A stretch of 64,000 bases of DNA from contig CBDCVR010000015.1 in the NCBI GenBank assembly GCA_965223155.1, positions 987,097 to 1,051,096 on the forward strand, in the 5' to 3' direction. This document shows positions 1 through 64,000 of this stretch, piece after piece. The position numbers were made by a program, and so were the translations under genes. How positions within the stretch are numbered: the first letter of the stretch is position 1; each line of letters begins with the position of its first letter. Source of the stretch: Candidatus Multivoradales bacterium (GTDB lineage Bacteria > Acidobacteriota > Thermoanaerobaculia > Multivoradales > JAHEKO01). Below the pieces are notes generated by a model. It saw only the letters and a list, made by a program, of their open reading frames with translations. It was not told the origin of the DNA and made no database searches.

Positions 1-2445
1 GCCGAAGCTGCGATAGCCGAGTTGATACTGGAACTCCACCTTGCCGAAGTTGCCGAGCGGCCGGCCGAGCTTCAAGTCCAGATTGGGATTCGAGGTCTCG
101 ACCTCTTCCTCCACCGCCTCGATCCCGTCGCGAAACAGGTTGTCGGTACCGCGAAGGGCCAGAGCGAAGGCGTCGACGCCCAGGTCCCACTTCGAGCCCA
201 GAAAATCCGGGTCGGTAATCGCCACGTTGACGAGCGGCCCGGCGAAGAAGACGTTGGCCTGGGTGCCGGTGCCGCGCCAGTCGAACCAGAACCAGTTGAT
301 CCCGCCGAGCGGGATCGGAAAGTCCTGATTCTCGTCGTAGAAGACCCCGCCCACCAGGAACCGGCGTTTCGTGTCGAGCTCGGCCTTGACCACGCGCTCG
401 CCGGTCTCCTCGTCAATCACCAGGTACTTGAGCCCGTCGTCGGTGTCGCGCACGATGGTGGCTTCAGAGTCGAGAGCCGCCTGGCGGCTGGCGTCGAAGT
501 CTTCGGGGTTGAGCGCGACGTCGGACAGCAGGATCTCGCGCTCGACCACGGTCGTGCCGCTCAGAATCGACCAGATCTGCTGGCCCACCAGACGGAGCGG
601 CAAGAAGTAGCTCTCCGGAGACCAGGGGCCGGGCAAACCGTCGGCGCCTAGGGGAGAGAAGAACTGTGTCTCCTCGCTTGAGACCACCTCGCCTTCGAGG
701 CCGAGCTGAACCGTGCGGGTCCGCACCCGAGCGTAGATCTCGCGATCGACCCAGACGGTACCCTGATAGAGGCTCTTGCCCTCGGTGACGGCGACGACCG
801 GAGCGAAGTCGACCACCCAGCAGTCGCGGCCGTCGACCGTCTCGGTGCCGCGCAGCTCGTACCGGTACTCCTTGGTGAAGGTGATCTCGACGGGCAGGGC
901 CGCCGCTTTTTCGGGCTGGATCAATGGAATCTCGGGAATGGTCTTCCGGCGCCAGCGCACTCCGTTGACCAGAAACTCCTGCCAGACCCAGTCGAAGCCG
1001 CCGCCCTCGTCGACGAAGTACGGGCCCCGAAAGGTGGCTTCGACCGACTGGTTCGCCGTGCCGCCCTGGAAACGCAGGTGGCTGGTGTTGACGGCACGGT
1101 AGGTCCCGAGCTTGCGCCTCTGGGCGTCCTCGAAGGCCTGCAGCCGGCGCACGATCTCCTCGACCGGCATCTGGCGTTTGTCGGCGACGGTGACCTCTTC
1201 CACGAGACCCAGGATGCCCTCGAGCTCGGCGGCGCTCATCCGCTCGAGTGCCAAGACCTCGACCGCTCCCGGGTCGGCGAGTCTCAAGGTGAAGCTGTCC
1301 CGATCCCGATCGGTGCCCCACTGGGTGACCGTTTCGCCGGTGGCGAGGTCGATCCGGGCCGGCTCACGCAAGCGCGGATCGGAAAAGCGAAGCTCCAACT
1401 CGTCGCCGGCACCCGCCCGCGTCTCGATGACGACCCGCAGGCTGAGGTCCTCTCCGCGCACGAACGCGAAGGCGCTCGCCCCACCGGAAGGCTCGGAGCC
1501 GGGCGCGGGCGAAACATCTCCCGCGAACTCTCGCGCCAGCGTTCTGAGGCCGGCGAGCGCCGCCGACCGGATCGGCGGGGCCGCGGCCGACCCGCCATCG
1601 AAGACCACGAGGCTGACACCGGCGTGAGCGTAGCGGGCGGCCTCCACCAGGAGCTTCTCGGGCGGCATGGGCAGGGCCAGGGCGTCGAGCACGATCTCGG
1701 CCCCTGGATCGTGAGCCAAGATCTCGGTGACCGCCGCGGTCAGCTTCTCTGGTGATGTCGCAGTCAGCGGAGCCAGCGGAGCCGGGGGAGCCAGGGCAAC
1801 CGCATCCAGATAGGCAGCGAGCTCGCCGACGATCTCGGCCCCGGCTCCGGCGGCGCCGGCCCCGGAAGACCCGCCTGGGGCAAACAGCCGCTGGATCGCG
1901 CCGGGCTCGGCCGGGATCGTCTTCGAGACCAGCCGCGCCGCCGGCTGAGCTCCCAGAACCGCCGCCGACGCCTGCTTGACCAAGAAGGCGTAGTCCGCGC
2001 CCGCGCCACCTCCAGGATCGTCGGTCGAGTCGCCCCCCTCCGAGCCGGCCGGCCAGGAGATCTGGACCCGAGTGCCCTCGGGACTCTGCCGGGCCAAAGC
2101 CGCCAGCGCGTCGAGCTCCCGCCCCAGGGCCTCGAGGTTGTCGAGAAGCGGCGGCGGCGTTTCGAACTCGGCCACCAGCCAGGGTGTGGCCCCAGCAGCA
2201 ACGGCAGCGGCGAGCCCGGACGGCTCGCCCGCGGCCAACCGAACCCGGGTGCCGACGAAGAGCGGTGCTCCGGCGGCAAGCTCGGGGCCGGCGGCAAGCT
2301 CGCCGGCAAGCGAAGCGAGGTCGGACACCACGAGGGCCGCGCAGGGCGTGCATCGGTCCGGCGGCTCGGCAAGCGCCGGCGCCAGGCCGCCTGCTACGAC
2401 GCCGGCCAGAGCCGCCGCCACGAACGTCAAGTGAAAGTTCTTCAT
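1..2445 (-). CDS. Secreted hypothetical protein, 5' end complete and 3' end runs off the window. The C-terminal half may have a LolA-like (outer-membrane lipoprotein-sorting-like) fold.
   Basis: Hand translation of the minus frame starting at the ATG at 2443-2445 gives MKNFHLTFVAAALAGVVAGGLAPALA, a classic signal peptide, followed by more than 800 protein-like residues with no stop before coordinate 1. This frame is absent from the ORF track because it has no stop inside the window. The listed ORFs here (464..1321, 1364..2353, 1764..2372) are Arg/Gly-rich alternative frames typical of GC artefacts. The LolA-like comparison rests on C-terminal motifs (DGRDCWVVDF, TVWVD) and is weak. Confidence 0.55.
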   Translation of the reverse strand, partial: MKNFHLTFVAAALAGVVAGGLAPALAEPPDRCTPCAALVVSDLASLAGELAAGPELAAGAPLFVGTRVRLAAGEPSGLAAAVAAGATPWLVAEFETPPPLLDNLEALGRELDALAALARQSPEGTRVQISWPAGSEGGDSTDDPGGGAGADYAFLVKQASAAVLGAQPAARLVSKTIPAEPGAIQRLFAPGGSSGAGAAGAGAEIVGELAAYLDAVALAPPAPLAPLTATSPEKLTAAVTEILAHDPGAEIVLDALALPMPPEKLLVEAARYAHAGVSLVVFDGGSAAAPPIRSAALAGLRTLAREFAGDVSPAPGSEPSGGASAFAFVRGEDLSLRVVIETRAGAGDELELRFSDPRLREPARIDLATGETVTQWGTDRDRDSFTLRLADPGAVEVLALERMSAAELEGILGLVEEVTVADKRQMPVEEIVRRLQAFEDAQRRKLGTYRAVNTSHLRFQGGTANQSVEATFRGPYFVDEGGGFDWVWQEFLVNGVRWRRKTIPEIPLIQPEKAAALPVEITFTKEYRYELRGTETVDGRDCWVVDFAPVVAVTEGKSLYQGTVWVDREIYARVRTRTVQLGLEGEVVSSEETQFFSPLGADGLPGPWSPESYFLPLRLVGQQIWSILSGTTVVEREILLSDVALNPEDFDASRQAALDSEATIVRDTDDGLKYLVIDEETGERVVKAELDTKRRFLVGGVFYDENQDFPIPLGGINWFWFDWRGTGTQANVFFAGPLVNVAITDPDFLGSKWDLGVDAFALALRGTDNLFRDGIEAVEEEVETSNPNLDLKLGRPLGNFGKVEFQYQLGYRSFG

Positions 2446-2490
2446 TCCGCTCCCCACATGCAAGTTCTCTGCGAGCCTCGTCCCGGACCC

Positions 2491-2530
2491 GATCCGATCA
2501 GGCCGGAGCCAATCGGATCCTGTCGGATCG
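2491..2530. promoter_or_regulatory. Inverted and direct repeat cluster (GATCCGAT ... ATCGGATC ... GTCGGATCG) in the promoter region of the secreted-protein gene that starts at 2445. Candidate operator.
   Basis: Read directly: gatccgat at 2491-2498 and its exact reverse complement atcggatc at 2512-2519, with a third copy gtcggatcg at 2522-2530. The cluster sits 45-85 bp upstream of the ATG at 2445 on the minus strand. Confidence 0.3.
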
Positions 2531-2621
2531 CCGGACTCTACTATTGGGTTGGTCGAGGCGGGTTGGGCTGGGCAGTTTCGGCAAAGGCAGCCTACGACAG
2601 TGACCCCTCGGTGCGCGGCCG

Positions 2622-4784
2622 CTACGAGCCTGGGGGCCGGCCCACCACCCTTACTGGGCTCGATTGGATTCTATTTCCATCCGGTGTCGTCGCCGCCAGC
2701 CGCAGCGCGTAGGTTCCGGCGGCCAGGTCCTGTGCTTCGAGCTCGACCAGGTAGCGTTCGATCCGGAGGCCCGTGGACGCAGCGGACGTCTCGGGCTCGC
2801 GCCGCACGGTCAGAAGCGGCAGCTCGGAAGCCACCTGTCCGCTCCCATCGAGAAGCTCGGCGCGCACCGTCCCCAGAATCCCGGACAGGTTGTAGCCGGC
2901 CAGGGCCAGGGAAAGACGCCCCGCGACCACCGACGGGCCGGCCGCGGGCACGAAGGCCGCGCCGCCGGTGACGAAGGGATAGGGGACCTCGGGGCGTTCA
3001 CCGGTTTCCTGCCCGATCAACCACTTGCCGGCGGGCTCAGGGACAAGCGGCGGCAGCAGGTACGGCGCGGTCGAGTCCGAAGCCGGTACCGAAAGCGGCA
3101 CCACCCGCAGAGCGGTCGATCCGGTCTGGGCGTTCCGCACCAGGGTCCGGATGGCGTAGTCGCCGGGCGCCAGCTCCAGATGGCCCCAGAACTTGAAGCC
3201 ACTGGCTCGGAGCACCGGGCCCACCTTTGCGACGTCGAGCGTCAGCCGCTGGGTGGCGAAGTCGGCGATGGTGCCGTCGTCCCGTATGGCGTAGGCGTAG
3301 ATCTCGAGAGGCAAGATTCCGGAGTCATCGTCGGCCAAGAGCGCCCGCCCGTCGATCTCGACAAGCATCGGCACGTAGGCCCGCTCTTTCGGGCCCGGAA
3401 ACGGAGCCGCCAGAACCGCGGTTTCCAGGCGGCCGCCCTCGGCGCCGCCGATGACGAGACCGGCGGCGTTGATCTTGCGCTCGGCACCGCTCTGCTCACC
3501 GAAGGGCCGCGGCGCGTAGAAGCCCGGCCGGTGCACCAGCCGCACGCCGCGCCGTCGATCCCGTAACCGCACCTTGAGGCGATGAAACGAGCCGTCAAGC
3601 TCCAGGTCCTCCGGCTGCAAGGTCAGGACGTAGGTAACGCTGGTCCGCTCCAGGAGCTCGCCCATGGCCTCGCCCAGGTTGTTGTAGTTACGGAAGAGCT
3701 CGCCGCCGGTCTCATCCGCCAGGATGAAAAGCCCGTCCTGCCCCGAGGCCCGCGGCTTGATCTCGGCGCCGGCGCGGGCGCCGCCGATATCCACCGCCTG
3801 GATCGTGCAGTCACCGCGCCGGAACTCCTCCAGCGTCTGCCGCAGGCTGCGTTGCGCCACCGAGCTGCCGTAGCGTTCCTCGGAATCGATCCGCCAGTGC
3901 TCGCCGACCGACGCGTCGTTGGCCATCTCGGTGATGCGGGCAAGATCCTCGGTACCGACGACGATCGAGCTGTCAAATCCCTCGGAGAGCAGCACGATGT
4001 GCTTGCGGCCGGAAACGCTCTGCATCAGCTTGGCCAGCTCTTCGAGCGAGCTCGACAGGGCCAGCACCTGCTGCTCTTGCTTCTCTCGCTGCTCGCGCCG
4101 GGCAAAGGGCTGAAGGTCCCGAGCGTTCTGAAGCATCATGGCCGCGCGCTCGGACTTCATCGAGCCGGCGCCGCGGGGTCCGGGGGCACCGGCCGGGCCG
4201 GACGGGAGTCCGGCGTCCAGGATCGAATCCACGACCAGGCCCAGGGGATCCTGAAAATGCCGGCCGGGCTCGGGCGAGCGCAGATCGCGGATCGCCGCCT
4301 CGAGCTGCCGATGGTCCCGGGTAAAGCTCAAGACCAGCTCGACGCCGGTCGATTCGGTGTAGGTAGCCACGGCCACCAGATCGGTTGGATGCAGGGCCTC
4401 GAGCGCCAGCGTCCGCGCCGCCGCCTGGGCCTTGCCGATCGAGCCCGGGGTCGAAAACGACAGATCGAAAAGCAGCAGGAAGTGGCGACTGGCCGCGAGC
4501 TGAGGCCGCTCGCTTGCCGGCCCGGAGGCGAGATCCACGACGTCAAAGGCTACGATGGGCTCCGCGGCTCCGTCGCGACGGACCTCGAAATCCTCGGCGG
4601 TGAGGCCCCGAACCGGACCGGCGGGGCCGAACACCTGAACCGGGACTTCGACCACCGTGACCGTCGCGACTTCTTCGAACCGATCGTCGCGCGCGGCGAG
4701 CGCGGCCGAGACAAGAACTGCCAGGCCCACGCCGAGGAGCACGGTCCGGCTCGTCAGGACACCACGGGAACTTCTAGGGCGCAT
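2622..4784 (-). CDS. VWA (von Willebrand factor type A) domain-containing secreted protein of the acidobacterial VWFA-related type
   Basis: ORF 2622..4898, trimmed to the internal ATG at 4784 (MRPRSSRGVLTSRTVLLGVGLAVLVSAALA), which gives a signal-peptide N-terminus. The body has VWA-like blocks (HIVLLSEGFDSS, MIDAS-like DxSxS context) and a long beta-rich C-terminus. The alternative start at 4898 adds 38 Arg/Trp-rich residues. Confidence 0.7.
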   Translation of the reverse strand: MRPRSSRGVLTSRTVLLGVGLAVLVSAALAARDDRFEEVATVTVVEVPVQVFGPAGPVRGLTAEDFEVRRDGAAEPIVAFDVVDLASGPASERPQLAASRHFLLLFDLSFSTPGSIGKAQAAARTLALEALHPTDLVAVATYTESTGVELVLSFTRDHRQLEAAIRDLRSPEPGRHFQDPLGLVVDSILDAGLPSGPAGAPGPRGAGSMKSERAAMMLQNARDLQPFARREQREKQEQQVLALSSSLEELAKLMQSVSGRKHIVLLSEGFDSSIVVGTEDLARITEMANDASVGEHWRIDSEERYGSSVAQRSLRQTLEEFRRGDCTIQAVDIGGARAGAEIKPRASGQDGLFILADETGGELFRNYNNLGEAMGELLERTSVTYVLTLQPEDLELDGSFHRLKVRLRDRRRGVRLVHRPGFYAPRPFGEQSGAERKINAAGLVIGGAEGGRLETAVLAAPFPGPKERAYVPMLVEIDGRALLADDDSGILPLEIYAYAIRDDGTIADFATQRLTLDVAKVGPVLRASGFKFWGHLELAPGDYAIRTLVRNAQTGSTALRVVPLSVPASDSTAPYLLPPLVPEPAGKWLIGQETGERPEVPYPFVTGGAAFVPAAGPSVVAGRLSLALAGYNLSGILGTVRAELLDGSGQVASELPLLTVRREPETSAASTGLRIERYLVELEAQDLAAGTYALRLAATTPDGNRIQSSPVRVVGRPPGS

Positions 4785-4860
4785 CCTGCTAACTACGAAC
4801 CCGGGACACCGAGGTTGCCGGAGCGCGCCAACGTAGCGAGTATAGCCAGGCGTAGCCAGC

Positions 4861-5811
4861 CTAGCCGCCGTCCGCCAATCGCGCCACGTCGCTGGCACAG
4901 CCCCAGGACAGGGTCACGCCGGCGCCACCGTGGCCGTAGTTGTGGATCACGGTCGCTCCCGAGCCCACGACCTCGCGCTCGATCCGGACGCGGGCTCGCA
5001 CCGGCCGGAGCCCCACGGCCCAGCCGGTCTCGCCGGCGCCGGCAAGACCGGGTTCGAGCTCGCGGCAACGCTGCCGGATCCCTGCCTGGATCTCGGGGTC
5101 GGGATCCAGACTCTCGACGCCTTCCTGGTAGCAGCCACCGAGAACGCAGTCATCGATCCGTGGAATCACGTAGGTCAACCCGCCTGGAGCGTGTTCGTCC
5201 ACCAGGATGTGCTCGAGTCCCGGGTTCGCGGTGCGCACGATCTCACCGCGCACCGCCACCAGTTCCTCGTCACCCGTCAATCGCCTCGCGCCCAGACCCG
5301 TGCAGTTGACGATCAGGTCGAACTCCCGGCCGGCAGCTTCCAGGTCGTGAATCGTCATCGGCACGATCCGCCCCCCGGCCGTTTCGACGCGGTCCAAGAG
5401 ATGGGGCAGAAACCTGCCGGTGTCGATGACCGGCGCCTCGAACGAGAAGCTGTCCCGGTACCCCTGGGCGATCCGGTCCGGCGGCGGCTCGCCGTGCCGG
5501 AACCCGGTAACGATCTCACTCCACCAGGGATCCGGCTCGGGCTCGCGGAAAAGCTGCCACACGGGCCGCATCACCACCCCGCCGACGGCTTCGTCGGCCA
5601 TCGTCCGGAACACCGAAAAACTCTCGGTGCACCATTCGGCAACCGGATCGTCCTGAGAGGCCCGATAGGGATGCCAGAAGGCGGCGGCGACATTCGAGGT
5701 GGTCTCGGGTGGCAGCTCGCGCGCCCGAATCTCGACCTCATGCCCGGCCTCGAGGAGCCGCACCGCCGAGGTGAGTCCCGAGACACCGCAGCCGGCCACC
5801 ACGACACGCAT
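4861..5811 (-). CDS. FAD-dependent oxidoreductase, D-amino-acid oxidase (DAO) family
   Basis: N-terminal MRVVVAGCGVSGLTSA is a dinucleotide-binding GxGxxG motif. The length (316 aa) and conserved C-terminal HNYGHGGAGVTLSWG block are typical of the DAO family. Confidence 0.8.
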   Translation of the reverse strand: MRVVVAGCGVSGLTSAVRLLEAGHEVEIRARELPPETTSNVAAAFWHPYRASQDDPVAEWCTESFSVFRTMADEAVGGVVMRPVWQLFREPEPDPWWSEIVTGFRHGEPPPDRIAQGYRDSFSFEAPVIDTGRFLPHLLDRVETAGGRIVPMTIHDLEAAGREFDLIVNCTGLGARRLTGDEELVAVRGEIVRTANPGLEHILVDEHAPGGLTYVIPRIDDCVLGGCYQEGVESLDPDPEIQAGIRQRCRELEPGLAGAGETGWAVGLRPVRARVRIEREVVGSGATVIHNYGHGGAGVTLSWGCASDVARLADGG

Positions 5812-5933
5812 GACGATACGCTATCAAGGCCGCTACGCTTCAGGACCGGGACGACGGCGACCGAGGCCGCGGATTCTTCGGTCGGGAGGACCGCCGTGTC
5901 CATCCGATGCTCCTCCGGCCCGGGTGACCCGTC

Positions 5934-5971
5934 CCCCCAAGAAAAGGCCGGCCGCCCGAAGGCGGCCGGCC
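5934..5971 (-). terminator. Rho-independent terminator downstream of the 6011..6592 gene
   Basis: On the minus strand there is a perfect 11-bp stem GGCCGGCCGCC, loop TTCG, GGCGGCCGGCC, followed by TTTTCTT. It lies 40 nt after the stop at 6011. Confidence 0.75.
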
Positions 5972-6010
5972 TGCCCTTGCTCGGTCTTCGAAAACGATGG
6001 CTAGCGACGT

Positions 6011-6592
6011 CTAGTGACCCCACTGCCAGCGAAAGCGTAGCCTTGGCCTCTCGTACCGGTTGTCGTACCAGCCGTTAAGCCGGCTGCGCGTCCGGTTCCG
6101 GTAGTGCGCATCGCGGGACGGACCGAACAGCTCGTCCGCGTAGATCTCGAGGTCGATCATGGCGTCGGTCAGACGCCTGAACTCCCGGTTGATCTTGCCG
6201 AAGGCATGGGCGCCATGCGTCGCGTGCGACGCGTTGGCAAACGCCCGCTGAAGCTCCAGGAAGTCGCCGCGAGTGTGGCGAAAGTCCTGGCGGTACCGCT
6301 CTACCTGACGATGAAAGTGCCTGGCCCGGCTCTCGAGCTCGCGGAACGCGAGGAGCGCCCGCTCTTCCCGGTGGGTACCGTGGTGGGCGTAGCGCTCGGC
6401 CGAGCGGTGAACGTATCGCGCTCGGTCCTCGACTTCGTGGGCCAGCCTCTGGACCTTGTCGAGCTGGTAGGCGTTAATGCCGTACCTTGGCTCGTAGCGA
6501 CGTCCGTAGCGGTCGGAGTCGTCGTCGGCCCGGAGCCCCGCTGCCGATACCAGCAGCGCGGCGAAGACGGTGAGGATTGTTCGTGTCTTCAT
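6011..6592 (-). CDS. Secreted His/Arg/Tyr-rich hypothetical protein
   Basis: ORF 6011..6616, trimmed to the ATG at 6592, which is preceded by GGAGG with a 5-nt spacer. The N-terminus MKTRTILTVFAALLVSAAGLRA is a signal peptide. The body carries repeated RYxHR / ERY motifs (ERYAHHGTHREE, VERYRQDFRHTRG). No family assignment. Confidence 0.7.
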   Translation of the reverse strand: MKTRTILTVFAALLVSAAGLRADDDSDRYGRRYEPRYGINAYQLDKVQRLAHEVEDRARYVHRSAERYAHHGTHREERALLAFRELESRARHFHRQVERYRQDFRHTRGDFLELQRAFANASHATHGAHAFGKINREFRRLTDAMIDLEIYADELFGPSRDAHYRNRTRSRLNGWYDNRYERPRLRFRWQWGH

Positions 6593-6898
6593 ACTGACCT
6601 CCTTTCTCACCGCCAACCAGGAAGCTCAAATGCCGTGCCACCGCGAGAACGCCTTATCCCAATTAACTCTCTTGGTTCAGACCCGGGCGGGAACTGGAAA
6701 AGTGTCCCCTGGGGAGGACGTTTTTGGCTGGGTTCGCCCCAGGCTCCGGACCGGAGTCGCCTGCTCTCGGCGAAAGCGCCAATGCGACCGACCCCAACCC
6801 GGCTTGGGTCTCGCGGGCGAACGAAATGAGCCTTGGCTGTCGCCGGAAGCGCGCCCCGGTCTGGGGCCGGCATCCTCTAGGCGGCGGAAGAGCGACCG

Positions 6899-7582
6899 CT
6901 AGGGCAACGCGCGCCGGAAGGACCGCGCTTCGGGCGGCAAGGCGATCTCGGCGTGCTCCAGCAGCACCGCCCGGGGATCGATCCGCTCGCCGTAGTAGCG
7001 CCGGTTCGACTTGTCGTGCGGAGCCAGCCGCGCGCCTTCGAGCGCGACGCCAGCAAACAGGCCGCGGGACTTGGCGTAGGAATAGATTTCCGCCCGCAAC
7101 CGGGCATCGGTCGCGAGCTCGGCCGAGCGGCCCAGGGGGCCGGCCGCCACCGAGATGTCGCCACCCACGGTGAACTTGCTCTTGAGCAGTGATTTGACGC
7201 TCGCCTCGCTCATCAGGAAGAGCACCAGATCGGTCGCCTGGGCACCCACCTGAAAGCCGAAGCTCCCTCCCGAAAGACGCACGAAAACGGGCGCGCTCCA
7301 GGCGCCGCCGGAATTCCGGCAGGCGAGGACTCCGCGTCCGTGCCGGCCGCCCCACCCCAAGGCGCCCTTGATGACACCCGGAATGACGGCCACGCACCGT
7401 GCCTTCTCCAGCAATTCTTCGGGCACTCTCTTGTCCGGCGTTTCCAAGAGCTCTTCGTACACCACCTCGGCGGTCTGCATCTTCTGGGCGAGCCGGGCGC
7501 TCGCTTCGGCCGGGGCTCCGACCGCGATCGCAAGCCCGCAGCCCAGAGCCGTGATTCCCAAGATTCTTCGGCAGTCCAGCAT
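6899..7582 (-). CDS. SYLF (Ysc84-like, DUF500) lipid-binding domain protein, secreted
   Basis: Signal peptide MLDCRRILGITALGCGLAIAVGAPAEA. Gly-rich SYLF-type blocks (GALGWGGRHGRGV, SGGSFGFQVGAQ, VGGDISVAAGPLGR). 227 aa. Confidence 0.7.
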   Translation of the reverse strand: MLDCRRILGITALGCGLAIAVGAPAEASARLAQKMQTAEVVYEELLETPDKRVPEELLEKARCVAVIPGVIKGALGWGGRHGRGVLACRNSGGAWSAPVFVRLSGGSFGFQVGAQATDLVLFLMSEASVKSLLKSKFTVGGDISVAAGPLGRSAELATDARLRAEIYSYAKSRGLFAGVALEGARLAPHDKSNRRYYGERIDPRAVLLEHAEIALPPEARSFRRALP

Positions 7583-7891
7583 CTGTCGTCTCCCTGGTCG
7601 TTAGGCGTCGGTCGAGCCAGCGGTGGTTGCAAGCGCCCTCCGGCCCTCTTCCATCAGATGCACGAAGCGTTCCTCGGCCAGATTCGATCGCCTCAAACGG
7701 CGAGCCTAGCGCCTTCTCGAAGCGCCGGCGAGTCTGCGGGCCGTACGAGTTCTGTGCCTGGATCTCGAAGTAGAGCCTGGCGGTTTCCGCACCACCTGGC
7801 GGCGCCACAAGACTACATCACAGAGTCCGAGCTCGAGCTCTGGGTAGTGGTACGTTGTGGTCCGTCGCCGATCTCGTGGGCGACTGCTAGT

Positions 7892-9148
7892 TTGAAAACG
7901 TACCACTACAATCTCGAGAGTTTCAGGGTCCTCGCCGAAGCACTGGCCATCGGTCTCCTGGTGGGCGTCGAGCGGTACCGGGCGCGCAAGCCCGAGGTCA
8001 AACGGTTCGGCAGCGTCAGGACTTTCGCGGCGATCGCTCTGATCGGCGGCATCTGCGGTCTTCTCGGAAACTCCCTGTTTGCCGCGGCGTCGTTTCTGGT
8101 CGTGGGCGCGCTCGTGACCGCTGGCTACCTGCGAGAGGCCGACCGCTTCGACGTGGGGCTCACCACCGAGGTCGCGGCGCTGGCGGTCTTCTGGCTCGGC
8201 TTTCTCGTAACCTCGCTCGAGGCGCTCGCGCTGGGGATGACGATCGCGCTCGCGATCCTGCTCAACGCCAAGCGCGCGCTTCACGACTTCGTCCGCCACG
8301 GCGTCTCGGAGCGCGAGTTCTTCGACACGCTCAAGTTTCTTGCGATGGTGTTGATCGTCTACCCGCTCCTGCCCGACCGGCAGATCGGCCCGTGGGGGTT
8401 CTTCAATCCCTCGAAGCTGTGGTTCTTCGTGGTTCTGGTCTCGGCGGTGAGCTTCGCCGGCTACGTGCTGGTGCGCTGGCTGGGACCCAAACGCGGTACC
8501 CTCTGGAGCGCGATGGCGGGCGGGCTTGTTTCGACCACGGCGACCACGCTGACGCTCGCCGGTCGTGCCCGCCGGAGTCCCGATGCGTCGGGTTTCCTGG
8601 GCAAGGCCGGCGGCCTGGCCAACGCGGTTCAGTTGCCCAAGATCCTGGTGCTCGCCTGGATCGCGAGCCCGGAGCTGGGCCGTCAACTCCTCGGCCCCCT
8701 GGCGGTAGCCACGGCAACGGCAGCGACCGTGGCCTGGATCGGCGGCCGTGCCGGCAAGCGAACTGGCGAAGCCGAGAGCCTTCTCTACGAGAATCCGTTT
8801 TCTCTCAGGCCCGCTCTCCGATTCGCCGCGATTCTGGCTGGGGTCCTGCTGGCGGTACGGGCCGCGACCGCCTGGTTCGGCGACCACGGACTGCTGCTGG
8901 CCTCGGCGCTGGCCGGAGCCGCCAGCGCCTCTGCCGTGCTCCTGTCGAGCGCCGACCTCCTCGAAGAAGGAGCGCTGCCGGCGGGCCGCGCGGCGGTCCT
9001 GGCTCTCGCCGCACTCTCGACCAATGCCCTGGTCAAGGCGGTGCTCGCGGCGGTTCAGGGGACTCGTCCGTTCGCGCTGCGCTTGGCGGCCGCGGCCGCC
9101 TCTGCCCTTGCCGCCGCCTGGCTGTTCTGGACCCTGACCGGACCATAA
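7892..9148 (+). CDS. MgtC/SapB-family membrane protein with a DUF4010-type C-terminal extension
   Basis: ORF 7340..9148, but its 5' part overlaps the convergent SYLF gene and is not membrane-like. A TTG at 7892 gives MKTYHYNLESFRVLAEALAIGLLVGVERYRARKP, which matches the MgtC N-terminal signature (LGLLIG.ERE-like). Multiple transmembrane segments follow. The start is approximate (TTG or a nearby GTG). Confidence 0.65.
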   Translation: MKTYHYNLESFRVLAEALAIGLLVGVERYRARKPEVKRFGSVRTFAAIALIGGICGLLGNSLFAAASFLVVGALVTAGYLREADRFDVGLTTEVAALAVFWLGFLVTSLEALALGMTIALAILLNAKRALHDFVRHGVSEREFFDTLKFLAMVLIVYPLLPDRQIGPWGFFNPSKLWFFVVLVSAVSFAGYVLVRWLGPKRGTLWSAMAGGLVSTTATTLTLAGRARRSPDASGFLGKAGGLANAVQLPKILVLAWIASPELGRQLLGPLAVATATAATVAWIGGRAGKRTGEAESLLYENPFSLRPALRFAAILAGVLLAVRAATAWFGDHGLLLASALAGAASASAVLLSSADLLEEGALPAGRAAVLALAALSTNALVKAVLAAVQGTRPFALRLAAAAASALAAAWLFWTLTGP

Positions 9149-9232
9149 GGCGAAACCCACACCCGGAGGTCTCACGTAACTATCCTTGATCGAACTCCGA
9201 ACCTTTGCTTCCAAACCAGAAAGGACCTAAAG

Positions 9233-9754
9233 ATGAACTGGACGGAACTGCTCGAAAGCGAGCTCGACAACGCATACAAGGCCGCCGAGGGGCTGATCTC
9301 GATGGTCGACGACGACAGCCTCGACTGGAAACCGGCAAGCGGTGACAATTGGATGACCACGGGCCAGCTCTTAAACCACATCGCGACCGCCTGTGGCGGC
9401 CCGACGAAGGGGTTCGTCACCGGCGACTGGGGCATGCCCGCGGGAGCCGACGCAGGCGAGATGGCTCCGGAAGAGATGCTGCCGCCGGCCGAGAGCCTGC
9501 CGGGTGCCGAAAGCGTCGCGGCCACGCTCGAAGCGCTTGCCGCCGACAAGGCGCTCGCCCGGGAGATGATCGCCCAAGCCGAGGGTCGGATGGACGAGCC
9601 GGTCGCGGCACCGTGGGATCCGAGACCGCGACCGCTGGGTCAGCAAGTGCTGGGCATGATCGAGCATCTCAATAACCACAAGGCCCAGCTCTTCTACTAT
9701 CTGAAGCTCCAGGGCGCTCCGGTCAACACCTGGCACTTCTACGGCATGGCGTAG
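9233..9754 (+). CDS. DinB/YfiT-like (DinB_2 superfamily) protein
   Basis: 173 aa with AAGGA 6 nt upstream of the ATG. Motifs: LLNHIATACGG, MIEHLNNHKAQLFYY. The upstream intergenic region (9149-9232) is AT-richer and promoter-like. Confidence 0.65.
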   Translation: MNWTELLESELDNAYKAAEGLISMVDDDSLDWKPASGDNWMTTGQLLNHIATACGGPTKGFVTGDWGMPAGADAGEMAPEEMLPPAESLPGAESVAATLEALAADKALAREMIAQAEGRMDEPVAAPWDPRPRPLGQQVLGMIEHLNNHKAQLFYYLKLQGAPVNTWHFYGMA

Positions 9755-9770
9755 CGCGGCGCGCTCGCTC

Positions 9771-10556
9771 TCAGCCAAGGCCGGCCGCGCTCGCAACCGA
9801 GAAGACCCGACGGTCTTCGAGCCGGACGGCGGTCAGACGCCCGCCGTAGACGCAGCCCGTATCGAGACCCAGGAAGGTTTCGTCCAGCCTCAGCCCCAGG
9901 GCCGCCCAGTGGCCGGCCACGATCGTTACTCCGACGGCGCTGCGATTGGGCACGTCGAACCAGGGGGTGGTTCCCGGCGGCGCCTGCTCAGGCGGTCCGG
10001 CGAACGTCGAGCGTCCCCCGGGCGCGGTCACGACCCGCATCGCGGTGAGACCGTAGATCGTCTCCTCCACCCGAGCCGGCTCGCCGCTGGTGAAGTACCG
10101 CAGCCGGGCGGCTGGATCTCGCAGCACCTCTTCGGCCTCGCGGGCTCGCTCCTCGGCCTCCTTCACCTTCCATGCCGGCGGGATCCCGGCATGAACCAGC
10201 ACCGCCGCGCCGTCCCAGTGAAGAAGGGGCCGGCCGGCCAGCCAGGCTTCGATCTGATCCCGATCCTTAGCCTCCCGAACCGGCCCCAGCAACGCCTCAT
10301 GGTGCTCTCGGCCATGGCCGGCAAGCAGGGCCAGGAGGTGGAGGTCGTGGTTGCCCAGGACGGTCACGAAGCGCTCGCCCAGGTCGCGGCTCGCCGCTTG
10401 CGCCCAGCGCAGCACCGCCAGCGAGTCCGGTCCCCGGTTGACCAGGTCGCCGGTCAGCCACAAGCGGTCGCGGCCGCGCTCGAAGGGCAGCTCGACGAGT
10501 AGGCGCTCGAGCGCCCCGAGGCAGCCGTGAACGTCCCCGACCACGTAGGTCGCCAT
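9771..10556 (-). CDS. apaH: Bis(5'-nucleosyl)-tetraphosphatase (symmetrical) ApaH-like metallophosphoesterase
   Basis: MATYVVGDVHGC (metallophosphoesterase motif I), GDLVNRGP (motif II), GNHD (motif III); 261 aa. Confidence 0.8.
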   Translation of the reverse strand: MATYVVGDVHGCLGALERLLVELPFERGRDRLWLTGDLVNRGPDSLAVLRWAQAASRDLGERFVTVLGNHDLHLLALLAGHGREHHEALLGPVREAKDRDQIEAWLAGRPLLHWDGAAVLVHAGIPPAWKVKEAEERAREAEEVLRDPAARLRYFTSGEPARVEETIYGLTAMRVVTAPGGRSTFAGPPEQAPPGTTPWFDVPNRSAVGVTIVAGHWAALGLRLDETFLGLDTGCVYGGRLTAVRLEDRRVFSVASAAGLG

Positions 10557-10587
10557 CTCGGTTCTCTTGCCCGGCGCTCGCTCGAAA

Positions 10588-11355
10588 TCAGCGCGGCGCC
10601 ATGCGAATGGCGCCGTCCAGACGGATGGTCTCGCCGTTCAGCATGCGGTTCTGAAAGACGTGAAGCGCCAGATCCGCATACTCTTCCGGGCGCCCCAAGC
10701 GCGACGGAAACGGCACCTGCTCGCCCAGCGAGATCCTAGCCTTCTCTGGCAGTCCCGCCATCAGCGGCGTGTCGAAAAGGCCCGGCGCGAGGGTCACCAC
10801 CCGGATGCCATGGCGAGCCAGCTCGCGCGCGCACGGCAGCGTCAGCCCCACGACGCCGCCCTTGGAGGCCGAGTAGGCCACCTGGCCGATCTGGCCCTCG
10901 AAGGCCGCCACCGAGGCGGTGTTGATGATCACTCCGCGCTCGCCCTCTTCGTCGGCTTCAGTCTCGGCGATCGCCTCGGCCGCCAGCCGAAGCACGTTGA
11001 AGGTGCCGATCAGGTTGATCCGAATCACCCGCTCGAAGAGCGAGATCGAGTGGGGCCCTTCCTTGCCCAGAACCTTGGCCGGGTCGCCGACGCCGGCGCA
11101 ACTTACCGCCCCGGACAACGGACCGAAGGCCTCGATTGCGGTCTGGATGGCGGCTCGGACCGAATCTTCCTGGCTTACGTCCGTGGGGCTGAAGCGGGCA
11201 TCCGGACCGAGCTCCTCGACCAGATCCTCACCCCGCTCCTGGTTGATGTCGGCGACGACCACGTGGGCGCCCTCGGCCACCAGCCGGCGCACGGTGGCCT
11301 CGCCCAGCCCCGAAGCTCCTCCACTAACGAGAAACGTCTTGCCCTGAATTTCCAT
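10588..11355 (-). CDS. Short-chain dehydrogenase/reductase, 3-hydroxyacyl-CoA dehydrogenase type-2-like
   Basis: ORF trimmed to the ATG at 11355 (GGAGG upstream): [20 protein letters not shown] is a TGxxxGxG-type Rossmann motif; catalytic YxxxK in [10 protein letters not shown]. Confidence 0.8.
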
Positions 11356-11428
11356 GAACGGCCTCCTTATCGAGGCCAGAAAGATACCATTGCCCCCGGA
11401 GGAGGAACCAGGAGATGGAGAGGCTGCG

Positions 11429-11818
11429 ATGAGCGACGAACGCGCCGGCAAGCTCGGCACCGTGGGCTGGATCGACCTGACCGTTCCGGACGCCGAGAGC
11501 CTTCGGGACTTCTACCGAGAGGTCGTGGGCTGGGAGACCCAGGAAGTGGACATGGGCGGTTACGCCGACTTCAGCATGCTCGCGGCCAACGGCGCCGCCA
11601 GCGCCGGAGTCTGCCACGCCCGCGGCGTCAACCAGGGCATCCCGCCGGTGTGGATGATCTACATCAACGTGGACGACTTGCAAGCCAGCCTCGAGGCCTG
11701 CCGCGGCAGCGGCGGCGAAGTGCTGAGCGAGATTCGCTCGATGGGCGGCCACGGCCGCTACGCCTTCGTGCGCGACCCGGCGGGCGCGCCGTTCGCGCTC
11801 TTTGAGCCGCCCCGCTAG
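11429..11818 (+). CDS. VOC (glyoxalase/bleomycin-resistance/dioxygenase) family protein
   Basis: ATG at 11429 preceded by GGAGAGG. The [23 protein letters not shown] block and ~130 aa size fit the VOC fold. ORF 11354 upstream adds a low-complexity leader. Confidence 0.7.
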
Positions 11819-11908
11819 AACCAGGTCCCGGCGGCGTCAACCCCTGGTCGCGACGTTCGAGATTCCACGCGCTCGGCCTCGACGATCGAGCCTGCTAGGC
11901 TCCGCGGC

Positions 11909-12394
11909 GTGGCCCGCCTCGTCAGGATCTTGCTCGTCGCCATCGGCATCTTGGCCGCTCTTTTCATCGGACGTCTTACCGTATTGAGCCTTCGATCCCA
12001 GCCGCCGGAGCGCATCGCCGCCACTGCGGCCGCGACCGCCGCGCCACAAAGCCTCGAGTCCTGCGCCGGCCTCCGCAACTGCGTTTCCAGCCAGGCCCCG
12101 GACGCCGGTCACCGGGTCGAGCCGCTGGCCGTCGCCGGGACTCCCGACCGGGCGCTCCAAGAAGTCGTCGAAGCCCTCGAAAGGCTGCCCCGGGTCGCCG
12201 TTGTCACCGTCCACGACGGCTACGTTCACGCCGAGTTCCGCAGCCGCCTTTTCCGGTTCGTGGACGATCTCGAGCTGCTCTACGACTCCGAGCTTCCCGG
12301 CTTCCAGGTGCGCTCGGCTTCCCGAGTTGGCGTCTCGGACTTGGGCGCCAATCGTGGCCACGTCGAGGCGCTGCGCGCGGCGCTGTCGCGCTAG
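11909..12394 (+). CDS. DUF1499 domain protein with an N-terminal membrane anchor
   Basis: GTG start at 11909. N-terminal hydrophobic helix ILLVAIGILAALFIG. DUF1499-like core (VHDGYVHAEFRSRLFRFVDDLELLYD). Its stop overlaps the convergent lhr stop by 4 nt. Confidence 0.6.
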   Translation: MARLVRILLVAIGILAALFIGRLTVLSLRSQPPERIAATAAATAAPQSLESCAGLRNCVSSQAPDAGHRVEPLAVAGTPDRALQEVVEALERLPRVAVVTVHDGYVHAEFRSRLFRFVDDLELLYDSELPGFQVRSASRVGVSDLGANRGHVEALRAALSR

Positions 12395-15300
12395 CTGGCC
12401 GCCGTCGGCGTCGGCGTCGACGAGACGGTCGGAACGTAGCGCCGCCGCAGGCGTAGGACGCCGCCTTCACGCGTGCCGTCGAAGACCTCCAGGAACGGCT
12501 CCGCATAGGGGCTCGTGGCGGCCGGCTCGCCGTTTACGGTTTCGACTTCAAGACGCGGCTCGGGCGCGACCGGACGGGTGAGGAGATGCCCCAAGACACC
12601 CAGGTAGTCCCGAAGGCGGGGGTGATCCGCCTCCGGCTCGATCGAGAGCCGCCGGCCGTTGCGCTCGGACAAGAGCACCCGCTCGGCGCCGTGGAAGACC
12701 AGGTGGGTCGAGGCCAGGCGCTTTGGAGCCAGGTGGCGCAGGCCTTCGAGGCCCAGGCCCGTGGCCGCCGCCGGATCCGCCGCCGAAAGCCAGTAGATCG
12801 CGTCCCGGCGAAGGCCCGCGCGCAACGTCCGCACGGCTTCGTGGGAGGCGAACTGGAGGCCGGCAATGCCCTCGAAGAACTGGCCCGCCACGATCTCGCC
12901 CGAGAGCTCCATGAGACGGAGCGTGCGAAAGAGCCGGCCCCACCGGAGCGGTACGAGCTCCCGCGCCAAGAGCTCTCGAAACAGCACTCCGTAGCGATCC
13001 AGGAGCAAGCGCACGCGGTCCTTGTTGGCTTCCTCCCGGTCCAGAGCGTCGCCCTCGACTCCCGTTGGCGGGTCGAGCGCGTACCACTCGCCCGCATAGA
13101 TCGCCTGCGAGCGCCAGCGGTCCGGACGTTGCCGAAGCGTCGGCCGTCTCCGCCTGCTCTTCTGGTTCCGCTGGCTCTGCTGGCTCTGCTGACCCTGAAG
13201 CGTCTGAGGCCGGCGGCCGGCACCGGCCCGGGTTGCCTGCCGAGACCCGGAAGCAGAATCGCCGGGCAATCGAAAGCGCTGGGCGATTCCCTGGCGCAGC
13301 GCGGCAAAGGTGGTGTTCGACACCCGGCCGCTCCAGGCTTCGCGCCAGAGCGCCGCGGCAACCTCGGAGGACGGCTCGTCGCGCCGGGCCACGATCTCCT
13401 CGAAGCGAAAGCGCCCGGCGGCCGAAGGCAGGACCGTGGCCTCGGAAGCTGGACGGACATCCGTCTCCGAACCGGCAGCGCTACCGGCGGCGGCGGCGGC
13501 ATCGGCGGCATCGGCGGCATCAACGGCGGCGGCCGCGCCGACTTCATCGACTTCAGCCGGCTCGGCCGGCTCGACCAGAAGACCGACCTCTTCGGGAAAG
13601 GCGAAGGTCACGGTCTCGGCTCCGCAACCGAGCCACACCAGGTCCGAGTCCTGAAACAGGCTATCGAGCCACGATGGATAGAAGGTGTCGAGCCGCGCCG
13701 GCAGGATTTCAGTCTCCCAGAGGCGGGCCGCCGCCGGATACCCCAGGAGCCGACCCAGCGCGGTTTGTAGCTCGCGGGAACTGGCGCCACGGGCGGTCAG
13801 TCCCTGGCGCGTCGCCAGAAAGAGCGGCAGGTCGACAAGCGGCCGGGCCTCCAAGCTCGGCCGCCGCCGGGCGCGGTCGATCCGCAGCAGTCGTTCCAAA
13901 TTCTCCGCGTCGGCGATCTCGAGCGTGTCCGTCTCGCGCCGGAACCGGTCGATGACCACGTGACCGTCCTCGACCAGGGTCTCGAGCAGCGCGTCGAGGC
14001 GTTCGGTTTCGAGCCCGAAGCTCGCCCGCAACCGCTCGGCCGGCACCGGACCATAGAAGCGGAGCCATTCGGCCACGATCTCGCCGGCGCCGAGCCCGCC
14101 GTCCGCGGGCGCCGCCGCGACCCTTGCGGCCTCGACCCGTGCGGCCTCCACCCGTGCGGCCTCGTCGCCCGCCAGGGACTCGAGAGCCTCCGGCGGTCCA
14201 AAGGCCGCGACCAGAGCGGGCAAGCGCTCGCGCGCGCACACGACGGGCTCGGACCAACGCGCCCGCACTAGCCGGGTTGCGGCCGGGCCGACCCGATCGT
14301 CGCCTTCCTCCTCGTCCGCTTCAGAGCCGGGGGCGTCGAGGTTCCGGTCGCGCTCGACCGCCGCCGTCAGCGCCAGCCACTCGGACTCGGGCAGCACCCA
14401 CCGCTCCTTGACCCACTCCACCAACTCGACATCGTCGCGGGGCGCATAGCCGGGTTGCGTGCGCTGGAGCTTGCTCTCGAACTCGACCAGCAGGGCCTCC
14501 GGAAACTTCGGTCGCAGCTCGGCCGAGAGCACCAGCTCGCGCAGCCACCCCTTATCGAGCGCGGTGCCCCGGTCCCGCTCGGCCGAGTCGTCCAGATACA
14601 TGAGCCGATTGGTCCGCTTCCAGAGGAGATCCCCTGCGAACGGCGACGGCGCCTCGGTCGCCACCTCGACGACGTCGAGGGTTCCCTGCTCGATCTCGGC
14701 CAAGAATCTCTTGAGCGCCTCGAGCTCGAATTCTTCTTCCAGGCAGGTGCGCCAGGTCTCGACGACGATCGGAAAGTCTCCGAACTTGGCCACCGTGCCC
14801 AGAAGCTGCTTGCCGCGCTCCCGCTGGAGCCAGAGCGGGACCCGGCGCTTCAAGTCCGAGCGCGGCAGCAGCAAGGCCCGGCCGGCGTTCTCGCGGAAGC
14901 GGGCACCGAAGAATCCCGTCGGTTCGAGCGTGGTGCGTAGCATCATCTCGAGGGGCTGCGTCGCCAGGTACTCGAACACCGCCGCTGGTTCGAAGCCATC
15001 GGGCGCCAGCACCAGAAGGCTGTCGTTGTTGGCATCGGCCTCAAGGCTCTGGCCGGACAGAGCGCGGTAGGCAGGAGGCAAGACCAGCGCCAGCGGTCGG
15101 TTGACCCGGCCGCCCCAGCCGGTGTGAAGCACCCAGGCCCGGCGTCCCTCGTCGGTCTCGCGCTCGGCCAGCTTCTCGGCCACCAATCGATGGCGGTGGG
15201 GCAGGCCGTCGGTGGCCAGGCGCTGCTCCTCCAGAAAGCCGACCAGAGCTTCGGCCGCGGCTGCCTCGAAGGCGTGCTCGCCGACCAGGCGTTGGGCCAG

Positions 15301-17157
15301 GTTCCGCCTTCCGTCACGACCGCGAAGCTCGGTATCGGCGCGCTCCAGAAACCGGCCGATGCGCTCGGAAAGATGAACGCTCCGGTTGCGCTCTTCGGCG
15401 CGCCAGAAGGGCGCGAAGGCGGCGCCCTTGGCGACCGGAGACACCAGCACATCGCTGTGGGTGATCTTACGGATGCGCCAGGCCTGGGCGCCGAGGGTGA
15501 ACGTGTCGCCCAGCGAGCGCTCCCATACGAACTCCTCGTCCAGCTCGCCCAGTCTGGCCATCGATTCGTGATGTCGGAGCCGGAAGTAGCCACGGTCCGG
15601 AATCGTGCCGCCAGCGACATAGAGAAGCCGTTCCGAGCCCCGGCGGGCCAGCACCGTACCCTCGAGGCGGTCGAACGCCAGGCGCGGCTCGAGCTCGCGG
15701 ATCCGGCTCTCGGAGTAGCGGCCCGCGAGCATCTCGAGCACCAAATCGAACTGTTTGCGCGGAAGATCCCGATAGGGGTAGCTGGTTCGGATCCGGTCGT
15801 AGAGCTCGTCGACGTTTCGGCTCGTCCCCGCGGTCATCGACAGGATGACCTGGGCCAGGACGTCGAGCGCTCCGCGGACCGGCTCCACCTCTTCGATGTC
15901 GTGGTCCAGGACCGCGCGCGCCACCACTGCCGCATGGATCAGATCCCGACCGAACAAGGGATAGAGCCGGGCGCGGCTGACCTCGCCCACCCGGTGGCCG
16001 GCGCGTCCGACGCGCTGGATGGCCGCCGCGACCGACGGTGGCGTCGCCACCAGCAGGACCTCGTCCAGAGCGCCGATGTCGATTCCCAGCTCGAGCGAGT
16101 TGGTCGCCACGATCGCCTTGAGCCGGCCTTGCTTCAGCCTCTCTTCGACCACGGCCCGGAGCTCACGCGAGAGCGAGCCGTGATGGGAGTAGGCGAGCTC
16201 GGCCGATCCGCCCTCATTCAAGAAGCGGGTAATCTTCTCGGTCGCCCGCCGGCTGTTGGCGAAGAGCAGCGTCGAGCGGTTGGAGCGGATGCGATGCTTG
16301 AAGGCCTCGGTCAGCGACTCCCAGAGGTTTTCGGGAGGTGTCGCGCCCGACCCTTCGTCCCGACCCGGGACGACGTCGACCAGGCCCGCCGGGCGGGACA
16401 CCTCGAGGTCGTACACCTTGCGGGCTTCCGAGCGCACCAGGCGAACGTCGCGGCGGGCGTAGACGGCGTGGCCGGCGGTTCGCTCCAGACGCCAGCCGCC
16501 GACAAAGCGCGCGAGCTCGGCGAGCGGCCGCGCGGTCGCCGACAGCGCCAGGCGCTGGAACTCCCCGGAGAGCTCCACCAGCCGGTCCACCGCGGTGATG
16601 AGATGGGTGCCGCGCTTGCCGCCGGCAATCGCGTGGATCTCGTCCAGGATGACGGTTTCGAGCCCTCCGAAGAGAAGCCGTCCGCGCGGCGAGGTCAGGA
16701 GGATGTTCAAGCTCTCCGGCGTCGTGATGAGAATTTCGGGCGGCCGGCGCAGCATCTTGCGGCGCTCGCTCTGCGGCGTATCGCCGCTGCGGACCCCGAT
16801 CCCGACCGGCCGCGGCTCGAGGCCGGCCTCGGCGAAGCTCGCTTCGAGCTCGGCGAGCGGCTGGCGCAGGTTGCGCTGGATGTCGTTGTTGAGCGCCTTG
16901 AGCGGTGACAGGTAGAGCACCCGGACGTGGCCGTCCTCGGCCGCCGCCGGCCAGGCTCCGGTCAAGAGCCGATCCAATGCCCAGAGAAAGGCGGTCAGGG
17001 TCTTGCCGCTGCCGGTGGGCGCGGACACCAGAACGTGCTCGCCGGCCGCGATCGGCGGCCAGGCCGCCCGCTGAGCATCGGTGGGCTCGCCGAACCGGGC
17101 GGCGAACCAATCGCTGACGACCGGGTTGAAACCGATCGATTCGAGACTAGCCCCCAT
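12391..17157 (-). CDS. lhr: ATP-dependent helicase Lhr (large helicase-related), 1588 aa
   Basis: Walker A SAPTGSGKTLTAF, DEIH box, helicase C motifs, and the long Lhr-type C-terminal extension. The length matches Lhr (~1500 aa). It contains in-frame tandem repeats (QQSQQSQ at 13164-13197; AARVE x3 at 14118-14162). Confidence 0.85.
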   Translation of the reverse strand: MGASLESIGFNPVVSDWFAARFGEPTDAQRAAWPPIAAGEHVLVSAPTGSGKTLTAFLWALDRLLTGAWPAAAEDGHVRVLYLSPLKALNNDIQRNLRQPLAELEASFAEAGLEPRPVGIGVRSGDTPQSERRKMLRRPPEILITTPESLNILLTSPRGRLLFGGLETVILDEIHAIAGGKRGTHLITAVDRLVELSGEFQRLALSATARPLAELARFVGGWRLERTAGHAVYARRDVRLVRSEARKVYDLEVSRPAGLVDVVPGRDEGSGATPPENLWESLTEAFKHRIRSNRSTLLFANSRRATEKITRFLNEGGSAELAYSHHGSLSRELRAVVEERLKQGRLKAIVATNSLELGIDIGALDEVLLVATPPSVAAAIQRVGRAGHRVGEVSRARLYPLFGRDLIHAAVVARAVLDHDIEEVEPVRGALDVLAQVILSMTAGTSRNVDELYDRIRTSYPYRDLPRKQFDLVLEMLAGRYSESRIRELEPRLAFDRLEGTVLARRGSERLLYVAGGTIPDRGYFRLRHHESMARLGELDEEFVWERSLGDTFTLGAQAWRIRKITHSDVLVSPVAKGAAFAPFWRAEERNRSVHLSERIGRFLERADTELRGRDGRRNLAQRLVGEHAFEAAAAEALVGFLEEQRLATDGLPHRHRLVAEKLAERETDEGRRAWVLHTGWGGRVNRPLALVLPPAYRALSGQSLEADANNDSLLVLAPDGFEPAAVFEYLATQPLEMMLRTTLEPTGFFGARFRENAGRALLLPRSDLKRRVPLWLQRERGKQLLGTVAKFGDFPIVVETWRTCLEEEFELEALKRFLAEIEQGTLDVVEVATEAPSPFAGDLLWKRTNRLMYLDDSAERDRGTALDKGWLRELVLSAELRPKFPEALLVEFESKLQRTQPGYAPRDDVELVEWVKERWVLPESEWLALTAAVERDRNLDAPGSEADEEEGDDRVGPAATRLVRARWSEPVVCARERLPALVAAFGPPEALESLAGDEAARVEAARVEAARVAAAPADGGLGAGEIVAEWLRFYGPVPAERLRASFGLETERLDALLETLVEDGHVVIDRFRRETDTLEIADAENLERLLRIDRARRRPSLEARPLVDLPLFLATRQGLTARGASSRELQTALGRLLGYPAAARLWETEILPARLDTFYPSWLDSLFQDSDLVWLGCGAETVTFAFPEEVGLLVEPAEPAEVDEVGAAAAVDAADAADAAAAAGSAAGSETDVRPASEATVLPSAAGRFRFEEIVARRDEPSSEVAAALWREAWSGRVSNTTFAALRQGIAQRFRLPGDSASGSRQATRAGAGRRPQTLQGQQSQQSQRNQKSRRRRPTLRQRPDRWRSQAIYAGEWYALDPPTGVEGDALDREEANKDRVRLLLDRYGVLFRELLARELVPLRWGRLFRTLRLMELSGEIVAGQFFEGIAGLQFASHEAVRTLRAGLRRDAIYWLSAADPAAATGLGLEGLRHLAPKRLASTHLVFHGAERVLLSERNGRRLSIEPEADHPRLRDYLGVLGHLLTRPVAPEPRLEVETVNGEPAATSPYAEPFLEVFDGTREGGVLRLRRRYVPTVSSTPTPTAAS
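13164..13197. repeat. 9-bp tandem repeat (CTGCTGGCT-type), in-frame inside lhr
   Basis: ggttccgctggctctgctggctctgctgaccctg, encoding QQSQQSQ in Lhr. Confidence 0.8.
14118..14162. repeat. 15-bp x3 tandem repeat inside lhr
   Basis: cgacccttgcggcct / cgacccgtgcggcct / ccacccgtgcggcct, encoding AARVEAARVEAARVA. Confidence 0.8.
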
Positions 17158-17213
17158 ACACCGCCAACTTTCGGCCGGAAGCCTCTCGAGGCATGCTCTC
17201 GTAGGAAGTGCTG

Positions 17214-19475
17214 CTAGACGCCATCGTCAGGCGACGAATCTACCGCGGCCCGGCGGGCGAGAAGGTAGACCGGGGCCGGGCCCAGCTCCAGCTCGCCGCC
17301 TTCGGGCAGCGGCAACTCGGCGCCGTCCCGGCCGACGATGCGCTCGAGGCGGGAGCGGTCCACCGGTAGCCGGACCCGCGGTTTGCCACTCGTGGCCCAC
17401 GCCACGAAGATCGAGGAGCGGTCGCGCTCGAACTCATAGAGCCGGGTTGACGGCGCCGGCTCGGTCCTCTCGAGGAAGGTCGCGCCGGCCAGCATCGCCT
17501 GGAGGTTCGCCAGGGCGAGAAAGGCGGGGCGCTCGACCAGCCCGCCGCCGTCGGCTTCCGCGCGCCGCATCAGACCGTAACCGCGGGCGACGAGCTGCCA
17601 CCAGTAGACCCGCTCGACAAGACCCGAGGTCAGAGTCGCAAGGTAGTAGCGCACCAGGTAGTCGGCCTGGGTCTCCTCATCGACCGCCACCGTGCGCCCG
17701 GCGGGCGAGTGGGGCCCTTCCCAGAGCGGCCAGTTGACCTCGGTGATCCAGCAGCGACCCGAGGACCGTTTGCCGGTGGCGGCAATGGCTTTGAGGAGCG
17801 CGGCCTTGCCCACCGTGTCGAAGCCGAGCTGCTTGGCCTCGGGCGCGCCGCGCCGATCCACGTAGAGAAGGGCTGTCACGACGTCGAAGTTCACCCCGGC
17901 GCCGGCGGGCGAGGCCATGTTGAGCACCGCGGCCGTCGCCTGGAACTCGAAATCGATCACCGCGGGACCCAGGACCTGGACGTCCGGATGGCGCGTCAGC
18001 TCCTCCCGGGCGATCGCGGCCAACGCGAGGTACTCGTCGTAGTTCCAGATGCCCCACTTGGAACGGTTGATCGCTTGGCCCACCTGGAAGCTCCGGCCGT
18101 AGGGAACGAAGCGCTCGGCCAGCAAGCGCACCGCGTCGCGCCAACGCTTCGGATCCCGCACCAGCTCGCGATCTTGCGGCAGAGCGAAGGCCAGATCCAA
18201 CCCGGCTTCAGCGAGGGTCCGGGCCAGCCTCTCTTCCACGTCGTGGCTCTCTTGCCAGGGATGAAGACGCAGCAGAACCTGGCCGACGCCCAGACGGCGA
18301 AGCGCCGCCAGCAGCAGCTCGGAACCATTGGCGACCCCTTCGAGCGGGCGTAGCGCAACACCGGCGCCCGGCCAGGGTCGCGGGCCCACCTGCGCCTGGC
18401 CGGCGAGAGCCCGGTAGCTCGCCACCACCCGCGGTGCCGCCGCCAGAACCGCCGCTGCCGCCCGCGCGTGGGCACCGGCGTCGGCCAGGCGGATGAGGAG
18501 CTGCTCTCGCCGCCCGGCGTGTTGGTGCGGCTGGTCCGACAACTCGTCCCATACCGATTTGTCGCGGGCGCCGGCGTCGGCGGGCGGGGCCGGAATGTGA
18601 GCGTAGGCCTCGCGCTGGACAAGCCGAGCCTTGAGCCAGCGACCCGGCTTGCGCAGGCGCGGCTTCCACCGGTTCTTGGCCAGAAATCCCCACTGAAGCA
18701 CCCGGTAGACGAGGCCGCTGGGCGAGTCGAGGGAGATGTCGCCGCCCCAGTAGGCCCGCCAGAAGCGCTGGCGATCGCCCCCGGCCAAGATCGGCAATCG
18801 GCACAAGTCGCGTAACCGGCGCAGGCGCGAAACCGGGCCTAGCCGGCCGCGGTCGAGATCGATCAGGGCCAGGCGCTCCGGCGGCAAGGCTCCTCCCTCG
18901 ATCAGAACGTTGCCGATCGAAAGGTCCCTGTGCCACAGGCCCGCCTGGTGAACTTTGGCGAAGAGGCCGCCCACGGCCGAAAAAAACGCCGCCCGGTCGA
19001 TCTCGGGAAATTGCTCCCGCTCCTCGCCCGCGGCGATCGCCCGAAAGTAGTAGCGGCTCTCGACGAAATCGGTCAGTAGCTCGCTGACGTAGAGCGAGGG
19101 GCCACCGATCGTCGTCGCTTCGATCCAAGCCAGCGGCCGCGGAGTCCGGATGCCGGCGGCTTCGAGCGTCCGGGCCGCGCGCCAGCTCCTGGCCGCCTTG
19201 CTGTCGTCACGGCCTTGCCGCCGGCGGGCGCGGCGGCTCTGGTTCCGGAACAGCTTGACCGCGACCGTCTGTGGCCCGTCCGGGCCCGAGACCCGCGCCG
19301 TGTACAGATAGTCACGTCCCCAGTGCAGGGTCTCGAGAGCCTGGCCCGGGTCGGTCAGGACGTCGAGTGCCCCGCCAAGCCGGTCCGGGGAAAGCGCCCG
19401 CCGGTCGAGCTCGCCGCGCCAGTCCTCGAACCGGAACGGCTGCACCGCCGGGCTCTGCGCGCTACCAATCTCCAT
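17214..19475 (-). CDS. Fusion protein: N-terminal lipopolysaccharide kinase (Kdo/WaaP/InaA) family domain plus a C-terminal glycoside-hydrolase-like TIM-barrel domain
   Basis: ATG at 19475 with GAGG upstream. The N-terminal ~280 aa has the kinase catalytic loop LWHRDLSIGNVLI and DLD. The C-terminal ~450 aa has an ITEVNWP-type (ITE nucleophile-like) block and YWWQL, reminiscent of clan GH-A hydrolases. Confidence 0.55.
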   Translation of the reverse strand: MEIGSAQSPAVQPFRFEDWRGELDRRALSPDRLGGALDVLTDPGQALETLHWGRDYLYTARVSGPDGPQTVAVKLFRNQSRRARRRQGRDDSKAARSWRAARTLEAAGIRTPRPLAWIEATTIGGPSLYVSELLTDFVESRYYFRAIAAGEEREQFPEIDRAAFFSAVGGLFAKVHQAGLWHRDLSIGNVLIEGGALPPERLALIDLDRGRLGPVSRLRRLRDLCRLPILAGGDRQRFWRAYWGGDISLDSPSGLVYRVLQWGFLAKNRWKPRLRKPGRWLKARLVQREAYAHIPAPPADAGARDKSVWDELSDQPHQHAGRREQLLIRLADAGAHARAAAAVLAAAPRVVASYRALAGQAQVGPRPWPGAGVALRPLEGVANGSELLLAALRRLGVGQVLLRLHPWQESHDVEERLARTLAEAGLDLAFALPQDRELVRDPKRWRDAVRLLAERFVPYGRSFQVGQAINRSKWGIWNYDEYLALAAIAREELTRHPDVQVLGPAVIDFEFQATAAVLNMASPAGAGVNFDVVTALLYVDRRGAPEAKQLGFDTVGKAALLKAIAATGKRSSGRCWITEVNWPLWEGPHSPAGRTVAVDEETQADYLVRYYLATLTSGLVERVYWWQLVARGYGLMRRAEADGGGLVERPAFLALANLQAMLAGATFLERTEPAPSTRLYEFERDRSSIFVAWATSGKPRVRLPVDRSRLERIVGRDGAELPLPEGGELELGPAPVYLLARRAAVDSSPDDGV

Positions 19476-19578
19476 TAATGCCTCATCCAGGCCCGGCTCG
19501 CCGGCGCCGCCGCGATGCCCGCCTGGTCCGATCTTCTCACCGGAATCGTGGTTCGCGGATTCCGATGGAAGGCTCCGG

Positions 19579-21096
19579 CTACGCCTCGCTGATTTGGTAT
19601 TCCTCGTAGTGCAGGGTCGCCTCGCCTTCGATCACCAGCTGATCGCCGAGCGCCTCGAGGAGCTCGTTCAGCACCTCGCTGTGCTCACCGGCGAGCGAAG
19701 CCTCGACCTCGGGGTGCACCCGCACCAGCAGCCGCCGATCCTCCAGGTGGCCGGCGCGGGTGAGGATCTCGGAACGGAGCTTGAGAGCGATCGTCGCGAC
19801 CGACTTGATCCGCCCGCTGCCCTGGCAAGTGGGACAGGGCCGGGTGAGAAGACGGCTCAGATTCTCGCGGCTGCGCTTGCGGGTGATCTCCACCAGACCG
19901 AACTCGGACAGGTTCAGGACTTGGTGCTTGGCCCGGTCCTTCTTGAGCTCCATGCGTAGAGCCTCGAAGACCCGCTCTCGATTTTCGGGCTCGGACATGT
20001 CGATCAGGTCGACCACGATGATGCCGCTCAAGTCGCGCAGCCGGATCTGGCGCACGATCTCGACCACCGCCTCCAGATTCGTCTGAAGCACGGTCGATTC
20101 GAGATCCTTGCGTCCCACGAAGCGGCCGGTGTTGACGTCGATCGCGACCAGGGCCTCGGTGGGATGGATGACGATGTAGCCGCCCGAGCGGAGCCAGACC
20201 TTGCTGCGCAGCGCCGCCTCGATCTCACGCTCGATGCCCAGCGCCTCGAAGAGCGAGGTGTCCTCCCGCCAGAGGCGCACTCGATCCACAAGATGCGGCG
20301 CCCGCACCGACAGGAAGGAAACGATGGCTTCATAGCTTCCGGCGCCGTCGACCAGGAGCTCCTCGATCGTGCGGGTGAAGCGGTCGCGCACGATACGCAA
20401 GGCTAAGTCTTCCTCGCCGTGGAGCAGAGCCGGAGCGGCGCTCTTGCTGGCGTCCGCGCCAATGCGGCGCCAGCGCTGGACCAGCCCCTCGAGGTCCCGC
20501 TCGAAGTCCTCCCGCCCCTTGCCGCTGCCGGCGGTGCGGACGATCAAGCCGCCCGCGGCGCCGTCCAGGGTCTCAAGAATCTCGCGCAGCCGCTCGCGCT
20601 CGCCGTCCTCTTGGATCCGACGCGAGATGCCGTGGCTCGAGACCGTCGGGGCATAAACCAGGTAGCGACCGGGCAAGGTCACCTCGGTGGTAATGCGGGC
20701 TCCCTTGTTGGGCAGTGGCGCCTTGACCACCTGCACCACCAGCTCTTCTCCGACCGACACCAACTCCTGAATGGGCGGTACGACCACCGGCGGAAATTCT
20801 TGGGTCTGGGGGTCGGCATCGGCGAGCTCGTCGCGCACGTCTAGGGCCTCGCGAATGTCTCCGGCATAAAGAAACGCGTCGCGCGCGAGGCCGATATCCA
20901 CGAACGCTGCCTGCATGCCGGGCAGGATCCTCGAGACCCGGCCCTTGTAGACGTTGCCCACGACGCTCCGGCTCCGCCGCCGCTCCAGGTGGATCTCGGT
21001 CAGGCGCCCTTCTTCGAGTACCGCCACGCGGATCTGGTGGGGATCGCTTTCGACCAGAAGCTGCTGGCCGGGTGCCGCGCGGTTAGCGGTTGACAT
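19579..21096 (-). CDS. rng: Ribonuclease G (Rne/Rng family)
   Basis: ORF trimmed to the ATG at 21096 (MSTANRAAPGQQLLVESDPHQIRVAVLEEGRL). S1 domain, DNase I-like core. 506 aa, typical of RNase G. Overlaps the rodA 3' end by 14 nt. Confidence 0.85.
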   Translation of the reverse strand: MSTANRAAPGQQLLVESDPHQIRVAVLEEGRLTEIHLERRRSRSVVGNVYKGRVSRILPGMQAAFVDIGLARDAFLYAGDIREALDVRDELADADPQTQEFPPVVVPPIQELVSVGEELVVQVVKAPLPNKGARITTEVTLPGRYLVYAPTVSSHGISRRIQEDGERERLREILETLDGAAGGLIVRTAGSGKGREDFERDLEGLVQRWRRIGADASKSAAPALLHGEEDLALRIVRDRFTRTIEELLVDGAGSYEAIVSFLSVRAPHLVDRVRLWREDTSLFEALGIEREIEAALRSKVWLRSGGYIVIHPTEALVAIDVNTGRFVGRKDLESTVLQTNLEAVVEIVRQIRLRDLSGIIVVDLIDMSEPENRERVFEALRMELKKDRAKHQVLNLSEFGLVEITRKRSRENLSRLLTRPCPTCQGSGRIKSVATIALKLRSEILTRAGHLEDRRLLVRVHPEVEASLAGEHSEVLNELLEALGDQLVIEGEATLHYEEYQISEA

Positions 21097-22225
21097 GGCG
21101 GCGAAAGTCGATGCCCAAGAGCATTCCCACGGCGATGAAGTTGGCCACGATGAACGAGCCGCCGTAGGACAGAAAGGGCAGCGGGATGCCGGTGATCGGC
21201 AGCAGCCCGACCACCATAGCGGTGTTGTAGACAACGTGGAACGAGAACAACGACAGCAATCCCACCACCAGCAGAATGGCGGTTCGGTCCCGGGCACGAG
21301 CCGCCACCGACAAGCCGCTGGTCACGTAGATCGCGAACAGAACGAAAGCCGCAATGACCCCCATGAAGCCCCACTCCTCGGCCAGCACAGCAAAGACGAA
21401 GTCGGTATGCCGCGCGGGAAGGAAGCGCAGCTGGCTCTGGGTGCCCTGCATGTAGCCGCGGCCGGTGAGCATGCCCGAGCCGACTGCGATCTTGCTCTGC
21501 TGCAACTGATAGCCCGCCGCCAGCGGATCGCTTCCTGGCGAGAGAAAGGTCTTGACCCGCGCTCGCTGGTAGTCGAGCATCGCGAAGTTCCAGAGCAAGG
21601 CCGCCACTAGCGCCAGGACCACCGTCGCCGCCGCCAGAACGCGCCAGCGCACGCCACCGACCAGGAGCATTCCGGCCAAGATCGGCGCGAACATGGCGGC
21701 ACCGCCCAGATCGCGCTCGAGCGCCACCAGGACCATCGGCACGCCGGCGATGGCCATGGCCAAGCCGATCTGGCGCACGCCCAGGAATCGCCGGTTGATG
21801 CCGGCCAGATAGCGGGCGAGAAGCAACGCGGTCGCCAGCTTGGCGAAATCCGAGGGTTGGAGTTGAGCGGTGCCGATCCTGAGCCAGCTTCGCGCGCCGC
21901 CGGCCTCGCTGCCGACCACGAGCACCACCACCAGAAGCCCGAGAGCCGCACCATAGATCGGCACCGAGAACTTAGTCAGCACCTGATAGTCGATGCTGAA
22001 GACGATAACGAACGCCACCAGCCCAAGACCGATGCGCAGGGCTTGGCGCGGCAGGTAGTCGACGCCCATCTCCGAGCTGGCGCTATGGATAGTCGCAAGC
22101 CCAATGCCCGACAAGAGGAGCGCCGCCACCAGGAGCCCCCAGCGCAACCCAACCAGGTGTCTGAGCGACAGTTGCTCGTCAGGAAAGGTCGAGATGTTAG
22201 CCAGCCGTGCCGAAGTGTTTCTCAT
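21083..22225 (-). CDS. rodA: Peptidoglycan glycosyltransferase RodA (SEDS family)
   Basis: ATG at 22225 (MRNTSARLANISTFPDEQ...); ten TM segments; FtsW/RodA signature near the C-terminus (PLPFLSYGGSFIV). Overlaps the mrdA 3' end. Confidence 0.85.
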   Translation of the reverse strand: MRNTSARLANISTFPDEQLSLRHLVGLRWGLLVAALLLSGIGLATIHSASSEMGVDYLPRQALRIGLGLVAFVIVFSIDYQVLTKFSVPIYGAALGLLVVVLVVGSEAGGARSWLRIGTAQLQPSDFAKLATALLLARYLAGINRRFLGVRQIGLAMAIAGVPMVLVALERDLGGAAMFAPILAGMLLVGGVRWRVLAAATVVLALVAALLWNFAMLDYQRARVKTFLSPGSDPLAAGYQLQQSKIAVGSGMLTGRGYMQGTQSQLRFLPARHTDFVFAVLAEEWGFMGVIAAFVLFAIYVTSGLSVAARARDRTAILLVVGLLSLFSFHVVYNTAMVVGLLPITGIPLPFLSYGGSFIVANFIAVGMLLGIDFRRHVNR

Positions 22226-23963
22226 AGAGAATCCGCGCCAGCGGCGCCGCCTGTTCCGAGCCCTTGCCGCCATGCTCGACGAAGACCACGACCACGAGCT
22301 CGGGGTCGTCCGAGGGCGCGTAGGACGCGAACCAGGCGTGATCGCGTTTCTCGAACGGCAGCGTGGCGCTATCGGTCCAGGTCTTTTGCTCGACGACCTG
22401 CACGGTTCCGGTCTTGCCCGAGACCTCGACCACCGGCGTCGATGCTTGGGCGCCGGTGCCCCGGTCGTTGACCACCGCCCACAGAGCCCGGCGCACGACC
22501 TCGAGCGCCACCCGATCGACCTCGACAGGCGCGGCGGGCTGGGCCGAGCCGCGCACCAGGTGAGGCGTCACCCGCTCGCCGCCGTTGGCAACAACGGCCA
22601 TGACCGAAGCCAATTGCAGCGGCGTCACCAAGAGCGGCCCCTGGCCGATGGCGACCGAGATGGTCTCGCCCGGGTACCACTTGGTCTTGCGCGCCCGCAG
22701 GCTCCAGTCCGGATCCGGCACCAGGCCGGTGCGCTCGCCCAGGAGATCCACGCCGGTCGCGGTACCCAACCCGAAGAGCCGCGCATAGCGGGCGATGGTC
22801 TCGATGCCGAGCTTCTGACCCAGGTGGTAGAAGTAGACGTCGCACGAGAACTTGATGGCGTCGTGAAGATCGACCCAGCCGTGCCCGGCGGGCTTCCAGC
22901 ACCGAAACCGTCGGTTGTAGATGCGGGTCGAGCCGGGGCAATAGTAGCGGTCGCTGGTGGTCACCGTGCCCTCGGTCAGGCCGGCGGCGGCAACGATGAT
23001 CTTGAAGGTGGAACCAGGCGAGAAGAGATTCTGGACCACCCGGTTCTGGAGCGGATCGTTGGCGGCGTCGACGATGGTGCGCCACTGGCTGCGATCCAGC
23101 CGCCGGGCGAAGAGGTTGGGATCGTACGAGGGCGCCGAGACGTAGGCCAGGATCTCGCCCGAACGCGGATCCAGAGCCACGGCCGCGCCGACGCGGTCGG
23201 CAAAGTACCGCGCCGCTTCCTGCTGGAGGTCGAGATCCAAGGTGAGAGTGAGATCACGGCCGGGAGCCGCGCGGCGGCTGCCATGCTCGTCGCGTAGCCG
23301 TCCGCGACTGTCCACCACCACGACGCGCTCCCCGTCCTGACCGCGCAGCGCCTCGTCGTTGCTCTTTTCCAGACCGCGCCGGCCCACCAGGTCGCCGGCG
23401 TCGAGGGTCTCGTCTTCTGCGAGCTCGGTCTCGGTCACCTCGCCCAGGTAGCCCAGAACGTGAGCGGTCAGCGGACCGTGCCGGTAAAGCCGCACATGTC
23501 CCACCTCGATCTCGAATTCCGGATGCTCGAAGGCTTCGACCGAAAACCGCGCTACCTGGGAAAGAGACAGATCCTCGGCCAGCAGCAGCGCCCGGAAGGG
23601 CGACCCGCTGCGCGACCGCTCGACGACTTGGCGCAGCTCCTCGACCGGCCGGTCGAGTGCCGTGGCGGCAAAGGCCAGGCTGCCGTCGAGATCGCGCACC
23701 CGGCTCCGGTCCAGGTGCAGATCGTAACGGGGCACGTTGTCCGCCAGCAGCCGTCCCTCACGATCGAAAATCAGGCCCCGGGCGGCACGCACCGACGCCT
23801 TGCGCAGCCGGTTGTTCTCCGCCCGCTCGCGATAGTGCGAACCGTGAACCACCTGCACGAACCAGTAGAACGAGGCAATCCCGCAAACAACGACCAGGAA
23901 GGCCACGCGCAGGCCGGGCAGGCGCCGTACCAGATCCTCCCGGTGTTCGCGTACCTCCATCAT
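22197..23963 (-). CDS. mrdA: Penicillin-binding protein 2 (transpeptidase)
   Basis: N-terminal TM, then SxxK (SPGSTFK), SxN, KTGT motifs. 588 aa. Confidence 0.9.
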   Translation of the reverse strand: MMEVREHREDLVRRLPGLRVAFLVVVCGIASFYWFVQVVHGSHYRERAENNRLRKASVRAARGLIFDREGRLLADNVPRYDLHLDRSRVRDLDGSLAFAATALDRPVEELRQVVERSRSGSPFRALLLAEDLSLSQVARFSVEAFEHPEFEIEVGHVRLYRHGPLTAHVLGYLGEVTETELAEDETLDAGDLVGRRGLEKSNDEALRGQDGERVVVVDSRGRLRDEHGSRRAAPGRDLTLTLDLDLQQEAARYFADRVGAAVALDPRSGEILAYVSAPSYDPNLFARRLDRSQWRTIVDAANDPLQNRVVQNLFSPGSTFKIIVAAAGLTEGTVTTSDRYYCPGSTRIYNRRFRCWKPAGHGWVDLHDAIKFSCDVYFYHLGQKLGIETIARYARLFGLGTATGVDLLGERTGLVPDPDWSLRARKTKWYPGETISVAIGQGPLLVTPLQLASVMAVVANGGERVTPHLVRGSAQPAAPVEVDRVALEVVRRALWAVVNDRGTGAQASTPVVEVSGKTGTVQVVEQKTWTDSATLPFEKRDHAWFASYAPSDDPELVVVVFVEHGGKGSEQAAPLARILYEKHFGTAG

Positions 23964-23967
23964 CGAT

Positions 23968-24477
23968 TCAGCGCAGCTTCGCGGTCCGGTTCCGCCGCCA
24001 GGTGCCGAGCCAGAGCTTCATCCGGCCCGCCAGGAGGAAGCCGATCGCGCCCACCGCTCCGGTCAGCAATAGTTTCACGCCCGGCGCCAACGGCCCTGGC
24101 ACAAAGCCCCCGGGCAGGAGCAGAAGGGACAAGGCCACCAAGACCAGCTGCTGGAGCGCCGCTCCACCGGCGAACAGCAAGAAGACGCCGCTGGAACGCT
24201 GGATCACCAGCTTCTGGGAAGCCACCGCCGTGGCATAGCCGAGCAGCGTGTCGGCAAACCCGTGAAGCCCGAAAAGACCACCGGTCGCCGCATCCGCAGC
24301 CCAGCCGGCAACCAAACCACCGGCAAGCCCTGAGGCTGGGCGGCCGGTCAAGCCAACGAACAGGACCACCAAGAGAAAGGGATCGAGGTAGGAGGAAAGG
24401 CCCGCCACGAGGCGCTCACCCGCGAAGTGGACTCCAGTCGCCACCAGCAGCCCGACCAAGAATTCCAGGATCCTCAC
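23968..24477 (-). CDS. mreD: Rod shape-determining protein MreD
   Basis: 169 aa polytopic membrane protein between mreC and mrdA. Its ATG start (24475-24477) overlaps the mreC stop (24474-24476) by 2 nt. Confidence 0.75.
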   Translation of the reverse strand: MRILEFLVGLLVATGVHFAGERLVAGLSSYLDPFLLVVLFVGLTGRPASGLAGGLVAGWAADAATGGLFGLHGFADTLLGYATAVASQKLVIQRSSGVFLLFAGGAALQQLVLVALSLLLLPGGFVPGPLAPGVKLLLTGAVGAIGFLLAGRMKLWLGTWRRNRTAKLR

Positions 24478-25319
24478 GACTCCTCCTCGTCGTCTTCGAG
24501 CATGAGCTCGTCCGGAAGCTCGGTCTTCTCCAGCAGGTAGACCTGATCCAGCCGTCCCAGCTCGACCGCCGGCACCAGGCGGATGCGGTGGAAGAGCTCG
24601 TCGCCGGGCTCGACCGACACCACCGTGCCGATCGGGACCCCGCGCGGGTACACGCTGTCGATGCCGGCGGTAACAATCCGGTCGCCGACGCGCACCTCTT
24701 CCTGCAGGGGCACGAAGTCGAGATCCAAGAAGCCGTCCTCGGCGCCGCGCACGATGCCCTGCCGGCGGGAGCGCTCGATCATGGCGCCGACGCTCGCGGC
24801 CCGATCGGTGACCAGCTGGACCTTGGCGTAGCTGCCCGCCGGCACCACCACCCGGCCGACCAGGCCCGACGCCGTGACCACCGGCTGCTGACGCTCGGCG
24901 CCCTCAGGGCCCGCGTACAGCACCAAGGTCTGCTGCCACGAGCGGTAGTCGAGATGGACCACGTCGGCCACCCGCGGACGCGAGCCGCGCAGGCGCTCGT
25001 AGCGCAAGGCGCTCGAGAGCCGGCCCAGCTCGTCTTCGATGCCGAAGCTCCGCACGCGCTCGCGCCTGAGCTCGTCCACCTCGGTTCGTAGCTGCCGGTT
25101 CTCCTCCCGCAACCGGCGGCGCGACTTGAGATACTCCCGCGAATTCGACAGGCCGCCTACCGACGCCTTGACCGTGCGCGCCACCGGCGAGACCATGCGC
25201 ACCAGCGCCGACTCCAGAACGCTCCGATCGGGCTCGGCCGAGCGCACCTGCGCGCTCAGCAGAAAGAGCTGAATCACGAGAGCGACCGCCAGCAGCCAGC
25301 GGGTGGTTTTCTCGTCCAC
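24474..25319 (-). CDS. mreC: Rod shape-determining protein MreC
   Basis: N-terminal TM, coiled-coil (LREENRQLRTEVDELRRE), beta-rich C-terminal domain. Position between mreB and mreD. Confidence 0.85.
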   Translation of the reverse strand: MDEKTTRWLLAVALVIQLFLLSAQVRSAEPDRSVLESALVRMVSPVARTVKASVGGLSNSREYLKSRRRLREENRQLRTEVDELRRERVRSFGIEDELGRLSSALRYERLRGSRPRVADVVHLDYRSWQQTLVLYAGPEGAERQQPVVTASGLVGRVVVPAGSYAKVQLVTDRAASVGAMIERSRRQGIVRGAEDGFLDLDFVPLQEEVRVGDRIVTAGIDSVYPRGVPIGTVVSVEPGDELFHRIRLVPAVELGRLDQVYLLEKTELPDELMLEDDEEES

Positions 25320-25423
25320 GCCTCCGCCCTCGCCGGCTTAGCGCGGTCCGTGCTCTCGCCGTACGTCTCCGGGCCGCGATCCTTCGCCGGAGTACCCCGG
25401 CGAGTGGTTCGCCGCCTCGGCCG

Positions 25424-26449
<1,026 letters not shown>

Positions 26450-27668
26450 CTATCTCCCCTGTTCCTGGCCGTCCGTGCCGGACGACGTCGCGGCTTGCCG
26501 AGAAGCCAGGACCCGGAAGCGTCTAGGCGAGCTCCACGGTCCCTGCTCGCCAGCCCGATCGAACGCGGCGACCCTCCAGACGAACGCGCCCTCTCCCCGG
26601 AGCCCGACTGTGGCCAGGGTCTTGCGGCGGTTGGTGTCCTCGATCACGTTATCCACGAAAAGGCGATTGGCCGAGACCTGGAGCGCGTAGCGCTCGGCGT
26701 CTCGAACCGGACGCCAGGTCAGCTCCACTTCGCGAGCCCCGTCGAGATAGAGCTCGAGGTCGTCGGACGGACCCAGAAGCTCCGGGGCATCCGGCACCTT
26801 GCGCGGCGCCGATAGCCCCGCGCGCCGCTGAACGACCTGCTCGAGCGCGCCGACTTGACGCTCCGCCCCTCCGTCCAAGGCGGCTACCTTGAGCGCCCCG
26901 TAGAAGGCGGTGAACTTGCCCTCGCCCTTTTCCTGGTCGTACGAGACGACGGCCTCGGAGCGCTCCTGGATCTCGGCTTGGGCCTTGGGTGTGGTGACCG
27001 TGCTGGCGGCATCGGCGGTACTCAGGTTGACCCATCCCGACTCCAGCGCGATCGTCCGGCTGGACCGGCCGCTCGAAGTTCGCCGGGCTCGGCTCACAAG
27101 GACTACAGTACCCGGCCGAACGGTAAAGAGCGTGCCGTCCACCATCATGACTTCGGCCGAGCCGCCACTCGAGGTCTTGATGTAGTCGCCAGCGTGCAGG
27201 ACGGTTCGCGCCCGCGCCGGCGACCACTCGCCGCGCTCACCGCGCCGGACCTCGACGCCGCCTCGAGTCGAAATGAACTGGGCCTCGCCCGAGGGGCTCC
27301 GATTGCGCAGGGCGTCGGACACCGAACCCAGGAGCGATCGGCTGCGTTCGGCCTTGCCCAGAGCCTCGGCAAGCTCGTCCTTGTCGTAGTGCTCCCGGGC
27401 GCGGTCGAGCTCCTCCTGGGCGGTCACGAACTTCTCACGGTGGGAGGCGACACCGCGCTCACGGCGCAGGCGCTTGGCGAGAGCGTCGGCTTCCTGGATG
27501 GCAAGCGACGCTTCCCGCTCCAGCAGATGCTCGGCCAGCAGTCGGTAGCCGACGAAGCCGCCGACCACGATCGTCGCCAGGAGCAGGAACGTCGTCCAGC
27601 CACGCAGGGCATCGACCGAGATCTTGTAGTAGTACTTGGAGCTGGGCTTCCTATCCTGCGGGGGCACC
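26450..27668 (-). CDS. FecR-domain membrane protein, immediately upstream of and abutting mreB
   Basis: Likely GTG start at 27668 with GGAGG 4 nt upstream (the ORF track extends to 27757). One TM (WTTFLLLATIVVGGFVGYRLL), a coiled-coil, then a FecR-like beta domain (GDYIKTSSGGSAEVMMVDGTLFTVRPGTVVLV). Its stop abuts the mreB start. Confidence 0.55.
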
Positions 27669-27838
27669 GGACCTCCGGATCTTGCGACGCTGTCAGGGAG
27701 CTGGGACCGGGTCCGTCGAGCCGGCCTCCAGGACGCGGCAATATAGCACAAAGCCAATGTTCACCGGGGTTTATGCGTCTTGCCGGTGCTCCTACCGCCT
27801 GCTAGAGTCGGCGCCTGTCTTCGGCGCCCGTCCGGGCG

Positions 27839-27862
27839 CGTCCGGATGGTTCCGGACGGAGG
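27839..27862 (+). promoter_or_regulatory. 5'-UTR stem-loop overlapping the ppiD Shine-Dalgarno sequence
   Basis: CGTCCGGA-tggt-TCCGGACG is a perfect 8-bp stem whose 3' arm overlaps the GGAGG that lies 8 nt before the ATG at 27871. Confidence 0.3.
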
Positions 27863-27870
27863 TTCCTAGC

Positions 27871-29796
27871 ATGCTGAAAGGGTTTCGCGACAATCTCAAG
27901 CGGCTCCATTGGGTCCTGTGGCTGGTCATCGCCGCCTTCATTCTGATCGAGTTCGGTATCTTCGCCGGCTCCGACCAGAGCGGCGGCGCCTCGGACACCG
28001 CGGTCTACGTTGGCGACGAGACCATCTCGTACCCGGAGTTCGAACAGGCCTACCGACGCATGGAAGGTCTCTATCGCCAGGCCTACGGCGATCGCTTCAA
28101 CGCGGACTTTGCCCGCCAGATGGGACTGCCGATGCAGGTACTGGATTCGCTGGTCGCCGACCGCATCCTCCTGATGGAGGCCGAACGGCTCGAGCTGGGC
28201 GTTACCGATACGGAACTGCGCGAGCAGATCTTGTCGCTGGAGGTCTTCCAGGAAGATGACGGCGCCTTCATCGGCCAGACCGAATACCAGCGCATCCTCA
28301 GAGCCAACGGTCTCGACGCCGATTCCTTCGAGGCAAGCGTGCGCCGCGATCTCGTCCTGGACAAGGTTCGGGGCTTGCTGGCTCGCGACTTCTACGTCTC
28401 GGACGGCGACATCGAGACCGAGTACCGGCGTCAGGTCGAGCGCGCCTCGCTACGCTTCGTCAAGCTACCCTACGACCGGGTCGACGGAGTCGAGCTCGAC
28501 GAGGCCACCCTTATCGAATATTTCGACGCCAACAAGGAAGACTTCCGCACGCCCGAGCGGCGAACCGCCGACTACCTGGTGGTCGACGTCAACCAACTCC
28601 GCACTTCGATCGTTCTCGACGACTCCGAACTGCGCTCGTACTACGAGGCCAACAAGGCCGACTACAACCTCCCCGAACAGGTGCGGGCGCGTCACATCCT
28701 GCTCCAGGTCAACGACGAGCGCAACGCCGAGACCGCGCGCGCCCAGCTCGAAGCGGCGCGCGCCCGGATTCTGGCCGGCGAGGACTTCGGCGCTCTCGCC
28801 GAGAGCCTTTCCGAGGACCCGGGCAGCAAGACCCGGGGCGGCGACTTGGGATTCTTCGGACGCGGTGCCATGGTCCCCGCTTTCGAGGAAGCCTCCTTCG
28901 CCGCTCAACCCGGCGAGCTGGTGGGACCGGTGGCGACCGATTTCGGCCTCCATCTGATCGAGGTGCTCGAAAAGAACGTCGGAGGCCAGCAGGGCTTCGA
29001 GGACGTCTCTGGGGCGATCCGCCAGCAGCTTCTGGCCGACAAGGCCCGGAGCGCGGCCGAAGAGAAGGCCCAGGTGCTTGCCGCCAAGGCAGCCGAGACC
29101 GGAGAGCTTTCGGCTCTAGCCGAGGAAGAGGCCGGCGTTTCGTACCAGACCGCCGAATCCTTCGGCCGCGACGACAACGTTGCCGGCATCGGCCGGGCAA
29201 CTCCGTTCGCGGCCGAGGCCTTCGGGCTCGCAGCCGGTGAGGTTTCCGCGCCGGTACGGATCGCCCGCGGCTGGGCCATCCTGCGGGTGGCGGCGGTCGA
29301 GGAGCCGCGCCTGCCCGAGCTCGACGAGGTCCGGGCCGAGGTCGAAGCCGCCGCTCGCAACGCCCGGCTCCGCCAGCTCGCTGCCGAGCGGCTTGCCGCC
29401 TGGAGCGATCGAGACGAAGACGGGACCCTCGATGCTTTGGCCGAATCCCTGAATCTCGAGATCGAGGAGACCGAACCGTTCAACCGCGATGGCGCGGTCG
29501 GATCGCTGGGCCGGATCGCCGAGCTCTCGAGTGCGGCCTTCGCCGGCGAGGCAGGGGACTGGGTCGGACCGGTCGAAACCGAGACCGGCGCCGTACTCGG
29601 ACGGATCAGCGAGCGCACCCGCATGGATCCGGCGGAGTTCGAGACTGAAAAGGACGCCACGCGCCAGGCTCTGGCCTCGCGGCGGGCGACACAGCTCATC
29701 GCCTCCCTGGTCACGCAGCGGCGCGAGGAACTCGAGGTTCGCTTCGACCCGCAACTGCTCGAGAACTTCGAGATCGCCGCACCCGGCGGCGCCTGA
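27871..29796 (+). CDS. ppiD: Periplasmic chaperone / peptidyl-prolyl isomerase PpiD-like (SurA_N plus parvulin domain)
   Basis: ATG at 27871 with GGAGG. N-terminal TM (LHWVLWLVIAAFILIEFGIF); parvulin rotamase block (ARHILLQV ... GGDLGFFGRGAMVPAFEEA). 641 aa. Confidence 0.8.
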   Translation: MLKGFRDNLKRLHWVLWLVIAAFILIEFGIFAGSDQSGGASDTAVYVGDETISYPEFEQAYRRMEGLYRQAYGDRFNADFARQMGLPMQVLDSLVADRILLMEAERLELGVTDTELREQILSLEVFQEDDGAFIGQTEYQRILRANGLDADSFEASVRRDLVLDKVRGLLARDFYVSDGDIETEYRRQVERASLRFVKLPYDRVDGVELDEATLIEYFDANKEDFRTPERRTADYLVVDVNQLRTSIVLDDSELRSYYEANKADYNLPEQVRARHILLQVNDERNAETARAQLEAARARILAGEDFGALAESLSEDPGSKTRGGDLGFFGRGAMVPAFEEASFAAQPGELVGPVATDFGLHLIEVLEKNVGGQQGFEDVSGAIRQQLLADKARSAAEEKAQVLAAKAAETGELSALAEEEAGVSYQTAESFGRDDNVAGIGRATPFAAEAFGLAAGEVSAPVRIARGWAILRVAAVEEPRLPELDEVRAEVEAAARNARLRQLAAERLAAWSDRDEDGTLDALAESLNLEIEETEPFNRDGAVGSLGRIAELSSAAFAGEAGDWVGPVETETGAVLGRISERTRMDPAEFETEKDATRQALASRRATQLIASLVTQRREELEVRFDPQLLENFEIAAPGGA

Positions 29797-29851
29797 TCGC
29801 CGTGACCGCCCGTGACGGAACAACCGGCCAGGGCCGTGCCAGGTTCGGGTT

Positions 29852-30445
29852 TTGATCGGCTACCTTCGCGGCAAGATCCTCGAGTCCTCACCCGAGCGCG
29901 TCCTGCTGGATGTGGGCGGCGTGGGCTACGAGCTGGCGATTCCGCTCTCGACCTACTCGGAGCTCGACCGCTCGGACAGGGCTGACGCGGTCGGGCTCTA
30001 CGTCCACACTCATGTCCGGGCCGAAGCACTCGAGCTCTTCGGCTTCTGGACCCGGCGCGAACGGCACTTGTTCGAGACCCTGATCAAAATCTCCGGCGTC
30101 GGCCCCAAGCTGGCTCGCGTCATTCTTTCTGGAATGAGTACCGAGGACCTGGTGCGAGCGATCGCCGGTGAGGACGCCGCCCGGCTCGCGACCATCCCGG
30201 GCATCGGCAAGAAGACCGCCGAGCGCATGGTCGTCGAGCTCAAGGACACGATGAGCGAGCTCGCGGCCGAGCTCCCCGGCGGCCCGCCCAGCTCGGCCGA
30301 GGACGACCTGCTGGCGGCTTTGCTGAACCTCGGCTACCGGGCGTCCGAAGCCGAGAAGGCCCTCGTCCAAGCCCGCGCCGAGCATCCCGAGGGCACCTTT
30401 GAAGAGCTCCTCCGTGCCAGCCTGCGACCCCTGGCCGGAGGCTAG
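29852..30445 (+). CDS. ruvA: Holliday junction branch migration protein RuvA
   Basis: MIGYLRGKI ... GVGYEL ... ISGVGPKLA ... IPGIGKKTAERMVVEL; 197 aa. Confidence 0.95.
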   Translation: MIGYLRGKILESSPERVLLDVGGVGYELAIPLSTYSELDRSDRADAVGLYVHTHVRAEALELFGFWTRRERHLFETLIKISGVGPKLARVILSGMSTEDLVRAIAGEDAARLATIPGIGKKTAERMVVELKDTMSELAAELPGGPPSSAEDDLLAALLNLGYRASEAEKALVQARAEHPEGTFEELLRASLRPLAGG

Positions 30446-30470
30446 CGGCCCCGCCGTACAATAGCTTTCG

Positions 30471-31496
30471 ATGGTCGACGACAGAGCGCTCCTTTCGGGC
30501 AACCCCGACTCCGAGGATCTCGGCGTCGAGGTCTCGCTCCGGCCCCGCTCGCTCGAGGACTACGTCGGCCAGGAACGAGTCGTGCGCAAGATGCGCGTCT
30601 TCCTCGAGGCCGCCCGCGGCCGCGGCGAGGCGCTCGACCACGTCCTGCTCTTCGGCCCGCCCGGACTCGGCAAGACCACCCTGGCCCACATCGTCGCCGC
30701 CGAGATGGGGACCTCGATCCGCACCACCTCGGGACCGGTACTGGAACGAGCCGCCGATCTCGCCGCCATCCTCACCAACCTGGAGCGGGGCGAGGTTCTC
30801 TTCATCGACGAGATCCACCGCCTGGGGCCGACCGTCGAAGAGATCCTCTACCCCGCGCTCGAGGACTACGCCCTGGATCTGGTCATCGGGCAGGGGCCGG
30901 CCGCGCGCACCATGCGTCTCGAGCTGCCGCCCTTCACCCTGGTCGGCGCCACCACCCGTGCCGGCCTGATCACGGCGCCGCTCCGCGCTCGCTTCGGCAT
31001 CGTTCACCGCCTGGACTTCTACGCACCAGCCGAGCTGGGCCGGATCGTGCGCCGCTCCGGGCGGCTTCTCGACATCGAGGTCGACCAGGAAGGCTCGGAG
31101 GAGATCGCCCGCCGGAGCCGGGGCACCCCCAGAATCGCCAACCGGCTGTTGCGCCGGGTGCGCGACTACGCCCAGGTGCACGGCTCGGGACACATCGACC
31201 GGGACGCCGCCGAGAAGGCGCTCGAGCTCCTGGAGGTCGACGAGTACGGCTTCGATGAGGTGGACCGGAAGATCCTGGCGTCGCTTATCGAGCAGTACCA
31301 AGGCGGACCGGCCGGTATCCAGGCCCTGGCCGCCTCGATCGGCGAGGACCGCGGCACTCTCGAGGATCTGTACGAGCCGTACTTGATCCAAGAAGGCTTC
31401 CTGCAGCGAACACCGCGAGGCCGCGTAGCCACTCGCAGGGCCTACGAGCATCTGGGTATCGATCCGCCCGCGGGCTCGGTCGGCTCGCTGTTCTGA
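30471..31496 (+). CDS. ruvB: Holliday junction branch migration ATPase RuvB
   Basis: Walker [21 protein letters not shown], sensor motifs. 341 aa. Confidence 0.95.
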
Positions 31497-31504
31497 GCGC
31501 GGCG

Positions 31505-32500
31505 GTGTCCGGCAAGGCGGTCTTGGTTTTCAACCCGTTCGCGGGCCGGCACCGCACCGGCGAGTTGTCCCGAACGGTCGCGGCCGAGCTCGACGGGCAA
31601 GGCTTCTCGGTCACCAGCGTACCCACGCGCGGACCCGGCGATGCCACCACGCGCGCTCGGGTCGCGGCCTCGAGCGGCGCCAGCGCGGTTTTCGCTCTGG
31701 GCGGAGACGGAACGCTGCGCGAATGCGCGGCTGGCCTTGCCGGCTCCGAAACCGCGCTCGGATTCCTTCCCGCCGGAACGGTCAACGTCATGGCCTTCGA
31801 GCTGGGCTTGCCGGGGCGGCCACTCGCCGCCGCCCGCGCCCACCGGAGCTCCCGCGCCCGGGCCTTCGACGTCGGCTACGCCGGGGATGAGACCTTTCTC
31901 ATGCAGTGCTCGGCGGGGTTCGACGCCCGGCTCATCGCCGAGCTCCGTTCCGAGGAGAAGCGGCGGCTGGGCCGGCTGGCGGTGCTGCCGGCGACATTGC
32001 GAAGCCTCGCTCGTTACCGGTTTCCGTCGTTCGGGGTCGAGACCGCCTCGGGCCGGAGCTCGGCCACTCTGGCGGTGGTTTCGAACATTCGGCGCTACGG
32101 CGGTCCCTGGAAGATCGCTCCGGCCGCCTCGACCGAAGATGGCGAGCTCGACCTCGTTCTCCACTCGGGATCGGGCCGCCGGGCGATCCTGGCTTTCGCG
32201 CTACGTCTTCTCTTCGGCCGGCACCTCGCGGGACGGCACTGCCGGCTGGAGCGGGTGCGCGAAGCGACGCTTCTTCCCGCGCCGGGCGCGCCGCGGCAGC
32301 TGGACGGCGAGCGCGGCCCGGCCGCGGAACCCCTTCGCGTCACGGTCGCCCGCCGGGCTCTCCGCATGCTGATCCCGGACCGTGCCTCAGCACGCTCGGC
32401 TGCCTCCGCTGGCTCCGCTGGCTCCGATCGCTCCGATCACTCCGCGAACTCAGTAGATTCCGAGACCGGCCCCGGCTCTGTTGGACGAGACTTCACCTAG
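31505..32500 (+). CDS. Diacylglycerol kinase catalytic-domain family lipid kinase (YegS/BmrU-like)
   Basis: GTG start. The ALGGDGTL motif and overall DAGK_cat layout. The C-terminal tail carries an in-frame 9-bp repeat tract (SAASAGSAGSDRSDHS). Confidence 0.7.
   Translation: MSGKAVLVFNPFAGRHRTGELSRTVAAELDGQGFSVTSVPTRGPGDATTRARVAASSGASAVFALGGDGTLRECAAGLAGSETALGFLPAGTVNVMAFELGLPGRPLAAARAHRSSRARAFDVGYAGDETFLMQCSAGFDARLIAELRSEEKRRLGRLAVLPATLRSLARYRFPSFGVETASGRSSATLAVVSNIRRYGGPWKIAPAASTEDGELDLVLHSGSGRRAILAFALRLLFGRHLAGRHCRLERVREATLLPAPGAPRQLDGERGPAAEPLRVTVARRALRMLIPDRASARSAASAGSAGSDRSDHSANSVDSETGPGSVGRDFT
32402..32443. repeat. 9-bp tandem repeat tract (CCGCTGGCT x2 then CCGATCGCT/CCGATCACT) inside the lipid-kinase gene
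   Basis: A 28-bp segment, ggctccgctggctccgatcgctccgatc (32411-32438), is identical to 40141-40168 in an unrelated gene. Confidence 0.85.
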
Positions 32501-32527
32501 GGAGGCTTCTCGGCCCCTTTCTTCACG

Positions 32528-33433
32528 ATGCCCGAGCTTCCCGATCTCGAGACCTACCTGTCCGCGCTCCGCGCGCGCCTTGCCGGTCAGCGGCTGGAGG
32601 GCGTTCGGCTGGCCAGCCCCTTTCTCCTGCGCTCGGTCGAGCCGCCGCTCTCTGATACCGCCGGGCGGATGATTCTGGGATTCCACCGTCTGGGCAAACG
32701 CATCGTCTTCGAGCTCGAAGACGAGCTCTACCTGGTCCTTCACCTCATGCTCGCCGGTCGGCTCCAGTGGCGGGCGCCGCGGGCGGCAATCCCCAAGCGC
32801 CGTGGGCTTGCCGCTTTCGACGCCGCTTCCGGCACTCTTGTCTTGACCGAGGCGGGCACAACGAAGCGCGCCTCGCTCGTCTGCGTGGCTGGACGCGAGG
32901 CTCTCGCGGACCACGATCCGGGCGGCATCGAGCCGCTCGAGGTCTCGTCCGACCGCTTCGCCGAAGCGCTGACGCGGGAGAATCGGACCGTCAAGCGCGC
33001 GCTCACCGACCCGCGCATTCTGGCCGGGATCGGCAACGCCTATTCGGACGAGATTCTGCACGCCGCGAAGCTTTCGCCCTTCAAGCGTACCCGCGAGCTC
33101 TCGGCCGCCGAACACGCGACCCTCTACAAGGCCACGAGAACCGTCCTGGCAGATTGGACCGAGCGGCTGCTGGTCGAGAGCGAGGACTCCTTCCCGAACC
33201 GGGTGATCGCCTTCCGGCCCGAGATGGCGGTCCACGGGCGCTATCGCGAGCCCTGCCCGGACTGCTCGGAGCCGATCCAGCGGATCCTCTACGCTCGGTC
33301 CGAGGCCAACTACTGCCCGACCTGCCAGACCGGCGGCAAGCTCCTTGCCGACCGGGTGCTGTCGAAGCTTCTGAAGGACGACTGGCCCAAGACCCTCGCG
33401 GAGCTGGAGGAGCGCAAGCGCCCGCCACGCTAG
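32528..33433 (+). CDS. Fpg/Nei-family DNA glycosylase/AP lyase
   Basis: N-terminal MPELPDLE (catalytic Pro2/Glu3), H2TH region, C-terminal zinc finger CPDCSEPIQRI ... CPTCQ. Confidence 0.85.
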   Translation: MPELPDLETYLSALRARLAGQRLEGVRLASPFLLRSVEPPLSDTAGRMILGFHRLGKRIVFELEDELYLVLHLMLAGRLQWRAPRAAIPKRRGLAAFDAASGTLVLTEAGTTKRASLVCVAGREALADHDPGGIEPLEVSSDRFAEALTRENRTVKRALTDPRILAGIGNAYSDEILHAAKLSPFKRTRELSAAEHATLYKATRTVLADWTERLLVESEDSFPNRVIAFRPEMAVHGRYREPCPDCSEPIQRILYARSEANYCPTCQTGGKLLADRVLSKLLKDDWPKTLAELEERKRPPR

Positions 33434-33451
33434 ACTCGGGAGCCGAGGTCG

Positions 33452-33718
33452 ATGTCGATGCCTTCTTCCAGCGATCAAGCCAGCCGCGCGCTCCTGGGGC
33501 GCTTTCTTGCCAAGCTCCGGTTCCCCCAGCTCTTCACCTTGGCCGCGGCGCTTTTCGTCGTCGACCTGGTGGTGCCGGATCTCATCCCGTTCGTGGACGA
33601 GGTGCTCTTGGCGGCCGCGACCTATCTGCTGGCGAACCTGCGCAAGCCCGAAGGGGTCTCGGCCCCGCCGGATGGTCCCAAGCCGCCGATGAAGGACATC
33701 ACCCCGCCCGAGGACTAG
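33452..33718 (+). CDS. Small membrane protein (DUF6116-like)
   Basis: 88 aa; the FPQLFTLAAALFVVDLVVPDLIPFVDEVLLAAATYLLANL hydrophobic core matches the family pattern as I recall it. The tail overlaps the convergent radical-SAM gene. Confidence 0.45.
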   Translation: MSMPSSSDQASRALLGRFLAKLRFPQLFTLAAALFVVDLVVPDLIPFVDEVLLAAATYLLANLRKPEGVSAPPDGPKPPMKDITPPED

Positions 33719-35357
33719 CCGGCGCGGCGACGGGCACAGAGCCTTCCTTGAGGAAGTGCCAGCGCAGGCGCGTTCCCGCCTCCGGCCGCTCGAAGACCTC
33801 GCGCGCGATCCGAGCCTCGAACTCGCGCAGCAGGGCCGCGACCGGAACCCCGGCGGCGGCCCGCTCCAGGACATCGGCGGCGTCCGAGCCGGCCTTGGTG
33901 ATGTAAGCCTGCCAGATCGCCTGGCGCACCGGCATGGTCGAGAGCGACACGTTGGGAATCGCCCGGGCACCCTGGCGCAGCAGGGCGAGCCGGCGCTTCA
34001 AGACGGCGGGGTCCTCGACCGTCGAGCGCTGATAGCCCGTGTACGGCTTGGGGATCAGAATGTTGACCCCGAGATGGATCGCACCCAGACGCCCGGTGGG
34101 AGCCAGCTCTTCGACCATGATCGCCTGGCACTCGCGCGCCAGCTCCAGGATCGCTTCGACATCGGCGTCGGTCTCCCCGGGGAGGCCAACGATGAAGTAG
34201 AGCTTGAGCTGGCGCATGCGGTGGCGGAAGACCAACCGTACCTTGTCGAGCAAGAGGGCGTTCGGGATCGGCTTGTTGAGCTTGACCCGGAGCGAGTCGC
34301 TGCCGGTCTCGGGCGCCAGCGTCAGCGTGCGCTCGCCCGAGGCCCTGAGCGCCGCCAGTAAACCATCGCTCACCGCCGGAATCCGGACCGAGGACAGCGA
34401 GGTGCGAAAGCCGAGCTCGTTGCCGGTTTCGAGGATTCGCTCGAGCTCCGGATGGTCGCCCACGGCGGTGGCGACGAAGCCCAGCCGGTCGGTTACGCCA
34501 CGCGCCCGATCAAGGGCCCCCAGGATGAACCCGGTCGGGTGCCAGCGAAACCGCCCCATGCCGAACGTCGCCCAGCAGTAGCGGCACTTTTCCGGACAGC
34601 CGCGGGACATCTCGATCAGAAACTTGTCCGCGAACTCGGTGCGCGGGGTGACGATGGCGCTGGTGGGCAGATGTCCGGGCAGAGCCATCTGTTCGGCGGT
34701 GAGCTCGAGCTTGGCCAGTTTGGCGAAGTGTTCTCCGGCTCGAGCCTGGTCTTCGGGCCGGTGGTGCTCGGGCACGAAGAACCCGGCGGTCGCCGCCAGA
34801 CGCTCGAGGACCGCCGGCCGCGAGCCTTCTTCGGCAAGCGCCGGCAAAAGCGCCGGCAAGAGGTTCTCGGCGGCACCCAGCGGAAAGACGTCGACGAACT
34901 CGGCCAGCGGCAGGGGGTTGATGGCCGCCGACGCGCCACCCACCAGAACCAGCGGATGGCTGGCGTCGCGCTCGCGCCGGCGCAGCGGGATGCGCGCCCG
35001 GGCCAGCATGTCGAGCATCCGAACGTAGTCCTCTTCGAACGAGATCGAGAAGGCCACGGCGCCCAACTCGGACAGCGGCCGGTCGCTCTCGACCGACCTC
35101 GGCTCCCCGGTGCCGTCGTCGAAGTAGCGCTCGCAGCACCAATCCTCGTACCCATGGACCAGCTCGTAGACGCGGTGAAGCGCCAGCGAGGACATGCCCA
35201 CGTGGTAGCTGTTGGCATAGGCCAGGCCCAGCCGCAAGCGGCCGTGCGGCGAAACGCGCGCCACCGGACGCTCGTCCGCCCGGTGCTCTTCCCAGAACGA
35301 GCGCATTGTGGCCGCATTATTCCAGAGCCTCGGACCCGAAGCGGCGGCGCAAACCAT
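33699..35357 (-). CDS. B12-binding domain-containing radical SAM protein (class B rSAM)
   Basis: CxxxCxxC cluster SRGCPEKCRYCWA; N-terminal cobalamin-binding-like region (RLRLGLAYANSY). ~550 aa. The start is either 35357 or the ATG at 35306. Confidence 0.75.
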   Translation of the reverse strand: MVCAAASGPRLWNNAATMRSFWEEHRADERPVARVSPHGRLRLGLAYANSYHVGMSSLALHRVYELVHGYEDWCCERYFDDGTGEPRSVESDRPLSELGAVAFSISFEEDYVRMLDMLARARIPLRRRERDASHPLVLVGGASAAINPLPLAEFVDVFPLGAAENLLPALLPALAEEGSRPAVLERLAATAGFFVPEHHRPEDQARAGEHFAKLAKLELTAEQMALPGHLPTSAIVTPRTEFADKFLIEMSRGCPEKCRYCWATFGMGRFRWHPTGFILGALDRARGVTDRLGFVATAVGDHPELERILETGNELGFRTSLSSVRIPAVSDGLLAALRASGERTLTLAPETGSDSLRVKLNKPIPNALLLDKVRLVFRHRMRQLKLYFIVGLPGETDADVEAILELARECQAIMVEELAPTGRLGAIHLGVNILIPKPYTGYQRSTVEDPAVLKRRLALLRQGARAIPNVSLSTMPVRQAIWQAYITKAGSDAADVLERAAAGVPVAALLREFEARIAREVFERPEAGTRLRWHFLKEGSVPVAAPASPRAG

Positions 35358-35420
35358 CTTCGTTGAGGCACCGTATAGCCTTCTGTAGACTGGCTCCGCT
35401 TGTTCCGAATCACCTGTCCG

Positions 35421-36173
35421 ATGTCCGGCACGCTACTCATCATGACCCGGGGCGCGGCCGCCGAGGTCCGGCGGCGGCGGCTCCTGCCGCGAGCGGCCGG
35501 CAACGAGCGCGTGCTCCACGCGCTGGGATTCGAGAGCGCCATGGCGGCCGGAGTCCAGGCGGGTTGCCGGATCGTCATCTCCTCTCCGGAGCCCCTGGAT
35601 CCAGCGCTGACCGGCGGCGCCGTCACCCTCCGGCAGCGCGGCCGTACGTTCGGAGAGCGCTTCGCCGACGCCTTGGCCCGCGTCTTCGCCCGCTTCTCCG
35701 GGCCCGTGGTCGTGGTCGGCACCGACACGCCCGATCTCGACGCCGCCCACATCCGGCGCGCCTTCGCCGCGCTCGGATCCGGTCCCGGACGGAGCCGGGT
35801 CGTCTTAGGGCCATCCCGCGATGGCGGCTTCTACCTTCTCGGCGCCAGCCGGCCACTCGAAGACGTGGCCTGGGAGAGCGTGTCCTGGTGCTCTCGGGCC
35901 ACCCGCCAGACGCTTCGCTCGGCGCTCGAACAAGCTGGCCGCGGCGTCGTCTTTCTCCGGCCCCTGGCCGACCTCGACCGGCCGGCCGATCTCGAACGCT
36001 GGCTGGCGGAGCCGTGCCGGTCGGCCGGAGACACACTCTACGCCCTGCGGCGCCGCCTCCGCGGCGAGCTCGCCCGGCCGCAGCCGAACCGGCCGCAGCC
36101 GGGCGCGGCGATCCCGGCGCACCTGGCGGAATCTCTGGCCGCGGCTCCCGACCGCGCGCCGCCTTCCGTCTGA
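35421..36173 (+). CDS. DUF2064 / TIGR04282-family (rSAM/selenodomain-associated transferase 1, GT-A-like) protein of arsenosugar-type clusters
   Basis: VVVVGTDTPDLDAAHIRRAF ... VVLGPSRDGGFYLLG are DUF2064 signatures. Trimmed from TTG 35400 to ATG 35421. Immediately upstream of arsM. Confidence 0.7.
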   Translation: MSGTLLIMTRGAAAEVRRRRLLPRAAGNERVLHALGFESAMAAGVQAGCRIVISSPEPLDPALTGGAVTLRQRGRTFGERFADALARVFARFSGPVVVVGTDTPDLDAAHIRRAFAALGSGPGRSRVVLGPSRDGGFYLLGASRPLEDVAWESVSWCSRATRQTLRSALEQAGRGVVFLRPLADLDRPADLERWLAEPCRSAGDTLYALRRRLRGELARPQPNRPQPGAAIPAHLAESLAAAPDRAPPSV

Positions 36174-36260
36174 GCCGATCTTCGCTCCCCGTACGCGCGG
36201 CCCGGAGGCCGGCGGACGGCACGACTTGACCAGGGCAACCAGAGGAAGGAGGCGAGGCCT

Positions 36261-37421
36261 ATGACGCTCGCAGATGTGGAGAAAGCAGTCCAAGAACGAT
36301 ATAGCCAGGGCGCTCAGGCGCCGGTGGCCGAGCTTTGCTGTCCCGTCGACTACGACCCGAAGTACCTGGAGATCATTCCCGACGAGGTCATCGAGCGCGA
36401 CTACGGCTGCGGCGACCCCAGCCGCTACCTGCGCCCCGGCGAGACGGTCTTGGATCTGGGCAGCGGTACCGGCAAGATCTGTTTCATCGCCGCCCAGGTG
36501 GTCGGGGCCACGGGCCGGGTCATCGGCGTCGACATGACCCCCGACATGCTCGAGGTCGCCCGCCGCAACGCTCCGGTCGTCGCCGAGCGGTTGGGTTACG
36601 CCAACGTCGAGTTCCGCCGCGGCCGGATCCAGGACCTGGCCCTGGATTGGGACTTGATGGATGAGGCGCTGGCGCTGCGGCCAGCCGCCTCCACCGAAGC
36701 GCTGCTCGAAGCCCAGGTCGCGGCTGAGAACCTGCGCCGCGAGCGGCCGCTGGTGGCCGACGGCTCGGTCGACGTGGTGGTGTCGAACTGCGTTCTCAAC
36801 CTGGTCTCGAACGGGGACAAGGCCCGCCTCTTCGCCGAGATCTACCGAGTGCTGGCCGACGGTGGACGGGCGGTCATCTCGGACATCGTCGGCGACGAGC
36901 CCGTGCCCGAGCACCTGCAACACGACGCCGAGCTCTGGAGCGGCTGCATCTCCGGAGCGCTCACCGAGAGCGCTTTCCTCGAGGCATTCGAGGCGGCGGG
37001 CTTTTACGGCGTACGCATCGTCGAGCGCCAGACCGAGCCTTGGCGCACGGTCGAGGGCATCGAGTTTCGCTCGCTGACTCTGGAGGCCTTCAAAGGCAAG
37101 GAGGGGCCCTGTTTCGAGCACAACCAGGCGGTGATTTACAAGGGCCCGTTCAAGGAGGTCCTGGACGACGACGGCCACCGCATGGTCCGAGGCCGGCGCT
37201 ATGCGGTCTGCGCCAAGACCTTCGCGCTGTACGGACGAGAGCCCTACGCCGAGAGCTTCGAGAGGGTCGAGCCCCGGGTGCCGATCGAACCCGGAGACGC
37301 CGCCGCGTTCGATTGCTCGCGCACCGCACTCCGCCACCCGCGAGAGACCAAGGGGCTCGACTACGACCTCACCTCCGAAGCCGCGGAGGCTTGCTGCGCG
37401 CCCGGGAGCGATTGCTGCTGA
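36261..37421 (+). CDS. arsM: Arsenite S-adenosylmethionine methyltransferase ArsM (arsenosugar-biosynthesis type)
   Basis: GGAAGGAGG RBS. N-terminal CC pair (AELCCPVDY), YGCGDP, SAM motif VLDLGSGTG, DMTPDML, VVVSNCVLNL, ELWSGCISGA, and a C-terminal Cys cluster CCAPGSDCC. Same fold and Cys pattern as characterised ArsM/AS3MT. Confidence 0.85.
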   Translation: MTLADVEKAVQERYSQGAQAPVAELCCPVDYDPKYLEIIPDEVIERDYGCGDPSRYLRPGETVLDLGSGTGKICFIAAQVVGATGRVIGVDMTPDMLEVARRNAPVVAERLGYANVEFRRGRIQDLALDWDLMDEALALRPAASTEALLEAQVAAENLRRERPLVADGSVDVVVSNCVLNLVSNGDKARLFAEIYRVLADGGRAVISDIVGDEPVPEHLQHDAELWSGCISGALTESAFLEAFEAAGFYGVRIVERQTEPWRTVEGIEFRSLTLEAFKGKEGPCFEHNQAVIYKGPFKEVLDDDGHRMVRGRRYAVCAKTFALYGREPYAESFERVEPRVPIEPGDAAAFDCSRTALRHPRETKGLDYDLTSEAAEACCAPGSDCC

Positions 37422-38395
37422 TGCCGGACGGAGCCAGCCGGCCTCCGGAGCCCCCGCCCGCACCCGAGGCGCCGTCCGGGGCTTCCCCGCAAGCGGAGTC
37501 GCCGGCTCAGACTGCTCCGCTGGCTCCACTGGCTCCGCTGGCTCCAACAGTCGAGCTCGACCACCTCGACACGCTCTGGTTCCAAGTCGGAGGAACGGTC
37601 TGCAACCTGGCCTGCACCCACTGCTTCGTCTCGTGCTCGCCCACCAACCACACCCACGAGTTCCTCACTCTTGCGGCCATCGAGCCCTATCTGGCCGAAG
37701 CGGCCGAGCTGGGCGTGCGCGAGTTCTACTTCACCGGCGGCGAGCCGTTTCTGAACCCCGAGATGGAAGCCATCCTGGAGCGGACTCTCGCGTCCGGTCC
37801 GGCCACGGTCCTGACCAACGGGTTGCTGCTCGATCCCAAGCGCGCCCGGCGCCTGGCCGAGCTCACCGGGCGCTCGCGCTACTCCCTCGACCTGCGCGTC
37901 TCCCTCGACGGGTACTCGGCCGCGGCCAACGATCCCATCCGGGGCGAGGGCAGCTTCGAGCGCATCCTGGCCGGTATCGGCAATCTCGTCGCCGCCGGCC
38001 TCAACCCGGTCATCACGGTCACCGAGGTCCACGACGAGAACGGCTCGGTGGCGGGCAAGGAGCGGTTCGCGGCGCTCTTGGCCGAGCTCGGCGTCGTCAA
38101 GCCCCGGCTCAAGATCTTGCCGGTCTTCCAGATCGGCGCCGAAGCCGAGCGCAGCAGCGCCTACGCGAGCTGGCAGCGCCTGCGCGAGGGCGACGCGCCC
38201 GAGGAGGGCTGGTCGCACCTCCAGTGCTCGGGCTGCCGCACGGTGACCGACCAGGGCGTCTGGGTCTGCCCGATCCTGGTCAACGAACCCGAGGGCAAGA
38301 TGGGCGAGACGCTGACCGACGCTCTGGACGGCTTCGCGCTGGCTCACCCCGCCTGCTGGACCTGTCACGTCTACGGCGTGAGCTGTCGTACCTGA
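37421..38395 (+). CDS. arsS: Arsenosugar biosynthesis radical SAM protein ArsS (TIGR04167-type rSAM with C-terminal Cys-rich domain; Cys variant, not Sec)
   Basis: ATG overlaps the arsM TGA by 1 nt (TGATG). Radical SAM motif CNLACTHCF. C-terminal Cys-rich tail CSGCRTV ... CPILVN ... HPACWTCHVYGVSCRT. Low-complexity APLAPLAPLAP near the N-terminus comes from a 9-bp repeat insertion. Confidence 0.8.
   Translation: MPDGASRPPEPPPAPEAPSGASPQAESPAQTAPLAPLAPLAPTVELDHLDTLWFQVGGTVCNLACTHCFVSCSPTNHTHEFLTLAAIEPYLAEAAELGVREFYFTGGEPFLNPEMEAILERTLASGPATVLTNGLLLDPKRARRLAELTGRSRYSLDLRVSLDGYSAAANDPIRGEGSFERILAGIGNLVAAGLNPVITVTEVHDENGSVAGKERFAALLAELGVVKPRLKILPVFQIGAEAERSSAYASWQRLREGDAPEEGWSHLQCSGCRTVTDQGVWVCPILVNEPEGKMGETLTDALDGFALAHPACWTCHVYGVSCRT
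37514..37545. repeat. 9-bp tandem repeat (CCGCTGGCT / CCACTGGCT / CCGCTGGCT) inside arsS
   Basis: gctccgctggctccactggctccgctggctcc, encoding PLAPLAPLAP. Confidence 0.85.
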
Positions 38396-38455
38396 CCCGC
38401 CCTGATCCGCCCTGACCCGACTAATCCGACTGACCCGCCCGATCCGCCTGAACCC
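38392..38455. repeat. Intergenic array of about seven degenerate 9-10-bp direct repeats (consensus CCTGACCCGC) starting at the arsS stop codon
   Basis: cctgacccgc cctgatccgc cctgacccga ctaatccgac tgacccgccc gatccgcctg aacc. Confidence 0.8.
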
Positions 38456-38474
38456 AAGAACTCGAAAGCTCGCC

Positions 38475-39515
38475 GTGCCCGACCGCAAACCCCCAGATCT
38501 CTCACAGAGCCCATCCGATCGCGAACGGCGGGCGCGCGCTCGAAAGGCCCAGCACGAGGCGTTCTCCGCGCACAAGGGACTTGCCACCTGGGGAGAAGAC
38601 CTGGTGCCGCTCGAGCGCTTCCGCGCCGCGACCCGAGCGGCCGGCCAGACCCTCTCGGCCGAGGCCCGGCGCACCGCGCGGGCCGAGTTTCTGGCGCCGC
38701 ATCCCGACCCGACGCCGGTCGAGGGTCCCTTCTCCAGGATCCTGGTCTTTGGCGGGGTCTACAGCAACCATCTCGCCCTGGCCGCGGTTCTGGAGACCGC
38801 CAAGAGCCTGGGGGCCGAGGCCGTCTACTGCCTCGGCGACTTGGGCGGCTTCGGGCCCTCGCCCGAGAAGGTCTGGCCGCTTCTCACTTCCGGCGGGGTC
38901 CGCACGCTTCAGGGCAACTACGAGCAGTCTCTGGCGAACGGTCACGAGGACTGCAACTGCGGCTACACCGACCCGCGAGACAACCACTTCGCCGAGCTCT
39001 CCTACCGCTACACCGAGCGCAACTCGTCGGACGCCTTCAAGAAATGGATGGGGCACCTGCCGGCCCGGCGGCGAGTCCGCCTCGGCAAGCACGAGCTTCT
39101 TCTCGTTCACGGTTCGCCCAGACGGGTCAATGAGTTCCTGTTCGACTCCACGACGCCTGACGCGTTTCTGGAGGTTGTTCTCGACCAGGAGCGCGCCGAC
39201 GCGATTCTCTGCACCCATACCGGGCTCCACTGGCAGCGCGCTTTGCCATCCGGGCGCCAGGTCGCGAACGTCGGGGTCATCGGCCGGCCCGCCAACGACG
39301 GCAACACTTCGGTCTGGTACGCGCTCCTGGAAGCCCGCCGAAACGGCGAGCTCGCCATCCGCCTCGAGCCCCTTGCCTACAACCACGAGGCTCTCGCCGA
39401 AGAGATGCGCCGCGAACGGCTGCCCGAGGAGTTCGTCGCCACCATCGAGACCGGCTACTGGACCACCTGTCTCGAGATCCTGCCCGCGCGCGAGCGGGCC
39501 CTCTCGAAGTTCTAG
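38475..39515 (+). CDS. Metallophosphoesterase (calcineurin-like) family protein with an ~85-aa basic N-terminal extension
   Basis: GTG start. ILVFGGVYSN ... CLGDLGGFGP ... GNYE are phosphoesterase motifs I-III; LLVHGSP is the GH-type motif. The start is uncertain. Confidence 0.65.
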   Translation: MPDRKPPDLSQSPSDRERRARARKAQHEAFSAHKGLATWGEDLVPLERFRAATRAAGQTLSAEARRTARAEFLAPHPDPTPVEGPFSRILVFGGVYSNHLALAAVLETAKSLGAEAVYCLGDLGGFGPSPEKVWPLLTSGGVRTLQGNYEQSLANGHEDCNCGYTDPRDNHFAELSYRYTERNSSDAFKKWMGHLPARRRVRLGKHELLLVHGSPRRVNEFLFDSTTPDAFLEVVLDQERADAILCTHTGLHWQRALPSGRQVANVGVIGRPANDGNTSVWYALLEARRNGELAIRLEPLAYNHEALAEEMRRERLPEEFVATIETGYWTTCLEILPARERALSKF

Positions 39516-39551
39516 GACGCCCACGGCCAACCGCGCGAACCAAGGAGACCC

Positions 39552-40865
39552 ATGACCAAATCGGGACACATCGCCATCCTGGGCGCCGGGCCGACCGGGC
39601 TCGAGGCGGCGCTCGCCGCCGCCGACGCCGGCTCTTCCTTTACCTTGTACGAGGCCGGGGAGGGCGTCGGCGCCAACATCCGCGACTGGGGTCATGTACG
39701 GCTCTTCTCGCCCTGGGCCTACGACGTCTCACCCCGGGCGCGGGCGGCCCTGACCCGCGCCGGGGTGCCCGTTCCCGAGGCTACCGATCCGTCCTGCCCG
39801 ACCGGCGCCGAGCTCGTCGAGCGAGTGCTGGCGCCCGTCGCCGCCCTGCCGGCCATCGCCGACCGCCTCCAGACCGGAACCCGCGTCCTCGAAGTCGGGC
39901 GCCAGGGTCTGCTCAAGCACGAGGCCATCGCCTCGGCCGCGCGCGCCGAGCGGCCTTTCCGGCTGCTGGTGGAGGATACGACCGGAACCCAGCGCATCGA
40001 CCGGGCCGACGTGGTCCTGGACTGCACCGGCTCCTACGACCGGCCCAACGCCCTGGGCGACGGCGGCATTGCCGCGCCGGGGGAAGACGCTCTCGGGGAC
40101 CGGATCGAGCGACGCATCCCGGATCTCGAGCGCGACACCCGGCTCCGCTGGCTCCGATCGCTCCGATCGCTCCGATCGCTCGGACGGCGCGTCCTGGTCG
40201 TCGGCGCCGGCCACTCGGCGATGACCGCGGTCGTCGCCCTGGCCGAGGCCGCGGCCGCCGCCGCGATCGAGCCGGACGCGCCCCAGTCCGAGATCCTGTG
40301 GGCGATTCGGGGTGCCGAGCCCGCCTGGCGCATCGACCCGGACGATCCCCTGCCCGAACGCTCGGGCCTGGTCGCCAAGGCGCGAGCGCTCGCCGCGGGC
40401 GGCTCGCCCCACGTCCGCACGCGGTACGGTGTCGTCGTCGACGCCCTGGCCGATGATGGGGACGGCGTCCGGGTCACCCTGCGGGCGACTCACGCCAGCC
40501 CAGCCGCTGGCGGCAACGGATCAGACCCTTCGCCGCAAGACGAGGTCGTGGTCGATCGCATTCTGGCCCTTACCGGCAGCGTCGGCGACCACCGGATCTA
40601 CCGCCAGCTCCAGGTCCACGAGTGCTACGCCACGTCGGGACCCATGAAGCTCGCCGCCGCGCTCCTGGCCGAGGCCGGAGCCGGTGGTGACGGCGCGGCC
40701 GACTGCCTGGCCCAGGAAAGCCACGGCGTCGAGACCCTGACCAATCCGGAGCCCGGCTTCTTCATCCTGGGCGCCAAGTCCTATGGCCGCAACTCGTCGT
40801 TTCTGATGCGCCTCGGCTGGCAGCAGGTTGACGAGGTCTTCGCGGCCCTCGCCACCGAGAGGTAG
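39552..40865 (+). CDS. FAD/NAD(P)-binding oxidoreductase (flavin monooxygenase-like)
   Basis: AAGGAG RBS. N-terminal IAILGAGPTGLEAA (GxGxxG) and a second VLVVGAGHSAMTA dinucleotide motif. Contains the in-frame LRSLRSLRSL repeat. Confidence 0.7.
   Translation: MTKSGHIAILGAGPTGLEAALAAADAGSSFTLYEAGEGVGANIRDWGHVRLFSPWAYDVSPRARAALTRAGVPVPEATDPSCPTGAELVERVLAPVAALPAIADRLQTGTRVLEVGRQGLLKHEAIASAARAERPFRLLVEDTTGTQRIDRADVVLDCTGSYDRPNALGDGGIAAPGEDALGDRIERRIPDLERDTRLRWLRSLRSLRSLGRRVLVVGAGHSAMTAVVALAEAAAAAAIEPDAPQSEILWAIRGAEPAWRIDPDDPLPERSGLVAKARALAAGGSPHVRTRYGVVVDALADDGDGVRVTLRATHASPAAGGNGSDPSPQDEVVVDRILALTGSVGDHRIYRQLQVHECYATSGPMKLAAALLAEAGAGGDGAADCLAQESHGVETLTNPEPGFFILGAKSYGRNSSFLMRLGWQQVDEVFAALATER
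40141..40183. repeat. 9-bp tandem repeat tract (CCGCTGGCT then CCGATCGCT x3) inside the oxidoreductase gene
   Basis: ggctccgctggctccgatcgctccgatcgctccgatcgctcgg. The first 28 bp are identical to 32411-32438. Confidence 0.85.
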
Positions 40866-40883
40866 CGAGAGGCCGCAATCGGG

Positions 40884-41543
40884 CTAGGTCCGGGAATCGA
40901 GCCAGTCCGGCAGCTCGCCGACCCCGGCAAGGCAAGCTCGCGGAGCATGGCGCTCCAGGGTCGCGATCGCTGTCGCGCCGCTGCCGACGGCGACCGCGTC
41001 CACGCCCGCGTTTGTAGCCATGTCGAGGTCGTGGACCGAATCGCCCACCACCAGGGCGTCACTTGTGCGGACGCCGAGCTCGTCCAGGAGCTCGAGCACC
41101 ATGTGGGGATTGGGTTTGGCCGCGGTCTCGTCCGCGGTTCGGCTGCCACTGAAGAGGTCCCGGACTCCGGTGCGTTCGAAGTCCGTCTCCAGGCCGCGGC
41201 GGCTCTTGGCCGTGGCCACGGCCAGCAGATGCTCCTGTAGCGCCAGCCGCCGCAAGGTCGCCTCCGCATCCGTGAAGAGGCTCGATTGGTGCCCGTAGCT
41301 CGAAAACCAGAGCTCCCGATAGACCGTGACGATCCGTCCAAACGTCTCTTCGTCGCAACCCGGGCAGAAGGCCTCGACGCTCTCCCGGATACCCATGCCG
41401 ATCGCCGCCCGGATCGTGCCCTCATCGACCGGCCCCAGGCCGAGCTCGCGCATCGTTGCCTCGGTACAGCGCACGATCGATGCGATCGAGTCGAGCAGGG
41501 TGCCGTCCCAGTCGAAGACGATGAGGCGATAGGGCCCGGGCAT
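40884..41543 (-). CDS. HAD-superfamily hydrolase (phosphoglycolate phosphatase-like)
   Basis: LIVFDWDGTLLDS (DxDGT motif I) and VVGDSVHDLDMA (motif IV). Its ATG overlaps the upstream stop by 1 nt. Confidence 0.8.
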   Translation of the reverse strand: MPGPYRLIVFDWDGTLLDSIASIVRCTEATMRELGLGPVDEGTIRAAIGMGIRESVEAFCPGCDEETFGRIVTVYRELWFSSYGHQSSLFTDAEATLRRLALQEHLLAVATAKSRRGLETDFERTGVRDLFSGSRTADETAAKPNPHMVLELLDELGVRTSDALVVGDSVHDLDMATNAGVDAVAVGSGATAIATLERHAPRACLAGVGELPDWLDSRT

Positions 41544-42649
41544 CAGCTCAGCGGGCTCAGCACGAGATCACCGATGACCGAGGCTTCCGGGTGGGGGACG
41601 ACGTCGGCCCGCACCTTGGTCACCAGCCGCTCTTCGATCACGGCGCCGGCGGGCACGCTGGCGCCGAAGCCCACAATCGACCTGCGAATCACCGAGCCCT
41701 CACCGATTCTGGCGTCGGGCAGGACGAGCGCTCGCGACAAGCGGGCGCCGCCGCCGACCTGGGCTCCGGACTCCAGCACCGAGCGTCGCACCGCCGCGTC
41801 CTCGGCGACCTCGGCGCTGTCGGAGCGCCAGCCGCGGCGGCCTCGCCGGCCGAGCCTGCGCCGACCGCTCCAGGCGATCACCGCTTCCAGATACCGCCTC
41901 GGGGTTCCCAGATCGAACCACGCGGCCGAGGTCTCGACGACGTCCAGTCGCCGGCCCGCCGTAAGCGCCGGACGGTAGAGCTCGCGCACGAAATCGGCCG
42001 GCTCCGGCTGGACCGCGGCCACCAGCTCGGGCTCGAAGACATGGGCTCCGGCAAAGACCCGCCAGTTCTCGGCCTCCGGTTCGGGACGGGCTTCGTCGGC
42101 GGCCCGGTTGAAGGACACCAGCCGGCCGGCCTTGCCGGTCTTGCCTGGCATCAGGGACTTCGAAACTCCGATACCTCCCCCAAAATCCTCGGGCCGTGCC
42201 CTGCTCGAGACCAGAAGGCTCGCCGATGGCGGCTCGATGCCGCTTGCTCGAGCCGCGGCTCCGGCCTTGCGGTGGTGGTCCAGGAGGGCTTCGAACGGCC
42301 ACCGCGCCAGGCTGTCGCCGTTGACCACCAGGACCAGCTCGGCCTCCTCCAGAAACTCGCGAAGCGGCGCCATCGCTCCCAGGGTGCCCAGGATCTCGGT
42401 CTCCCGCGAGTAGACGATCGGCGTGCCCTCGTAGTCGGAGCCGTAGCGGGCCGCCAGGCGATCTCCCAGATGGTGCAAATTGATCGCCACCGCTTCGCAG
42501 CCGGCGGCGGCCAGCTGTGCCAGCGTGCGCCCCACGAGCGGTGTCCCGGCGACCGGCAAGAGCGCCTTGGGCACCGCCAGAGTGAGCGGGCGAAGCCGGG
42601 TTCCGAAGCCGGCTGCGAGGATCACCGCCCGCCAGCGCACAGCGCTCAA
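41543..42649 (-). CDS. Sugar-phosphate nucleotidyltransferase with a C-terminal left-handed beta-helix domain
   Basis: ILAAGFGTRLRPLT (G-x-G-T-R motif) and C-terminal hexapeptide repeats. Start overlaps the CYTH stop by 4 nt. Confidence 0.75.
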   Translation of the reverse strand: MSAVRWRAVILAAGFGTRLRPLTLAVPKALLPVAGTPLVGRTLAQLAAAGCEAVAINLHHLGDRLAARYGSDYEGTPIVYSRETEILGTLGAMAPLREFLEEAELVLVVNGDSLARWPFEALLDHHRKAGAAARASGIEPPSASLLVSSRARPEDFGGGIGVSKSLMPGKTGKAGRLVSFNRAADEARPEPEAENWRVFAGAHVFEPELVAAVQPEPADFVRELYRPALTAGRRLDVVETSAAWFDLGTPRRYLEAVIAWSGRRRLGRRGRRGWRSDSAEVAEDAAVRRSVLESGAQVGGGARLSRALVLPDARIGEGSVIRRSIVGFGASVPAGAVIEERLVTKVRADVVPHPEASVIGDLVLSPLS

Positions 42650-43206
42650 TCAAACACCATGTCTGCGGGACTGTCGGGATGGCTTCGGCGATGCTCCTGG
42701 TAGAGCTCGAGGTAGTTGTGCTCTTCGGCGGTCTCGAGCTCGAGCCCGAGCCGCCGGGCCACGGTTTCCCCGCCCACACCCTCGAACTCCACGAAGTTCC
42801 CGATCGGCGTCCGGTCGAGACAGATCAGAACCGCGCCCAGCCTCCAGGTCTCGCGGTACTTCTCGTACCGCCGCGCGACCCGGAAGCCGAGCGCCTCGAA
42901 CAACTGGAGGGCACGGGCAGGGTCGTCGATGTCGAGCTCCAGCTCCTTGCGGATCTTGACTCCGGCCTCCATCCGGCTGGGCCCCTTGAAGGTCAGCTTG
43001 GCGCCGCCGCCCTCCGAGCGCACGCGGAGGAGGCAGCCCGACCGGAAGAGCTCGTCGCCTCGATCCAGAAGCCAGTTTTCCTCCTTGGCGGAAGGGCTTA
43101 CGCGCTCCGCCTCGGCGTCGATCAAGCGGTCGCGCAGCGCATTGAGGTCGGCGGAGCGAAACTTGAGCTCGCGCTCGATCGAGCTGGAATCCGAATCGTC
43201 GGTCAC
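42646..43206 (-). CDS. CYTH domain protein (triphosphate tunnel metalloenzyme / class IV adenylyl cyclase-like)
   Basis: The GTG at 43206 overlaps the dipeptidase stop as GTGA. IERELKF (the ExExK signature) at the N-terminus; ~187 aa. The listed ORF start at 43626 overlaps the upstream gene. Confidence 0.65.
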   Translation of the reverse strand: MTDDSDSSSIERELKFRSADLNALRDRLIDAEAERVSPSAKEENWLLDRGDELFRSGCLLRVRSEGGGAKLTFKGPSRMEAGVKIRKELELDIDDPARALQLFEALGFRVARRYEKYRETWRLGAVLICLDRTPIGNFVEFEGVGGETVARRLGLELETAEEHNYLELYQEHRRSHPDSPADMVFD

Positions 43207-44597
43207 GGCGCGCCGTCGAGCTCGCCCGCCCTGTCCAGGATCCGAACGGTCGTGCGGATGCCGTTGTAGAAGTGGCTGATGTTGAACTTCTCGTTGGGCG
43301 AGTGCAGGCGGTCGTCGCTCAGGCCGAAGCCGACGAGCAGGATCGGAACCTCCAGAACCTCCGAGAAGGTACCCACGATCGGGATGGAGCCGCCCTCTCG
43401 GACGCGCACCGGCGGCTTGCCCCAGACGTCTTCCTGCGCCCCCATCGTAGCCTCGGCGAGTGCTCCCTTGGTATCGACCAGCACCGGATCGGCGCCGTGG
43501 TGGGCGTTGACCGTGACTCGGACTCCCGCCGGGGCGAGGGTCTCGACATGCGCCTGGAACTTGGCGGCAATGTCCTCGGCCTTCTGGTCGGGTACCAGAC
43601 GCATCGAGACCTTGGCGGCAGCCCACGCCGGCAGCACGGTCTTGGCGCCCTCACCCTGATAGCCACCCCAGATGCCGTTGACGTCGCAGGTCGGGCGGGC
43701 CCAGGCTCGCTCGAGGGTGGTGTAGCCGGCCTCCCCGAAGGTGGTCTCCACTCCCAGCTCGGTGCGGTACTCGTCTTCTGAGAACGGCAGCTCGGCGAAC
43801 GCCTGCCGCTCCCAGTCCTCGAGGTCCAGGACGTCGTCGTAGAACCCGGGAATCTCGATGCGGCCGGTCTCGGAATCGACCAGGCCGGCGATGATGTGGG
43901 CGAGAGCGTTGCCCGGGTTGGCCACCGCTCCGCCGAAGGCGCCGGAGTGAAGGTCCCGGTTGGGTCCATCGACGCGGAGCTCCATGTACTGGAGGCCCTT
44001 CAAACCGTAGAGCAACGACGGCTGCCCGGGTCCGTACATCGAGGAGTCCGAGACCACGACTGCGTCGCAGGCCAGCCGGTCGCCGGCATCCTCACGCACC
44101 CATTTCTCGATCGCCGCGCCGCCGGACTCTTCCTCGCCCTCGAGCAGAAACTTGACGTTGATCGGCAGCTCGCCGCGCTCGGCGAAGATCGCTGCTACCG
44201 CCTTGACGTGGGCGAAGGACTGCCCCTTGTCGTCGGTCGCCCCCCGGGCCACCAGACAGTCTCCCTCCACGGTGGGCTCGAAGGGCGGATTGCGCCATTC
44301 CTCGAGGGGATCAGGCGGCTGGACGTCGTAGTGTCCGTAAAAGAGCAGCGTGGGCTTGCCGGCGGCTCCGGTCCACTCGGCGTAGACCAGTGGATAGCCA
44401 TCGGTTTCAAGGATCTCGGCCGCAAGGCCCGCATCGGTCAGCTTGCCGGAGATGAACTCGGCGCAGCGCGCGACGTCGGCGGCGTAGGCCGGGTCGGTCG
44501 ACACCGAAGGAATCCGAATGTAATCCTTCAGCTCTTCGAGGTATCCCTCTTGTTCGCGCTCGACTCGCGCGAAGACGTCCTGACTGTCGCTCGCCAT
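43203..44597 (-). CDS. M20-family dipeptidase
   Basis: ATG at 44597 (the ORF track begins at the TTG at 44609). HYDVQP, GATDDKG, EGEEESGG metal-binding blocks; 464 aa. Confidence 0.8.
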   Translation of the reverse strand: MASDSQDVFARVEREQEGYLEELKDYIRIPSVSTDPAYAADVARCAEFISGKLTDAGLAAEILETDGYPLVYAEWTGAAGKPTLLFYGHYDVQPPDPLEEWRNPPFEPTVEGDCLVARGATDDKGQSFAHVKAVAAIFAERGELPINVKFLLEGEEESGGAAIEKWVREDAGDRLACDAVVVSDSSMYGPGQPSLLYGLKGLQYMELRVDGPNRDLHSGAFGGAVANPGNALAHIIAGLVDSETGRIEIPGFYDDVLDLEDWERQAFAELPFSEDEYRTELGVETTFGEAGYTTLERAWARPTCDVNGIWGGYQGEGAKTVLPAWAAAKVSMRLVPDQKAEDIAAKFQAHVETLAPAGVRVTVNAHHGADPVLVDTKGALAEATMGAQEDVWGKPPVRVREGGSIPIVGTFSEVLEVPILLVGFGLSDDRLHSPNEKFNISHFYNGIRTTVRILDRAGELDGAP

Positions 44598-44757
44598 CGT
44601 GTTCTCCAACGTTGCCCGGTTTTCCGCCGCGAAGGGTCGGTCAGTGTAGCAAAGCCGGACGCGGTCGGCGCCGCCTCTTGGGGCAGTCTCGCCTCGGCCA
44701 ACTTGCGGCCAGGCCGCGGCTTCCCAAGGGGAAACTAGCGGGGTCGGCCGGGCCGCC

Positions 44758-44776
44758 GGAGCCAGCCGAGCCAGCC
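44758..44776. repeat. Intergenic copy of the GAGCCAGC (reverse-complement GCTGGCTC) repeat, two units
   Basis: ggagccagccgagccagcc, between the CPBP protease and dipeptidase genes. Confidence 0.6.
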
Positions 44777-44813
44777 CCCGAGGCCGTGCTCTCTCGACAA
44801 TGCCCCCGGCTTG

Positions 44814-45509
44814 TCAGGCCCGAGCCCGGCGCGCCAGCGCGGCGATGCGAGACAGACCCACTGCGTTGACGCCGACGTGGGCGAGAACCGGCGCCAGCAG
44901 ATTTCCCCGCCAGGCCATGAGGCCGCCCAGGACCGCACCGGCGACCAGGGCGAAGAGTGTCCACAAGCGGTACTCCCGGCCGGGTCCCACGTGCAAGGCG
45001 GCGAACAGGAGGGTCGCCACCGGCAGGCCCCAGGCGCCTTGTACCGCTCCCCGGAAAAAGAGCTCTTCGGCAAAGCCCGACAGGAGCGCCAGACTCACCA
45101 CCTCGGCCCATTCCAGGGGCCCGACGAGCTCGGCCATCGAACGTTCCAGGCGCCGGGCCGGGGCGTAGAGCCGCGCGGTCAGCCGCCACAGACCCAAGAG
45201 CGCGGCCGCCGCCCCCAGGCCGGCCGCCACGTCCACCGCCCAGGCCTCCGGATCAACGAAAAGAGCCGCTCCGATCCGTCCGTGCCGGGAACCCAGCCAG
45301 ACGATGGCGGCCACCGCCAGCACCAGGTACAGGACCGCTGACCAGGTCAGGAAACCCGTCCCGCCGACTCCTTGTGGTCCGGTCGGCGGCTTCGGAGCTG
45401 GCCCCGTCTCTGGAGCCTCCCGGGTTTCCACCGGCTCCGCCGGCTCGCTCGTGGCGTCCTGCTCCGCGCCTTCCGGAGACGGCGGCTCGGTTCCGGTCTC
45501 GTGACGCAA
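44814..45509 (-). CDS. CPBP-family (CAAX) intramembrane metalloprotease
   Basis: EELFFRG motif and a second His motif (FAALHVGP); multiple TMs. Low-complexity Pro/Glu-rich N-terminus. Confidence 0.75.
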   Translation of the reverse strand: MRHETGTEPPSPEGAEQDATSEPAEPVETREAPETGPAPKPPTGPQGVGGTGFLTWSAVLYLVLAVAAIVWLGSRHGRIGAALFVDPEAWAVDVAAGLGAAAALLGLWRLTARLYAPARRLERSMAELVGPLEWAEVVSLALLSGFAEELFFRGAVQGAWGLPVATLLFAALHVGPGREYRLWTLFALVAGAVLGGLMAWRGNLLAPVLAHVGVNAVGLSRIAALARRARA

Positions 45510-45529
45510 ACCCTGGTGAGAAGGCCTGG

Positions 45530-48121
45530 CTAGTTGACCGGATCTGCCGGCGGGTCGTCCCCGGGTTCGGGCGAAACGTCGTCCGGAACGTCATCCGGAG
45601 CATTTGGCGCCGCTGCAACTGCGACGGCCTCCGGGTCCGCGGCCGATCCGTCGTCTTCCCCGGCACCGTCTTCGGCTCGATCACCGAGCTTGGCCACCGC
45701 CACGACCCGGTCCCCGGAGCCGAGATCCATGAGCTTGACGCCCTGGGTCGAGCGACCGCTCACCCGCACGCCTTCGACCGCGATGCGGATGATCTTGCCC
45801 TCCTGGGTGATCAACATGAGCTCGTCGTCCGGCGTCACCTGCTTGGCGCCGACCACCTGTCCGGTCTTCTCCGAGACCTTGAGGTTGATGATGCCCTTGC
45901 CGCCCCGGCTCTGGATCCGGTACTGATCGACCGGCGTACGCTTGCCGATGCCTCCTTCGGCGAGCGACAGGATCTCGCCGGCCTCCGGATCCAGGGTCTC
46001 CATGGCCACGACCCGGTCCCCCTTGCGCAGCAGAATGCCTCGAACGCCACGGGTGGCCCGGCCCATGGGGCGGGCGTCGGACTCCTGGAACCGGATCGAG
46101 AAGCCCTTGGCGGTAGCCAGCAGCACGGTTTTTGCGCCATCGGTCAGCCGCACGCCCAGCAGCCGATCACCCTTGTCGATGTTGATCGCCCGGATGCCTC
46201 CGGCTCGGGGCCGCGCGTAGGCGGAGAGCTCGGTCTTCTTGACCGTCCCCTTCTCGGTGGCGAAGAACAGGTACTGGCCTTCCGGAAAGTCCCGCACGGC
46301 GAGGGTCGTCGCCACCCGGTCGTCGGCCGACAGCTGCAACAGGTTGACGATGGCCTTGCCGCGGGCGGCCGGACCCATCTCCGGGATCTCGTGCACCTTG
46401 AGCCAGTGCACCTGGCCGGACTCGGTAAAGACGAGGACGTAACTGTGGGCAGTGGCGACGTACAGGTGTTCGACGAAGTCGCCTTCCTTGGTCACCATGC
46501 CGCGGCGGCCCTTGCCGCCCCGGTTCTGCGCCCGGTAGAGCGACAGCGGCGAGCGCTTGACGTAGCCCGAGTTGGTGACCGTGATCACCATCTCTTCGTC
46601 GGCGATCATGTCCTCGACCGTGATCTCGTGGGTCTCGGGAATGATCTCGGTGCGGCGCGCATCGCCGAAAGCCTTCTTGATCTGCTCGAGCTCGTCCCGG
46701 ATGACGTCCAGAACCAGCCGATCGGAGGCCAGAATCGCGCGTAGCCGCTCGATCAGAGCCATCAGCTCCTTGTACTCCTCGACCACCTTCTCGCGCTCGA
46801 GGCCGGTCAGCTTCTGGAGCCGCATCTCCAGGATCGCCTGAGCCTGGGGCGCGGTCAGCGAGAACTCGGCGATCAGGCGCTCCCGGGCTTCGGCCGGCGT
46901 CTGACTGGAGCGGATCGCGGTGATGATCTCGTCGAGCTGATCGAGCGCCTTGAGAATGCCCTCAAGGATGTGGGCGCGCTCTTCAGCCTTGCGTAGATCG
47001 AACCGGGTGCGCCGGATGATGATGGTCTTGCGATGGTCCAGGAAGTGCTTCAGCATCTGGTCCAGCGTCAAGAGCTTGGGCTGGTTGTCGACGATCGCCA
47101 GCAAGATGATGCCGAAGGTCGTCTGCATCTGGGTCAGCTTGTAGAGATGGTTGAGGACGATCTCGGCGATCTGGCCGCGCTTGATGTCGACCACGACCCG
47201 GATGCCCTTGCGATCCGACTCGTCCCGCAGATCGGTGATGCCCTCGATCTTCTTTTGCTGAACCAGTTGGGCGATCCGTTCCAGGAGTCGCGCCTTGTTG
47301 ACCTGATACGGAAGCTCGGTGACGATGATCGACTGCCGATCGCCCTTGCGGCTGGTCTCGATCGCGGCCTTGGCGCGCACCTGGATGGTGCCGCGGCCGG
47401 TCCGGTAGGCGGTCTTGATGCCCTCGATGCCGTGGATGAAGCCGGCGGTGGGAAAATCCGGACCCGGAACGATCGCCATCAGGTCGTCGACGGTCGCCTC
47501 GGGGTGCTCGATCAGGTAGATGAGAGCATCCGCTACCTCGGTCAGGTTGTGCGGCGGCACGTTGGTGGCCATGCCCACGGCGATGCCGGCGGCGCCGTTG
47601 ATGAGCAGATTCGGCATCCGCGCCGGTAGGACCATCGGCTCTTGCAGCGAGCCGTCGTAGTTGAGGCCCCAGTCCACCGTCTCCTTGTCGATGTCGTCGC
47701 GCAACATCTCCTCGGCGAGCTTGGTCAGCCGCACCTCGGTGTAGCGCATTGCCGCCGCGCTATCGCCGTCGACCGAACCGAAGTTGCCCTGGCCGTCGAC
47801 CAGCGGATAGCGCATGGAAAAATCCTGCGCCAGGCGCACCACGGTGTCGTAGATCGCGCTGTCGCCGTGCGGGTGGTACTTCCCCATGACGCTACCGACG
47901 ATGCGCGCCGATTTCTTGTACGGGCGGTTCGAACGGTTGCCGCTCTCCCACATGCCGTAGAGGACGCGCCGGTGCACGGGCTTCAAGCCGTCGCGCACGT
48001 CCGGCAGCGCGCGTCCCACGATCACGCTCATGGCGTAATCGATGTAGCTGCGCTTCATCTCGTCTTCGATGTCGACGACGACGGCGTTGTCGAAGGGCAG
48101 GACTTGGTCGTGTTCGCTCAT
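45530..48121 (-). CDS. gyrA: DNA gyrase subunit A
   Basis: 863 aa; AAMRYTE catalytic Tyr region, QRDR-like region, and a C-terminal beta-pinwheel with an acidic tail. Confidence 0.95.
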
Positions 48122-48172
48122 GGGGAGTAACTCGCTGGTTGCGTTGCCTGGGTGTCCGACGGACGGGCCTGA

Positions 48173-50623
<2,451 letters not shown>

Positions 50624-50827
50624 CTACCCGGCAACCGGGCCCTTGGCCCGTCGTGTTTCTAGCGATCGGATGTGCCGGGATCGAGTCGCGAGCGGCCCGG
50701 ATCGGGCGGAGCCTCACCGGTTTTCGCGACCGCTTCGAAGTATATCATCCTGGACCCCTGAAGCAAGGATCTAAAGCCTTTACTTTCAGCGACTTAAGGA
50801 CGAATTTTCAGTCCTTGGCGAAAATCT

Positions 50828-52054
50828 TCAAAGAGCCGCCAGAAGGCCACTTTCGAGGCACCAGGAGGCGGTATTTCGGAGTCGCTTCGCGACCTTCCGA
50901 TGAGCCGAGGAGACCAGGACTTGAGGCATCTCGGAAAAGAGACTCCAGGCGATTTCGAGACGCGATCGGTCCAACTCGGCATCGAGGTCGTCGAGCAGAA
51001 CCACGGGCACCCGGCCCGTCGCCGCCAGAACCCGGGCGCGGGCGGCGGTGAGCGCCAGGCCAAAGAGCTTGCGCTCTCCGGCCGAGGCCGCCTTGCCGAT
51101 GTCGGTCTCGACCCAGCGTAGAACCAACCGGTCGAGATGCGGCCCGACCAGAATGCGGCGCCGATCGACCTCCCGCGACCGGGCGCGGGCCAAGGCGTCG
51201 CGCACCTCGTCCGCCGATTCCGGTACCTTCACCGCGGGCGGCTGCTCCGGTCCGGAGTCGTCTTGGCTCCCTTGCGGGCGGCCCGTCTGCAAGTTGGACC
51301 TCAGGTTGGGTCGGTACTCGAGAGCGACCGCCGGCAGCGGCAGCTCGTGGTCCGAGATCACCTGCCGAAGCGCCTGGTCGAGACGGGTGACGTAGTCCTG
51401 GCGAAGCCGGATGAGGGCAAAGCCGGAGATCGCCAGAAGATCGTTCCAGGCCTCGAGAGAGCGAGCACCGTCAGGACCCTTTCGCCCCGAGCCAGCAAAG
51501 CTGTTAGAGCCAGCAGAGCCGGCCAATCCCCTCTTCAGAAGCTCTCGCTTCTCGGCCAGCACTCGCCGGTAGTCGCGCAGGTGCTCGACCGCTAGCGGGT
51601 TCTCTCCCACCACGCCCTGATCCAGGAGCCGGCGCCTGAGCGCCGGATCACCATCCAGAAGGTCCCGGTCCGCGGCCGACCAGGAAAGCGCCGGTAGGAA
51701 CTCCAGATAGCGGGCCACGGAGACGTTCTTGCCGTCGGCCTGCCGTCGCCTCGTGGTTCCGGCGTAGCCGGCGGCAAGCTCCGCCCCGGAGGTTCGGCCA
51801 TGGACCCAGAACTCGCTCGCCCCCCAACGCCGGCAGTCGGACGGGCGCGCCGTCCGGAAGCTCTTGGTCGTGGCCAGAAAGTAGACGGCTTCGAGGACCG
51901 AGGTCTTGCCGGCGCCGTTGTCTCCGACGATGAGCTGCGGGCCAGGCGGAATGGACCAGCGCAGGCTCTCGAAACAGCGGAAGTCGCTGAGCGTCAGACG
52001 CTCCAGGAGGCGAGGGAACTCTTCGGCGTTGTCCGCGCCGCTTCTAACCTGCAC
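50828..52054 (-). CDS. recF: DNA replication and repair protein RecF
   Basis: Walker A GDNGAGKTSVLEA; ABC-signature-like and Walker B in the C-terminal third. Contains an in-frame repeat (AGSAGSNSFAGSG). The N-terminal start is uncertain. Confidence 0.85.
   Translation of the reverse strand: MQVRSGADNAEEFPRLLERLTLSDFRCFESLRWSIPPGPQLIVGDNGAGKTSVLEAVYFLATTKSFRTARPSDCRRWGASEFWVHGRTSGAELAAGYAGTTRRRQADGKNVSVARYLEFLPALSWSAADRDLLDGDPALRRRLLDQGVVGENPLAVEHLRDYRRVLAEKRELLKRGLAGSAGSNSFAGSGRKGPDGARSLEAWNDLLAISGFALIRLRQDYVTRLDQALRQVISDHELPLPAVALEYRPNLRSNLQTGRPQGSQDDSGPEQPPAVKVPESADEVRDALARARSREVDRRRILVGPHLDRLVLRWVETDIGKAASAGERKLFGLALTAARARVLAATGRVPVVLLDDLDAELDRSRLEIAWSLFSEMPQVLVSSAHRKVAKRLRNTASWCLESGLLAAL
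51489..51526. repeat. GAGCCAGC-type 9-bp repeat tract (reverse orientation) inside recF
   Basis: gagccagcaaagctgttagagccagcagagccggccaa. Confidence 0.75.
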
Positions 52055-52186
52055 GTCTCAATGTCTCGATATAGCAGTGTCGCAGTGTCTCAGCAGGGGC
52101 TTGGTTCGAGAAGCTACAAGTGCTTGGAGAGACACGGCTTGCGACCGAGGCGACGCAAGGCTAGCAGTCGGCGGGAGAGGTCCCGG

Positions 52187-53284
52187 CTAGATCCGCATCG
52201 GCATGATGACGCACAGGTACCGCTTGTCCGACCCCTCGACCGGATAGCCGATGCACTGCGTGTTCTCATCCTTGAGATCCAGGCGAACGCGGTCGGTATC
52301 GACCGCGTTCAGAAACTGGACGATGTAGTCGGGGTTCATCCCGATCTGGATCTCGCCGCCCTCGAACTCACAGGGCAGCTCCTCGCGGGCCTCTCCCAGG
52401 TCGGGGTTGGTCGCGGTGATGAGGAGATTGCCTTCGGACAGAGACATGCGCACCGCCCGCGCCCGGTCGCCGGTCAGAAGGGCCGCGCGCTGGACCGCTT
52501 GGATCAGCTCCTTGCGATCGAAGAACGCCTGACGGTCGTTGTCCTTCGAGATCACTCGCTCGTAGTCAGGGAACGTTCCTTCCAGGATGCGGCAGATGAG
52601 CTCCCGACCTTCGAGACGAAACGACAGGTGATGGTCGTTGCGGCTGAACTCGATCTCGCCATCGCTCTCGAAACGCTGAAGCTCCTGGAGCGCCTTGCGG
52701 GGTACCAGCACGCCTTCGCCGGCGACACCGCCGTCCAGGTCGTGCTCGACCAGGGCCAAACGGTGACCGTCGGTGGCCACCAGCTCGATGCCGCCGTCGT
52801 TGATCTTGAGCAACGCGCCGTTGAGCTGGAAACGCGACTCCTCGGTCGAGACGGCAAAGAGCACCCGGGCGATGGCTCTCTTGAAGGCCTCAAACGAAAA
52901 CTTGAGACTGCCGTCTGGAGCAACTTCGGGAAGGGTCGGGAAGTCTTCGGCGGCAAGCGTGTTGATCTTGAAGCGGGAGTGTCCGGCTTCGATCCTGAGC
53001 CGCCTTTCGTCCTCGACCGTGAGCGCGACCTCCTCGGCCCCTACCGCGCGCACAATCTCGTGAAACTTGCGCGCCTGGACGGCGACCGCGCCCGGAGCCT
53101 TGACCTCGGCAGGGGCGGACGAAATCAGGGAGACGTCGAGGTCGGTCGAAGCGAAATGCAGACGTTCGTCTTCGGCTCGCAGCAGGATGTGGGACAGGAC
53201 GGGAATCGTCGTCCGCCGCTCGACGATGCCCTGCATAGGGCTGAGCTCGGCCAGAAGGCGGGAACGTTGTACGCGAACTTCCAT
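52187..53284 (-). CDS. dnaN: DNA polymerase III beta sliding clamp
   Basis: 365 aa; three-domain clamp pattern; MEVRVQRSRLLAELSPMQGIVERR; synteny dnaA-dnaN-recF. Confidence 0.9.
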   Translation of the reverse strand: MEVRVQRSRLLAELSPMQGIVERRTTIPVLSHILLRAEDERLHFASTDLDVSLISSAPAEVKAPGAVAVQARKFHEIVRAVGAEEVALTVEDERRLRIEAGHSRFKINTLAAEDFPTLPEVAPDGSLKFSFEAFKRAIARVLFAVSTEESRFQLNGALLKINDGGIELVATDGHRLALVEHDLDGGVAGEGVLVPRKALQELQRFESDGEIEFSRNDHHLSFRLEGRELICRILEGTFPDYERVISKDNDRQAFFDRKELIQAVQRAALLTGDRARAVRMSLSEGNLLITATNPDLGEAREELPCEFEGGEIQIGMNPDYIVQFLNAVDTDRVRLDLKDENTQCIGYPVEGSDKRYLCVIMPMRI

Positions 53285-53550
53285 GGGGTCTACCTCTTCT
53301 TAGGAATATCGGAAATTAGCATAAGTAGTAGTAGTACTAGGGACTGCGGATTGCGGGGATGACGCCGTAAACCGTTTGCTTCGAACGAGGTCCGCAGTCT
53401 CGGGTTCCGGAAGGGAATGCTGAAAAACTGTGCCGGGCGTGCGGAAGAACGGTGCAAGGTCCGAGGCCGGCGGAAGTTTCATCGATCGCTGGACGCTTAT
53501 CCGCAGGATTTTCCGCGTGGCATTCGGGACAGGTGGTCCGGACGATTGCG
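53285..53550. promoter_or_regulatory. dnaA-dnaN intergenic region. Candidate oriC/DUE segment: an AT-rich tract plus a DnaA-box-like TTATCCGCA.
   Basis: ttaggaatatcggaaattagcataagtagtagtagtactag (about 53296-53340) stands out in a ~70% GC genome. cttatccgcagg lies near 53495. Confidence 0.4.
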
Positions 53551-54837
53551 TCAGGACAACTGGCGCTCGAGATGGGTCAGGGTGCGCTTGAGCTCCTGAT
53601 CTTCGTCGGCGCGTTCGGCGATCTTCTCGACCGAGTACATGACGGTCGAGTGATGCTTGTTGTTGAACTCTTTGCCGATCTCCGGATACGACATCTCGGT
53701 GAGCTGCTTACAGAGATACATCGCCACCTGGCGTGGAAAGACGATCTGCTGCGAGTTGTTGCGCGACTTGATCTCCTTGACCTTGAGCCCATAGTGGGCG
53801 GCGACCGCTTTGACGATGTCCTTGGCGGTCAGGCGCGGAGATTCGGGAAGAATGTCCTTGAGGGTTTCCTTGGCGAGTTCGAGCGATAGCGGCCGGCCGG
53901 TGAGCGAGGCAAAGGCGAGGACGCGATTCAGCAGGCCCTCGAGCTCGCGCACGTTCGAGCGCACCTGCTGAGCGATGAAGTGGGCGACCTCGTCCGGCAC
54001 GGTGAGTTGCTCGGTGTCGGCCTTCTTGCGCAGGATCGCGACCTTGGTCTCGAGATCGGGAGACTGGATGTCGGCGATGAGACCCCACTCGAAGCGGCTG
54101 CGCAGACGCTCTTCGAGATCGGGGATGTTCCGGGGCGGAGCGTCCGAGGAGAGGATGATCTGTTTCTGGCCGGTGTAGAGCGTGTTGAAAGTATGAAAGA
54201 ACTCTTCCTGGGTACGCTCCTTGTTGGCCAGGAACTGGATGTCATCGACGAGGAGGACGTCAATCGTGCGGTAGCGCTCGCGAAAGGCCGGCATCCGGTT
54301 GAAGCGAAGCGAGCTGATGAGGTCGTTGACGAACTGCTCGGCGGCCAAGTAGATGATCTTGAGCTCGGGATGCTCGAGCTGAAGGCGGTGCCCGATGGCA
54401 TGGAGCAGATGGGTCTTGCCCAATCCGACGCCGCCGTAGAGGAACAGCGGGTTGTAGCTACGAAAGGGCGTCTCCGCGACCGCGCGCGCGGCGGCATAGG
54501 CGAATTGGTTCGAGTTGCCGACCACGAACGAGTCGAAGACGTAGCGAGGGTTGAACCTGGAGCCCCGGACGGCGGCTCGCTTGGGCGCCGGCTCGGAATC
54601 CTCGACCGAGAATAGAACTTCACAGGGTGCATCGCTCAGGCCGGCGATGGCCCGGTCGACCGCGGGGCGGTAGCTGGCTTCGAGGGTGTTCAGGAAATTG
54701 CCGTTCGGGGCCACAAGCACCAGCCGGTCGGATTCCTCGCGGGCGACCTTGAGGGGCCGGAACCAGGTCGAGAATTCTTCCGGATCCAGCTCGTTTTCGA
54801 GCTGGTTGCGAAGTCGGGACCACAACGAATCAGACAT
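53551..54837 (-). CDS. dnaA: Chromosomal replication initiator DnaA
   Basis: ATG at 54837 with GGGAAGG upstream. AAA+ GGVGLGKTHLLHA, box VII, and the C-terminal DNA-binding helix (VMYSVEKI). Confidence 0.95.
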   Translation of the reverse strand: MSDSLWSRLRNQLENELDPEEFSTWFRPLKVAREESDRLVLVAPNGNFLNTLEASYRPAVDRAIAGLSDAPCEVLFSVEDSEPAPKRAAVRGSRFNPRYVFDSFVVGNSNQFAYAAARAVAETPFRSYNPLFLYGGVGLGKTHLLHAIGHRLQLEHPELKIIYLAAEQFVNDLISSLRFNRMPAFRERYRTIDVLLVDDIQFLANKERTQEEFFHTFNTLYTGQKQIILSSDAPPRNIPDLEERLRSRFEWGLIADIQSPDLETKVAILRKKADTEQLTVPDEVAHFIAQQVRSNVRELEGLLNRVLAFASLTGRPLSLELAKETLKDILPESPRLTAKDIVKAVAAHYGLKVKEIKSRNNSQQIVFPRQVAMYLCKQLTEMSYPEIGKEFNNKHHSTVMYSVEKIAERADEDQELKRTLTHLERQLS

Positions 54838-55309
54838 AACCTTCCCTCTCGGCAACTTTCCACATTCTGTGGAATAGTTGTGGAAAACCGCCGTACCGGT
54901 ACGCGCCGCTCGGGCTTGGGACTCAGGCGGGACAGAGCTACGTTACCACAGCTTGCAAGGGCCGGCCAGCGGCCCGGAAATGTCCTTTTTCGACGCTCGG
55001 TTAGCGGCTCTTTCGAACTTGGCACGGGTCGTGCTTATTTGAGAGGGCAGTAGAGTTTTGGGTTATTCGGGGAGGTCCACCCTCACACCAATTTCCTACC
55101 CTATCTAGGAGTTTCGGCTCTTCAAGTCACCAAGTTACCCGCCAAGTTCCCCTTTCTACAGGGGTAGAGCCAACAAGCCAACCACCTAGGACCTCCCCCG
55201 GTAACCGTTCTCTCAGCCTTCCCTTTTTTCCCTTAGACTCGGGCGATTTTCCCGGCGAACGGCCGAATGGGCCGCGCCATTTTGGCCGCCATCCAGGCGG
55301 CAACGCCCG
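54838..55309. promoter_or_regulatory. dnaA upstream region with three clustered DnaA-box-like 9-mers and a lower-GC tract. Candidate oriC / dnaA autoregulatory region.
   Basis: Three DnaA-box-like 9-mers: ctttccaca at 54856-54864 and, as reverse complements, tgtggaata at 54868-54876 and tgtggaaaa at 54879-54887; each is within 1-3 mismatches of TTATCCACA. AT-richer sequence lies around 55020-55250. Gene-strand polarity switches here: dnaA, dnaN, recF and gyrB are minus to the left, and mutY is plus to the right. Confidence 0.5.
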
Positions 55310-56443
55310 ATGCCCGATTCGCCGGCCAGCCGACACCAGCTCGACCACCCGCGCACTCGGTCCAAGAAGAGCCCGGGACGTCGACTCCTCGATTGGTTCG
55401 CCGCCAACCGGCGCGAGCTGCCCTGGCGGCGGAACCGTGACCCGTACCGGGTCTGGGTCTCCGAGGTGATGCTTCAGCAGACCCGCGTGGAGACCGTTCT
55501 GGGCTACTACGAGGGCTTCCTGGAACGCTTCCCGACCATCGATTCGCTGGCTCGGGCGGAGCTCGAAGAGGTTCTGGCGGCCTGGTCGGGCCTGGGCTAC
55601 TACCGGCGGGCACGGCTCCTCCACCGTTCGGCGCAAGCGGTAGCCGAAGCCGGAAGCTTTCCGGTCGGGTACGAAGCCTGGCGTGAGCTTTCAGGAATAG
55701 GCGAGTACACCGCGGCCGCTCTCGCGAGCCAGCTCGACGGCGAGGCCCGGCTAGCGGTCGACGGCAACGTGGAGCGGGTCGTGAGCCGGCTGATTGCCTA
55801 CGAGGGCGATCCCCGCTCGGCCGAGGGCCGGCGGCTGATCGTCGAGGCGGGAAGCGCGCTTCTGGATGCCGAGACGCCGGGCACTTCGAACGAGGCCCTG
55901 ATCGAGCTGGGCGCCACAGTATGCACGGCGAGAAGGCCCGCCTGCGCAAGCTGCTCGCTCGCCGCCGGCTGCGGATCTTTCGAGCAAGACATCGCCGAGC
56001 TCCTGCCCGTGCGCTCGCCGCGGCGGCCGATCGAGACCGAGAGGCGATTGGTCGTAGTGGCGCGTGATGATCGCGGCAGGACTCTTCTGTTCCGGCGGGC
56101 CGAGGACGCCGAGGTCCTGGCCGGCACCTGGGAGCTCCCCTGGATCGAGCTCGACGGGCCGGAGCCAAGACCGGTATCCAGCCGGAGCGCCGGCGCGCGG
56201 CTGCGCTCACGCTACGGCGGAGTCTGGAAGCTGGGCCGGGACCTGGGAAGCGCTCGCCATGCCATCACCTTCCGACGTCTGGAGCTCGAAGCCTTCGAGG
56301 CGTTGGCGAGCTTCGAGACCGACGGCGAGGTGAGCGAGGTGGCGGAGGGTCCGCTCGGGCGCTACCTCGCCGCCGCCGAGCTGGCGCGACTCCCCCGTTC
56401 GTCTCTGGTCGAGAAGATCCTGGCGCTCGCGGGCGACTCGTGA
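55310..56443 (+). CDS. mutY: A/G-specific adenine DNA glycosylase MutY
   Basis: HhH-GPD domain, the [4Fe-4S] Cys cluster CTARRPACASCSLAAGC, and a C-terminal NUDIX-like domain. Confidence 0.85.
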   Translation: MPDSPASRHQLDHPRTRSKKSPGRRLLDWFAANRRELPWRRNRDPYRVWVSEVMLQQTRVETVLGYYEGFLERFPTIDSLARAELEEVLAAWSGLGYYRRARLLHRSAQAVAEAGSFPVGYEAWRELSGIGEYTAAALASQLDGEARLAVDGNVERVVSRLIAYEGDPRSAEGRRLIVEAGSALLDAETPGTSNEALIELGATVCTARRPACASCSLAAGCGSFEQDIAELLPVRSPRRPIETERRLVVVARDDRGRTLLFRRAEDAEVLAGTWELPWIELDGPEPRPVSSRSAGARLRSRYGGVWKLGRDLGSARHAITFRRLELEAFEALASFETDGEVSEVAEGPLGRYLAAAELARLPRSSLVEKILALAGDS

Positions 56444-56452
56444 AGCCAGCCG

Positions 56453-56471
56453 GTCCTTCGCGCCGAAGGCC
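56453..56471. terminator. Hairpin between convergent mutY and the cNMP-binding protein gene (candidate bidirectional terminator, no clear U-tract)
   Basis: GGTCCTTCG-cgc-CGAAGGCC. Confidence 0.3.
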
Positions 56472-56485
56472 AGACCGCGGCTTGT

Positions 56486-57484
56486 TCAGGGCAGCTCGAG
56501 CGACGGGTCGATGTCGCCGCCGGCCAGGAGGAACCAGCCGACCAGCTTCTCTTCCAGCTCGCGGATACGCTTGGCGGCGAGCGAAGTCAGGATGCTCAAG
56601 AGACGTACCGAGGAGACCTTGTCGATGTCGAGCAGCCCTTCGACCACCGAACGCGGCAGGGCCAGCACGGTTACCGCCTCGTCGGGATGGGCGCGGGCGT
56701 CGGCCGAGCGGGATCGGTGGTCGATCAGCGCCATCTCGCCGAAGTACTCGCCACGTTCCAGAAACGCCAGCGCCTCCTCGCCGATGCCGGGGATGTTCTT
56801 GCTGATCATGACCGTGCCTTCGGCGACGACGTACATCTTGTCCCCGGTCTCGCCCTCGCGAAAGATCGGCTGGCCGGGCTCGAAATGCTCTTCACGGGAC
56901 AGGGACGCCAGGAAGTTGATCTCCATCGGCGACAGGCGCTGCTCGCGAAAGAGATCGACCTTGTGCCCCATGTTCATGTCGCTGGCCGAGGTCGGCCGAT
57001 CGTGGGCGGGCTTGGTCAGATGCGGCATCTGGGAGTCCGAAGCGAAGATGCGGATCAAGCGGTCGTTCGACAGGCGGAGTTTCCTCGACAGGCTCTTCCA
57101 GAGTGCCCAGTGGAGGGCGAGCTCGAGGCGAGCGTCATCGGCGATGGCCCCGGCCACTTTCGGAGCGTCGAAAACCACCACGTTGGCATCTTCCAGAATC
57201 TCCGCGTCGCCTTCCCGGGTAGCGGCGGTCAGGAAGCCGTCCTCGCCGAAGAGATCGCCGGAGCGCGGGATGAAGAGCTCGAAGCTGCCGAAGGCGGTCA
57301 TGCGGCGGACGCGGATATCGCCGTCTTCGAGCAGGAAGAAGTCTCCCGGAGCGTCGCCTTCGTTGAAGACCAGGCCGCCGGCTTCGAAGGAGCACGGCGA
57401 GAGACACTCGCTCAAGAGGGTCAGCTCGCGCGGTCCGAAGTGGGAAAAGGTATCTAGGAGGTGGAGGCGCTCGGCGTTCTGCAA
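56486..57484 (-). CDS. Protein with two tandem cyclic-nucleotide-binding (CAP_ED) domains
   Basis: Two cNMP-binding-like segments (FGEDGFL ... and GEYFGEMALID ... RSADARA), each with the FGE/RSA phosphate-binding cassette pattern. 332 aa. Confidence 0.7.
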   Translation of the reverse strand: MQNAERLHLLDTFSHFGPRELTLLSECLSPCSFEAGGLVFNEGDAPGDFFLLEDGDIRVRRMTAFGSFELFIPRSGDLFGEDGFLTAATREGDAEILEDANVVVFDAPKVAGAIADDARLELALHWALWKSLSRKLRLSNDRLIRIFASDSQMPHLTKPAHDRPTSASDMNMGHKVDLFREQRLSPMEINFLASLSREEHFEPGQPIFREGETGDKMYVVAEGTVMISKNIPGIGEEALAFLERGEYFGEMALIDHRSRSADARAHPDEAVTVLALPRSVVEGLLDIDKVSSVRLLSILTSLAAKRIRELEEKLVGWFLLAGGDIDPSLELP

Positions 57485-57509
57485 GACCGGACCATTCTAC
57501 GGCTCCGGC

Positions 57510-58076
57510 TCAGGAAACCGGAAAGCGTTCGAGGATTGCCGACTCGGCGCGGCCCAGCCAACGGTCGCGCTCGTTCGGGTCGAGACGCACAACGGCGAGA
57601 TTTCGCTCCCGGATCTCGGCCAGGAGCCTTGTGTCGACCGCGGTCTGGAAGTCGGGATCGGTCGCCCGCACGCCGTCGGCCGAGGGCGGCTCGACGATGG
57701 GCACGTGGACGAGCAGATCGTAGGATGCCATCCAGGCGCCGACCACCGGCTCGAGCGAAGCCTGAGGGCCGTCGGCCAGGAGAAGGTAGACGTAATTGTC
57801 CAGAAGACTGCGATCGCACAGGACCGCGGGATACCGGGCCGAAGCAGAGAGCTCCTCGGCGATCTGGGTATGAAGAATCCAGGACTGAGCTTCGAGGCTG
57901 GTCTGCTCGTTGATGGGCAAGGGACAGCGGCGGGCGACTTCGTGGACGACCTCGAGGGCGACGTCGCGCGCCTTGAGCCGGGCCGCGAGGCCGTAGCAGA
58001 GGGTGGTCTTGCCGACCCCGTGGCTGCCGATGAAGGCGACCTTGAACCCCTGGCTGTCAGGCGCGGCTATGGGCAT
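57510..58076 (-). CDS. AAA_28 / NadR-like P-loop NTPase
   Basis: Walker A FIGSHGVGKTTL; 188 aa; overall similarity to the nucleoside-kinase-like ATPase domain. Its start codon lies 5 nt inside the divergent DUF4157 gene. Confidence 0.6.
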   Translation of the reverse strand: MPIAAPDSQGFKVAFIGSHGVGKTTLCYGLAARLKARDVALEVVHEVARRCPLPINEQTSLEAQSWILHTQIAEELSASARYPAVLCDRSLLDNYVYLLLADGPQASLEPVVGAWMASYDLLVHVPIVEPPSADGVRATDPDFQTAVDTRLLAEIRERNLAVVRLDPNERDRWLGRAESAILERFPVS

Positions 58077-58614
58077 CGCGAGATTCTATGCCGCTGGGTG
58101 GGTGATGCTGGCTGAGACCGCGTTTCGCCCCCGCTACCGGCTGGGCGTGGTGGGCGCCTGGGTGCGGCTCGCGGAGATCCTCCTAGGAACCGACCTGGGC
58201 CGGGTGCGGCTGGAAGGCGGCACGGTGGCCCGGGCGCTCGCACGCCTCTGCGGCGCCCAGGCGGTGACCCTGGGCTCGCGGGTGGTCTTTGCCCGGGAGG
58301 CCTGGCGGGACCTCCAGGCGGGCCGCGACCGAGGCCTGGCCCTGGTGTTTCACGAGCTCGCCCACGTGGCTCAGATCCGGCGCCTGGGCCGATTCGGCCT
58401 GGCGCGGTTTCTGGGGCGCTATCTGGGCGAGTACTTGGCCGGTCGAGTCCGGGGGCTGAACCATGGCGCCGCCTACCGGGCGATTTCGTTCGAGCGCGAG
58501 GCGCATGCGCTCGAGGCCCGGGCTCTCTGCTGGATCGAAGCGGGAGTGCTGACACCCGCGGTGGGCCGCGGGTCGGCCGCCGTCCGGCCTGGAGGCGAAG
58601 GACGCCAGAGCTAG
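58069..58614 (+). CDS. DUF4157 (zincin-like HExxH) domain protein
   Basis: ATG at 58069 (the ORF track starts at GTG 58003, which overlaps the ATPase gene). LVFHELAHVAQ is an HExxH motif within a DUF4157-type context. Its stop overlaps the recR stop. Confidence 0.55.
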   Translation: MGIARFYAAGWVMLAETAFRPRYRLGVVGAWVRLAEILLGTDLGRVRLEGGTVARALARLCGAQAVTLGSRVVFAREAWRDLQAGRDRGLALVFHELAHVAQIRRLGRFGLARFLGRYLGEYLAGRVRGLNHGAAYRAISFEREAHALEARALCWIEAGVLTPAVGRGSAAVRPGGEGRQS

Positions 58615-59219
58615 AGATTTCGCCGTCCGAGGAGCGAGCGCGCCAGGGTGACCTCGTCGGTGTACTCGATGTCCCCGCCCACCGGCATGCCGAAGGCTAG
58701 GCGCGAGACCTTGAGGTCGCGGTCGGCGAGGAGGCGCGCCAGGTAAAGGGCCGTCGCTTCTCCTTCGACGTCCGGGTTGGTCGCCAGAATCACCTCGGCG
58801 ACGCCTTCGAGCCGGTCTAGGAGCTCGTCGACGCGGAGCTCGCCCGGGCCGACGCCGCGCTGGGGCGAGAGCACCCCGTCCAAGACATGGTAGAGGCCGC
58901 GATACTCACCGGTGCGTTCGAGCGGCAGGATGTTGAACGGCTGTTCGACCACGCACAGGACGGAGCCGTCCCGGCTGGGGTCGGAGCAGTACCGGCAGGG
59001 ATCCTCTTCGGTCAGCGAGAAACACGTCGAGCAGGAGCGGAGCCGATCCTTGACCTCGACCAGAGCGCGGGCAAGCTCTTCGGCCCGCGAGCGGTCGGCC
59101 TTGACTACGTGCTGAGCCAGGCGTACGGCGGTCTTGGGTCCGATGCCCGGTAACCGGGCGAGTTCGGCCACCAGATGGCCGAAGGGATCTCTCGGGGTTG
59201 CTGGAGTTGTCGGTGGCAT
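58611..59219 (-). CDS. recR: Recombination protein RecR
   Basis: HhH (LPGIGPKTAVRLA), C4 zinc finger (CSTCFSLTEEDPCRYC), Toprim. 202 aa. Confidence 0.9.
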   Translation of the reverse strand: MPPTTPATPRDPFGHLVAELARLPGIGPKTAVRLAQHVVKADRSRAEELARALVEVKDRLRSCSTCFSLTEEDPCRYCSDPSRDGSVLCVVEQPFNILPLERTGEYRGLYHVLDGVLSPQRGVGPGELRVDELLDRLEGVAEVILATNPDVEGEATALYLARLLADRDLKVSRLAFGMPVGGDIEYTDEVTLARSLLGRRNL

Positions 59220-59266
59220 GCTCTAGGCTTTGAGCCGTCGCCGCGATGTCGCGACAAGGCGGGCCG

Positions 59267-59560
59267 TCAGAAGAGGCCCGGAAGGCCCCCTCCGAGGTTG
59301 CCGACCGAGCTCTGGACCGCCTCATCGACCTTGCGGGTGGCGTCGTTGACGGCGGCCAGAACCAGGTCCGCGAGCATGTCGGCGTCGTCCCCGGACAGAA
59401 CCTCGGGGTCGATCGTGACCGACAGAAGCTCCTTCTTGCCGTTCATGGTCACCGTCACCATGCCGCCGCCGGCGCTCGATTCGATCGAGAGGTCGGCCAG
59501 CTCGCGCTCGAGCTGAGCCTGCATCTGCTGGGCCTGTTTCATGAGTTGCTTGATCTTCAT
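59267..59560 (-). CDS. ybaB: Nucleoid-associated protein YbaB/EbfC
   Basis: ATG at 59560: MKIKQLMKQAQQMQAQLERELADL ... GGGMVTVTMNGKKEL. 97 aa. The ORF track over-extends to 59830 in the same frame. Confidence 0.9.
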   Translation of the reverse strand: MKIKQLMKQAQQMQAQLERELADLSIESSAGGGMVTVTMNGKKELLSVTIDPEVLSGDDADMLADLVLAAVNDATRKVDEAVQSSVGNLGGGLPGLF

Positions 59561-59631
59561 CGTCGGTCTCGCTCGTTTGCAGTCTAAGGAAAGGGGCCGC
59601 GCGTCAGAGCAAAGCGGCGGCCGTGGACTCT

Positions 59632-61572
59632 TCAGTCGGTCTCGGTTGGCTCGACGGATTCGATCGAGCCGCCGAAGATATCCAAGACGGCTTGGACCCG
59701 GGGGTCGTCGACCCGGGGCGGCTGGGCGTCCTGGAATCCGGTCTGAACGCCGCCGGCACCGCCTTCGCTCGCTTCGGGGGTTCCCGCCGCCGGGGCGTCG
59801 ATGAGGCGCCAGGCGGAACCGGCACCCCAAGTCGCGGCCAGCGCGGCTTCGAGAATCTTCTTGTTGGAGGTTCGGGCCAGCCGGTCCCGCAGCCAGGTGT
59901 CCCCGGCCTCGACCGCGATCTCGAGGGTTCCGTCGCGGAAGGCGAGCGAGCGGGCGCCGCTCAAGTGGGCCGCGAGCGCCTGGCGTTCCTTGCTCACCCG
60001 AGCCACGAAGCCTTCGACGTTGGCGCCGAAACCGTTGCCCTCGTCTGCGGGCCCGCTCGCGCTCCCGGGTGCCCCGTCGGTCTTCGCCGATGCCGGAGCC
60101 GATGCCGGAGCCGCCACCGCAGCTTCTTCTCCGAGAGGCGGAGGCGTGTCGGCCGCGGGTGCGGCTCGGTCGCTCGCCAGCTCCGGGCCACGGTCCGTTG
60201 TCGACTCGGCCGCCCGGGGCGGTTCGGCCTCCTCCGTCTCTTGGGCCCGCTTGGTGGGCTTGGCCGGCTCTGCTGGCTCAGCTGGCTTCGCTGGCTTCGA
60301 TAACCCGGCTGGCTCAGCTGGCTCCGATGCCCCGGGCGGTGGCGCCGGGCGCGCCTTCCGGGCCGGCCTCGGGGCGGCGGCGGCGCGCATCTTCGAGCCT
60401 TCGCCGCTTCCAGGGCTCTTGGCCGCCGGGTCGGCTTCGAGCAGAGGACCTGAGCCGCCGCTCAGAAGCTCCTCGATCGCGACCAGCCGAGGCAACTCGG
60501 CGGCGCGCAGCCAGGCGATCTCGAGGGCCAGCGAGGCGCTCTCGCTCCGACGCACCGACTCCTCGCTTTGGAGGAGCAAGTAGATGGCGCGCAGGAGGTT
60601 CTCGTAGCCGACCCCCTGGGCCAGCTTGCGCAGGGCTTCGGCCGCTTCGCCCGTGGTCTCGAGCTGGGAGGTGTCCGTGCCCAGCGCCAGACGCAGGGCC
60701 ATGCGGCAGTACGCCAGGAACTCGGAGAAGACGAAGCGCGGATCCCAGCCTTCGGTCTCGATGCGGCTCACGACCTCCGAAAGGTGCGCGCCGTCGCCCT
60801 TGGCGATCGCTTCCAGAACCCCGTGAAAGATTTCCGGGTCGAGCCCGCCCAGGAGCCGGGCCGCGTCGTCGTCTTCAATCGAGCCCGAGCCGAAGGTGGC
60901 GAGCTGATCCAAGAGCGCCACGCTGTCGCGGACCGAGCCGTCGCCGGCGCGGGCGATGATCCGGAGCGCCGCTGGCCCCACGGCGATCTCCTCGGATCCG
61001 GCCAGGAAGGCCAGATGCTCGGCCAGCTCGTCGAGCGCGACCCGGCGAAAGCGAAAATCCTGGCACCGGGACAAGAGCGTCGCCGGCACCGCGTCGGCCT
61101 CGGTGGTGGCGAAGATGAAGACCAGGTGGTCGGGGGGCTCCTCGACGATCTTGAGCAGGGCGTCGAAGGCCTGGCGCGAGAGGCGGTGGATCTCGTCCAG
61201 GATCACGACCTTGTAGCGGTCCCGCGCCGGGCCGTACTTGAGGCTCTCGTTCAGCTCGCGCACCTGCTCGACCTTTGAGTAGGTGGCGGCGTCGTGCTCG
61301 ATGACGTCGAAATCCGAACCGCCGGTGATCTCGCGGCAGGTCGCGCAGTCGTTACAGGGATTCGCCGCCGGGCCGTTTTCGCAGTTGAGCGCCTTGGCCA
61401 GGATGCGCGCGACGCTGGTCTTGCCGACGCCGCGGATGCCCGAGAAGAGATACGCCTGGGCGATGCGGCCATCCGAAAGCGCGTTCTGGAGCGCCCTCAC
61501 GACCGGAGCCTGCCCGACGACGCTGTCGAAATCTTGCGGCCGCCACTTGCGGGCCAGGACCTGGTAGCTCAT
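59632..61572 (-). CDS. dnaX: DNA polymerase III subunits gamma/tau
   Basis: AAA+ Walker A GIRGVGKTSVARILAKALNC, zinc module, tau-specific C-terminal region. Contains a long in-frame repeat tract (PAEPAKP type). Confidence 0.9.
   Translation of the reverse strand: MSYQVLARKWRPQDFDSVVGQAPVVRALQNALSDGRIAQAYLFSGIRGVGKTSVARILAKALNCENGPAANPCNDCATCREITGGSDFDVIEHDAATYSKVEQVRELNESLKYGPARDRYKVVILDEIHRLSRQAFDALLKIVEEPPDHLVFIFATTEADAVPATLLSRCQDFRFRRVALDELAEHLAFLAGSEEIAVGPAALRIIARAGDGSVRDSVALLDQLATFGSGSIEDDDAARLLGGLDPEIFHGVLEAIAKGDGAHLSEVVSRIETEGWDPRFVFSEFLAYCRMALRLALGTDTSQLETTGEAAEALRKLAQGVGYENLLRAIYLLLQSEESVRRSESASLALEIAWLRAAELPRLVAIEELLSGGSGPLLEADPAAKSPGSGEGSKMRAAAAPRPARKARPAPPPGASEPAEPAGLSKPAKPAEPAEPAKPTKRAQETEEAEPPRAAESTTDRGPELASDRAAPAADTPPPLGEEAAVAAPASAPASAKTDGAPGSASGPADEGNGFGANVEGFVARVSKERQALAAHLSGARSLAFRDGTLEIAVEAGDTWLRDRLARTSNKKILEAALAATWGAGSAWRLIDAPAAGTPEASEGGAGGVQTGFQDAQPPRVDDPRVQAVLDIFGGSIESVEPTETD
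60264..60327. repeat. GCTGGCT-type 9-bp tandem repeat tract (about 6 units) inside dnaX
   Basis: ggctctgctggctcagctggcttcgctggcttcgataacccggctggctcagctggctccg. Confidence 0.85.
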
Positions 61573-61582
61573 CGATAGACGA

Positions 61583-61715
61583 GGACAGAAGGCGACGAAG
61601 GGTTCCGGCAGATCTGCGGCACCCGACCCAACGCCTTATCGCTGCTCCCTTCCGGGCCTGACGAGGTTCGTCGCGGGTCGCTGCACAGGGCCCGAACCCT
61701 TCGTGGCCTTCTGCC
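61583..61715 (-). ncRNA. ffs: Signal recognition particle RNA (small 4.5S/ffs type), immediately upstream of dnaX
   Basis: Minus-strand sequence CGTCAGGCCCGGAAGGGAGCAGCG matches the SRP RNA domain IV consensus (GUCAGGUCCGGAAGGAAGCAGC). It is embedded in a long imperfect hairpin, with 5' GGCAGAAGGCCACGAAGGGTTC pairing to 3' GAACCCTTCGTCGCCTTCTGTCC. The scr-dnaX-ybaB-recR order mirrors Bacillus. The exact ends are approximate. Confidence 0.7.
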
Positions 61716-61804
61716 CGGTCTCATGCTACACGGTTTTCCCACCCTCTGCCTTCCGCTACACTACCCCGCCCGGCGTCCCCGGCAGGGGCGACGGAGGAGG
61801 ACCT

Positions 61805-62266
61805 TTGAACGACGAGCGCTTCATGGCCGAGGCCCTGGCCGAAGCCAGACGGGGGGAGGCACTAGGCGAGGTTCCGGTGGGCGCGGTCATCGTTCGCGGC
61901 GATCGCGTCATCGGGAGGGGCGGCAACCGGCGCGAGCGCGACGGCGACCCTCTGGCGCACGCCGAGCTCCGGGCGATCGCCTCGGCGGTCTCCGAGCTGC
62001 CGAGCTGGCGCTTCGAAGGGTGTACGATGTTTGTCACCCTGGAGCCGTGTGCGATGTGCGCGGGGGCTTTGACAAACAGCCGGTTCGACCGGCTCGTCTT
62101 CGGAGCATGGGACCCCAAGGCCGGGTTTTGCGGCAGCCTGGGAAATCTGGTCGAGGACGAGCGGCTGAACCACCGGCTTGAGGTTCGGGCGGGCGTGCTG
62201 GCGGACGAGTGCGGCAAACTGCTGACCGACTTCTTCGTCCGGCTCCGCGACCGCCGAGCTCATTGA
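61805..62266 (+). CDS. tadA: tRNA adenosine(34) deaminase TadA
   Basis: TTG start with GGAGGAGG 5 nt upstream. CDA motifs HAELRAI and PCAMCAGAL. The longer listed ORF (61703) would overlap ffs. Confidence 0.85.
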   Translation: MNDERFMAEALAEARRGEALGEVPVGAVIVRGDRVIGRGGNRRERDGDPLAHAELRAIASAVSELPSWRFEGCTMFVTLEPCAMCAGALTNSRFDRLVFGAWDPKAGFCGSLGNLVEDERLNHRLEVRAGVLADECGKLLTDFFVRLRDRRAH

Positions 62267-62278
62267 GTTTCGTTTCGA

Positions 62279-62369
<91 letters not shown>

Positions 62370-62370
62370 T

Positions 62371-62389
62371 GGCTTCTCGTGGAGAAGCC
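62371..62389 (+). other. Perfect 8-bp hairpin directly 3' of tRNA-Ser(GGA)
   Basis: GGCTTCTC-gtg-GAGAAGCC; no U-tract; possible processing or terminator element. Confidence 0.4.
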
Positions 62390-62566
62390 CTGGCGTCGCG
62401 GGTGCGCTTCGGTCGCGTCCCTCCGGGTTGCCTTGGATTGGGGCAGGCCTCGAGCCAGCGTGCGCCCGAATGAGCTTGGAGCGAATCCCGGTCTTTAGGA
62501 TTCTGGAGATGGCGGTGTCTCGGTACTTGACCGAGAAGCCCTGGCGTCGCGGGTGCGCTTCGGTCG
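62382..62566. repeat. Two perfect 34-bp direct-repeat copies (62382-62415 and 62533-62566) between the two tRNA-Ser genes
   Basis: gagaagccctggcgtcgcgggtgcgcttcggtcg occurs twice, and each copy is preceded by a short hairpin. Confidence 0.8.
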
Positions 62567-62748
62567 AGTCCGACAAGGAATGTCGTGTGTACGGCGTCCG
62601 CGCGAGCTGAGCGCAAGACTGAGCCGTTGGGCTGGGCCGAGTTGAAGAGGGTTCCAGGGGACGCCGGAGCGCGAGTCCTTTCGACTCGGAGGCGAAATCC
62701 CGTAAACTCGCCGTCCGGCGCGCGCCGCCGGCTGTTCTATCGACCGTA

Positions 62749-62838
62749 GGAGAGGTGCCGGAGTGGTCGAACGGGGCGGTCTCGAAAACCGTTGACCGTG
62801 CAAGCGGTCCGTGGGTTCGAATCCCACCCTCTCCGCCA
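62749..62838 (+). tRNA. tRNA-Ser (anticodon CGA)
   Basis: GGAGAGGTGCCGGAGTGG ... anticodon loop CUCGAAA, long variable arm, T-loop GGTTCGAATCC, encoded CCA. Confidence 0.85.
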
Positions 62839-63014
62839 TGCCTTCCTCTGAGACACCATGGCTTGGAGCGCTCAGAGGAGGAGTGCAAAGCGGAGGCTGA
62901 GAAGGCACTCTGGCGTTGAGAGTCGGAGGACGTGCTACCCTGACAAGGGCGCAAGCTGAGCGTAAGAAGGGCCGATCCTGTAGTAGAATGAAGCAAGCAG
63001 AATCCAAAGTGCAG

Positions 63015-63707
63015 ATGTCTTCTCTTCTAGGAATGGGGATCTACTCGGTTCCTGAAGCCGCACGGCTCGCTGGAACCAGTGCACAAGTCATTCATCGTTG
63101 GCTTTGGGGGTACCGGTACCGTTTCGCAGGAAACCTGTTTCATTCTGAGCCGCTGTGGAAACCTGAGCTTCCAGACCTGGATGGGGACCGCGCGGTCAGC
63201 TTTCGAGATCTCATGGAAATTCGTTTCGTTCAGACCTTTCGGTCCCATGGGGTGAGTCTGCAGTCGATTCGGCGTGCCCTGGCTCGGGCGAAAGAACTCT
63301 GGGAAGACGACGAGTATCCTTTCCTGTCGCTCAAGTTCAAGAGCGATGGGAAGGCGATTTTCGCTGCTGCCGCGAAGAACCGAGATGAAGAAGAGATAGT
63401 GTTCAACGTATTGACCGGCCAGCTGTTCGAGGAGCGCTTCCTGCAACGGCCGCTGTACGAAGGCCTTGAGTACGATCATTTCGACAAGCTTCGTCGTTGG
63501 TGGCCCCTGGGCCTAGACAGAAGTATCGTTCTTGACCCGAAGCGGCGATTCGGCCAGCCAATTACCAAAGAAGAGGGCGTCCCAACGAAAGTACTGGCGG
63601 CAGCGTTTATCGCGGATCGGTCAAGACACGCTGTGGCAGATTGGTACCAAGTTGGCGTACAGGCCGTTGACGATGCGGTGGAGTTTGAACAGCTGTTGGC
63701 CGCGTGA
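63015..63707 (+). CDS. Putative antitoxin-like protein: N-terminal HTH-like region plus a C-terminal DUF433-like domain
   Basis: Lower-GC region. The C-terminal GQPITKEEGVPTKVLAAAFIADRSRHAVADWYQVGVQAVDDAVEFEQLL resembles the DUF433 pattern (G.P.I.GTRI.V ... Y..L..E.I..AL.Y). N-terminal YSVPEAARLAGTSAQVIHRWL is HTH-like. Start could be 62988 or 63015 (ORF track 62916). Confidence 0.45.
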   Translation: MSSLLGMGIYSVPEAARLAGTSAQVIHRWLWGYRYRFAGNLFHSEPLWKPELPDLDGDRAVSFRDLMEIRFVQTFRSHGVSLQSIRRALARAKELWEDDEYPFLSLKFKSDGKAIFAAAAKNRDEEEIVFNVLTGQLFEERFLQRPLYEGLEYDHFDKLRRWWPLGLDRSIVLDPKRRFGQPITKEEGVPTKVLAAAFIADRSRHAVADWYQVGVQAVDDAVEFEQLLAA

Positions 63708-64000
63708 GGTTCTTTTTCGACAACGATCTGCCTCCAGCATGGCCGGTCATGTTGGGCGCTCTTTATTCACCCGAGGGCCATGAGTTTCAGCACCTTCGAG
63801 ACAAGTTCGACCCTGGCGACACCGATGAGGAGTGGATACCGAGACTGGCTGCCGAGGGCGAATGGATTGTTGTATCGGGAGACTTCGGAATTCGATCCAA
63901 GAGGACTTGGCTTGCGGCCGGATTGACCACCTTCTTCTTGAATCGTTCCTGGTTCAAGAACGAGACGCTTGCTCGTCACGACATGAGCTGGCGCCTGCTA
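63704..64000 (+). CDS. DUF5615-family PIN-like protein (putative toxin partner of the DUF433 protein), 3'-truncated by the window end
   Basis: GTG start overlapping the upstream stop (GTGA). VRFFFDNDLPPAWPVMLGALYSPEGHEFQHLRD ... WIVVSGDFGI matches the DUF5615 N-terminal pattern (MRFLFDENLP...). Not in the ORF track because no stop falls within the window. Confidence 0.5.
   Translation, partial: MRFFFDNDLPPAWPVMLGALYSPEGHEFQHLRDKFDPGDTDEEWIPRLAAEGEWIVVSGDFGIRSKRTWLAAGLTTFFLNRSWFKNETLARHDMSWRLL

Follow-up and report, generated by a model that had tools for sequence, protein, structure and literature searches.

A dispersed family of 9-nt tandem mini-repeats in unrelated genes of a Thermoanaerobaculia-like Acidobacteriota lineage

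The cyanobacterial STRR sequences consist of heptanucleotide (7 nt) units that form dispersed, mainly intergenic tandem arrays, and their units are common to related genera. Selfish DNA is also found in frame within unrelated, even essential genes, at tolerated surface-exposed positions, as described for the Rickettsia palindromic elements (RPE), which are single palindromic elements of ~100-150 bp, and for other MITEs. Besides, the mycobacterial PGRS (CGGCGGCAA) and MPTR repeats are GC-rich tandem units of 9-10 bp, initially noticed as dispersed repetitive DNA, that are translated into protein, inside the paralogous PE/PPE gene families and in a single reading frame. In Burkholderia pseudomallei, tandem arrays are reported to have been duplicated at other loci as the motif only, the duplicated arrays being mostly of 6-7 bp motifs, >200 bp long and intergenic (PMC1853098). 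In SPDIR, ectopic single strands anneal and integrate at microhomologies, replacing or inserting short patches, and such events are rare, their sizes and sequences varying widely (bioRxiv 10.1101/2023.11.22.568220).

The window analysed here, that is, the whole 64-kb stretch of DNA, carries a family of tandem repeats built from a unit A (GCTGGCTCY), a unit B (GATCGCTCC) and an edge variant (SCCGGCTCY), with the core GCTCCG common to all units of the A/B family. This is the largest direct-repeat family of the window (D1), comprising eight clear arrays and one weak two-unit site; seven unrelated genes host arrays and one array lies in an intergenic spacer, with both strands represented. The units are arranged head to tail, with 2-8 units per site according to TRF and an in-register scan, and array lengths vary from 18 to 72 nt. 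The sequence GGCTCNGCTGGCTC was observed nine times in the window, whereas 100 dinucleotide-preserving shuffles gave an expectation of 0.02, and six arrays of at least three units (tolerating at most two mismatches per unit) were found compared to none in 50 shuffles. No unseeded arrays of the family were present in 417 kb of control loci. Weak period-9 tandem repeats occur at 24-30 per 100 kb in the window, its relatives and unrelated controls alike. There is a tendency for arrays to begin with an SCCGGCTCY edge unit, followed by A units and then B units, and to end in GATCAC or GATCGA, although this simple polarity is broken at L146, L163, L188 and L192, where A and B alternate. Several arrays have degenerate edges, which consist of partial or degenerate units with no distinct flanking duplication visible, the ancestral empty sites being too diverged to reconstruct. 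No inverted-repeat arms were found within or flanking the arrays of the window, and their single-strand folding was not significant (DNA folding z-scores of -1.2 to +0.95).

When compared to the described systems, the A/B family resembles STRR in having the same short unit in tandem at many loci and units common to related taxa, whereas the 7-nt STRR unit cannot sit in frame and the 9-nt unit has nearly all of its copies in ORFs, in several frames; STRR proper was ruled out by the unit length, the coding location of seven of the eight clear arrays and the acidobacterial host. The high GC content of B. pseudomallei is shared by the genome studied here, but the A/B arrays measure 18-72 bp, with units of 9 bp, are hosted by housekeeping genes and are found again in further species of the clade. 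Like RPE and other MITEs, the arrays are found in unrelated coding genes at tolerated positions with the frame kept, yet they are tandem 9-mers of variable number lacking inverted repeats or a significant fold, and a MITE- or RPE-type element was ruled out on inverted repeats, palindromic fold and defined length. They share with PGRS and MPTR the short GC-rich tandem units read as protein, but their hosts are unrelated single-copy housekeeping genes and several frames are used. A structural repeat domain (collagen-like GXY or a Pro-rich linker family) was discarded given the five frames, the unrelated Pfam hosts and the intergenic copy. The 9-nt units abut directly, without CRISPR spacers, and a CRISPR array, with repeats of ~24-48 nt and unique spacers, was also ruled out.

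The tracts listed in the first-pass annotation are real, each lying within a few bases of where it had been placed, and its count of at least six unrelated genes rises to seven with a clear array that it had not listed, at 1760..1795 on the minus strand (CCTGGCTCC CCCGGCTCC GCTGGCTCC GCTGACTGC). This array is in sense orientation, reads ALAPPAPLAPLTA (LAP frame) and lies in an uncharacterised signal-peptide protein, encoded by a minus-strand ORF (1..~2450) that runs off the window start. In lhr (12391-17157, minus strand), the array at 13161..13197 on the plus strand (TCTGGTTCC GCTGGCTCT GCTGGCTCT GCTGACCCT) is antisense to the gene and reads QGQQSQQSQRNQ, at a variable linker directly ahead of the segment aligning to M. 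smegmatis Lhr from residue 1260. A weak two-unit variant, GCCGGCTCG GCCGGCTCG, at 13556..13573 on the plus strand, also missing from the earlier listing, is antisense to lhr, reads EPAEPA and is only tentatively assigned to the family.

The gene of the YegS/DAGK-type lipid kinase (31505-32500, plus strand) carries the array GCTGCCTCC A A B GATCACTCC at 32399..32443 on the same strand, which reads SAASAGSAGSDRSDHS and begins a C-terminal tail of ~39 aa; degenerate S-x-x units flank it on both sides, at about 32383-32470. The radical SAM array at 37501..37545 (plus strand; GCCGGCTCA GACTGCTCC GCTGGCTCC ACTGGCTCC GCTGGCTCC) reads APLAPLAPLAP in a Pro/Ala-rich N-terminal extension and is coding, since the true start of the gene is ATG 37421, which overlaps the stop of an ArsM-like gene, and its end is 38395; the name arsS given to this gene is unsupported at equivalog level (TIGR04167 gives 54 bits, the cutoff being 300). 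In the FAD/NAD(P)-binding flavoprotein gene (39552-40865, plus strand), the array CCCGGCTCC A B B GATCGCTCG at 40138..40182 on the plus strand reads RLRWLRSLRSLRSLG and forms a low-confidence loop just ahead of the second Rossmann strand (pLDDT <50 at residues 196-199 and 204-211). The sole non-coding member in the window, GGCTGGCTC GGCTGGCTC C at 44758..44776 on the minus strand, has two units and, as annotated before, is intergenic, 38 nt 3' of the stop of an Rce1-like gene (44814-44816, minus strand) and upstream of the start of an M20 peptidase gene (44609).

The tract in recF (50828-52054, minus strand) does belong to the family, as a degenerate member: GCCGGCTCT GCTGGCTCT AACAGCTTT GCTGGCTC, at 51489..51526 on the minus strand, sense in the gene and reading LAGSAGSNSFAGS. 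The longest array of the window, with eight units, is at 60263..60334 on the plus strand, antisense to dnaX (59632-61572, minus strand), and thus reaches about 60334, beyond the end first recorded for it; it consists of four A-type units, GATAACCCG, two A-type units and GATGCCCCG, reads EPAEPAGLSKPAKPAEPAEPAKP and occupies the tau linker after domain III.

Altogether, translation of the arrays falls in five of the six possible frames (LAP, AGS/DRS, WLR/SLR, antisense EPA and antisense QQS), consistent with the earlier remark that different frames and both strands are used. Rare codons occur throughout, namely GCT (8.4% of Ala), CCA (5.4% of Pro) and CGA (6.8% of Arg in this genome), and the host Pfam families are mutually unrelated. 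Pfam domain boundaries, the gap in the Lhr alignment and the flavoprotein pLDDT <50 show that the arrays are confined to segments tolerating additions (loops, inter-domain linkers, N- and C-terminal tails) or lie between genes. All genic arrays leave long ORFs intact and, as had been noted, array length is always a multiple of 3, but this is a trivial outcome of the 9-nt unit; 78% of the 9-mers of the window are stop-free in all six frames once tandemised and, therefore, ORF preservation is no special property of these arrays. The suggested preference for coding regions is not shown either, as seven genic arrays out of eight is about what such a gene-dense window gives, and a hotspot motif is unsupported, single unit copies being mildly over-represented without strand polarity. 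When all genomes were pooled, ten of the 12 genic arrays ran in the sense direction (two-sided binomial p = 0.039), and seven of these ten encode P-[LIM]-A. Variants in other species are often synonymous or conservative in this frame (CTG/CTC, GCT/GCG, CCG/CCA, Leu/Ile/Met).

The flavoprotein tract is absent in 16 homologues, relative to which the window protein has 10 additional aa, and the recF array peptide is absent at the site in 11 of 11 aligned homologues (one with a short unrelated PAG) and from the Thermus and Deinococcus RecF structures. The tracts are also missing from the syntenic DnaX and RecF of L201, and DnaX has 646 aa in the window compared to 554-559 aa in syntenic relatives. 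Among the best 150 homologues of the lipid kinase, which are mostly of ~290-310 aa, with most ending at the array start and few being longer, nearly all lack the array tail. Moreover, no A/B arrays were found in 105 kb of five syntenic relatives. These comparisons show the arrays to be lineage-specific additions to otherwise conserved genes, and the lack of counterparts in homologues of four host genes and in the syntenic relatives agrees with the earlier view that they are not ancient conserved peptides.

The description of the repeat as genome-specific proved wrong. The A-B 18-mer had 66 genome matches, four of them in a tandem-array context, all in Thermoanaerobaculia/Acidobacteriota MAGs and in non-orthologous genes, and metagenomes yielded arrays at three further distinct loci on four contigs. 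The hosts elsewhere include an FprA-like reductase, an RDD protein, a Ser/Thr kinase, PhzF and ribosomal S6; exact matches to window arrays reach 33-37 nt, and two separate metagenomes (L194 and L197) have the PhzF array in identical form. Because the same units form arrays in other genes of related MAGs and contigs, the family is evidently a clade-level feature of a Thermoanaerobaculia-like Acidobacteriota lineage. The exact A-B 18-mer occurs once per whole genome in the other array-bearing MAGs compared to twice in the 64-kb window, so array dynamics differ strongly between lineages.

Within the window, the 28-mer GGCTCCGCTGGCTCCGATCGCTCCGATC is identical at 32411-32438 (lipid kinase) and 40141-40168 (flavoprotein), as first reported, the 20-mer TTGGCCGGCTCTGCTGGCTC is exactly common to the recF and dnaX arrays, and an exact 19-mer is common to the 1760 and flavoprotein arrays. 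The A-B junction GCTGGCTCCGAT is present at three loci, and the exact 19-28-mers span this composite junction. Together with the rare codons and the five frames, these matches bear out the proposal of one dispersed DNA-level family rather than independent microsatellites, and the arrays have evidently been copied between loci as DNA, regardless of strand and reading frame. Likewise, an independent coding microsatellite or VNTR was rejected: tandem units are present, but the 19-28-mers and the A-B junction are common to several loci and the unit is not of local origin.

The flavoprotein gene is informative about how an array may arise. Its orthologues read ...GAA TGG GCG GGN CGC and the window gene reads ...CGG CTC CGC TGG CTC CGA TCG (x3) CTC GGA CGG, placing the invariant Trp codon (TGG) inside an array-derived patch with family sequence on both sides. 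As this codon lies within the patch and the inserted B units are unlike the native flank of the orthologues, the array points to a templated patch replacement and probably not to a local duplication, with TGG common to the native site and unit A and the orthologues too diverged to define either junction. At 54-82% identity, the orthologues are likewise too diverged to rebuild ancestral junctions or microhomologies. A patch spanning the conserved Trp codon fits the short-patch replacement of SPDIR, as do patches identical to ectopic sequence of the window (the kinase/flavoprotein 28-mer, the recF/dnaX 20-mer and the 1760/flavoprotein 19-mer); SPDIR, however, is not known to propagate a single repeat family, and the sense bias of the genic arrays is not predicted by integration of this type.

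We regard it as moderately probable that the A/B tracts are one DNA-level mini-satellite family, seeded by ectopic copying guided by microhomology, resized by slippage and kept only where the protein can accommodate it. A new site would arise when a short stretch of some existing array is transferred to an ectopic position by short-patch illegitimate recombination or SPDIR-type template switching, with microhomology of a few bases as the guide. Replication slippage would then alter how many A and B units each site contains, and short-tract gene conversion between arrays may keep the units alike. Selection on frameshifts or stop codons would never act on the arrays, given a 9-nt unit without stops in any of the six frames, and only their position in the protein would be filtered.

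An origin by independent slippage in each gene, with units converging by chance or through the compositional bias of 68% GC, could draw on the abundance of weak period-9 repeats in high-GC DNA, including unrelated controls, and on the degenerate edges of several arrays, typical of evolution in place. Nevertheless, it cannot explain the exact 19-28-mers with the two-unit junction shared between loci, which already largely refute it, nor does it fit the excess of GGCTCNGCTGGCTC, the lack of unseeded family arrays in the controls and the syntenic relatives, or the family sequence flanking the flavoprotein Trp codon on both sides, and we consider it very improbable. Convergent selection for flexible Pro/Ala/Ser/Gly linkers, made alike through codon bias, seems even harder to credit: the frequent P-[LIM]-A reading and its synonymous or conservative variants are in its favor, but the same DNA is read in five frames/orientations with rare GCT, CCA and CGA codons, one array is intergenic, and LRSLRSLRS beside a Rossmann strand is implausible as a selected linker. 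An artefact of assembly or sequencing (adapter or chimeric sequence, for instance), in favor of which nothing was found, can be practically dismissed, since long ORFs are intact across all genic arrays and independent MAGs and metagenomes, produced by different projects and with different assemblers, contain these same arrays, including the identical PhzF arrays; the resemblance of GCTCCGATC to Illumina adapter ends is only loose.

Two further explanations invoke dedicated enzymes. A templated-addition system, in which a conserved template (for instance a master DNA copy or, in telomerase-like fashion, a small RNA that a reverse transcriptase copies) writes A/B units at breaks or nicks, stuttering on each unit, would account for the same units and A-B junction in different genes and species, with exact matches of 33-37 nt, for the tendency of arrays to run from the edge unit through A and B to a GATCAC or GATCGA end, and for the sense-strand bias. 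We hold it to be unlikely, as the window has no reverse transcriptase, transposase, integrase or IS genes, Rfam gives only the SRP RNA and two tRNAs there, no single-copy template-like locus was seen, the alternating arrays go against a simple polarity and the five syntenic relatives are array-free. Several IS families generate a 9-bp target duplication, equal in length to the unit, and the arrays could be footprints of a transposase or nuclease making sequence-specific 9-bp staggered cuts, with repeated insertion and excision, or cutting and fill-in, tandemly duplicating a preferred target, for which the core GCTCCG in all units also speaks. This origin appears still less likely, given flavoprotein B units unlike the orthologue sequence and thus no local target duplication, two distinct units in fixed junctions common to several loci, the lack of IS or transposase genes and the fact that no array in the window is interrupted by an element.

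Under the favored reading of ectopic copying and slippage, the arrays would most likely be functionless in themselves and the low-complexity protein segments would be a by-product. Nonetheless, the array-bearing species have housekeeping proteins only about 50-60% identical to those of the window, and the persistence of both units and of the A-B junction across them would be hard to achieve by neutral copying and slippage, a hint that a conserved template or sequence-specific enzyme is involved. Taken together, these results indicate that some process spreads a specific mini-repeat through the coding sequence of members of this clade.

The in-register scan of the window for runs of 9-mers with at most two mismatches to unit A (GCTGGCTCC) or unit B (GATCGCTCC) identified tandem arrays that are read in sense within an uncharacterised signal-peptide protein (1760-1795, minus strand; LAPPAPLAPL), the lipid kinase (32399-32443; SAGSAGSDRSDHS), the radical SAM protein (37501-37545; APLAPLAPLAP), and the flavoprotein (40138-40182; RLRWLRSLRSLRSL), and in antisense within lhr (13161-13187; QQSQQSQ) and dnaX (60263-60298; EPAEPA...PAKPAEPAEPAKP). 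Further sites comprised a degenerate array read in sense within recF (51489-51526, minus strand; LAGSAGSNSFAGS), two units in a non-coding intergenic spacer, giving no peptide (44758-44776, minus strand), and a weak two-unit variant at 13556-13573. All the tracts listed in the first-pass annotation were recovered, including the 28-mer that is identical at 32411 and 40141, and its observation that they lie in different frames and on both strands agrees with our finding that one DNA unit is used in five of the six possible readings across the window arrays. The host frames are indeed kept, as had been claimed, but this is automatic with a unit of 9 nt and does not represent a special trait. Stop-free units were likewise rejected as a special adaptation, given that 78% of the window 9-mers are stop-free in all frames. 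The rest of the window seldom uses the array codons (GCT accounts for 8.4% of Ala, CCA for 5.4% of Pro, and CGA for 6.8% of Arg), and their consistent use within the arrays indicates that the shared entity is the DNA and not a selected peptide.

The A/B family is the largest direct-repeat family of the window, where GGCTCNGCTGGCTC occurs nine times against 0.02 expected, and no A/B arrays were found in shuffled sequence. A general excess of period-9 repeats was rejected as an explanation, since low-scoring period-9 TRF hits were equally dense in unrelated high-GC DNA. Only a few single copies of GCTGGCTC exist, and they fall on both strands, which led us to reject a Chi-like, uptake-sequence-like or polar hotspot motif; with no polarity of these single copies around the origin seen in the window, the alternative of a recombination or slippage hotspot motif, raised in the first reading, found no support.

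The arrays constitute one family at the DNA level, and copying between loci has occurred. The recF and dnaX arrays have 20 nt in common (TTGGCCGGCTCTGCTGGCTC), the 1760 and flavoprotein arrays share 19 nt (CCCGGCTCCGCTGGCTCCG), and the A-B junction GCTGGCTCCGAT is present at three loci in the window. Two sub-variants can be told apart: the lhr, recF, and dnaX arrays carry GCTGGCTCT, and the other five carry GCTGGCTCC. The longest two matches join arrays that lie 7.7 and 8.8 kb apart, which, in a very small sample, may hint at a proximity effect on array matching. At the flavoprotein site, the orthologue DNA reads GAA TGG GCG GGN CGC, and the window reads CGG CTC CGC TGG CTC CGA TCG CTC CGA TCG CTC CGA TCG CTC GGA CGG, so that the invariant TGG is flanked by family sequence on both sides and the inserted units do not resemble the native sequence beside it. 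Judging from the aligned DNA, this event looks like a templated patch replacement in which unit A gave the Trp codon, rather than a local duplication.

Moreover, the arrays are lineage-specific gains that persist only at tolerant positions of their host proteins. The flavoprotein has 10 additional residues beside the invariant Trp when compared to 16 homologues, and its structural model shows pLDDT below 50 at residues 196-199 and 204-211, directly ahead of a confident Rossmann strand (212-217). The RecF array peptide is absent at the site in all 11 aligned homologues, one of which has a short unrelated PAG, and is also missing from the Thermus and Deinococcus proteins. DnaX, at 646 aa, is longer than in syntenic relatives (554-559 aa) and has the array in the linker after domain III, while the Lhr array lies within a 160-aa segment that could not be aligned to Lhr of M. 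smegmatis and that of the radical SAM protein within a Pro/Ala-rich N-terminal extension. The lipid kinase array starts where most homologues end (mostly at about 295-305 aa) and opens a 39-aa tail; at 32443-32500 it may have been written over the ancestral stop codon or shifted it, lengthening the ORF by ~39 aa. No A/B arrays were detected in 105 kb from five syntenic relatives (L201 and L203-L206) with the same gene order around the origin, of which L201 shows 54-82% protein identity to the window.

Repeats and insertions of other kinds were also observed in these regions. The recF gene carries a second lineage-specific insertion outside the A/B family (LRSNLQTGRPQGSQDDSG..QPPAV; 51230-51304, aa 251-275), which is missing in most RecF homologues. 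The lhr linker contains four in-frame copies of CGGCGGCAT within a CGG-rich run (13485-13537) and 3.4 in-frame copies of the 15-mer GCCTCGACCCGTGCG (14114-14164), and therefore gathers several unrelated arrays. Between the radical SAM gene, which ends at 38395, and the next gene, starting at 38475, an intergenic array of ~6 copies of 9-10-bp units (CCTGACCCG / CCCGATCCG; 38391-38451) belongs to a different unit family from A/B. In the A/B-free relative L204, two related intergenic tandem repeats with units of 35-36 nt (1562-1683 and 3032-3119) may represent a different dispersed repeat family.

The window itself has a GC content of ~68% and a GC skew that switches near 52-55 kb, and it carries the gene set of the replication origin (dnaA-dnaN-recF-gyrB-gyrA). 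Its other genes are ordinary housekeeping genes, namely lhr, RNase E/G, rodA, PBP2, mreBC, surA-like, ruvAB, the YegS-type lipid kinase, fpg/nei, an ArsM-like methyltransferase with the adjoining radical SAM gene, mutY, recR, ybaB, and dnaX, together with RNA genes for SRP RNA and two tRNA-Ser. The nearest database proteins share 50-62% identity and come from Thermoanaerobaculia/Acidobacteriota MAGs. The "ars" naming of the genes at 36261-38395 is uncertain, since the methyltransferase reached 333 bits, against a cutoff of 500, with the model for arsinothricin ArsM and the radical SAM protein 54 bits with that for ArsS (cutoff 300), its best match, the Rv1681 family, being likewise below cutoff. 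The plus-strand ORF at 44811-45341 is a shadow of the real minus-strand gene (44814-~45400), which encodes an Rce1-like/CPBP protease, and the order gyrA, Rce1-like, M20 peptidase is syntenic with the relatives. Between an AAA_28 gene and recR, the plus strand at 58003-58614 encodes a small eCIS_core (PF13699) protein, and relative L203 has a homologue in the corresponding position. The tRNA-Ser genes (62279-62369 and 62749-62838; anticodons GGA and CGA) have an identical 3' part, and the spacer separating them contains a 39-nt sequence twice, at 97% identity (62382-62420 and 62533-62571).

The scan of 185,579 species genomes with GCTGGCTCCGATCGCTCC returned 66 matches, most of which (62) were single, non-repetitive, spread over many phyla, and at about chance level. 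The remaining four were tandem arrays of A and B units, all in Thermoanaerobaculia/Acidobacteriota MAGs, located in an FprA-like reductase, an RDD-family protein, the linker of a Ser/Thr kinase, and a site upstream of ychF. Three more loci came from JGI metagenomes. One is in a PhzF-family protein, where the array is identical in two of the metagenomes, another is on a short contig, and the third lies in the C-terminal tail of ribosomal protein S6, where it is read as DRS/AGS. The repeats are thus not genome-specific, contrary to the initial proposal. Exact matches between window and foreign arrays reached 33-37 nt, as between the window kinase and the reductase of foreign locus L143, which includes the variant unit GATCACTCC, although these loci were picked by an 18- or 21-mer and identity is informative only beyond the seed. 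The exact A-B 18-mer occurs once per array-bearing MAG genome and twice in the 64-kb window, so that the source lineage may be unusually array-rich; none of the foreign arrays had a second one within its surrounding 8-kb locus. The L143 reductase also has an N-terminal (PQDR)x4 derived from a 12-nt tandem array (3185-3330). A viral origin was rejected, as the IMG/VR scans yielded only chance-level singles, collagen-like phage genes, or no match, and a search for a long "master" array at the protein level, using a synthetic (PLAPIA)n query, gave three insignificant matches.

Seeding of the arrays would have proceeded by ectopic, microhomology-guided patch copying, a process described as SPDIR (bioRxiv 10.1101/2023.11.22.568220). 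Slippage would afterwards alter the number of units, a step that fits the kinase, radical SAM, and dnaX arrays, which are degenerate at the edges and homogeneous in the centre, as well as the very homogeneous flavoprotein array, which is presumably young. Arrays of at least ~27 nt could additionally swap sequence by ordinary short-tract conversion, a limit based on the minimal recombination substrate size. A staggered-cut origin with target duplication is disfavoured by the flavoprotein junction, and convergence at the peptide level by the frames and codons used. DNA secondary structure was rejected as a driver, because array folds were not more stable than shuffles.

The patch-copying and slippage model leaves unaccounted for the conservation of units A and B and of the A-B junction across deeply diverged species, and also the presence of GCTGGCTCC on the coding strand in 10 of the 12 genic arrays counted in the window, L143, and the other foreign loci L146, L149, L192, and L197 (two-sided binomial p = 0.039). 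The commonest frame among genic arrays is P-[LIM]-A, and the sense-strand bias could reflect peptide selection or a transcription-linked mechanism. Both observations keep in play a dedicated templated-addition system, which would account for the same units and junction in unrelated genes and distant species, mostly on the sense strand, and which might possibly rely on a telomerase-like enzyme, either a reverse transcriptase or a polymerase, that copies a short conserved template where the DNA is broken. No direct evidence for this alternative was found, and we consider it very improbable that Thermoanaerobaculia-like Acidobacteriota carry a sequence-specific system dedicated to writing GCTGGCTCC/GATCGCTCC repeats into chromosomal DNA. 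Mobile-element genes (transposase or integrase) and genes for a reverse transcriptase are absent from the window, and no RNA template candidates were seen within it.

Cyanobacterial STRR heptamers are a known family of dispersed short tandem repeats, and Rickettsia palindromic elements (RPEs) are known to colonise unrelated genes in frame with repeat DNA. In B. pseudomallei, tandem arrays have been duplicated "motif only" (PMC1853098). The A/B family resembles STRR and the B. pseudomallei arrays in consisting of dispersed short tandem repeats, and RPEs in lying in frame within unrelated genes. In the literature searched, no 9-bp family was described that unites the two properties, dispersed tandem arrays and in-frame colonisation of genes, and is shared across a bacterial class, and neither the repeat strings nor any in-frame repeat family of 9 bp in Acidobacteria turned up. 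For annotators, odd peptides such as LRSLRSLRS in conserved enzymes can be genuine DNA-level insertions and not errors, and the arrays could provide a marker set for strain typing in this uncultured clade. The conservation of the units across species raises the question of whether ectopic templated repair suffices to maintain the family or whether it takes a dedicated template or enzyme. If copying by ectopic patches holds, the arrays would be a clean natural case in which repeat DNA, selfish or a by-product, spreads through the coding sequence of bacteria, with a defined 9-bp family copied in any frame into the essential genes recF, dnaX, and lhr and a relative's ribosomal protein S6, where the copied units would create new low-complexity loops, linkers, and tails, making repeat copying a route to new disordered protein segments.

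Follow-up and report, generated by a model that had tools for sequence, protein, structure and literature searches.

Our combined findings suggest that the genes at 35421-40865 form a single co-directional organoarsenical module, a variant of the ArsM/ArsS arsenosugar-type system that carries its own supply of trivalent arsenic. We favour this interpretation on balance. It keeps the central claim of a preliminary description of this DNA, since an ArsM plus radical SAM module of the arsenosugar type is still the best reading, based on the ArsM subfamily and on remote homology to ArsS. If true, the module makes organoarsenicals with a built-in provision of trivalent arsenic. No description of the variant module was found in the literature searched, and the five neighbouring genes look like a version of the C-As machinery that has not been described before.

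Gene content and order

The genes and motifs previously reported are indeed present (Table 1) in the window, the whole 64-kb stretch of DNA analysed here. Five of the genes, from DUF2064 through the flavoprotein, are co-directional on the plus strand. The DUF2064 open reading frame (35400-36173) opens at a TTG at 35400, and the gene likely starts at the ATG at 35421. The reported TGATG overlap is real: the last letter of the arsM stop codon (TGA, 37419-37421) is at the same time the first letter of the radical SAM start codon (ATG at 37421), and this 1-nt overlap is also found in two relatives (loci L004 and L001).

Table 1 Genes of the module and its divergent neighbour in the window.
Gene product	Position	Strand	Evidence
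Divergent neighbour: 552-aa radical SAM gene	33699-35357	-	Radical_SAM_N2 + Radical_SAM domains
DUF2064/TIGR04282-like (CofC-like) transferase	35421..36173	+	Pfam DUF2064, 80.8 bits
ArsM-family As(III) SAM methyltransferase, long form	36261..37421	+	Motif VLDLGSGTG
Variant radical SAM enzyme, remote ArsS homologue	37421..38395	+	CNLACTHCF; hhalign
Car1-like degenerate metallophosphoesterase	38475..39515	+	Pfam Metallophos_2
NAD(P)H/FAD flavoprotein, two dinucleotide-binding domains, Bdr/YpdA-like fold	39552..40865	+	AF2 model + Foldseek

In the window the module lies among the housekeeping genes ruvAB, mutM and gyrA. Searching all 64 kb by tblastn with plasmid-borne references for ArsR, Acr3, ArsC, ArsN2 and MIP, we found no homologues, in agreement with the earlier statement that arsR, arsC and acr3 are missing. 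The variant radical SAM family is represented by 83 loci, and none of them has ArsR, Acr3 or ArsC in its vicinity. Placed among housekeeping genes and without these three genes nearby, the module thus provides no evidence of arsenic regulation.

DUF2064 is a facultative component: 17-19 of the 83 loci have an orthologue adjoining the gene of the variant radical SAM enzyme. Its assignment as a DUF2064/TIGR04282-like transferase stands for the Pfam domain, but the TIGR04282 score of the window protein (97.9) is below the cutoff of 134; a DUF2064-radical SAM fusion (P0243) passes this model with 163.6 bits. A cassette CMD protein passes TIGR04169, named “arsenosugar biosynthesis-associated peroxidase-like” (121.8 vs 120).

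An ArsS-like enzyme beside an ArsM-type methyltransferase

ArsS (TIGR04167) adenosylates DMAs(III) to 5'-deoxy-5'-dimethylarsinoyl-adenosine. The radical SAM enzyme of the module (324 aa) is, judging by its sequence, a full-length remote homologue of ArsS. Its CxxxCxxC cluster motif, near residue 61, reads CNLACTHC, and five cysteines are conserved in the C-terminal part (C269, C283, C312, C315 and C322). When the family alignment (A1) was compared by hhalign with seven ArsS proteins that pass TIGR04167, a probability of 99.2% was obtained (E 2e-19, 272 columns) and every C-terminal cysteine was aligned; identity between the window enzyme and ArsS is about 22-26%. The protein ends in VSCRT followed by TGA, and since its last cysteine lies at the Cys/Sec position of ArsS, it is the all-Cys form, as had been proposed. 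The name ArsS, which the preliminary description had itself tied to the HMM score, is another matter: the enzyme scores 54.2 bits with TIGR04167 against a cutoff of 300, and we rejected its membership in the curated family. What remains of that claim is a remote homologue in the position of ArsS, beside the same ArsM subfamily.

The ArsM assignment, too, needs qualification. Aligned with CmArsM (4fr0) and ars-operon ArsMs, the window protein retains the four canonical cysteines, with counterparts of Cys72, Cys174 and Cys224 as well as the N-terminal CC, and the VLDLGSGTG motif is there, but its best NCBIfam models, all of them ArsM types, score below cutoff (332.6/500, 209.1/263 and 128.5/400). 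It also has an insertion of ~30 aa and a C-terminal CCxPxxxCC tail. Members of this ArsM subfamily (65-74% identity) lie directly 5' of an ArsS passing TIGR04167 in 45 of 80 metagenome loci and directly 5' of a variant radical SAM gene in 10 of the 80. Because the same subfamily directly precedes both, ArsS and the variant enzyme occupy the same slot. The phosphoesterase is present in 9 of those 10 loci, whereas neither it nor the flavoprotein was found in any of the 45 canonical ArsS loci of this set. An ArsM-type methyltransferase is fused to the variant radical SAM enzyme in P0138 and P0270; other fusion partners are the flavoprotein, DUF2064, the phosphoesterase and thioredoxin.

A putative supply unit for trivalent arsenic

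The phosphoesterase and flavoprotein are the commonest partners of the variant radical SAM family, in more than 10 phyla (83 loci). The phosphoesterase gene is immediately 3' of the radical SAM gene in 73 of the 83 loci and in 47 the flavoprotein gene adjoins one of these two genes; P0124 and P0146 are fusions of the flavoprotein with a radical SAM domain. Co-occurrence, which the preliminary description had proposed as a check, was thus found. The two are kept together also where DUF2064 is missing, and at one locus (L090) they remain paired apart from the radical SAM gene. An ArsM gene, on the other hand, lies within 8 kb in only about 15-16 of the 83 loci; the core trio may therefore act on a substrate that does not require methylation, or the ArsM gene may lie farther away.

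To us the pair look less like tailoring enzymes than like a unit supplying trivalent arsenic and reductant. The closest plasmid relatives of the phosphoesterase (E 1e-20 to 3e-27) were in ars operons in 5/5 inspected cases, adjoining arsR, arsM and acr3. Compared with Car1 through these ars-operon homologues as proxies, its CxC motif (C158-N-C160) aligns exactly with their Cys74 and Cys76. In the alignment of cassette phosphoesterases, which covered 16 loci plus Roseomonas, the motif is invariant; one distant fusion, P0263, is without it. A third conserved cysteine, C332, lies within the C-terminal TGWWTTCLEILPAKER motif. In a passage of PMC12124457 that cites Shen et al. 2024, Car1, a phosphoesterase of this kind, is given as an As(V) reductase requiring Cys74 and Cys76. 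The earlier implication that without arsC there is no reductase overlooks this likeness. Whereas the ars-operon Car1-like proteins keep four M1 metal ligands, the cassette protein has lost three of them (D to G, H to Y, GHTH to THTG), and its mechanism may therefore differ from that of Car1. Phosphoesterases that match its AF2 model (pLDDT 83) are SapH, 3rqz and PH1004. The N-terminal extension of ~85 aa, previously called odd, is a lineage-specific domain that is not peculiar to the window gene: it is conserved in Thermoanaerobaculia relatives, where it is predicted to be folded.

For the flavoprotein, the AF2 model (pLDDT 82, pTM 0.83) was best matched in Foldseek by the bacillithiol disulfide reductase 7a76 (E 2e-16, TMt 0.81), followed by TrxR-type FNRs, TrxRs and N-hydroxylases. 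Its invariant Cys358 and Cys385 sit in a flexible C-terminal segment.

These proteins might instead be downstream tailoring or detoxifying enzymes, with the core ArsM plus ArsS-like C-As chemistry unchanged, an option that we consider doubtful. The flavoprotein would then be an FMO/ArsO-like oxygenase converting the trivalent product to the pentavalent form; FMOs and the N-hydroxylases PvdA and KtzI are likewise among the matches of its model (TMq up to 0.62), it has a weak N-terminal match to ArsO and its DCTGSY stretch resembles the FMO/NMO “ATG” motif, yet the top structural matches are disulfide reductases. The phosphoesterase, for its part, would hydrolyse a phospho-intermediate, for example after a nucleotidyl-transferase-like DUF2064 step. 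Retention of the M2-site ligands (GD, GN, HGS and the first His of motif V) fits such a role, but the lost M1 ligands, the invariant CxC, the nearest relatives in ars operons and the persistence of the pair without DUF2064 argue against it.

Proposed mechanism

What the sequences show is homology, conservation of residues, the order of the genes, co-occurrence and fusions; from these, with the pair as a supply unit, we infer each of the following chemical steps and the product. The ArsM-family enzyme would methylate As(III), and the radical SAM enzyme would bind trivalent arsenic via its conserved C-terminal cysteines and form a C-As bond with a SAM-derived radical, most likely 5'-deoxyadenosyl by analogy with ArsS. 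At the CxC pair of the phosphoesterase, arsenate or oxidised methylarsenicals would be reduced from the pentavalent state to give the trivalent substrate, or the pair would pass this substrate on, and the Bdr-like flavoprotein would re-reduce the resulting disulfide with NAD(P)H and possibly feed electrons to the radical SAM cluster. The TIGR04282-like transferase would act later, on the product. In relatives, arsenate would enter by phosphate-type importers encoded within the module; variant loci have embedded importers of the PstSCAB, Pit or PhnD type, and canonical ArsS loci have Pit. A built-in reductase is chemically sensible, since ArsL takes only trivalent arsenic, which three of its C-terminal cysteines bind, and the substrate of ArsS is DMAs(III) (PMC13598754). 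Against the proposal stand the below-cutoff scores of the window proteins with the ArsS, ArsM and TIGR04282 models, and a flavoprotein fold that is also near FNRs and N-hydroxylating monooxygenases. The small share of variant loci with a nearby ArsM gene, the surroundings free of ArsR, Acr3 and ArsC, the lost M1 ligands and the P0263 fusion without CxC count against it as well.

Substrate and product

It seems unlikely that the flavoprotein, radical SAM enzyme and phosphoesterase act on a thiophilic metalloid or chalcogen other than arsenic (Sb, Se, Te) or on an unrelated cellular metabolite, with ArsM-, Car1-, TIGR04282- and TIGR04169-type partners recruited for other chemistry. ArsM has kept all four cysteines that bind As(III), its subfamily partners the experimentally characterised ArsS family, the phosphoesterase has relatives in bona fide ars operons and phosphate/arsenate-type transporters are embedded in the loci. 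We set these findings against the 83 loci, none of which has an arsenic regulator or efflux gene nearby, the housekeeping surroundings of the window module, the names of TIGR04169 and TIGR04282, which are based on context and not on assays, and the company of Rv1681, which sits with an SBP-like protein akin to putative selenate binders, a TrsS-like (seleno)protein and thiol-redox proteins.

It is improbable, in our estimate, that the variant enzyme forms a C-As product other than that of ArsS, either arsinothricin-like or an unmethylated arsonate, with methylation by ArsM as a later step. The top-scoring model of the window ArsM is indeed the arsinothricin-type NF040538 (332.6 bits), but the same subfamily, with an equal score, pairs with canonical ArsS in the 45 loci, so the match is uninformative on the product. 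Non-canonical cleavage of SAM by a CxxxCxxC enzyme is known from ArsL, and the absence of an adjacent ArsM from most variant loci would fit the use of inorganic As(III); however, the window enzyme has neither an RCCLKC tail nor an ArsL-like 190-aa N-terminal region, and its full-length homology runs to ArsS.

The divergent radical SAM gene

The 552-aa radical SAM gene lies ~60-110 bp upstream of the module on the opposite strand. Its best model is named a B12-binding family, but the score with TIGR03960 (176.9 vs 462.3) does not bear out the label of class-B B12 radical SAM enzyme. Homologues occur in only 7 of the 83 loci, all in close Thermoanaerobaculia, with or without ArsM and DUF2064 (four of the seven have neither), and are absent from L001, L006, L007 and L010 and from the module-bearing loci of all other phyla; no fusion or co-occurrence signal with the module was found in the 83 loci. 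The gene is merely a syntenic neighbour in close relatives. Tailoring of the arseno-nucleoside by a B12-dependent enzyme is therefore unsupported, and the full earlier model, in which this enzyme would further methylate what a canonical ArsM/ArsS pair has made, is contradicted by the neighbourhood data and extremely improbable.

Comparison with known systems

The module shares with the ArsM/ArsS arsenosugar system the ArsM subfamily at its 5' side, the CxxxCxxC motif, the five-cysteine pattern C-x13/14-C ... C-x2-C-x6/7-C, DUF2064/TIGR04282 and TIGR04169-type partners and an embedded phosphate-type transporter. It differs in the added Car1-like CxC phosphoesterase and Bdr-like flavoprotein, and in mostly being without an adjacent ArsM. 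As in the ArsL/ArsM arsinothricin system (arsQML of Burkholderia gladioli), a radical SAM enzyme stands beside an ArsM-family methyltransferase, with a C-terminal cysteine cluster plausibly for As(III) binding and a like requirement for trivalent arsenic. ArsL, however, is 428 aa long with CxxxCxxC at 194-201 and the RCCLKC tail, and the window module has no ArsQ permease and no ArsR control.

Car1 of Rufibacter tibetensis and its ars-operon homologues (Hymenobacteraceae, Paraclostridium, Rubrobacter) have the same phosphoesterase fold as the cassette protein, 27-34% identity to it among the homologues (E down to 3e-27) and an ArsM neighbour. The cassette protein lacks the motif I DxH and the last His of GHTH (M1 site), has the extra conserved C-terminal Cys-containing motif and is never beside arsR or acr3. 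It has a dedicated flavoprotein in place of reliance on thioredoxin, to which Car1 is reportedly coupled. That flavoprotein resembles Bdr/YpdA and TrxR-type ferredoxin-NADP reductases in its fold of two dinucleotide-binding domains, but is ~110 residues longer than Bdr/YpdA, with Cys358 and Cys385 in the extra segment, scores 22.5 against 339.9 with TIGR04018 and has Thr (GAGPTG) at the FAD-motif position that holds the catalytic Cys in YpdA.

The best curated model for the window radical SAM enzyme is the Rv1681 family (NF049973; 108.9 bits, cutoff 380), which goes with the Rv1680 SBP-like protein (NF049985). True Rv1681 members have another N-terminus and no phosphoesterase or flavoprotein partners, but the neighbours of one true member, among them a PhnD-like binding protein, thiol-redox proteins and a methyltransferase related to ArsM, make up a theme similar to that of the module.

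Gene content and genomic setting

The preliminary description of this region as an arsenosugar-type biosynthetic locus stands in kind, but not in its assignment of one gene product to ArsS, its proposal of tailoring by a B12 radical SAM enzyme or its assumption that a reductase is absent. The genes themselves were largely as described in set, order and strand. The arsM stop and the start of the radical SAM gene in the ArsS position (hereafter the variant radical SAM) share one base in a TGATG sequence, and the same 1-nt overlap is found in relatives. The curated family labels given to the proteins, however, are not supported, as the ArsM, ArsS and TIGR04282 models, and TIGR03960 for the large radical SAM protein, all score below their cutoffs.

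Features of the module region and repeat arrays in the window
Feature	Position	Strand	Remarks
Large radical SAM protein (Radical_SAM_N2 + Radical_SAM), 552 aa	33699-35357	minus	
DUF2064 protein	35400/35421-36173	plus	Pfam DUF2064, 80.8 vs 25.8
ArsM-type methyltransferase	36261-37421	plus	Pfam Methyltransf_31, 106 bits
Variant radical SAM, 324 aa	37421-38395	plus	
Metallophosphoesterase	38475-39515	plus	Pfam Metallophos_2, 33.7 vs 27
Flavoprotein	39552-40865	plus	Two dinucleotide motifs
Radical SAM/phosphoesterase spacer array	38391-38451		Six copies of 9-bp CCTGA(C/T)CCG
Sites with the 9-bp unit GCTCCGCTG	1765, 13156, 32394-32444, 37514-37545, 40142-40181, 44754, 60267		Short tandem arrays; at least seven sites

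The window has a GC content of ~69%, and the region's proteins have their closest relatives in MAGs of Thermoanaerobaculia (Acidobacteriota). Housekeeping genes flank the region on both sides (upstream: ppiD-like, ruvA, ruvB, a DAG-kinase-like gene and mutM; downstream: HAD, NTP-transferase, CYTH, M20 peptidase and gyrA), in an order that is kept in the related locus L004. No homologues of ArsR, Acr3, ArsC, ArsN2 or MIP were detectable in the 64-kb window, in agreement with the earlier statement that arsR, arsC and acr3 are missing. A promoter and terminator scan of the module region (69% GC) gave no match.

Repeats are a further feature of this DNA. An 18-mer of the GCTCCGCTG repeat has 15 matches at up to three mismatches, compared with 0.56 expected. 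Several of its arrays lie in frame within genes, encoding APLAPLAPLAP in the N-terminus of the variant radical SAM and, in the flavoprotein, an inserted LRSLRSLRSL stretch at which the confidence of the structural model falls. The spacer array, whose first copy lies at the stop codon of the variant radical SAM gene, may serve in regulation or be prone to slippage.

The variant radical SAM and its ArsM-type neighbour

By the criterion set in the preliminary description, HMM scores under the trusted cutoffs, membership of the variant radical SAM in the ArsS family is refuted. It scores 54.2 bits on the ArsS model TIGR04167 against a cutoff of 300, in an alignment covering profile positions 4-147 only, and eleven further members of the variant family also miss this cutoff; the two canonical ArsS sequences scored, from loci L116 and L133, reach 435-436 bits. 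Its best curated model is that of the uncharacterised Rv1681 family (108.9 vs 380) and, since every curated model falls below cutoff, the variant family is missed by current annotation models. Nonetheless, hhalign matched the variant-family alignment (A1) to seven canonical ArsS sequences (A5) over 272 columns with 99.2% probability (E 2e-19), including all five C-terminal cysteines and the ArsS Cys/Sec position among them. In the window protein, C269, C283, C312, C315 and C322 pair with ArsS C252, C267, C308, C311 and C319, and the CxxxCxxC site reads CNLACTHC.

The ArsM-type protein has a class I SAM fold and keeps the four ArsM cysteines (CmArsM Cys44, 72, 174 and 224), and its motifs LCCP, YGCGD, SNCVLNL and SGCISGA have counterparts in alignments with 4fr0 and with ArsMs of ars operons. 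It falls below cutoff on NF008823 (generic; 209.1 vs 263), NF040538 (arsinothricin type; 332.6 vs 500) and NF038099 (arsenosugar type; 128.5 vs 400). Because the ArsM copies adjoining canonical ArsS show the same sub-cutoff pattern, the curated ArsM models do not cover this clade, and the high NF040538 score of the window protein is uninformative. On TIGR04282 (DUF2064, 'arsenosugar biosynthesis glycosyltransferase'; cutoff 134), the window's DUF2064 protein scores 97.9-98 bits and those of loci L045 and L038 score 118-122 bits.

We scanned metagenomes with an alignment of this ArsM subfamily and sorted the 80 loci found (65-74% identity) by the radical SAM gene adjoining ArsM. Canonical ArsS was the neighbour at 45 loci, none of which has the phosphoesterase or the flavoprotein; the window-type variant was the neighbour at 10, nine with the phosphoesterase and five with the flavoprotein. 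A more distant branch of the variant family adjoins ArsM in L110 and probably in L145 (unclassified in the locus sorting), and the remaining loci were too short or had neither type of radical SAM gene. At most canonical loci ArsS starts no more than 25 bp from the ArsM stop, and at 12 of the 45 the two genes are separated by one for a Pit-type phosphate transporter. The canonical locus L108 carries a porin gene between DUF2064 and ArsM (5573-6991) whose product is weakly similar to ExtI, the porin of a selenite/tellurite reduction operon; homologues of it are also present in L104, L109 and L130.

Judged by its sequence, the variant radical SAM is a remote homologue of ArsS that takes the position of ArsS next to the same ArsM subfamily and has the same facultative partners as ArsS.

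Partners of the variant enzyme across phyla

An exhaustive HMMER search with the variant radical SAM yielded 114 cluster representatives at E <= 1e-30, and a scan that took one genome for each GTDB species yielded 80 loci with 42-78% identity. Its carriers number at least 80 genomes at species level and span more than ten phyla, with loci in Acidobacteriota, Planctomycetota, Gemmatimonadota, Eisenbacteria, Latescibacterota, Myxococcota, Bacteroidota/Ignavibacteria, Calditrichota, Chloroflexota, Verrucomicrobiota, Elusimicrobiota, Fibrobacterota and Proteobacteria.

Neighbours were counted at 83 non-redundant loci, including the window, L001 and L004. The phosphoesterase is found at 73 of these, directly downstream of the radical SAM gene (same strand for 80 of 81 copies) and with 50-58% identity across phyla, and the flavoprotein at 47, mostly directly upstream. 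DUF2064 (17-19 of 83), the ArsM-type gene (about 15-16) and a CMD/AhpD-like small protein (8-9) are less frequent; ArsR, Acr3 and ArsC were not found near the radical SAM gene across the 83 loci. One CMD protein of the cassette exceeds the cutoff of TIGR04169 ('arsenosugar biosynthesis-associated peroxidase-like protein'; 121.8 vs 120), and a plasmid search with a protein of this type gave no useful match. Among the best 150 matches listed (E <= 3.3e-27), the variant radical SAM domain is fused to an orthologous flavoprotein (P0124, P0146), to an ArsM-type methyltransferase (P0138, P0270), to a DUF2064 domain that passes TIGR04282 with 163.6 bits (P0243), to a phosphoesterase (P0263) and to a thioredoxin (P0151). 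These counts and fusions rule out chance adjacency of the phosphoesterase and flavoprotein: previously regarded as oddities of the locus, they are the partners most often found beside the variant enzyme, with ArsM and DUF2064 being facultative. Even on the L001 contig, where the radical SAM gene lies apart, they form an adjacent pair 18 kb off.

The expected co-occurrence did not extend to the large radical SAM gene, whose product had been proposed to tailor the arsenical as a B12 enzyme. Its protein scores 176.9 on TIGR03960 against a cutoff of 462.3, and the gene was found at 7 of the 83 loci, all from close Thermoanaerobaculia; four of the seven are without ArsM and DUF2064, and it is missing from L001, L006, L007 and L010, all of which carry the full module. 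Being confined to close relatives and absent from full-module loci, it is a syntenic neighbour unrelated to the arsenic module, and we rejected it as a member.

Importers of the phosphate/arsenate type also occur within variant operons. L001, L006, L007 and several metagenome loci carry PstSCAB, L045 and L050 carry Pit, and L089, the Roseomonas plasmid locus, carries an ABC system of the PhnD type. In nine planctomycete loci (L043, L060, L066-L069, L071 and L077 among them) a D-Tyr-tRNA deacylase gene directly follows the phosphoesterase. Such deacylases have been used as markers for non-canonical amino-acid pathways (PMC13149037); as it adjoins the cassette in Planctomycetota only, this probably reflects lineage synteny and the gene was rejected as a partner.

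Three loci had further features of their own. In L001/L090 (ERZ27248692 contig k141_195749), a microcompartment locus (BMC shell, EutN, aldehyde dehydrogenase and a DeoC/RpiB fusion) and nucleoside-salvage genes separate the DUF2064-ArsM-PstSCAB-radical SAM block from the phosphoesterase-flavoprotein pair. L089, on plasmid p546-1 of Roseomonas haemaphysalidis (NZ_CP061178.1, 53228-63989), is a compact cassette in a cultured organism, comprising a 459-aa TrsS/Tes-like radical SAM (homologues of which adjoin the cassette in L025 and L035), a variant ArsS-like radical SAM with 34% identity to that of the window, the PhnD-type importer and a cassette-type CxC phosphoesterase. L092, on a Mycolicibacterium vanbaalenii plasmid (NZ_CP126902.1, 126373-139068), carries a true Rv1681-family radical SAM gene with genes for an Rv1680 SBP-like (PhnD-like) protein, a TrsS-like radical SAM, a DVU_1556-family (ArsM-related) methyltransferase, CcdA, a disulfide oxidoreductase, glutaredoxin and a deiodinase-like protein, and looks like another uncharacterised cassette related to metalloids.

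The phosphoesterase and the flavoprotein

Phosphoesterase genes are reported inside ars operons in a study of anaerobic arsenic methylators (PMC12124457), which cites Shen et al. 2024 for the finding that one such protein, Car1 from Rufibacter tibetensis, reduces As(V) and needs Cys74 and Cys76 to do so. Our comparison with Car1 was made through ars-operon phosphoesterases of the same bacterial family, used as proxies for the Car1 sequence. A tblastn search of plasmids with the window phosphoesterase gave 115 records. All five strong matches inspected (E 1e-20 to 3e-27) lie in ars operons, and weak matches (E ~1e-6) lie outside them. The five strong matches come from Adhaeribacter (arsR-arsN2-arsM-phosphoesterase-acr3), Paraclostridium (arsR-phosphoesterase-arsM), Rubrobacter (arsM-arsR-phosphoesterase-arsC-arsC), Hymenobacter and Mucilaginibacter.

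The window's EDC158NC160GYTDPRD segment aligns with C74-G-C76 of the Adhaeribacter protein and with C74-x-C76 of other ars-operon proteins. This CxC pair does not vary among 16 cassette phosphoesterases, and none of the solved homologues (3rqz, 2gju, 1nnw and 3qfm) has it; the cassette proteins additionally share a C-terminal TGWWTTCLEILPAKER motif, which is conserved and contains a third cysteine. Their binuclear metal site is not intact: motif I reads GGVYSN(H/Y) in place of SDIHxN, and motif V reads THTG in place of GHTH. The GD, GN and HGS motifs are retained. With its Car1-type CxC and its relatives in ars operons, the window phosphoesterase looks, from its sequence, like a Car1-type arsenate reductase, which speaks against describing the locus as devoid of a reductase.

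The AF2 model of the phosphoesterase (pLDDT 83) has a calcineurin-like phosphoesterase fold, matching 3qfm, 3rqz and 2gju (TMt 0.73-0.81), with low pLDDT at the CxC loop and the C-terminal Cys region. The N-terminal 85 residues, specific to Thermoanaerobaculia, are modelled as a folded helical/hairpin domain. The public annotation (P0391, 303 aa) begins 43 codons past the ORF start (window 38475-38603); the residues lost in this way (H33 to F49) show no variation among 58 homologues, so that the deposited model is probably truncated.

Sequence searches with the flavoprotein, including the PDB, gave FAD-motif matches only, and a fold search was therefore needed. Its AF2 model (pLDDT 82, pTM 0.83) is closest to the bacillithiol disulfide reductase Bdr/YpdA (7a76, the best PDB match; E 2e-16, TMt 0.81), followed by TrxR-type ferredoxin-NADP reductases, thioredoxin reductases and N-hydroxylating monooxygenases. 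With 22.5 bits on TIGR04018 (cutoff 339.9), it looks, according to the model, like a fold relative of Bdr/YpdA rather than a family member, and the predicted fold is also compatible with an oxygenase or ferredoxin-reductase role. The invariant C358 and C385 lie in an extra segment of low confidence that is probably mobile.

A putative arsenic-organifying cassette

To our knowledge, only two radical SAM enzymes form carbon-arsenic (C-As) bonds, ArsS in arsenosugar and ArsL in arsinothricin synthesis. Both require trivalent arsenic, which ArsL holds via three C-terminal cysteines, and ArsS adenosylates DMAs(III) to DDMAA (PMC13598754). The most economical reading of the variant radical SAM is that it, too, would join carbon to arsenic, acting on a trivalent arsenical bound to its own C-terminal cysteines. 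The phosphoesterase and flavoprotein may then be an integral unit that uses NAD(P)H to reduce arsenic from the pentavalent state, be it arsenate or methylarsenicals that have been re-oxidised, or, alternatively, a chaperone for the trivalent form. Such a reduction or chaperone unit best explains why the two proteins are specific to the variant, given the need of C-As enzymes for trivalent arsenic. We infer the chemistry of the module throughout, and caution is advised: most variant loci are without an adjacent ArsM, genes for arsenic regulators or efflux are missing from the vicinity, the phosphoesterase metal site is degenerate, and the flavoprotein fold would allow the other roles named above.

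A more far-reaching scenario, which we consider rather unlikely, is that the variant radical SAM, phosphoesterase and flavoprotein are a self-sufficient third C-As lineage after ArsS and ArsL. The trio would receive pentavalent arsenic brought in by phosphate transporters, reduce it on a phosphoesterase turned thiol reductase or arsenic chaperone, and organify it, yielding a product other than DDMAA in the many lineages where ArsM is not adjacent; organoarsenical synthesis would then be common in Planctomycetota, Gemmatimonadota, Acidobacteriota and other phyla in which it is not known.

Literature searches on DUF2064, on phosphoesterases with arsenosugars and on divergent arsS found no description of the cassette in the searchable literature. 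The locus points to a widespread ArsS relative that is accompanied by a dedicated Car1-like cysteine phosphoesterase and a flavoprotein resembling disulfide reductases, and frequently by phosphate/arsenate importers. If the proposed chemistry is correct, more organisms convert inorganic arsenic to organoarsenicals, two uncharacterised protein families gain a role, and a naturally coupled arsenate-to-organoarsenical system becomes available for enzymology and biocatalysis.

Comparison with known systems

Car1-type proteins of ars operons keep the M1 metal site, whereas in the cassette phosphoesterases the residues that make up this site, the DxH of motif I and the final His of GHTH, are gone. 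The former belong to ArsR-controlled operons, whereas the latter are found without ArsR, Acr3 or ArsC in the window and at the 83 loci. ArsL has 428 aa, a CxxxCxxC site near residue 194 and an RCCLKC tail, whereas the variant radical SAM has 324 aa, its site at residues 61-68 and the C-terminus ...HPACWTCHVYGVSCRT; as it is without the RCCLKC tail and differs in architecture, we rejected an ArsL (arsinothricin) reading. With ArsS, the variant has in common both the CxxxCxxC site and the C-terminal Cys/Sec-type domain, and its gene likewise adjoins arsM, which it overlaps by 1 nt.
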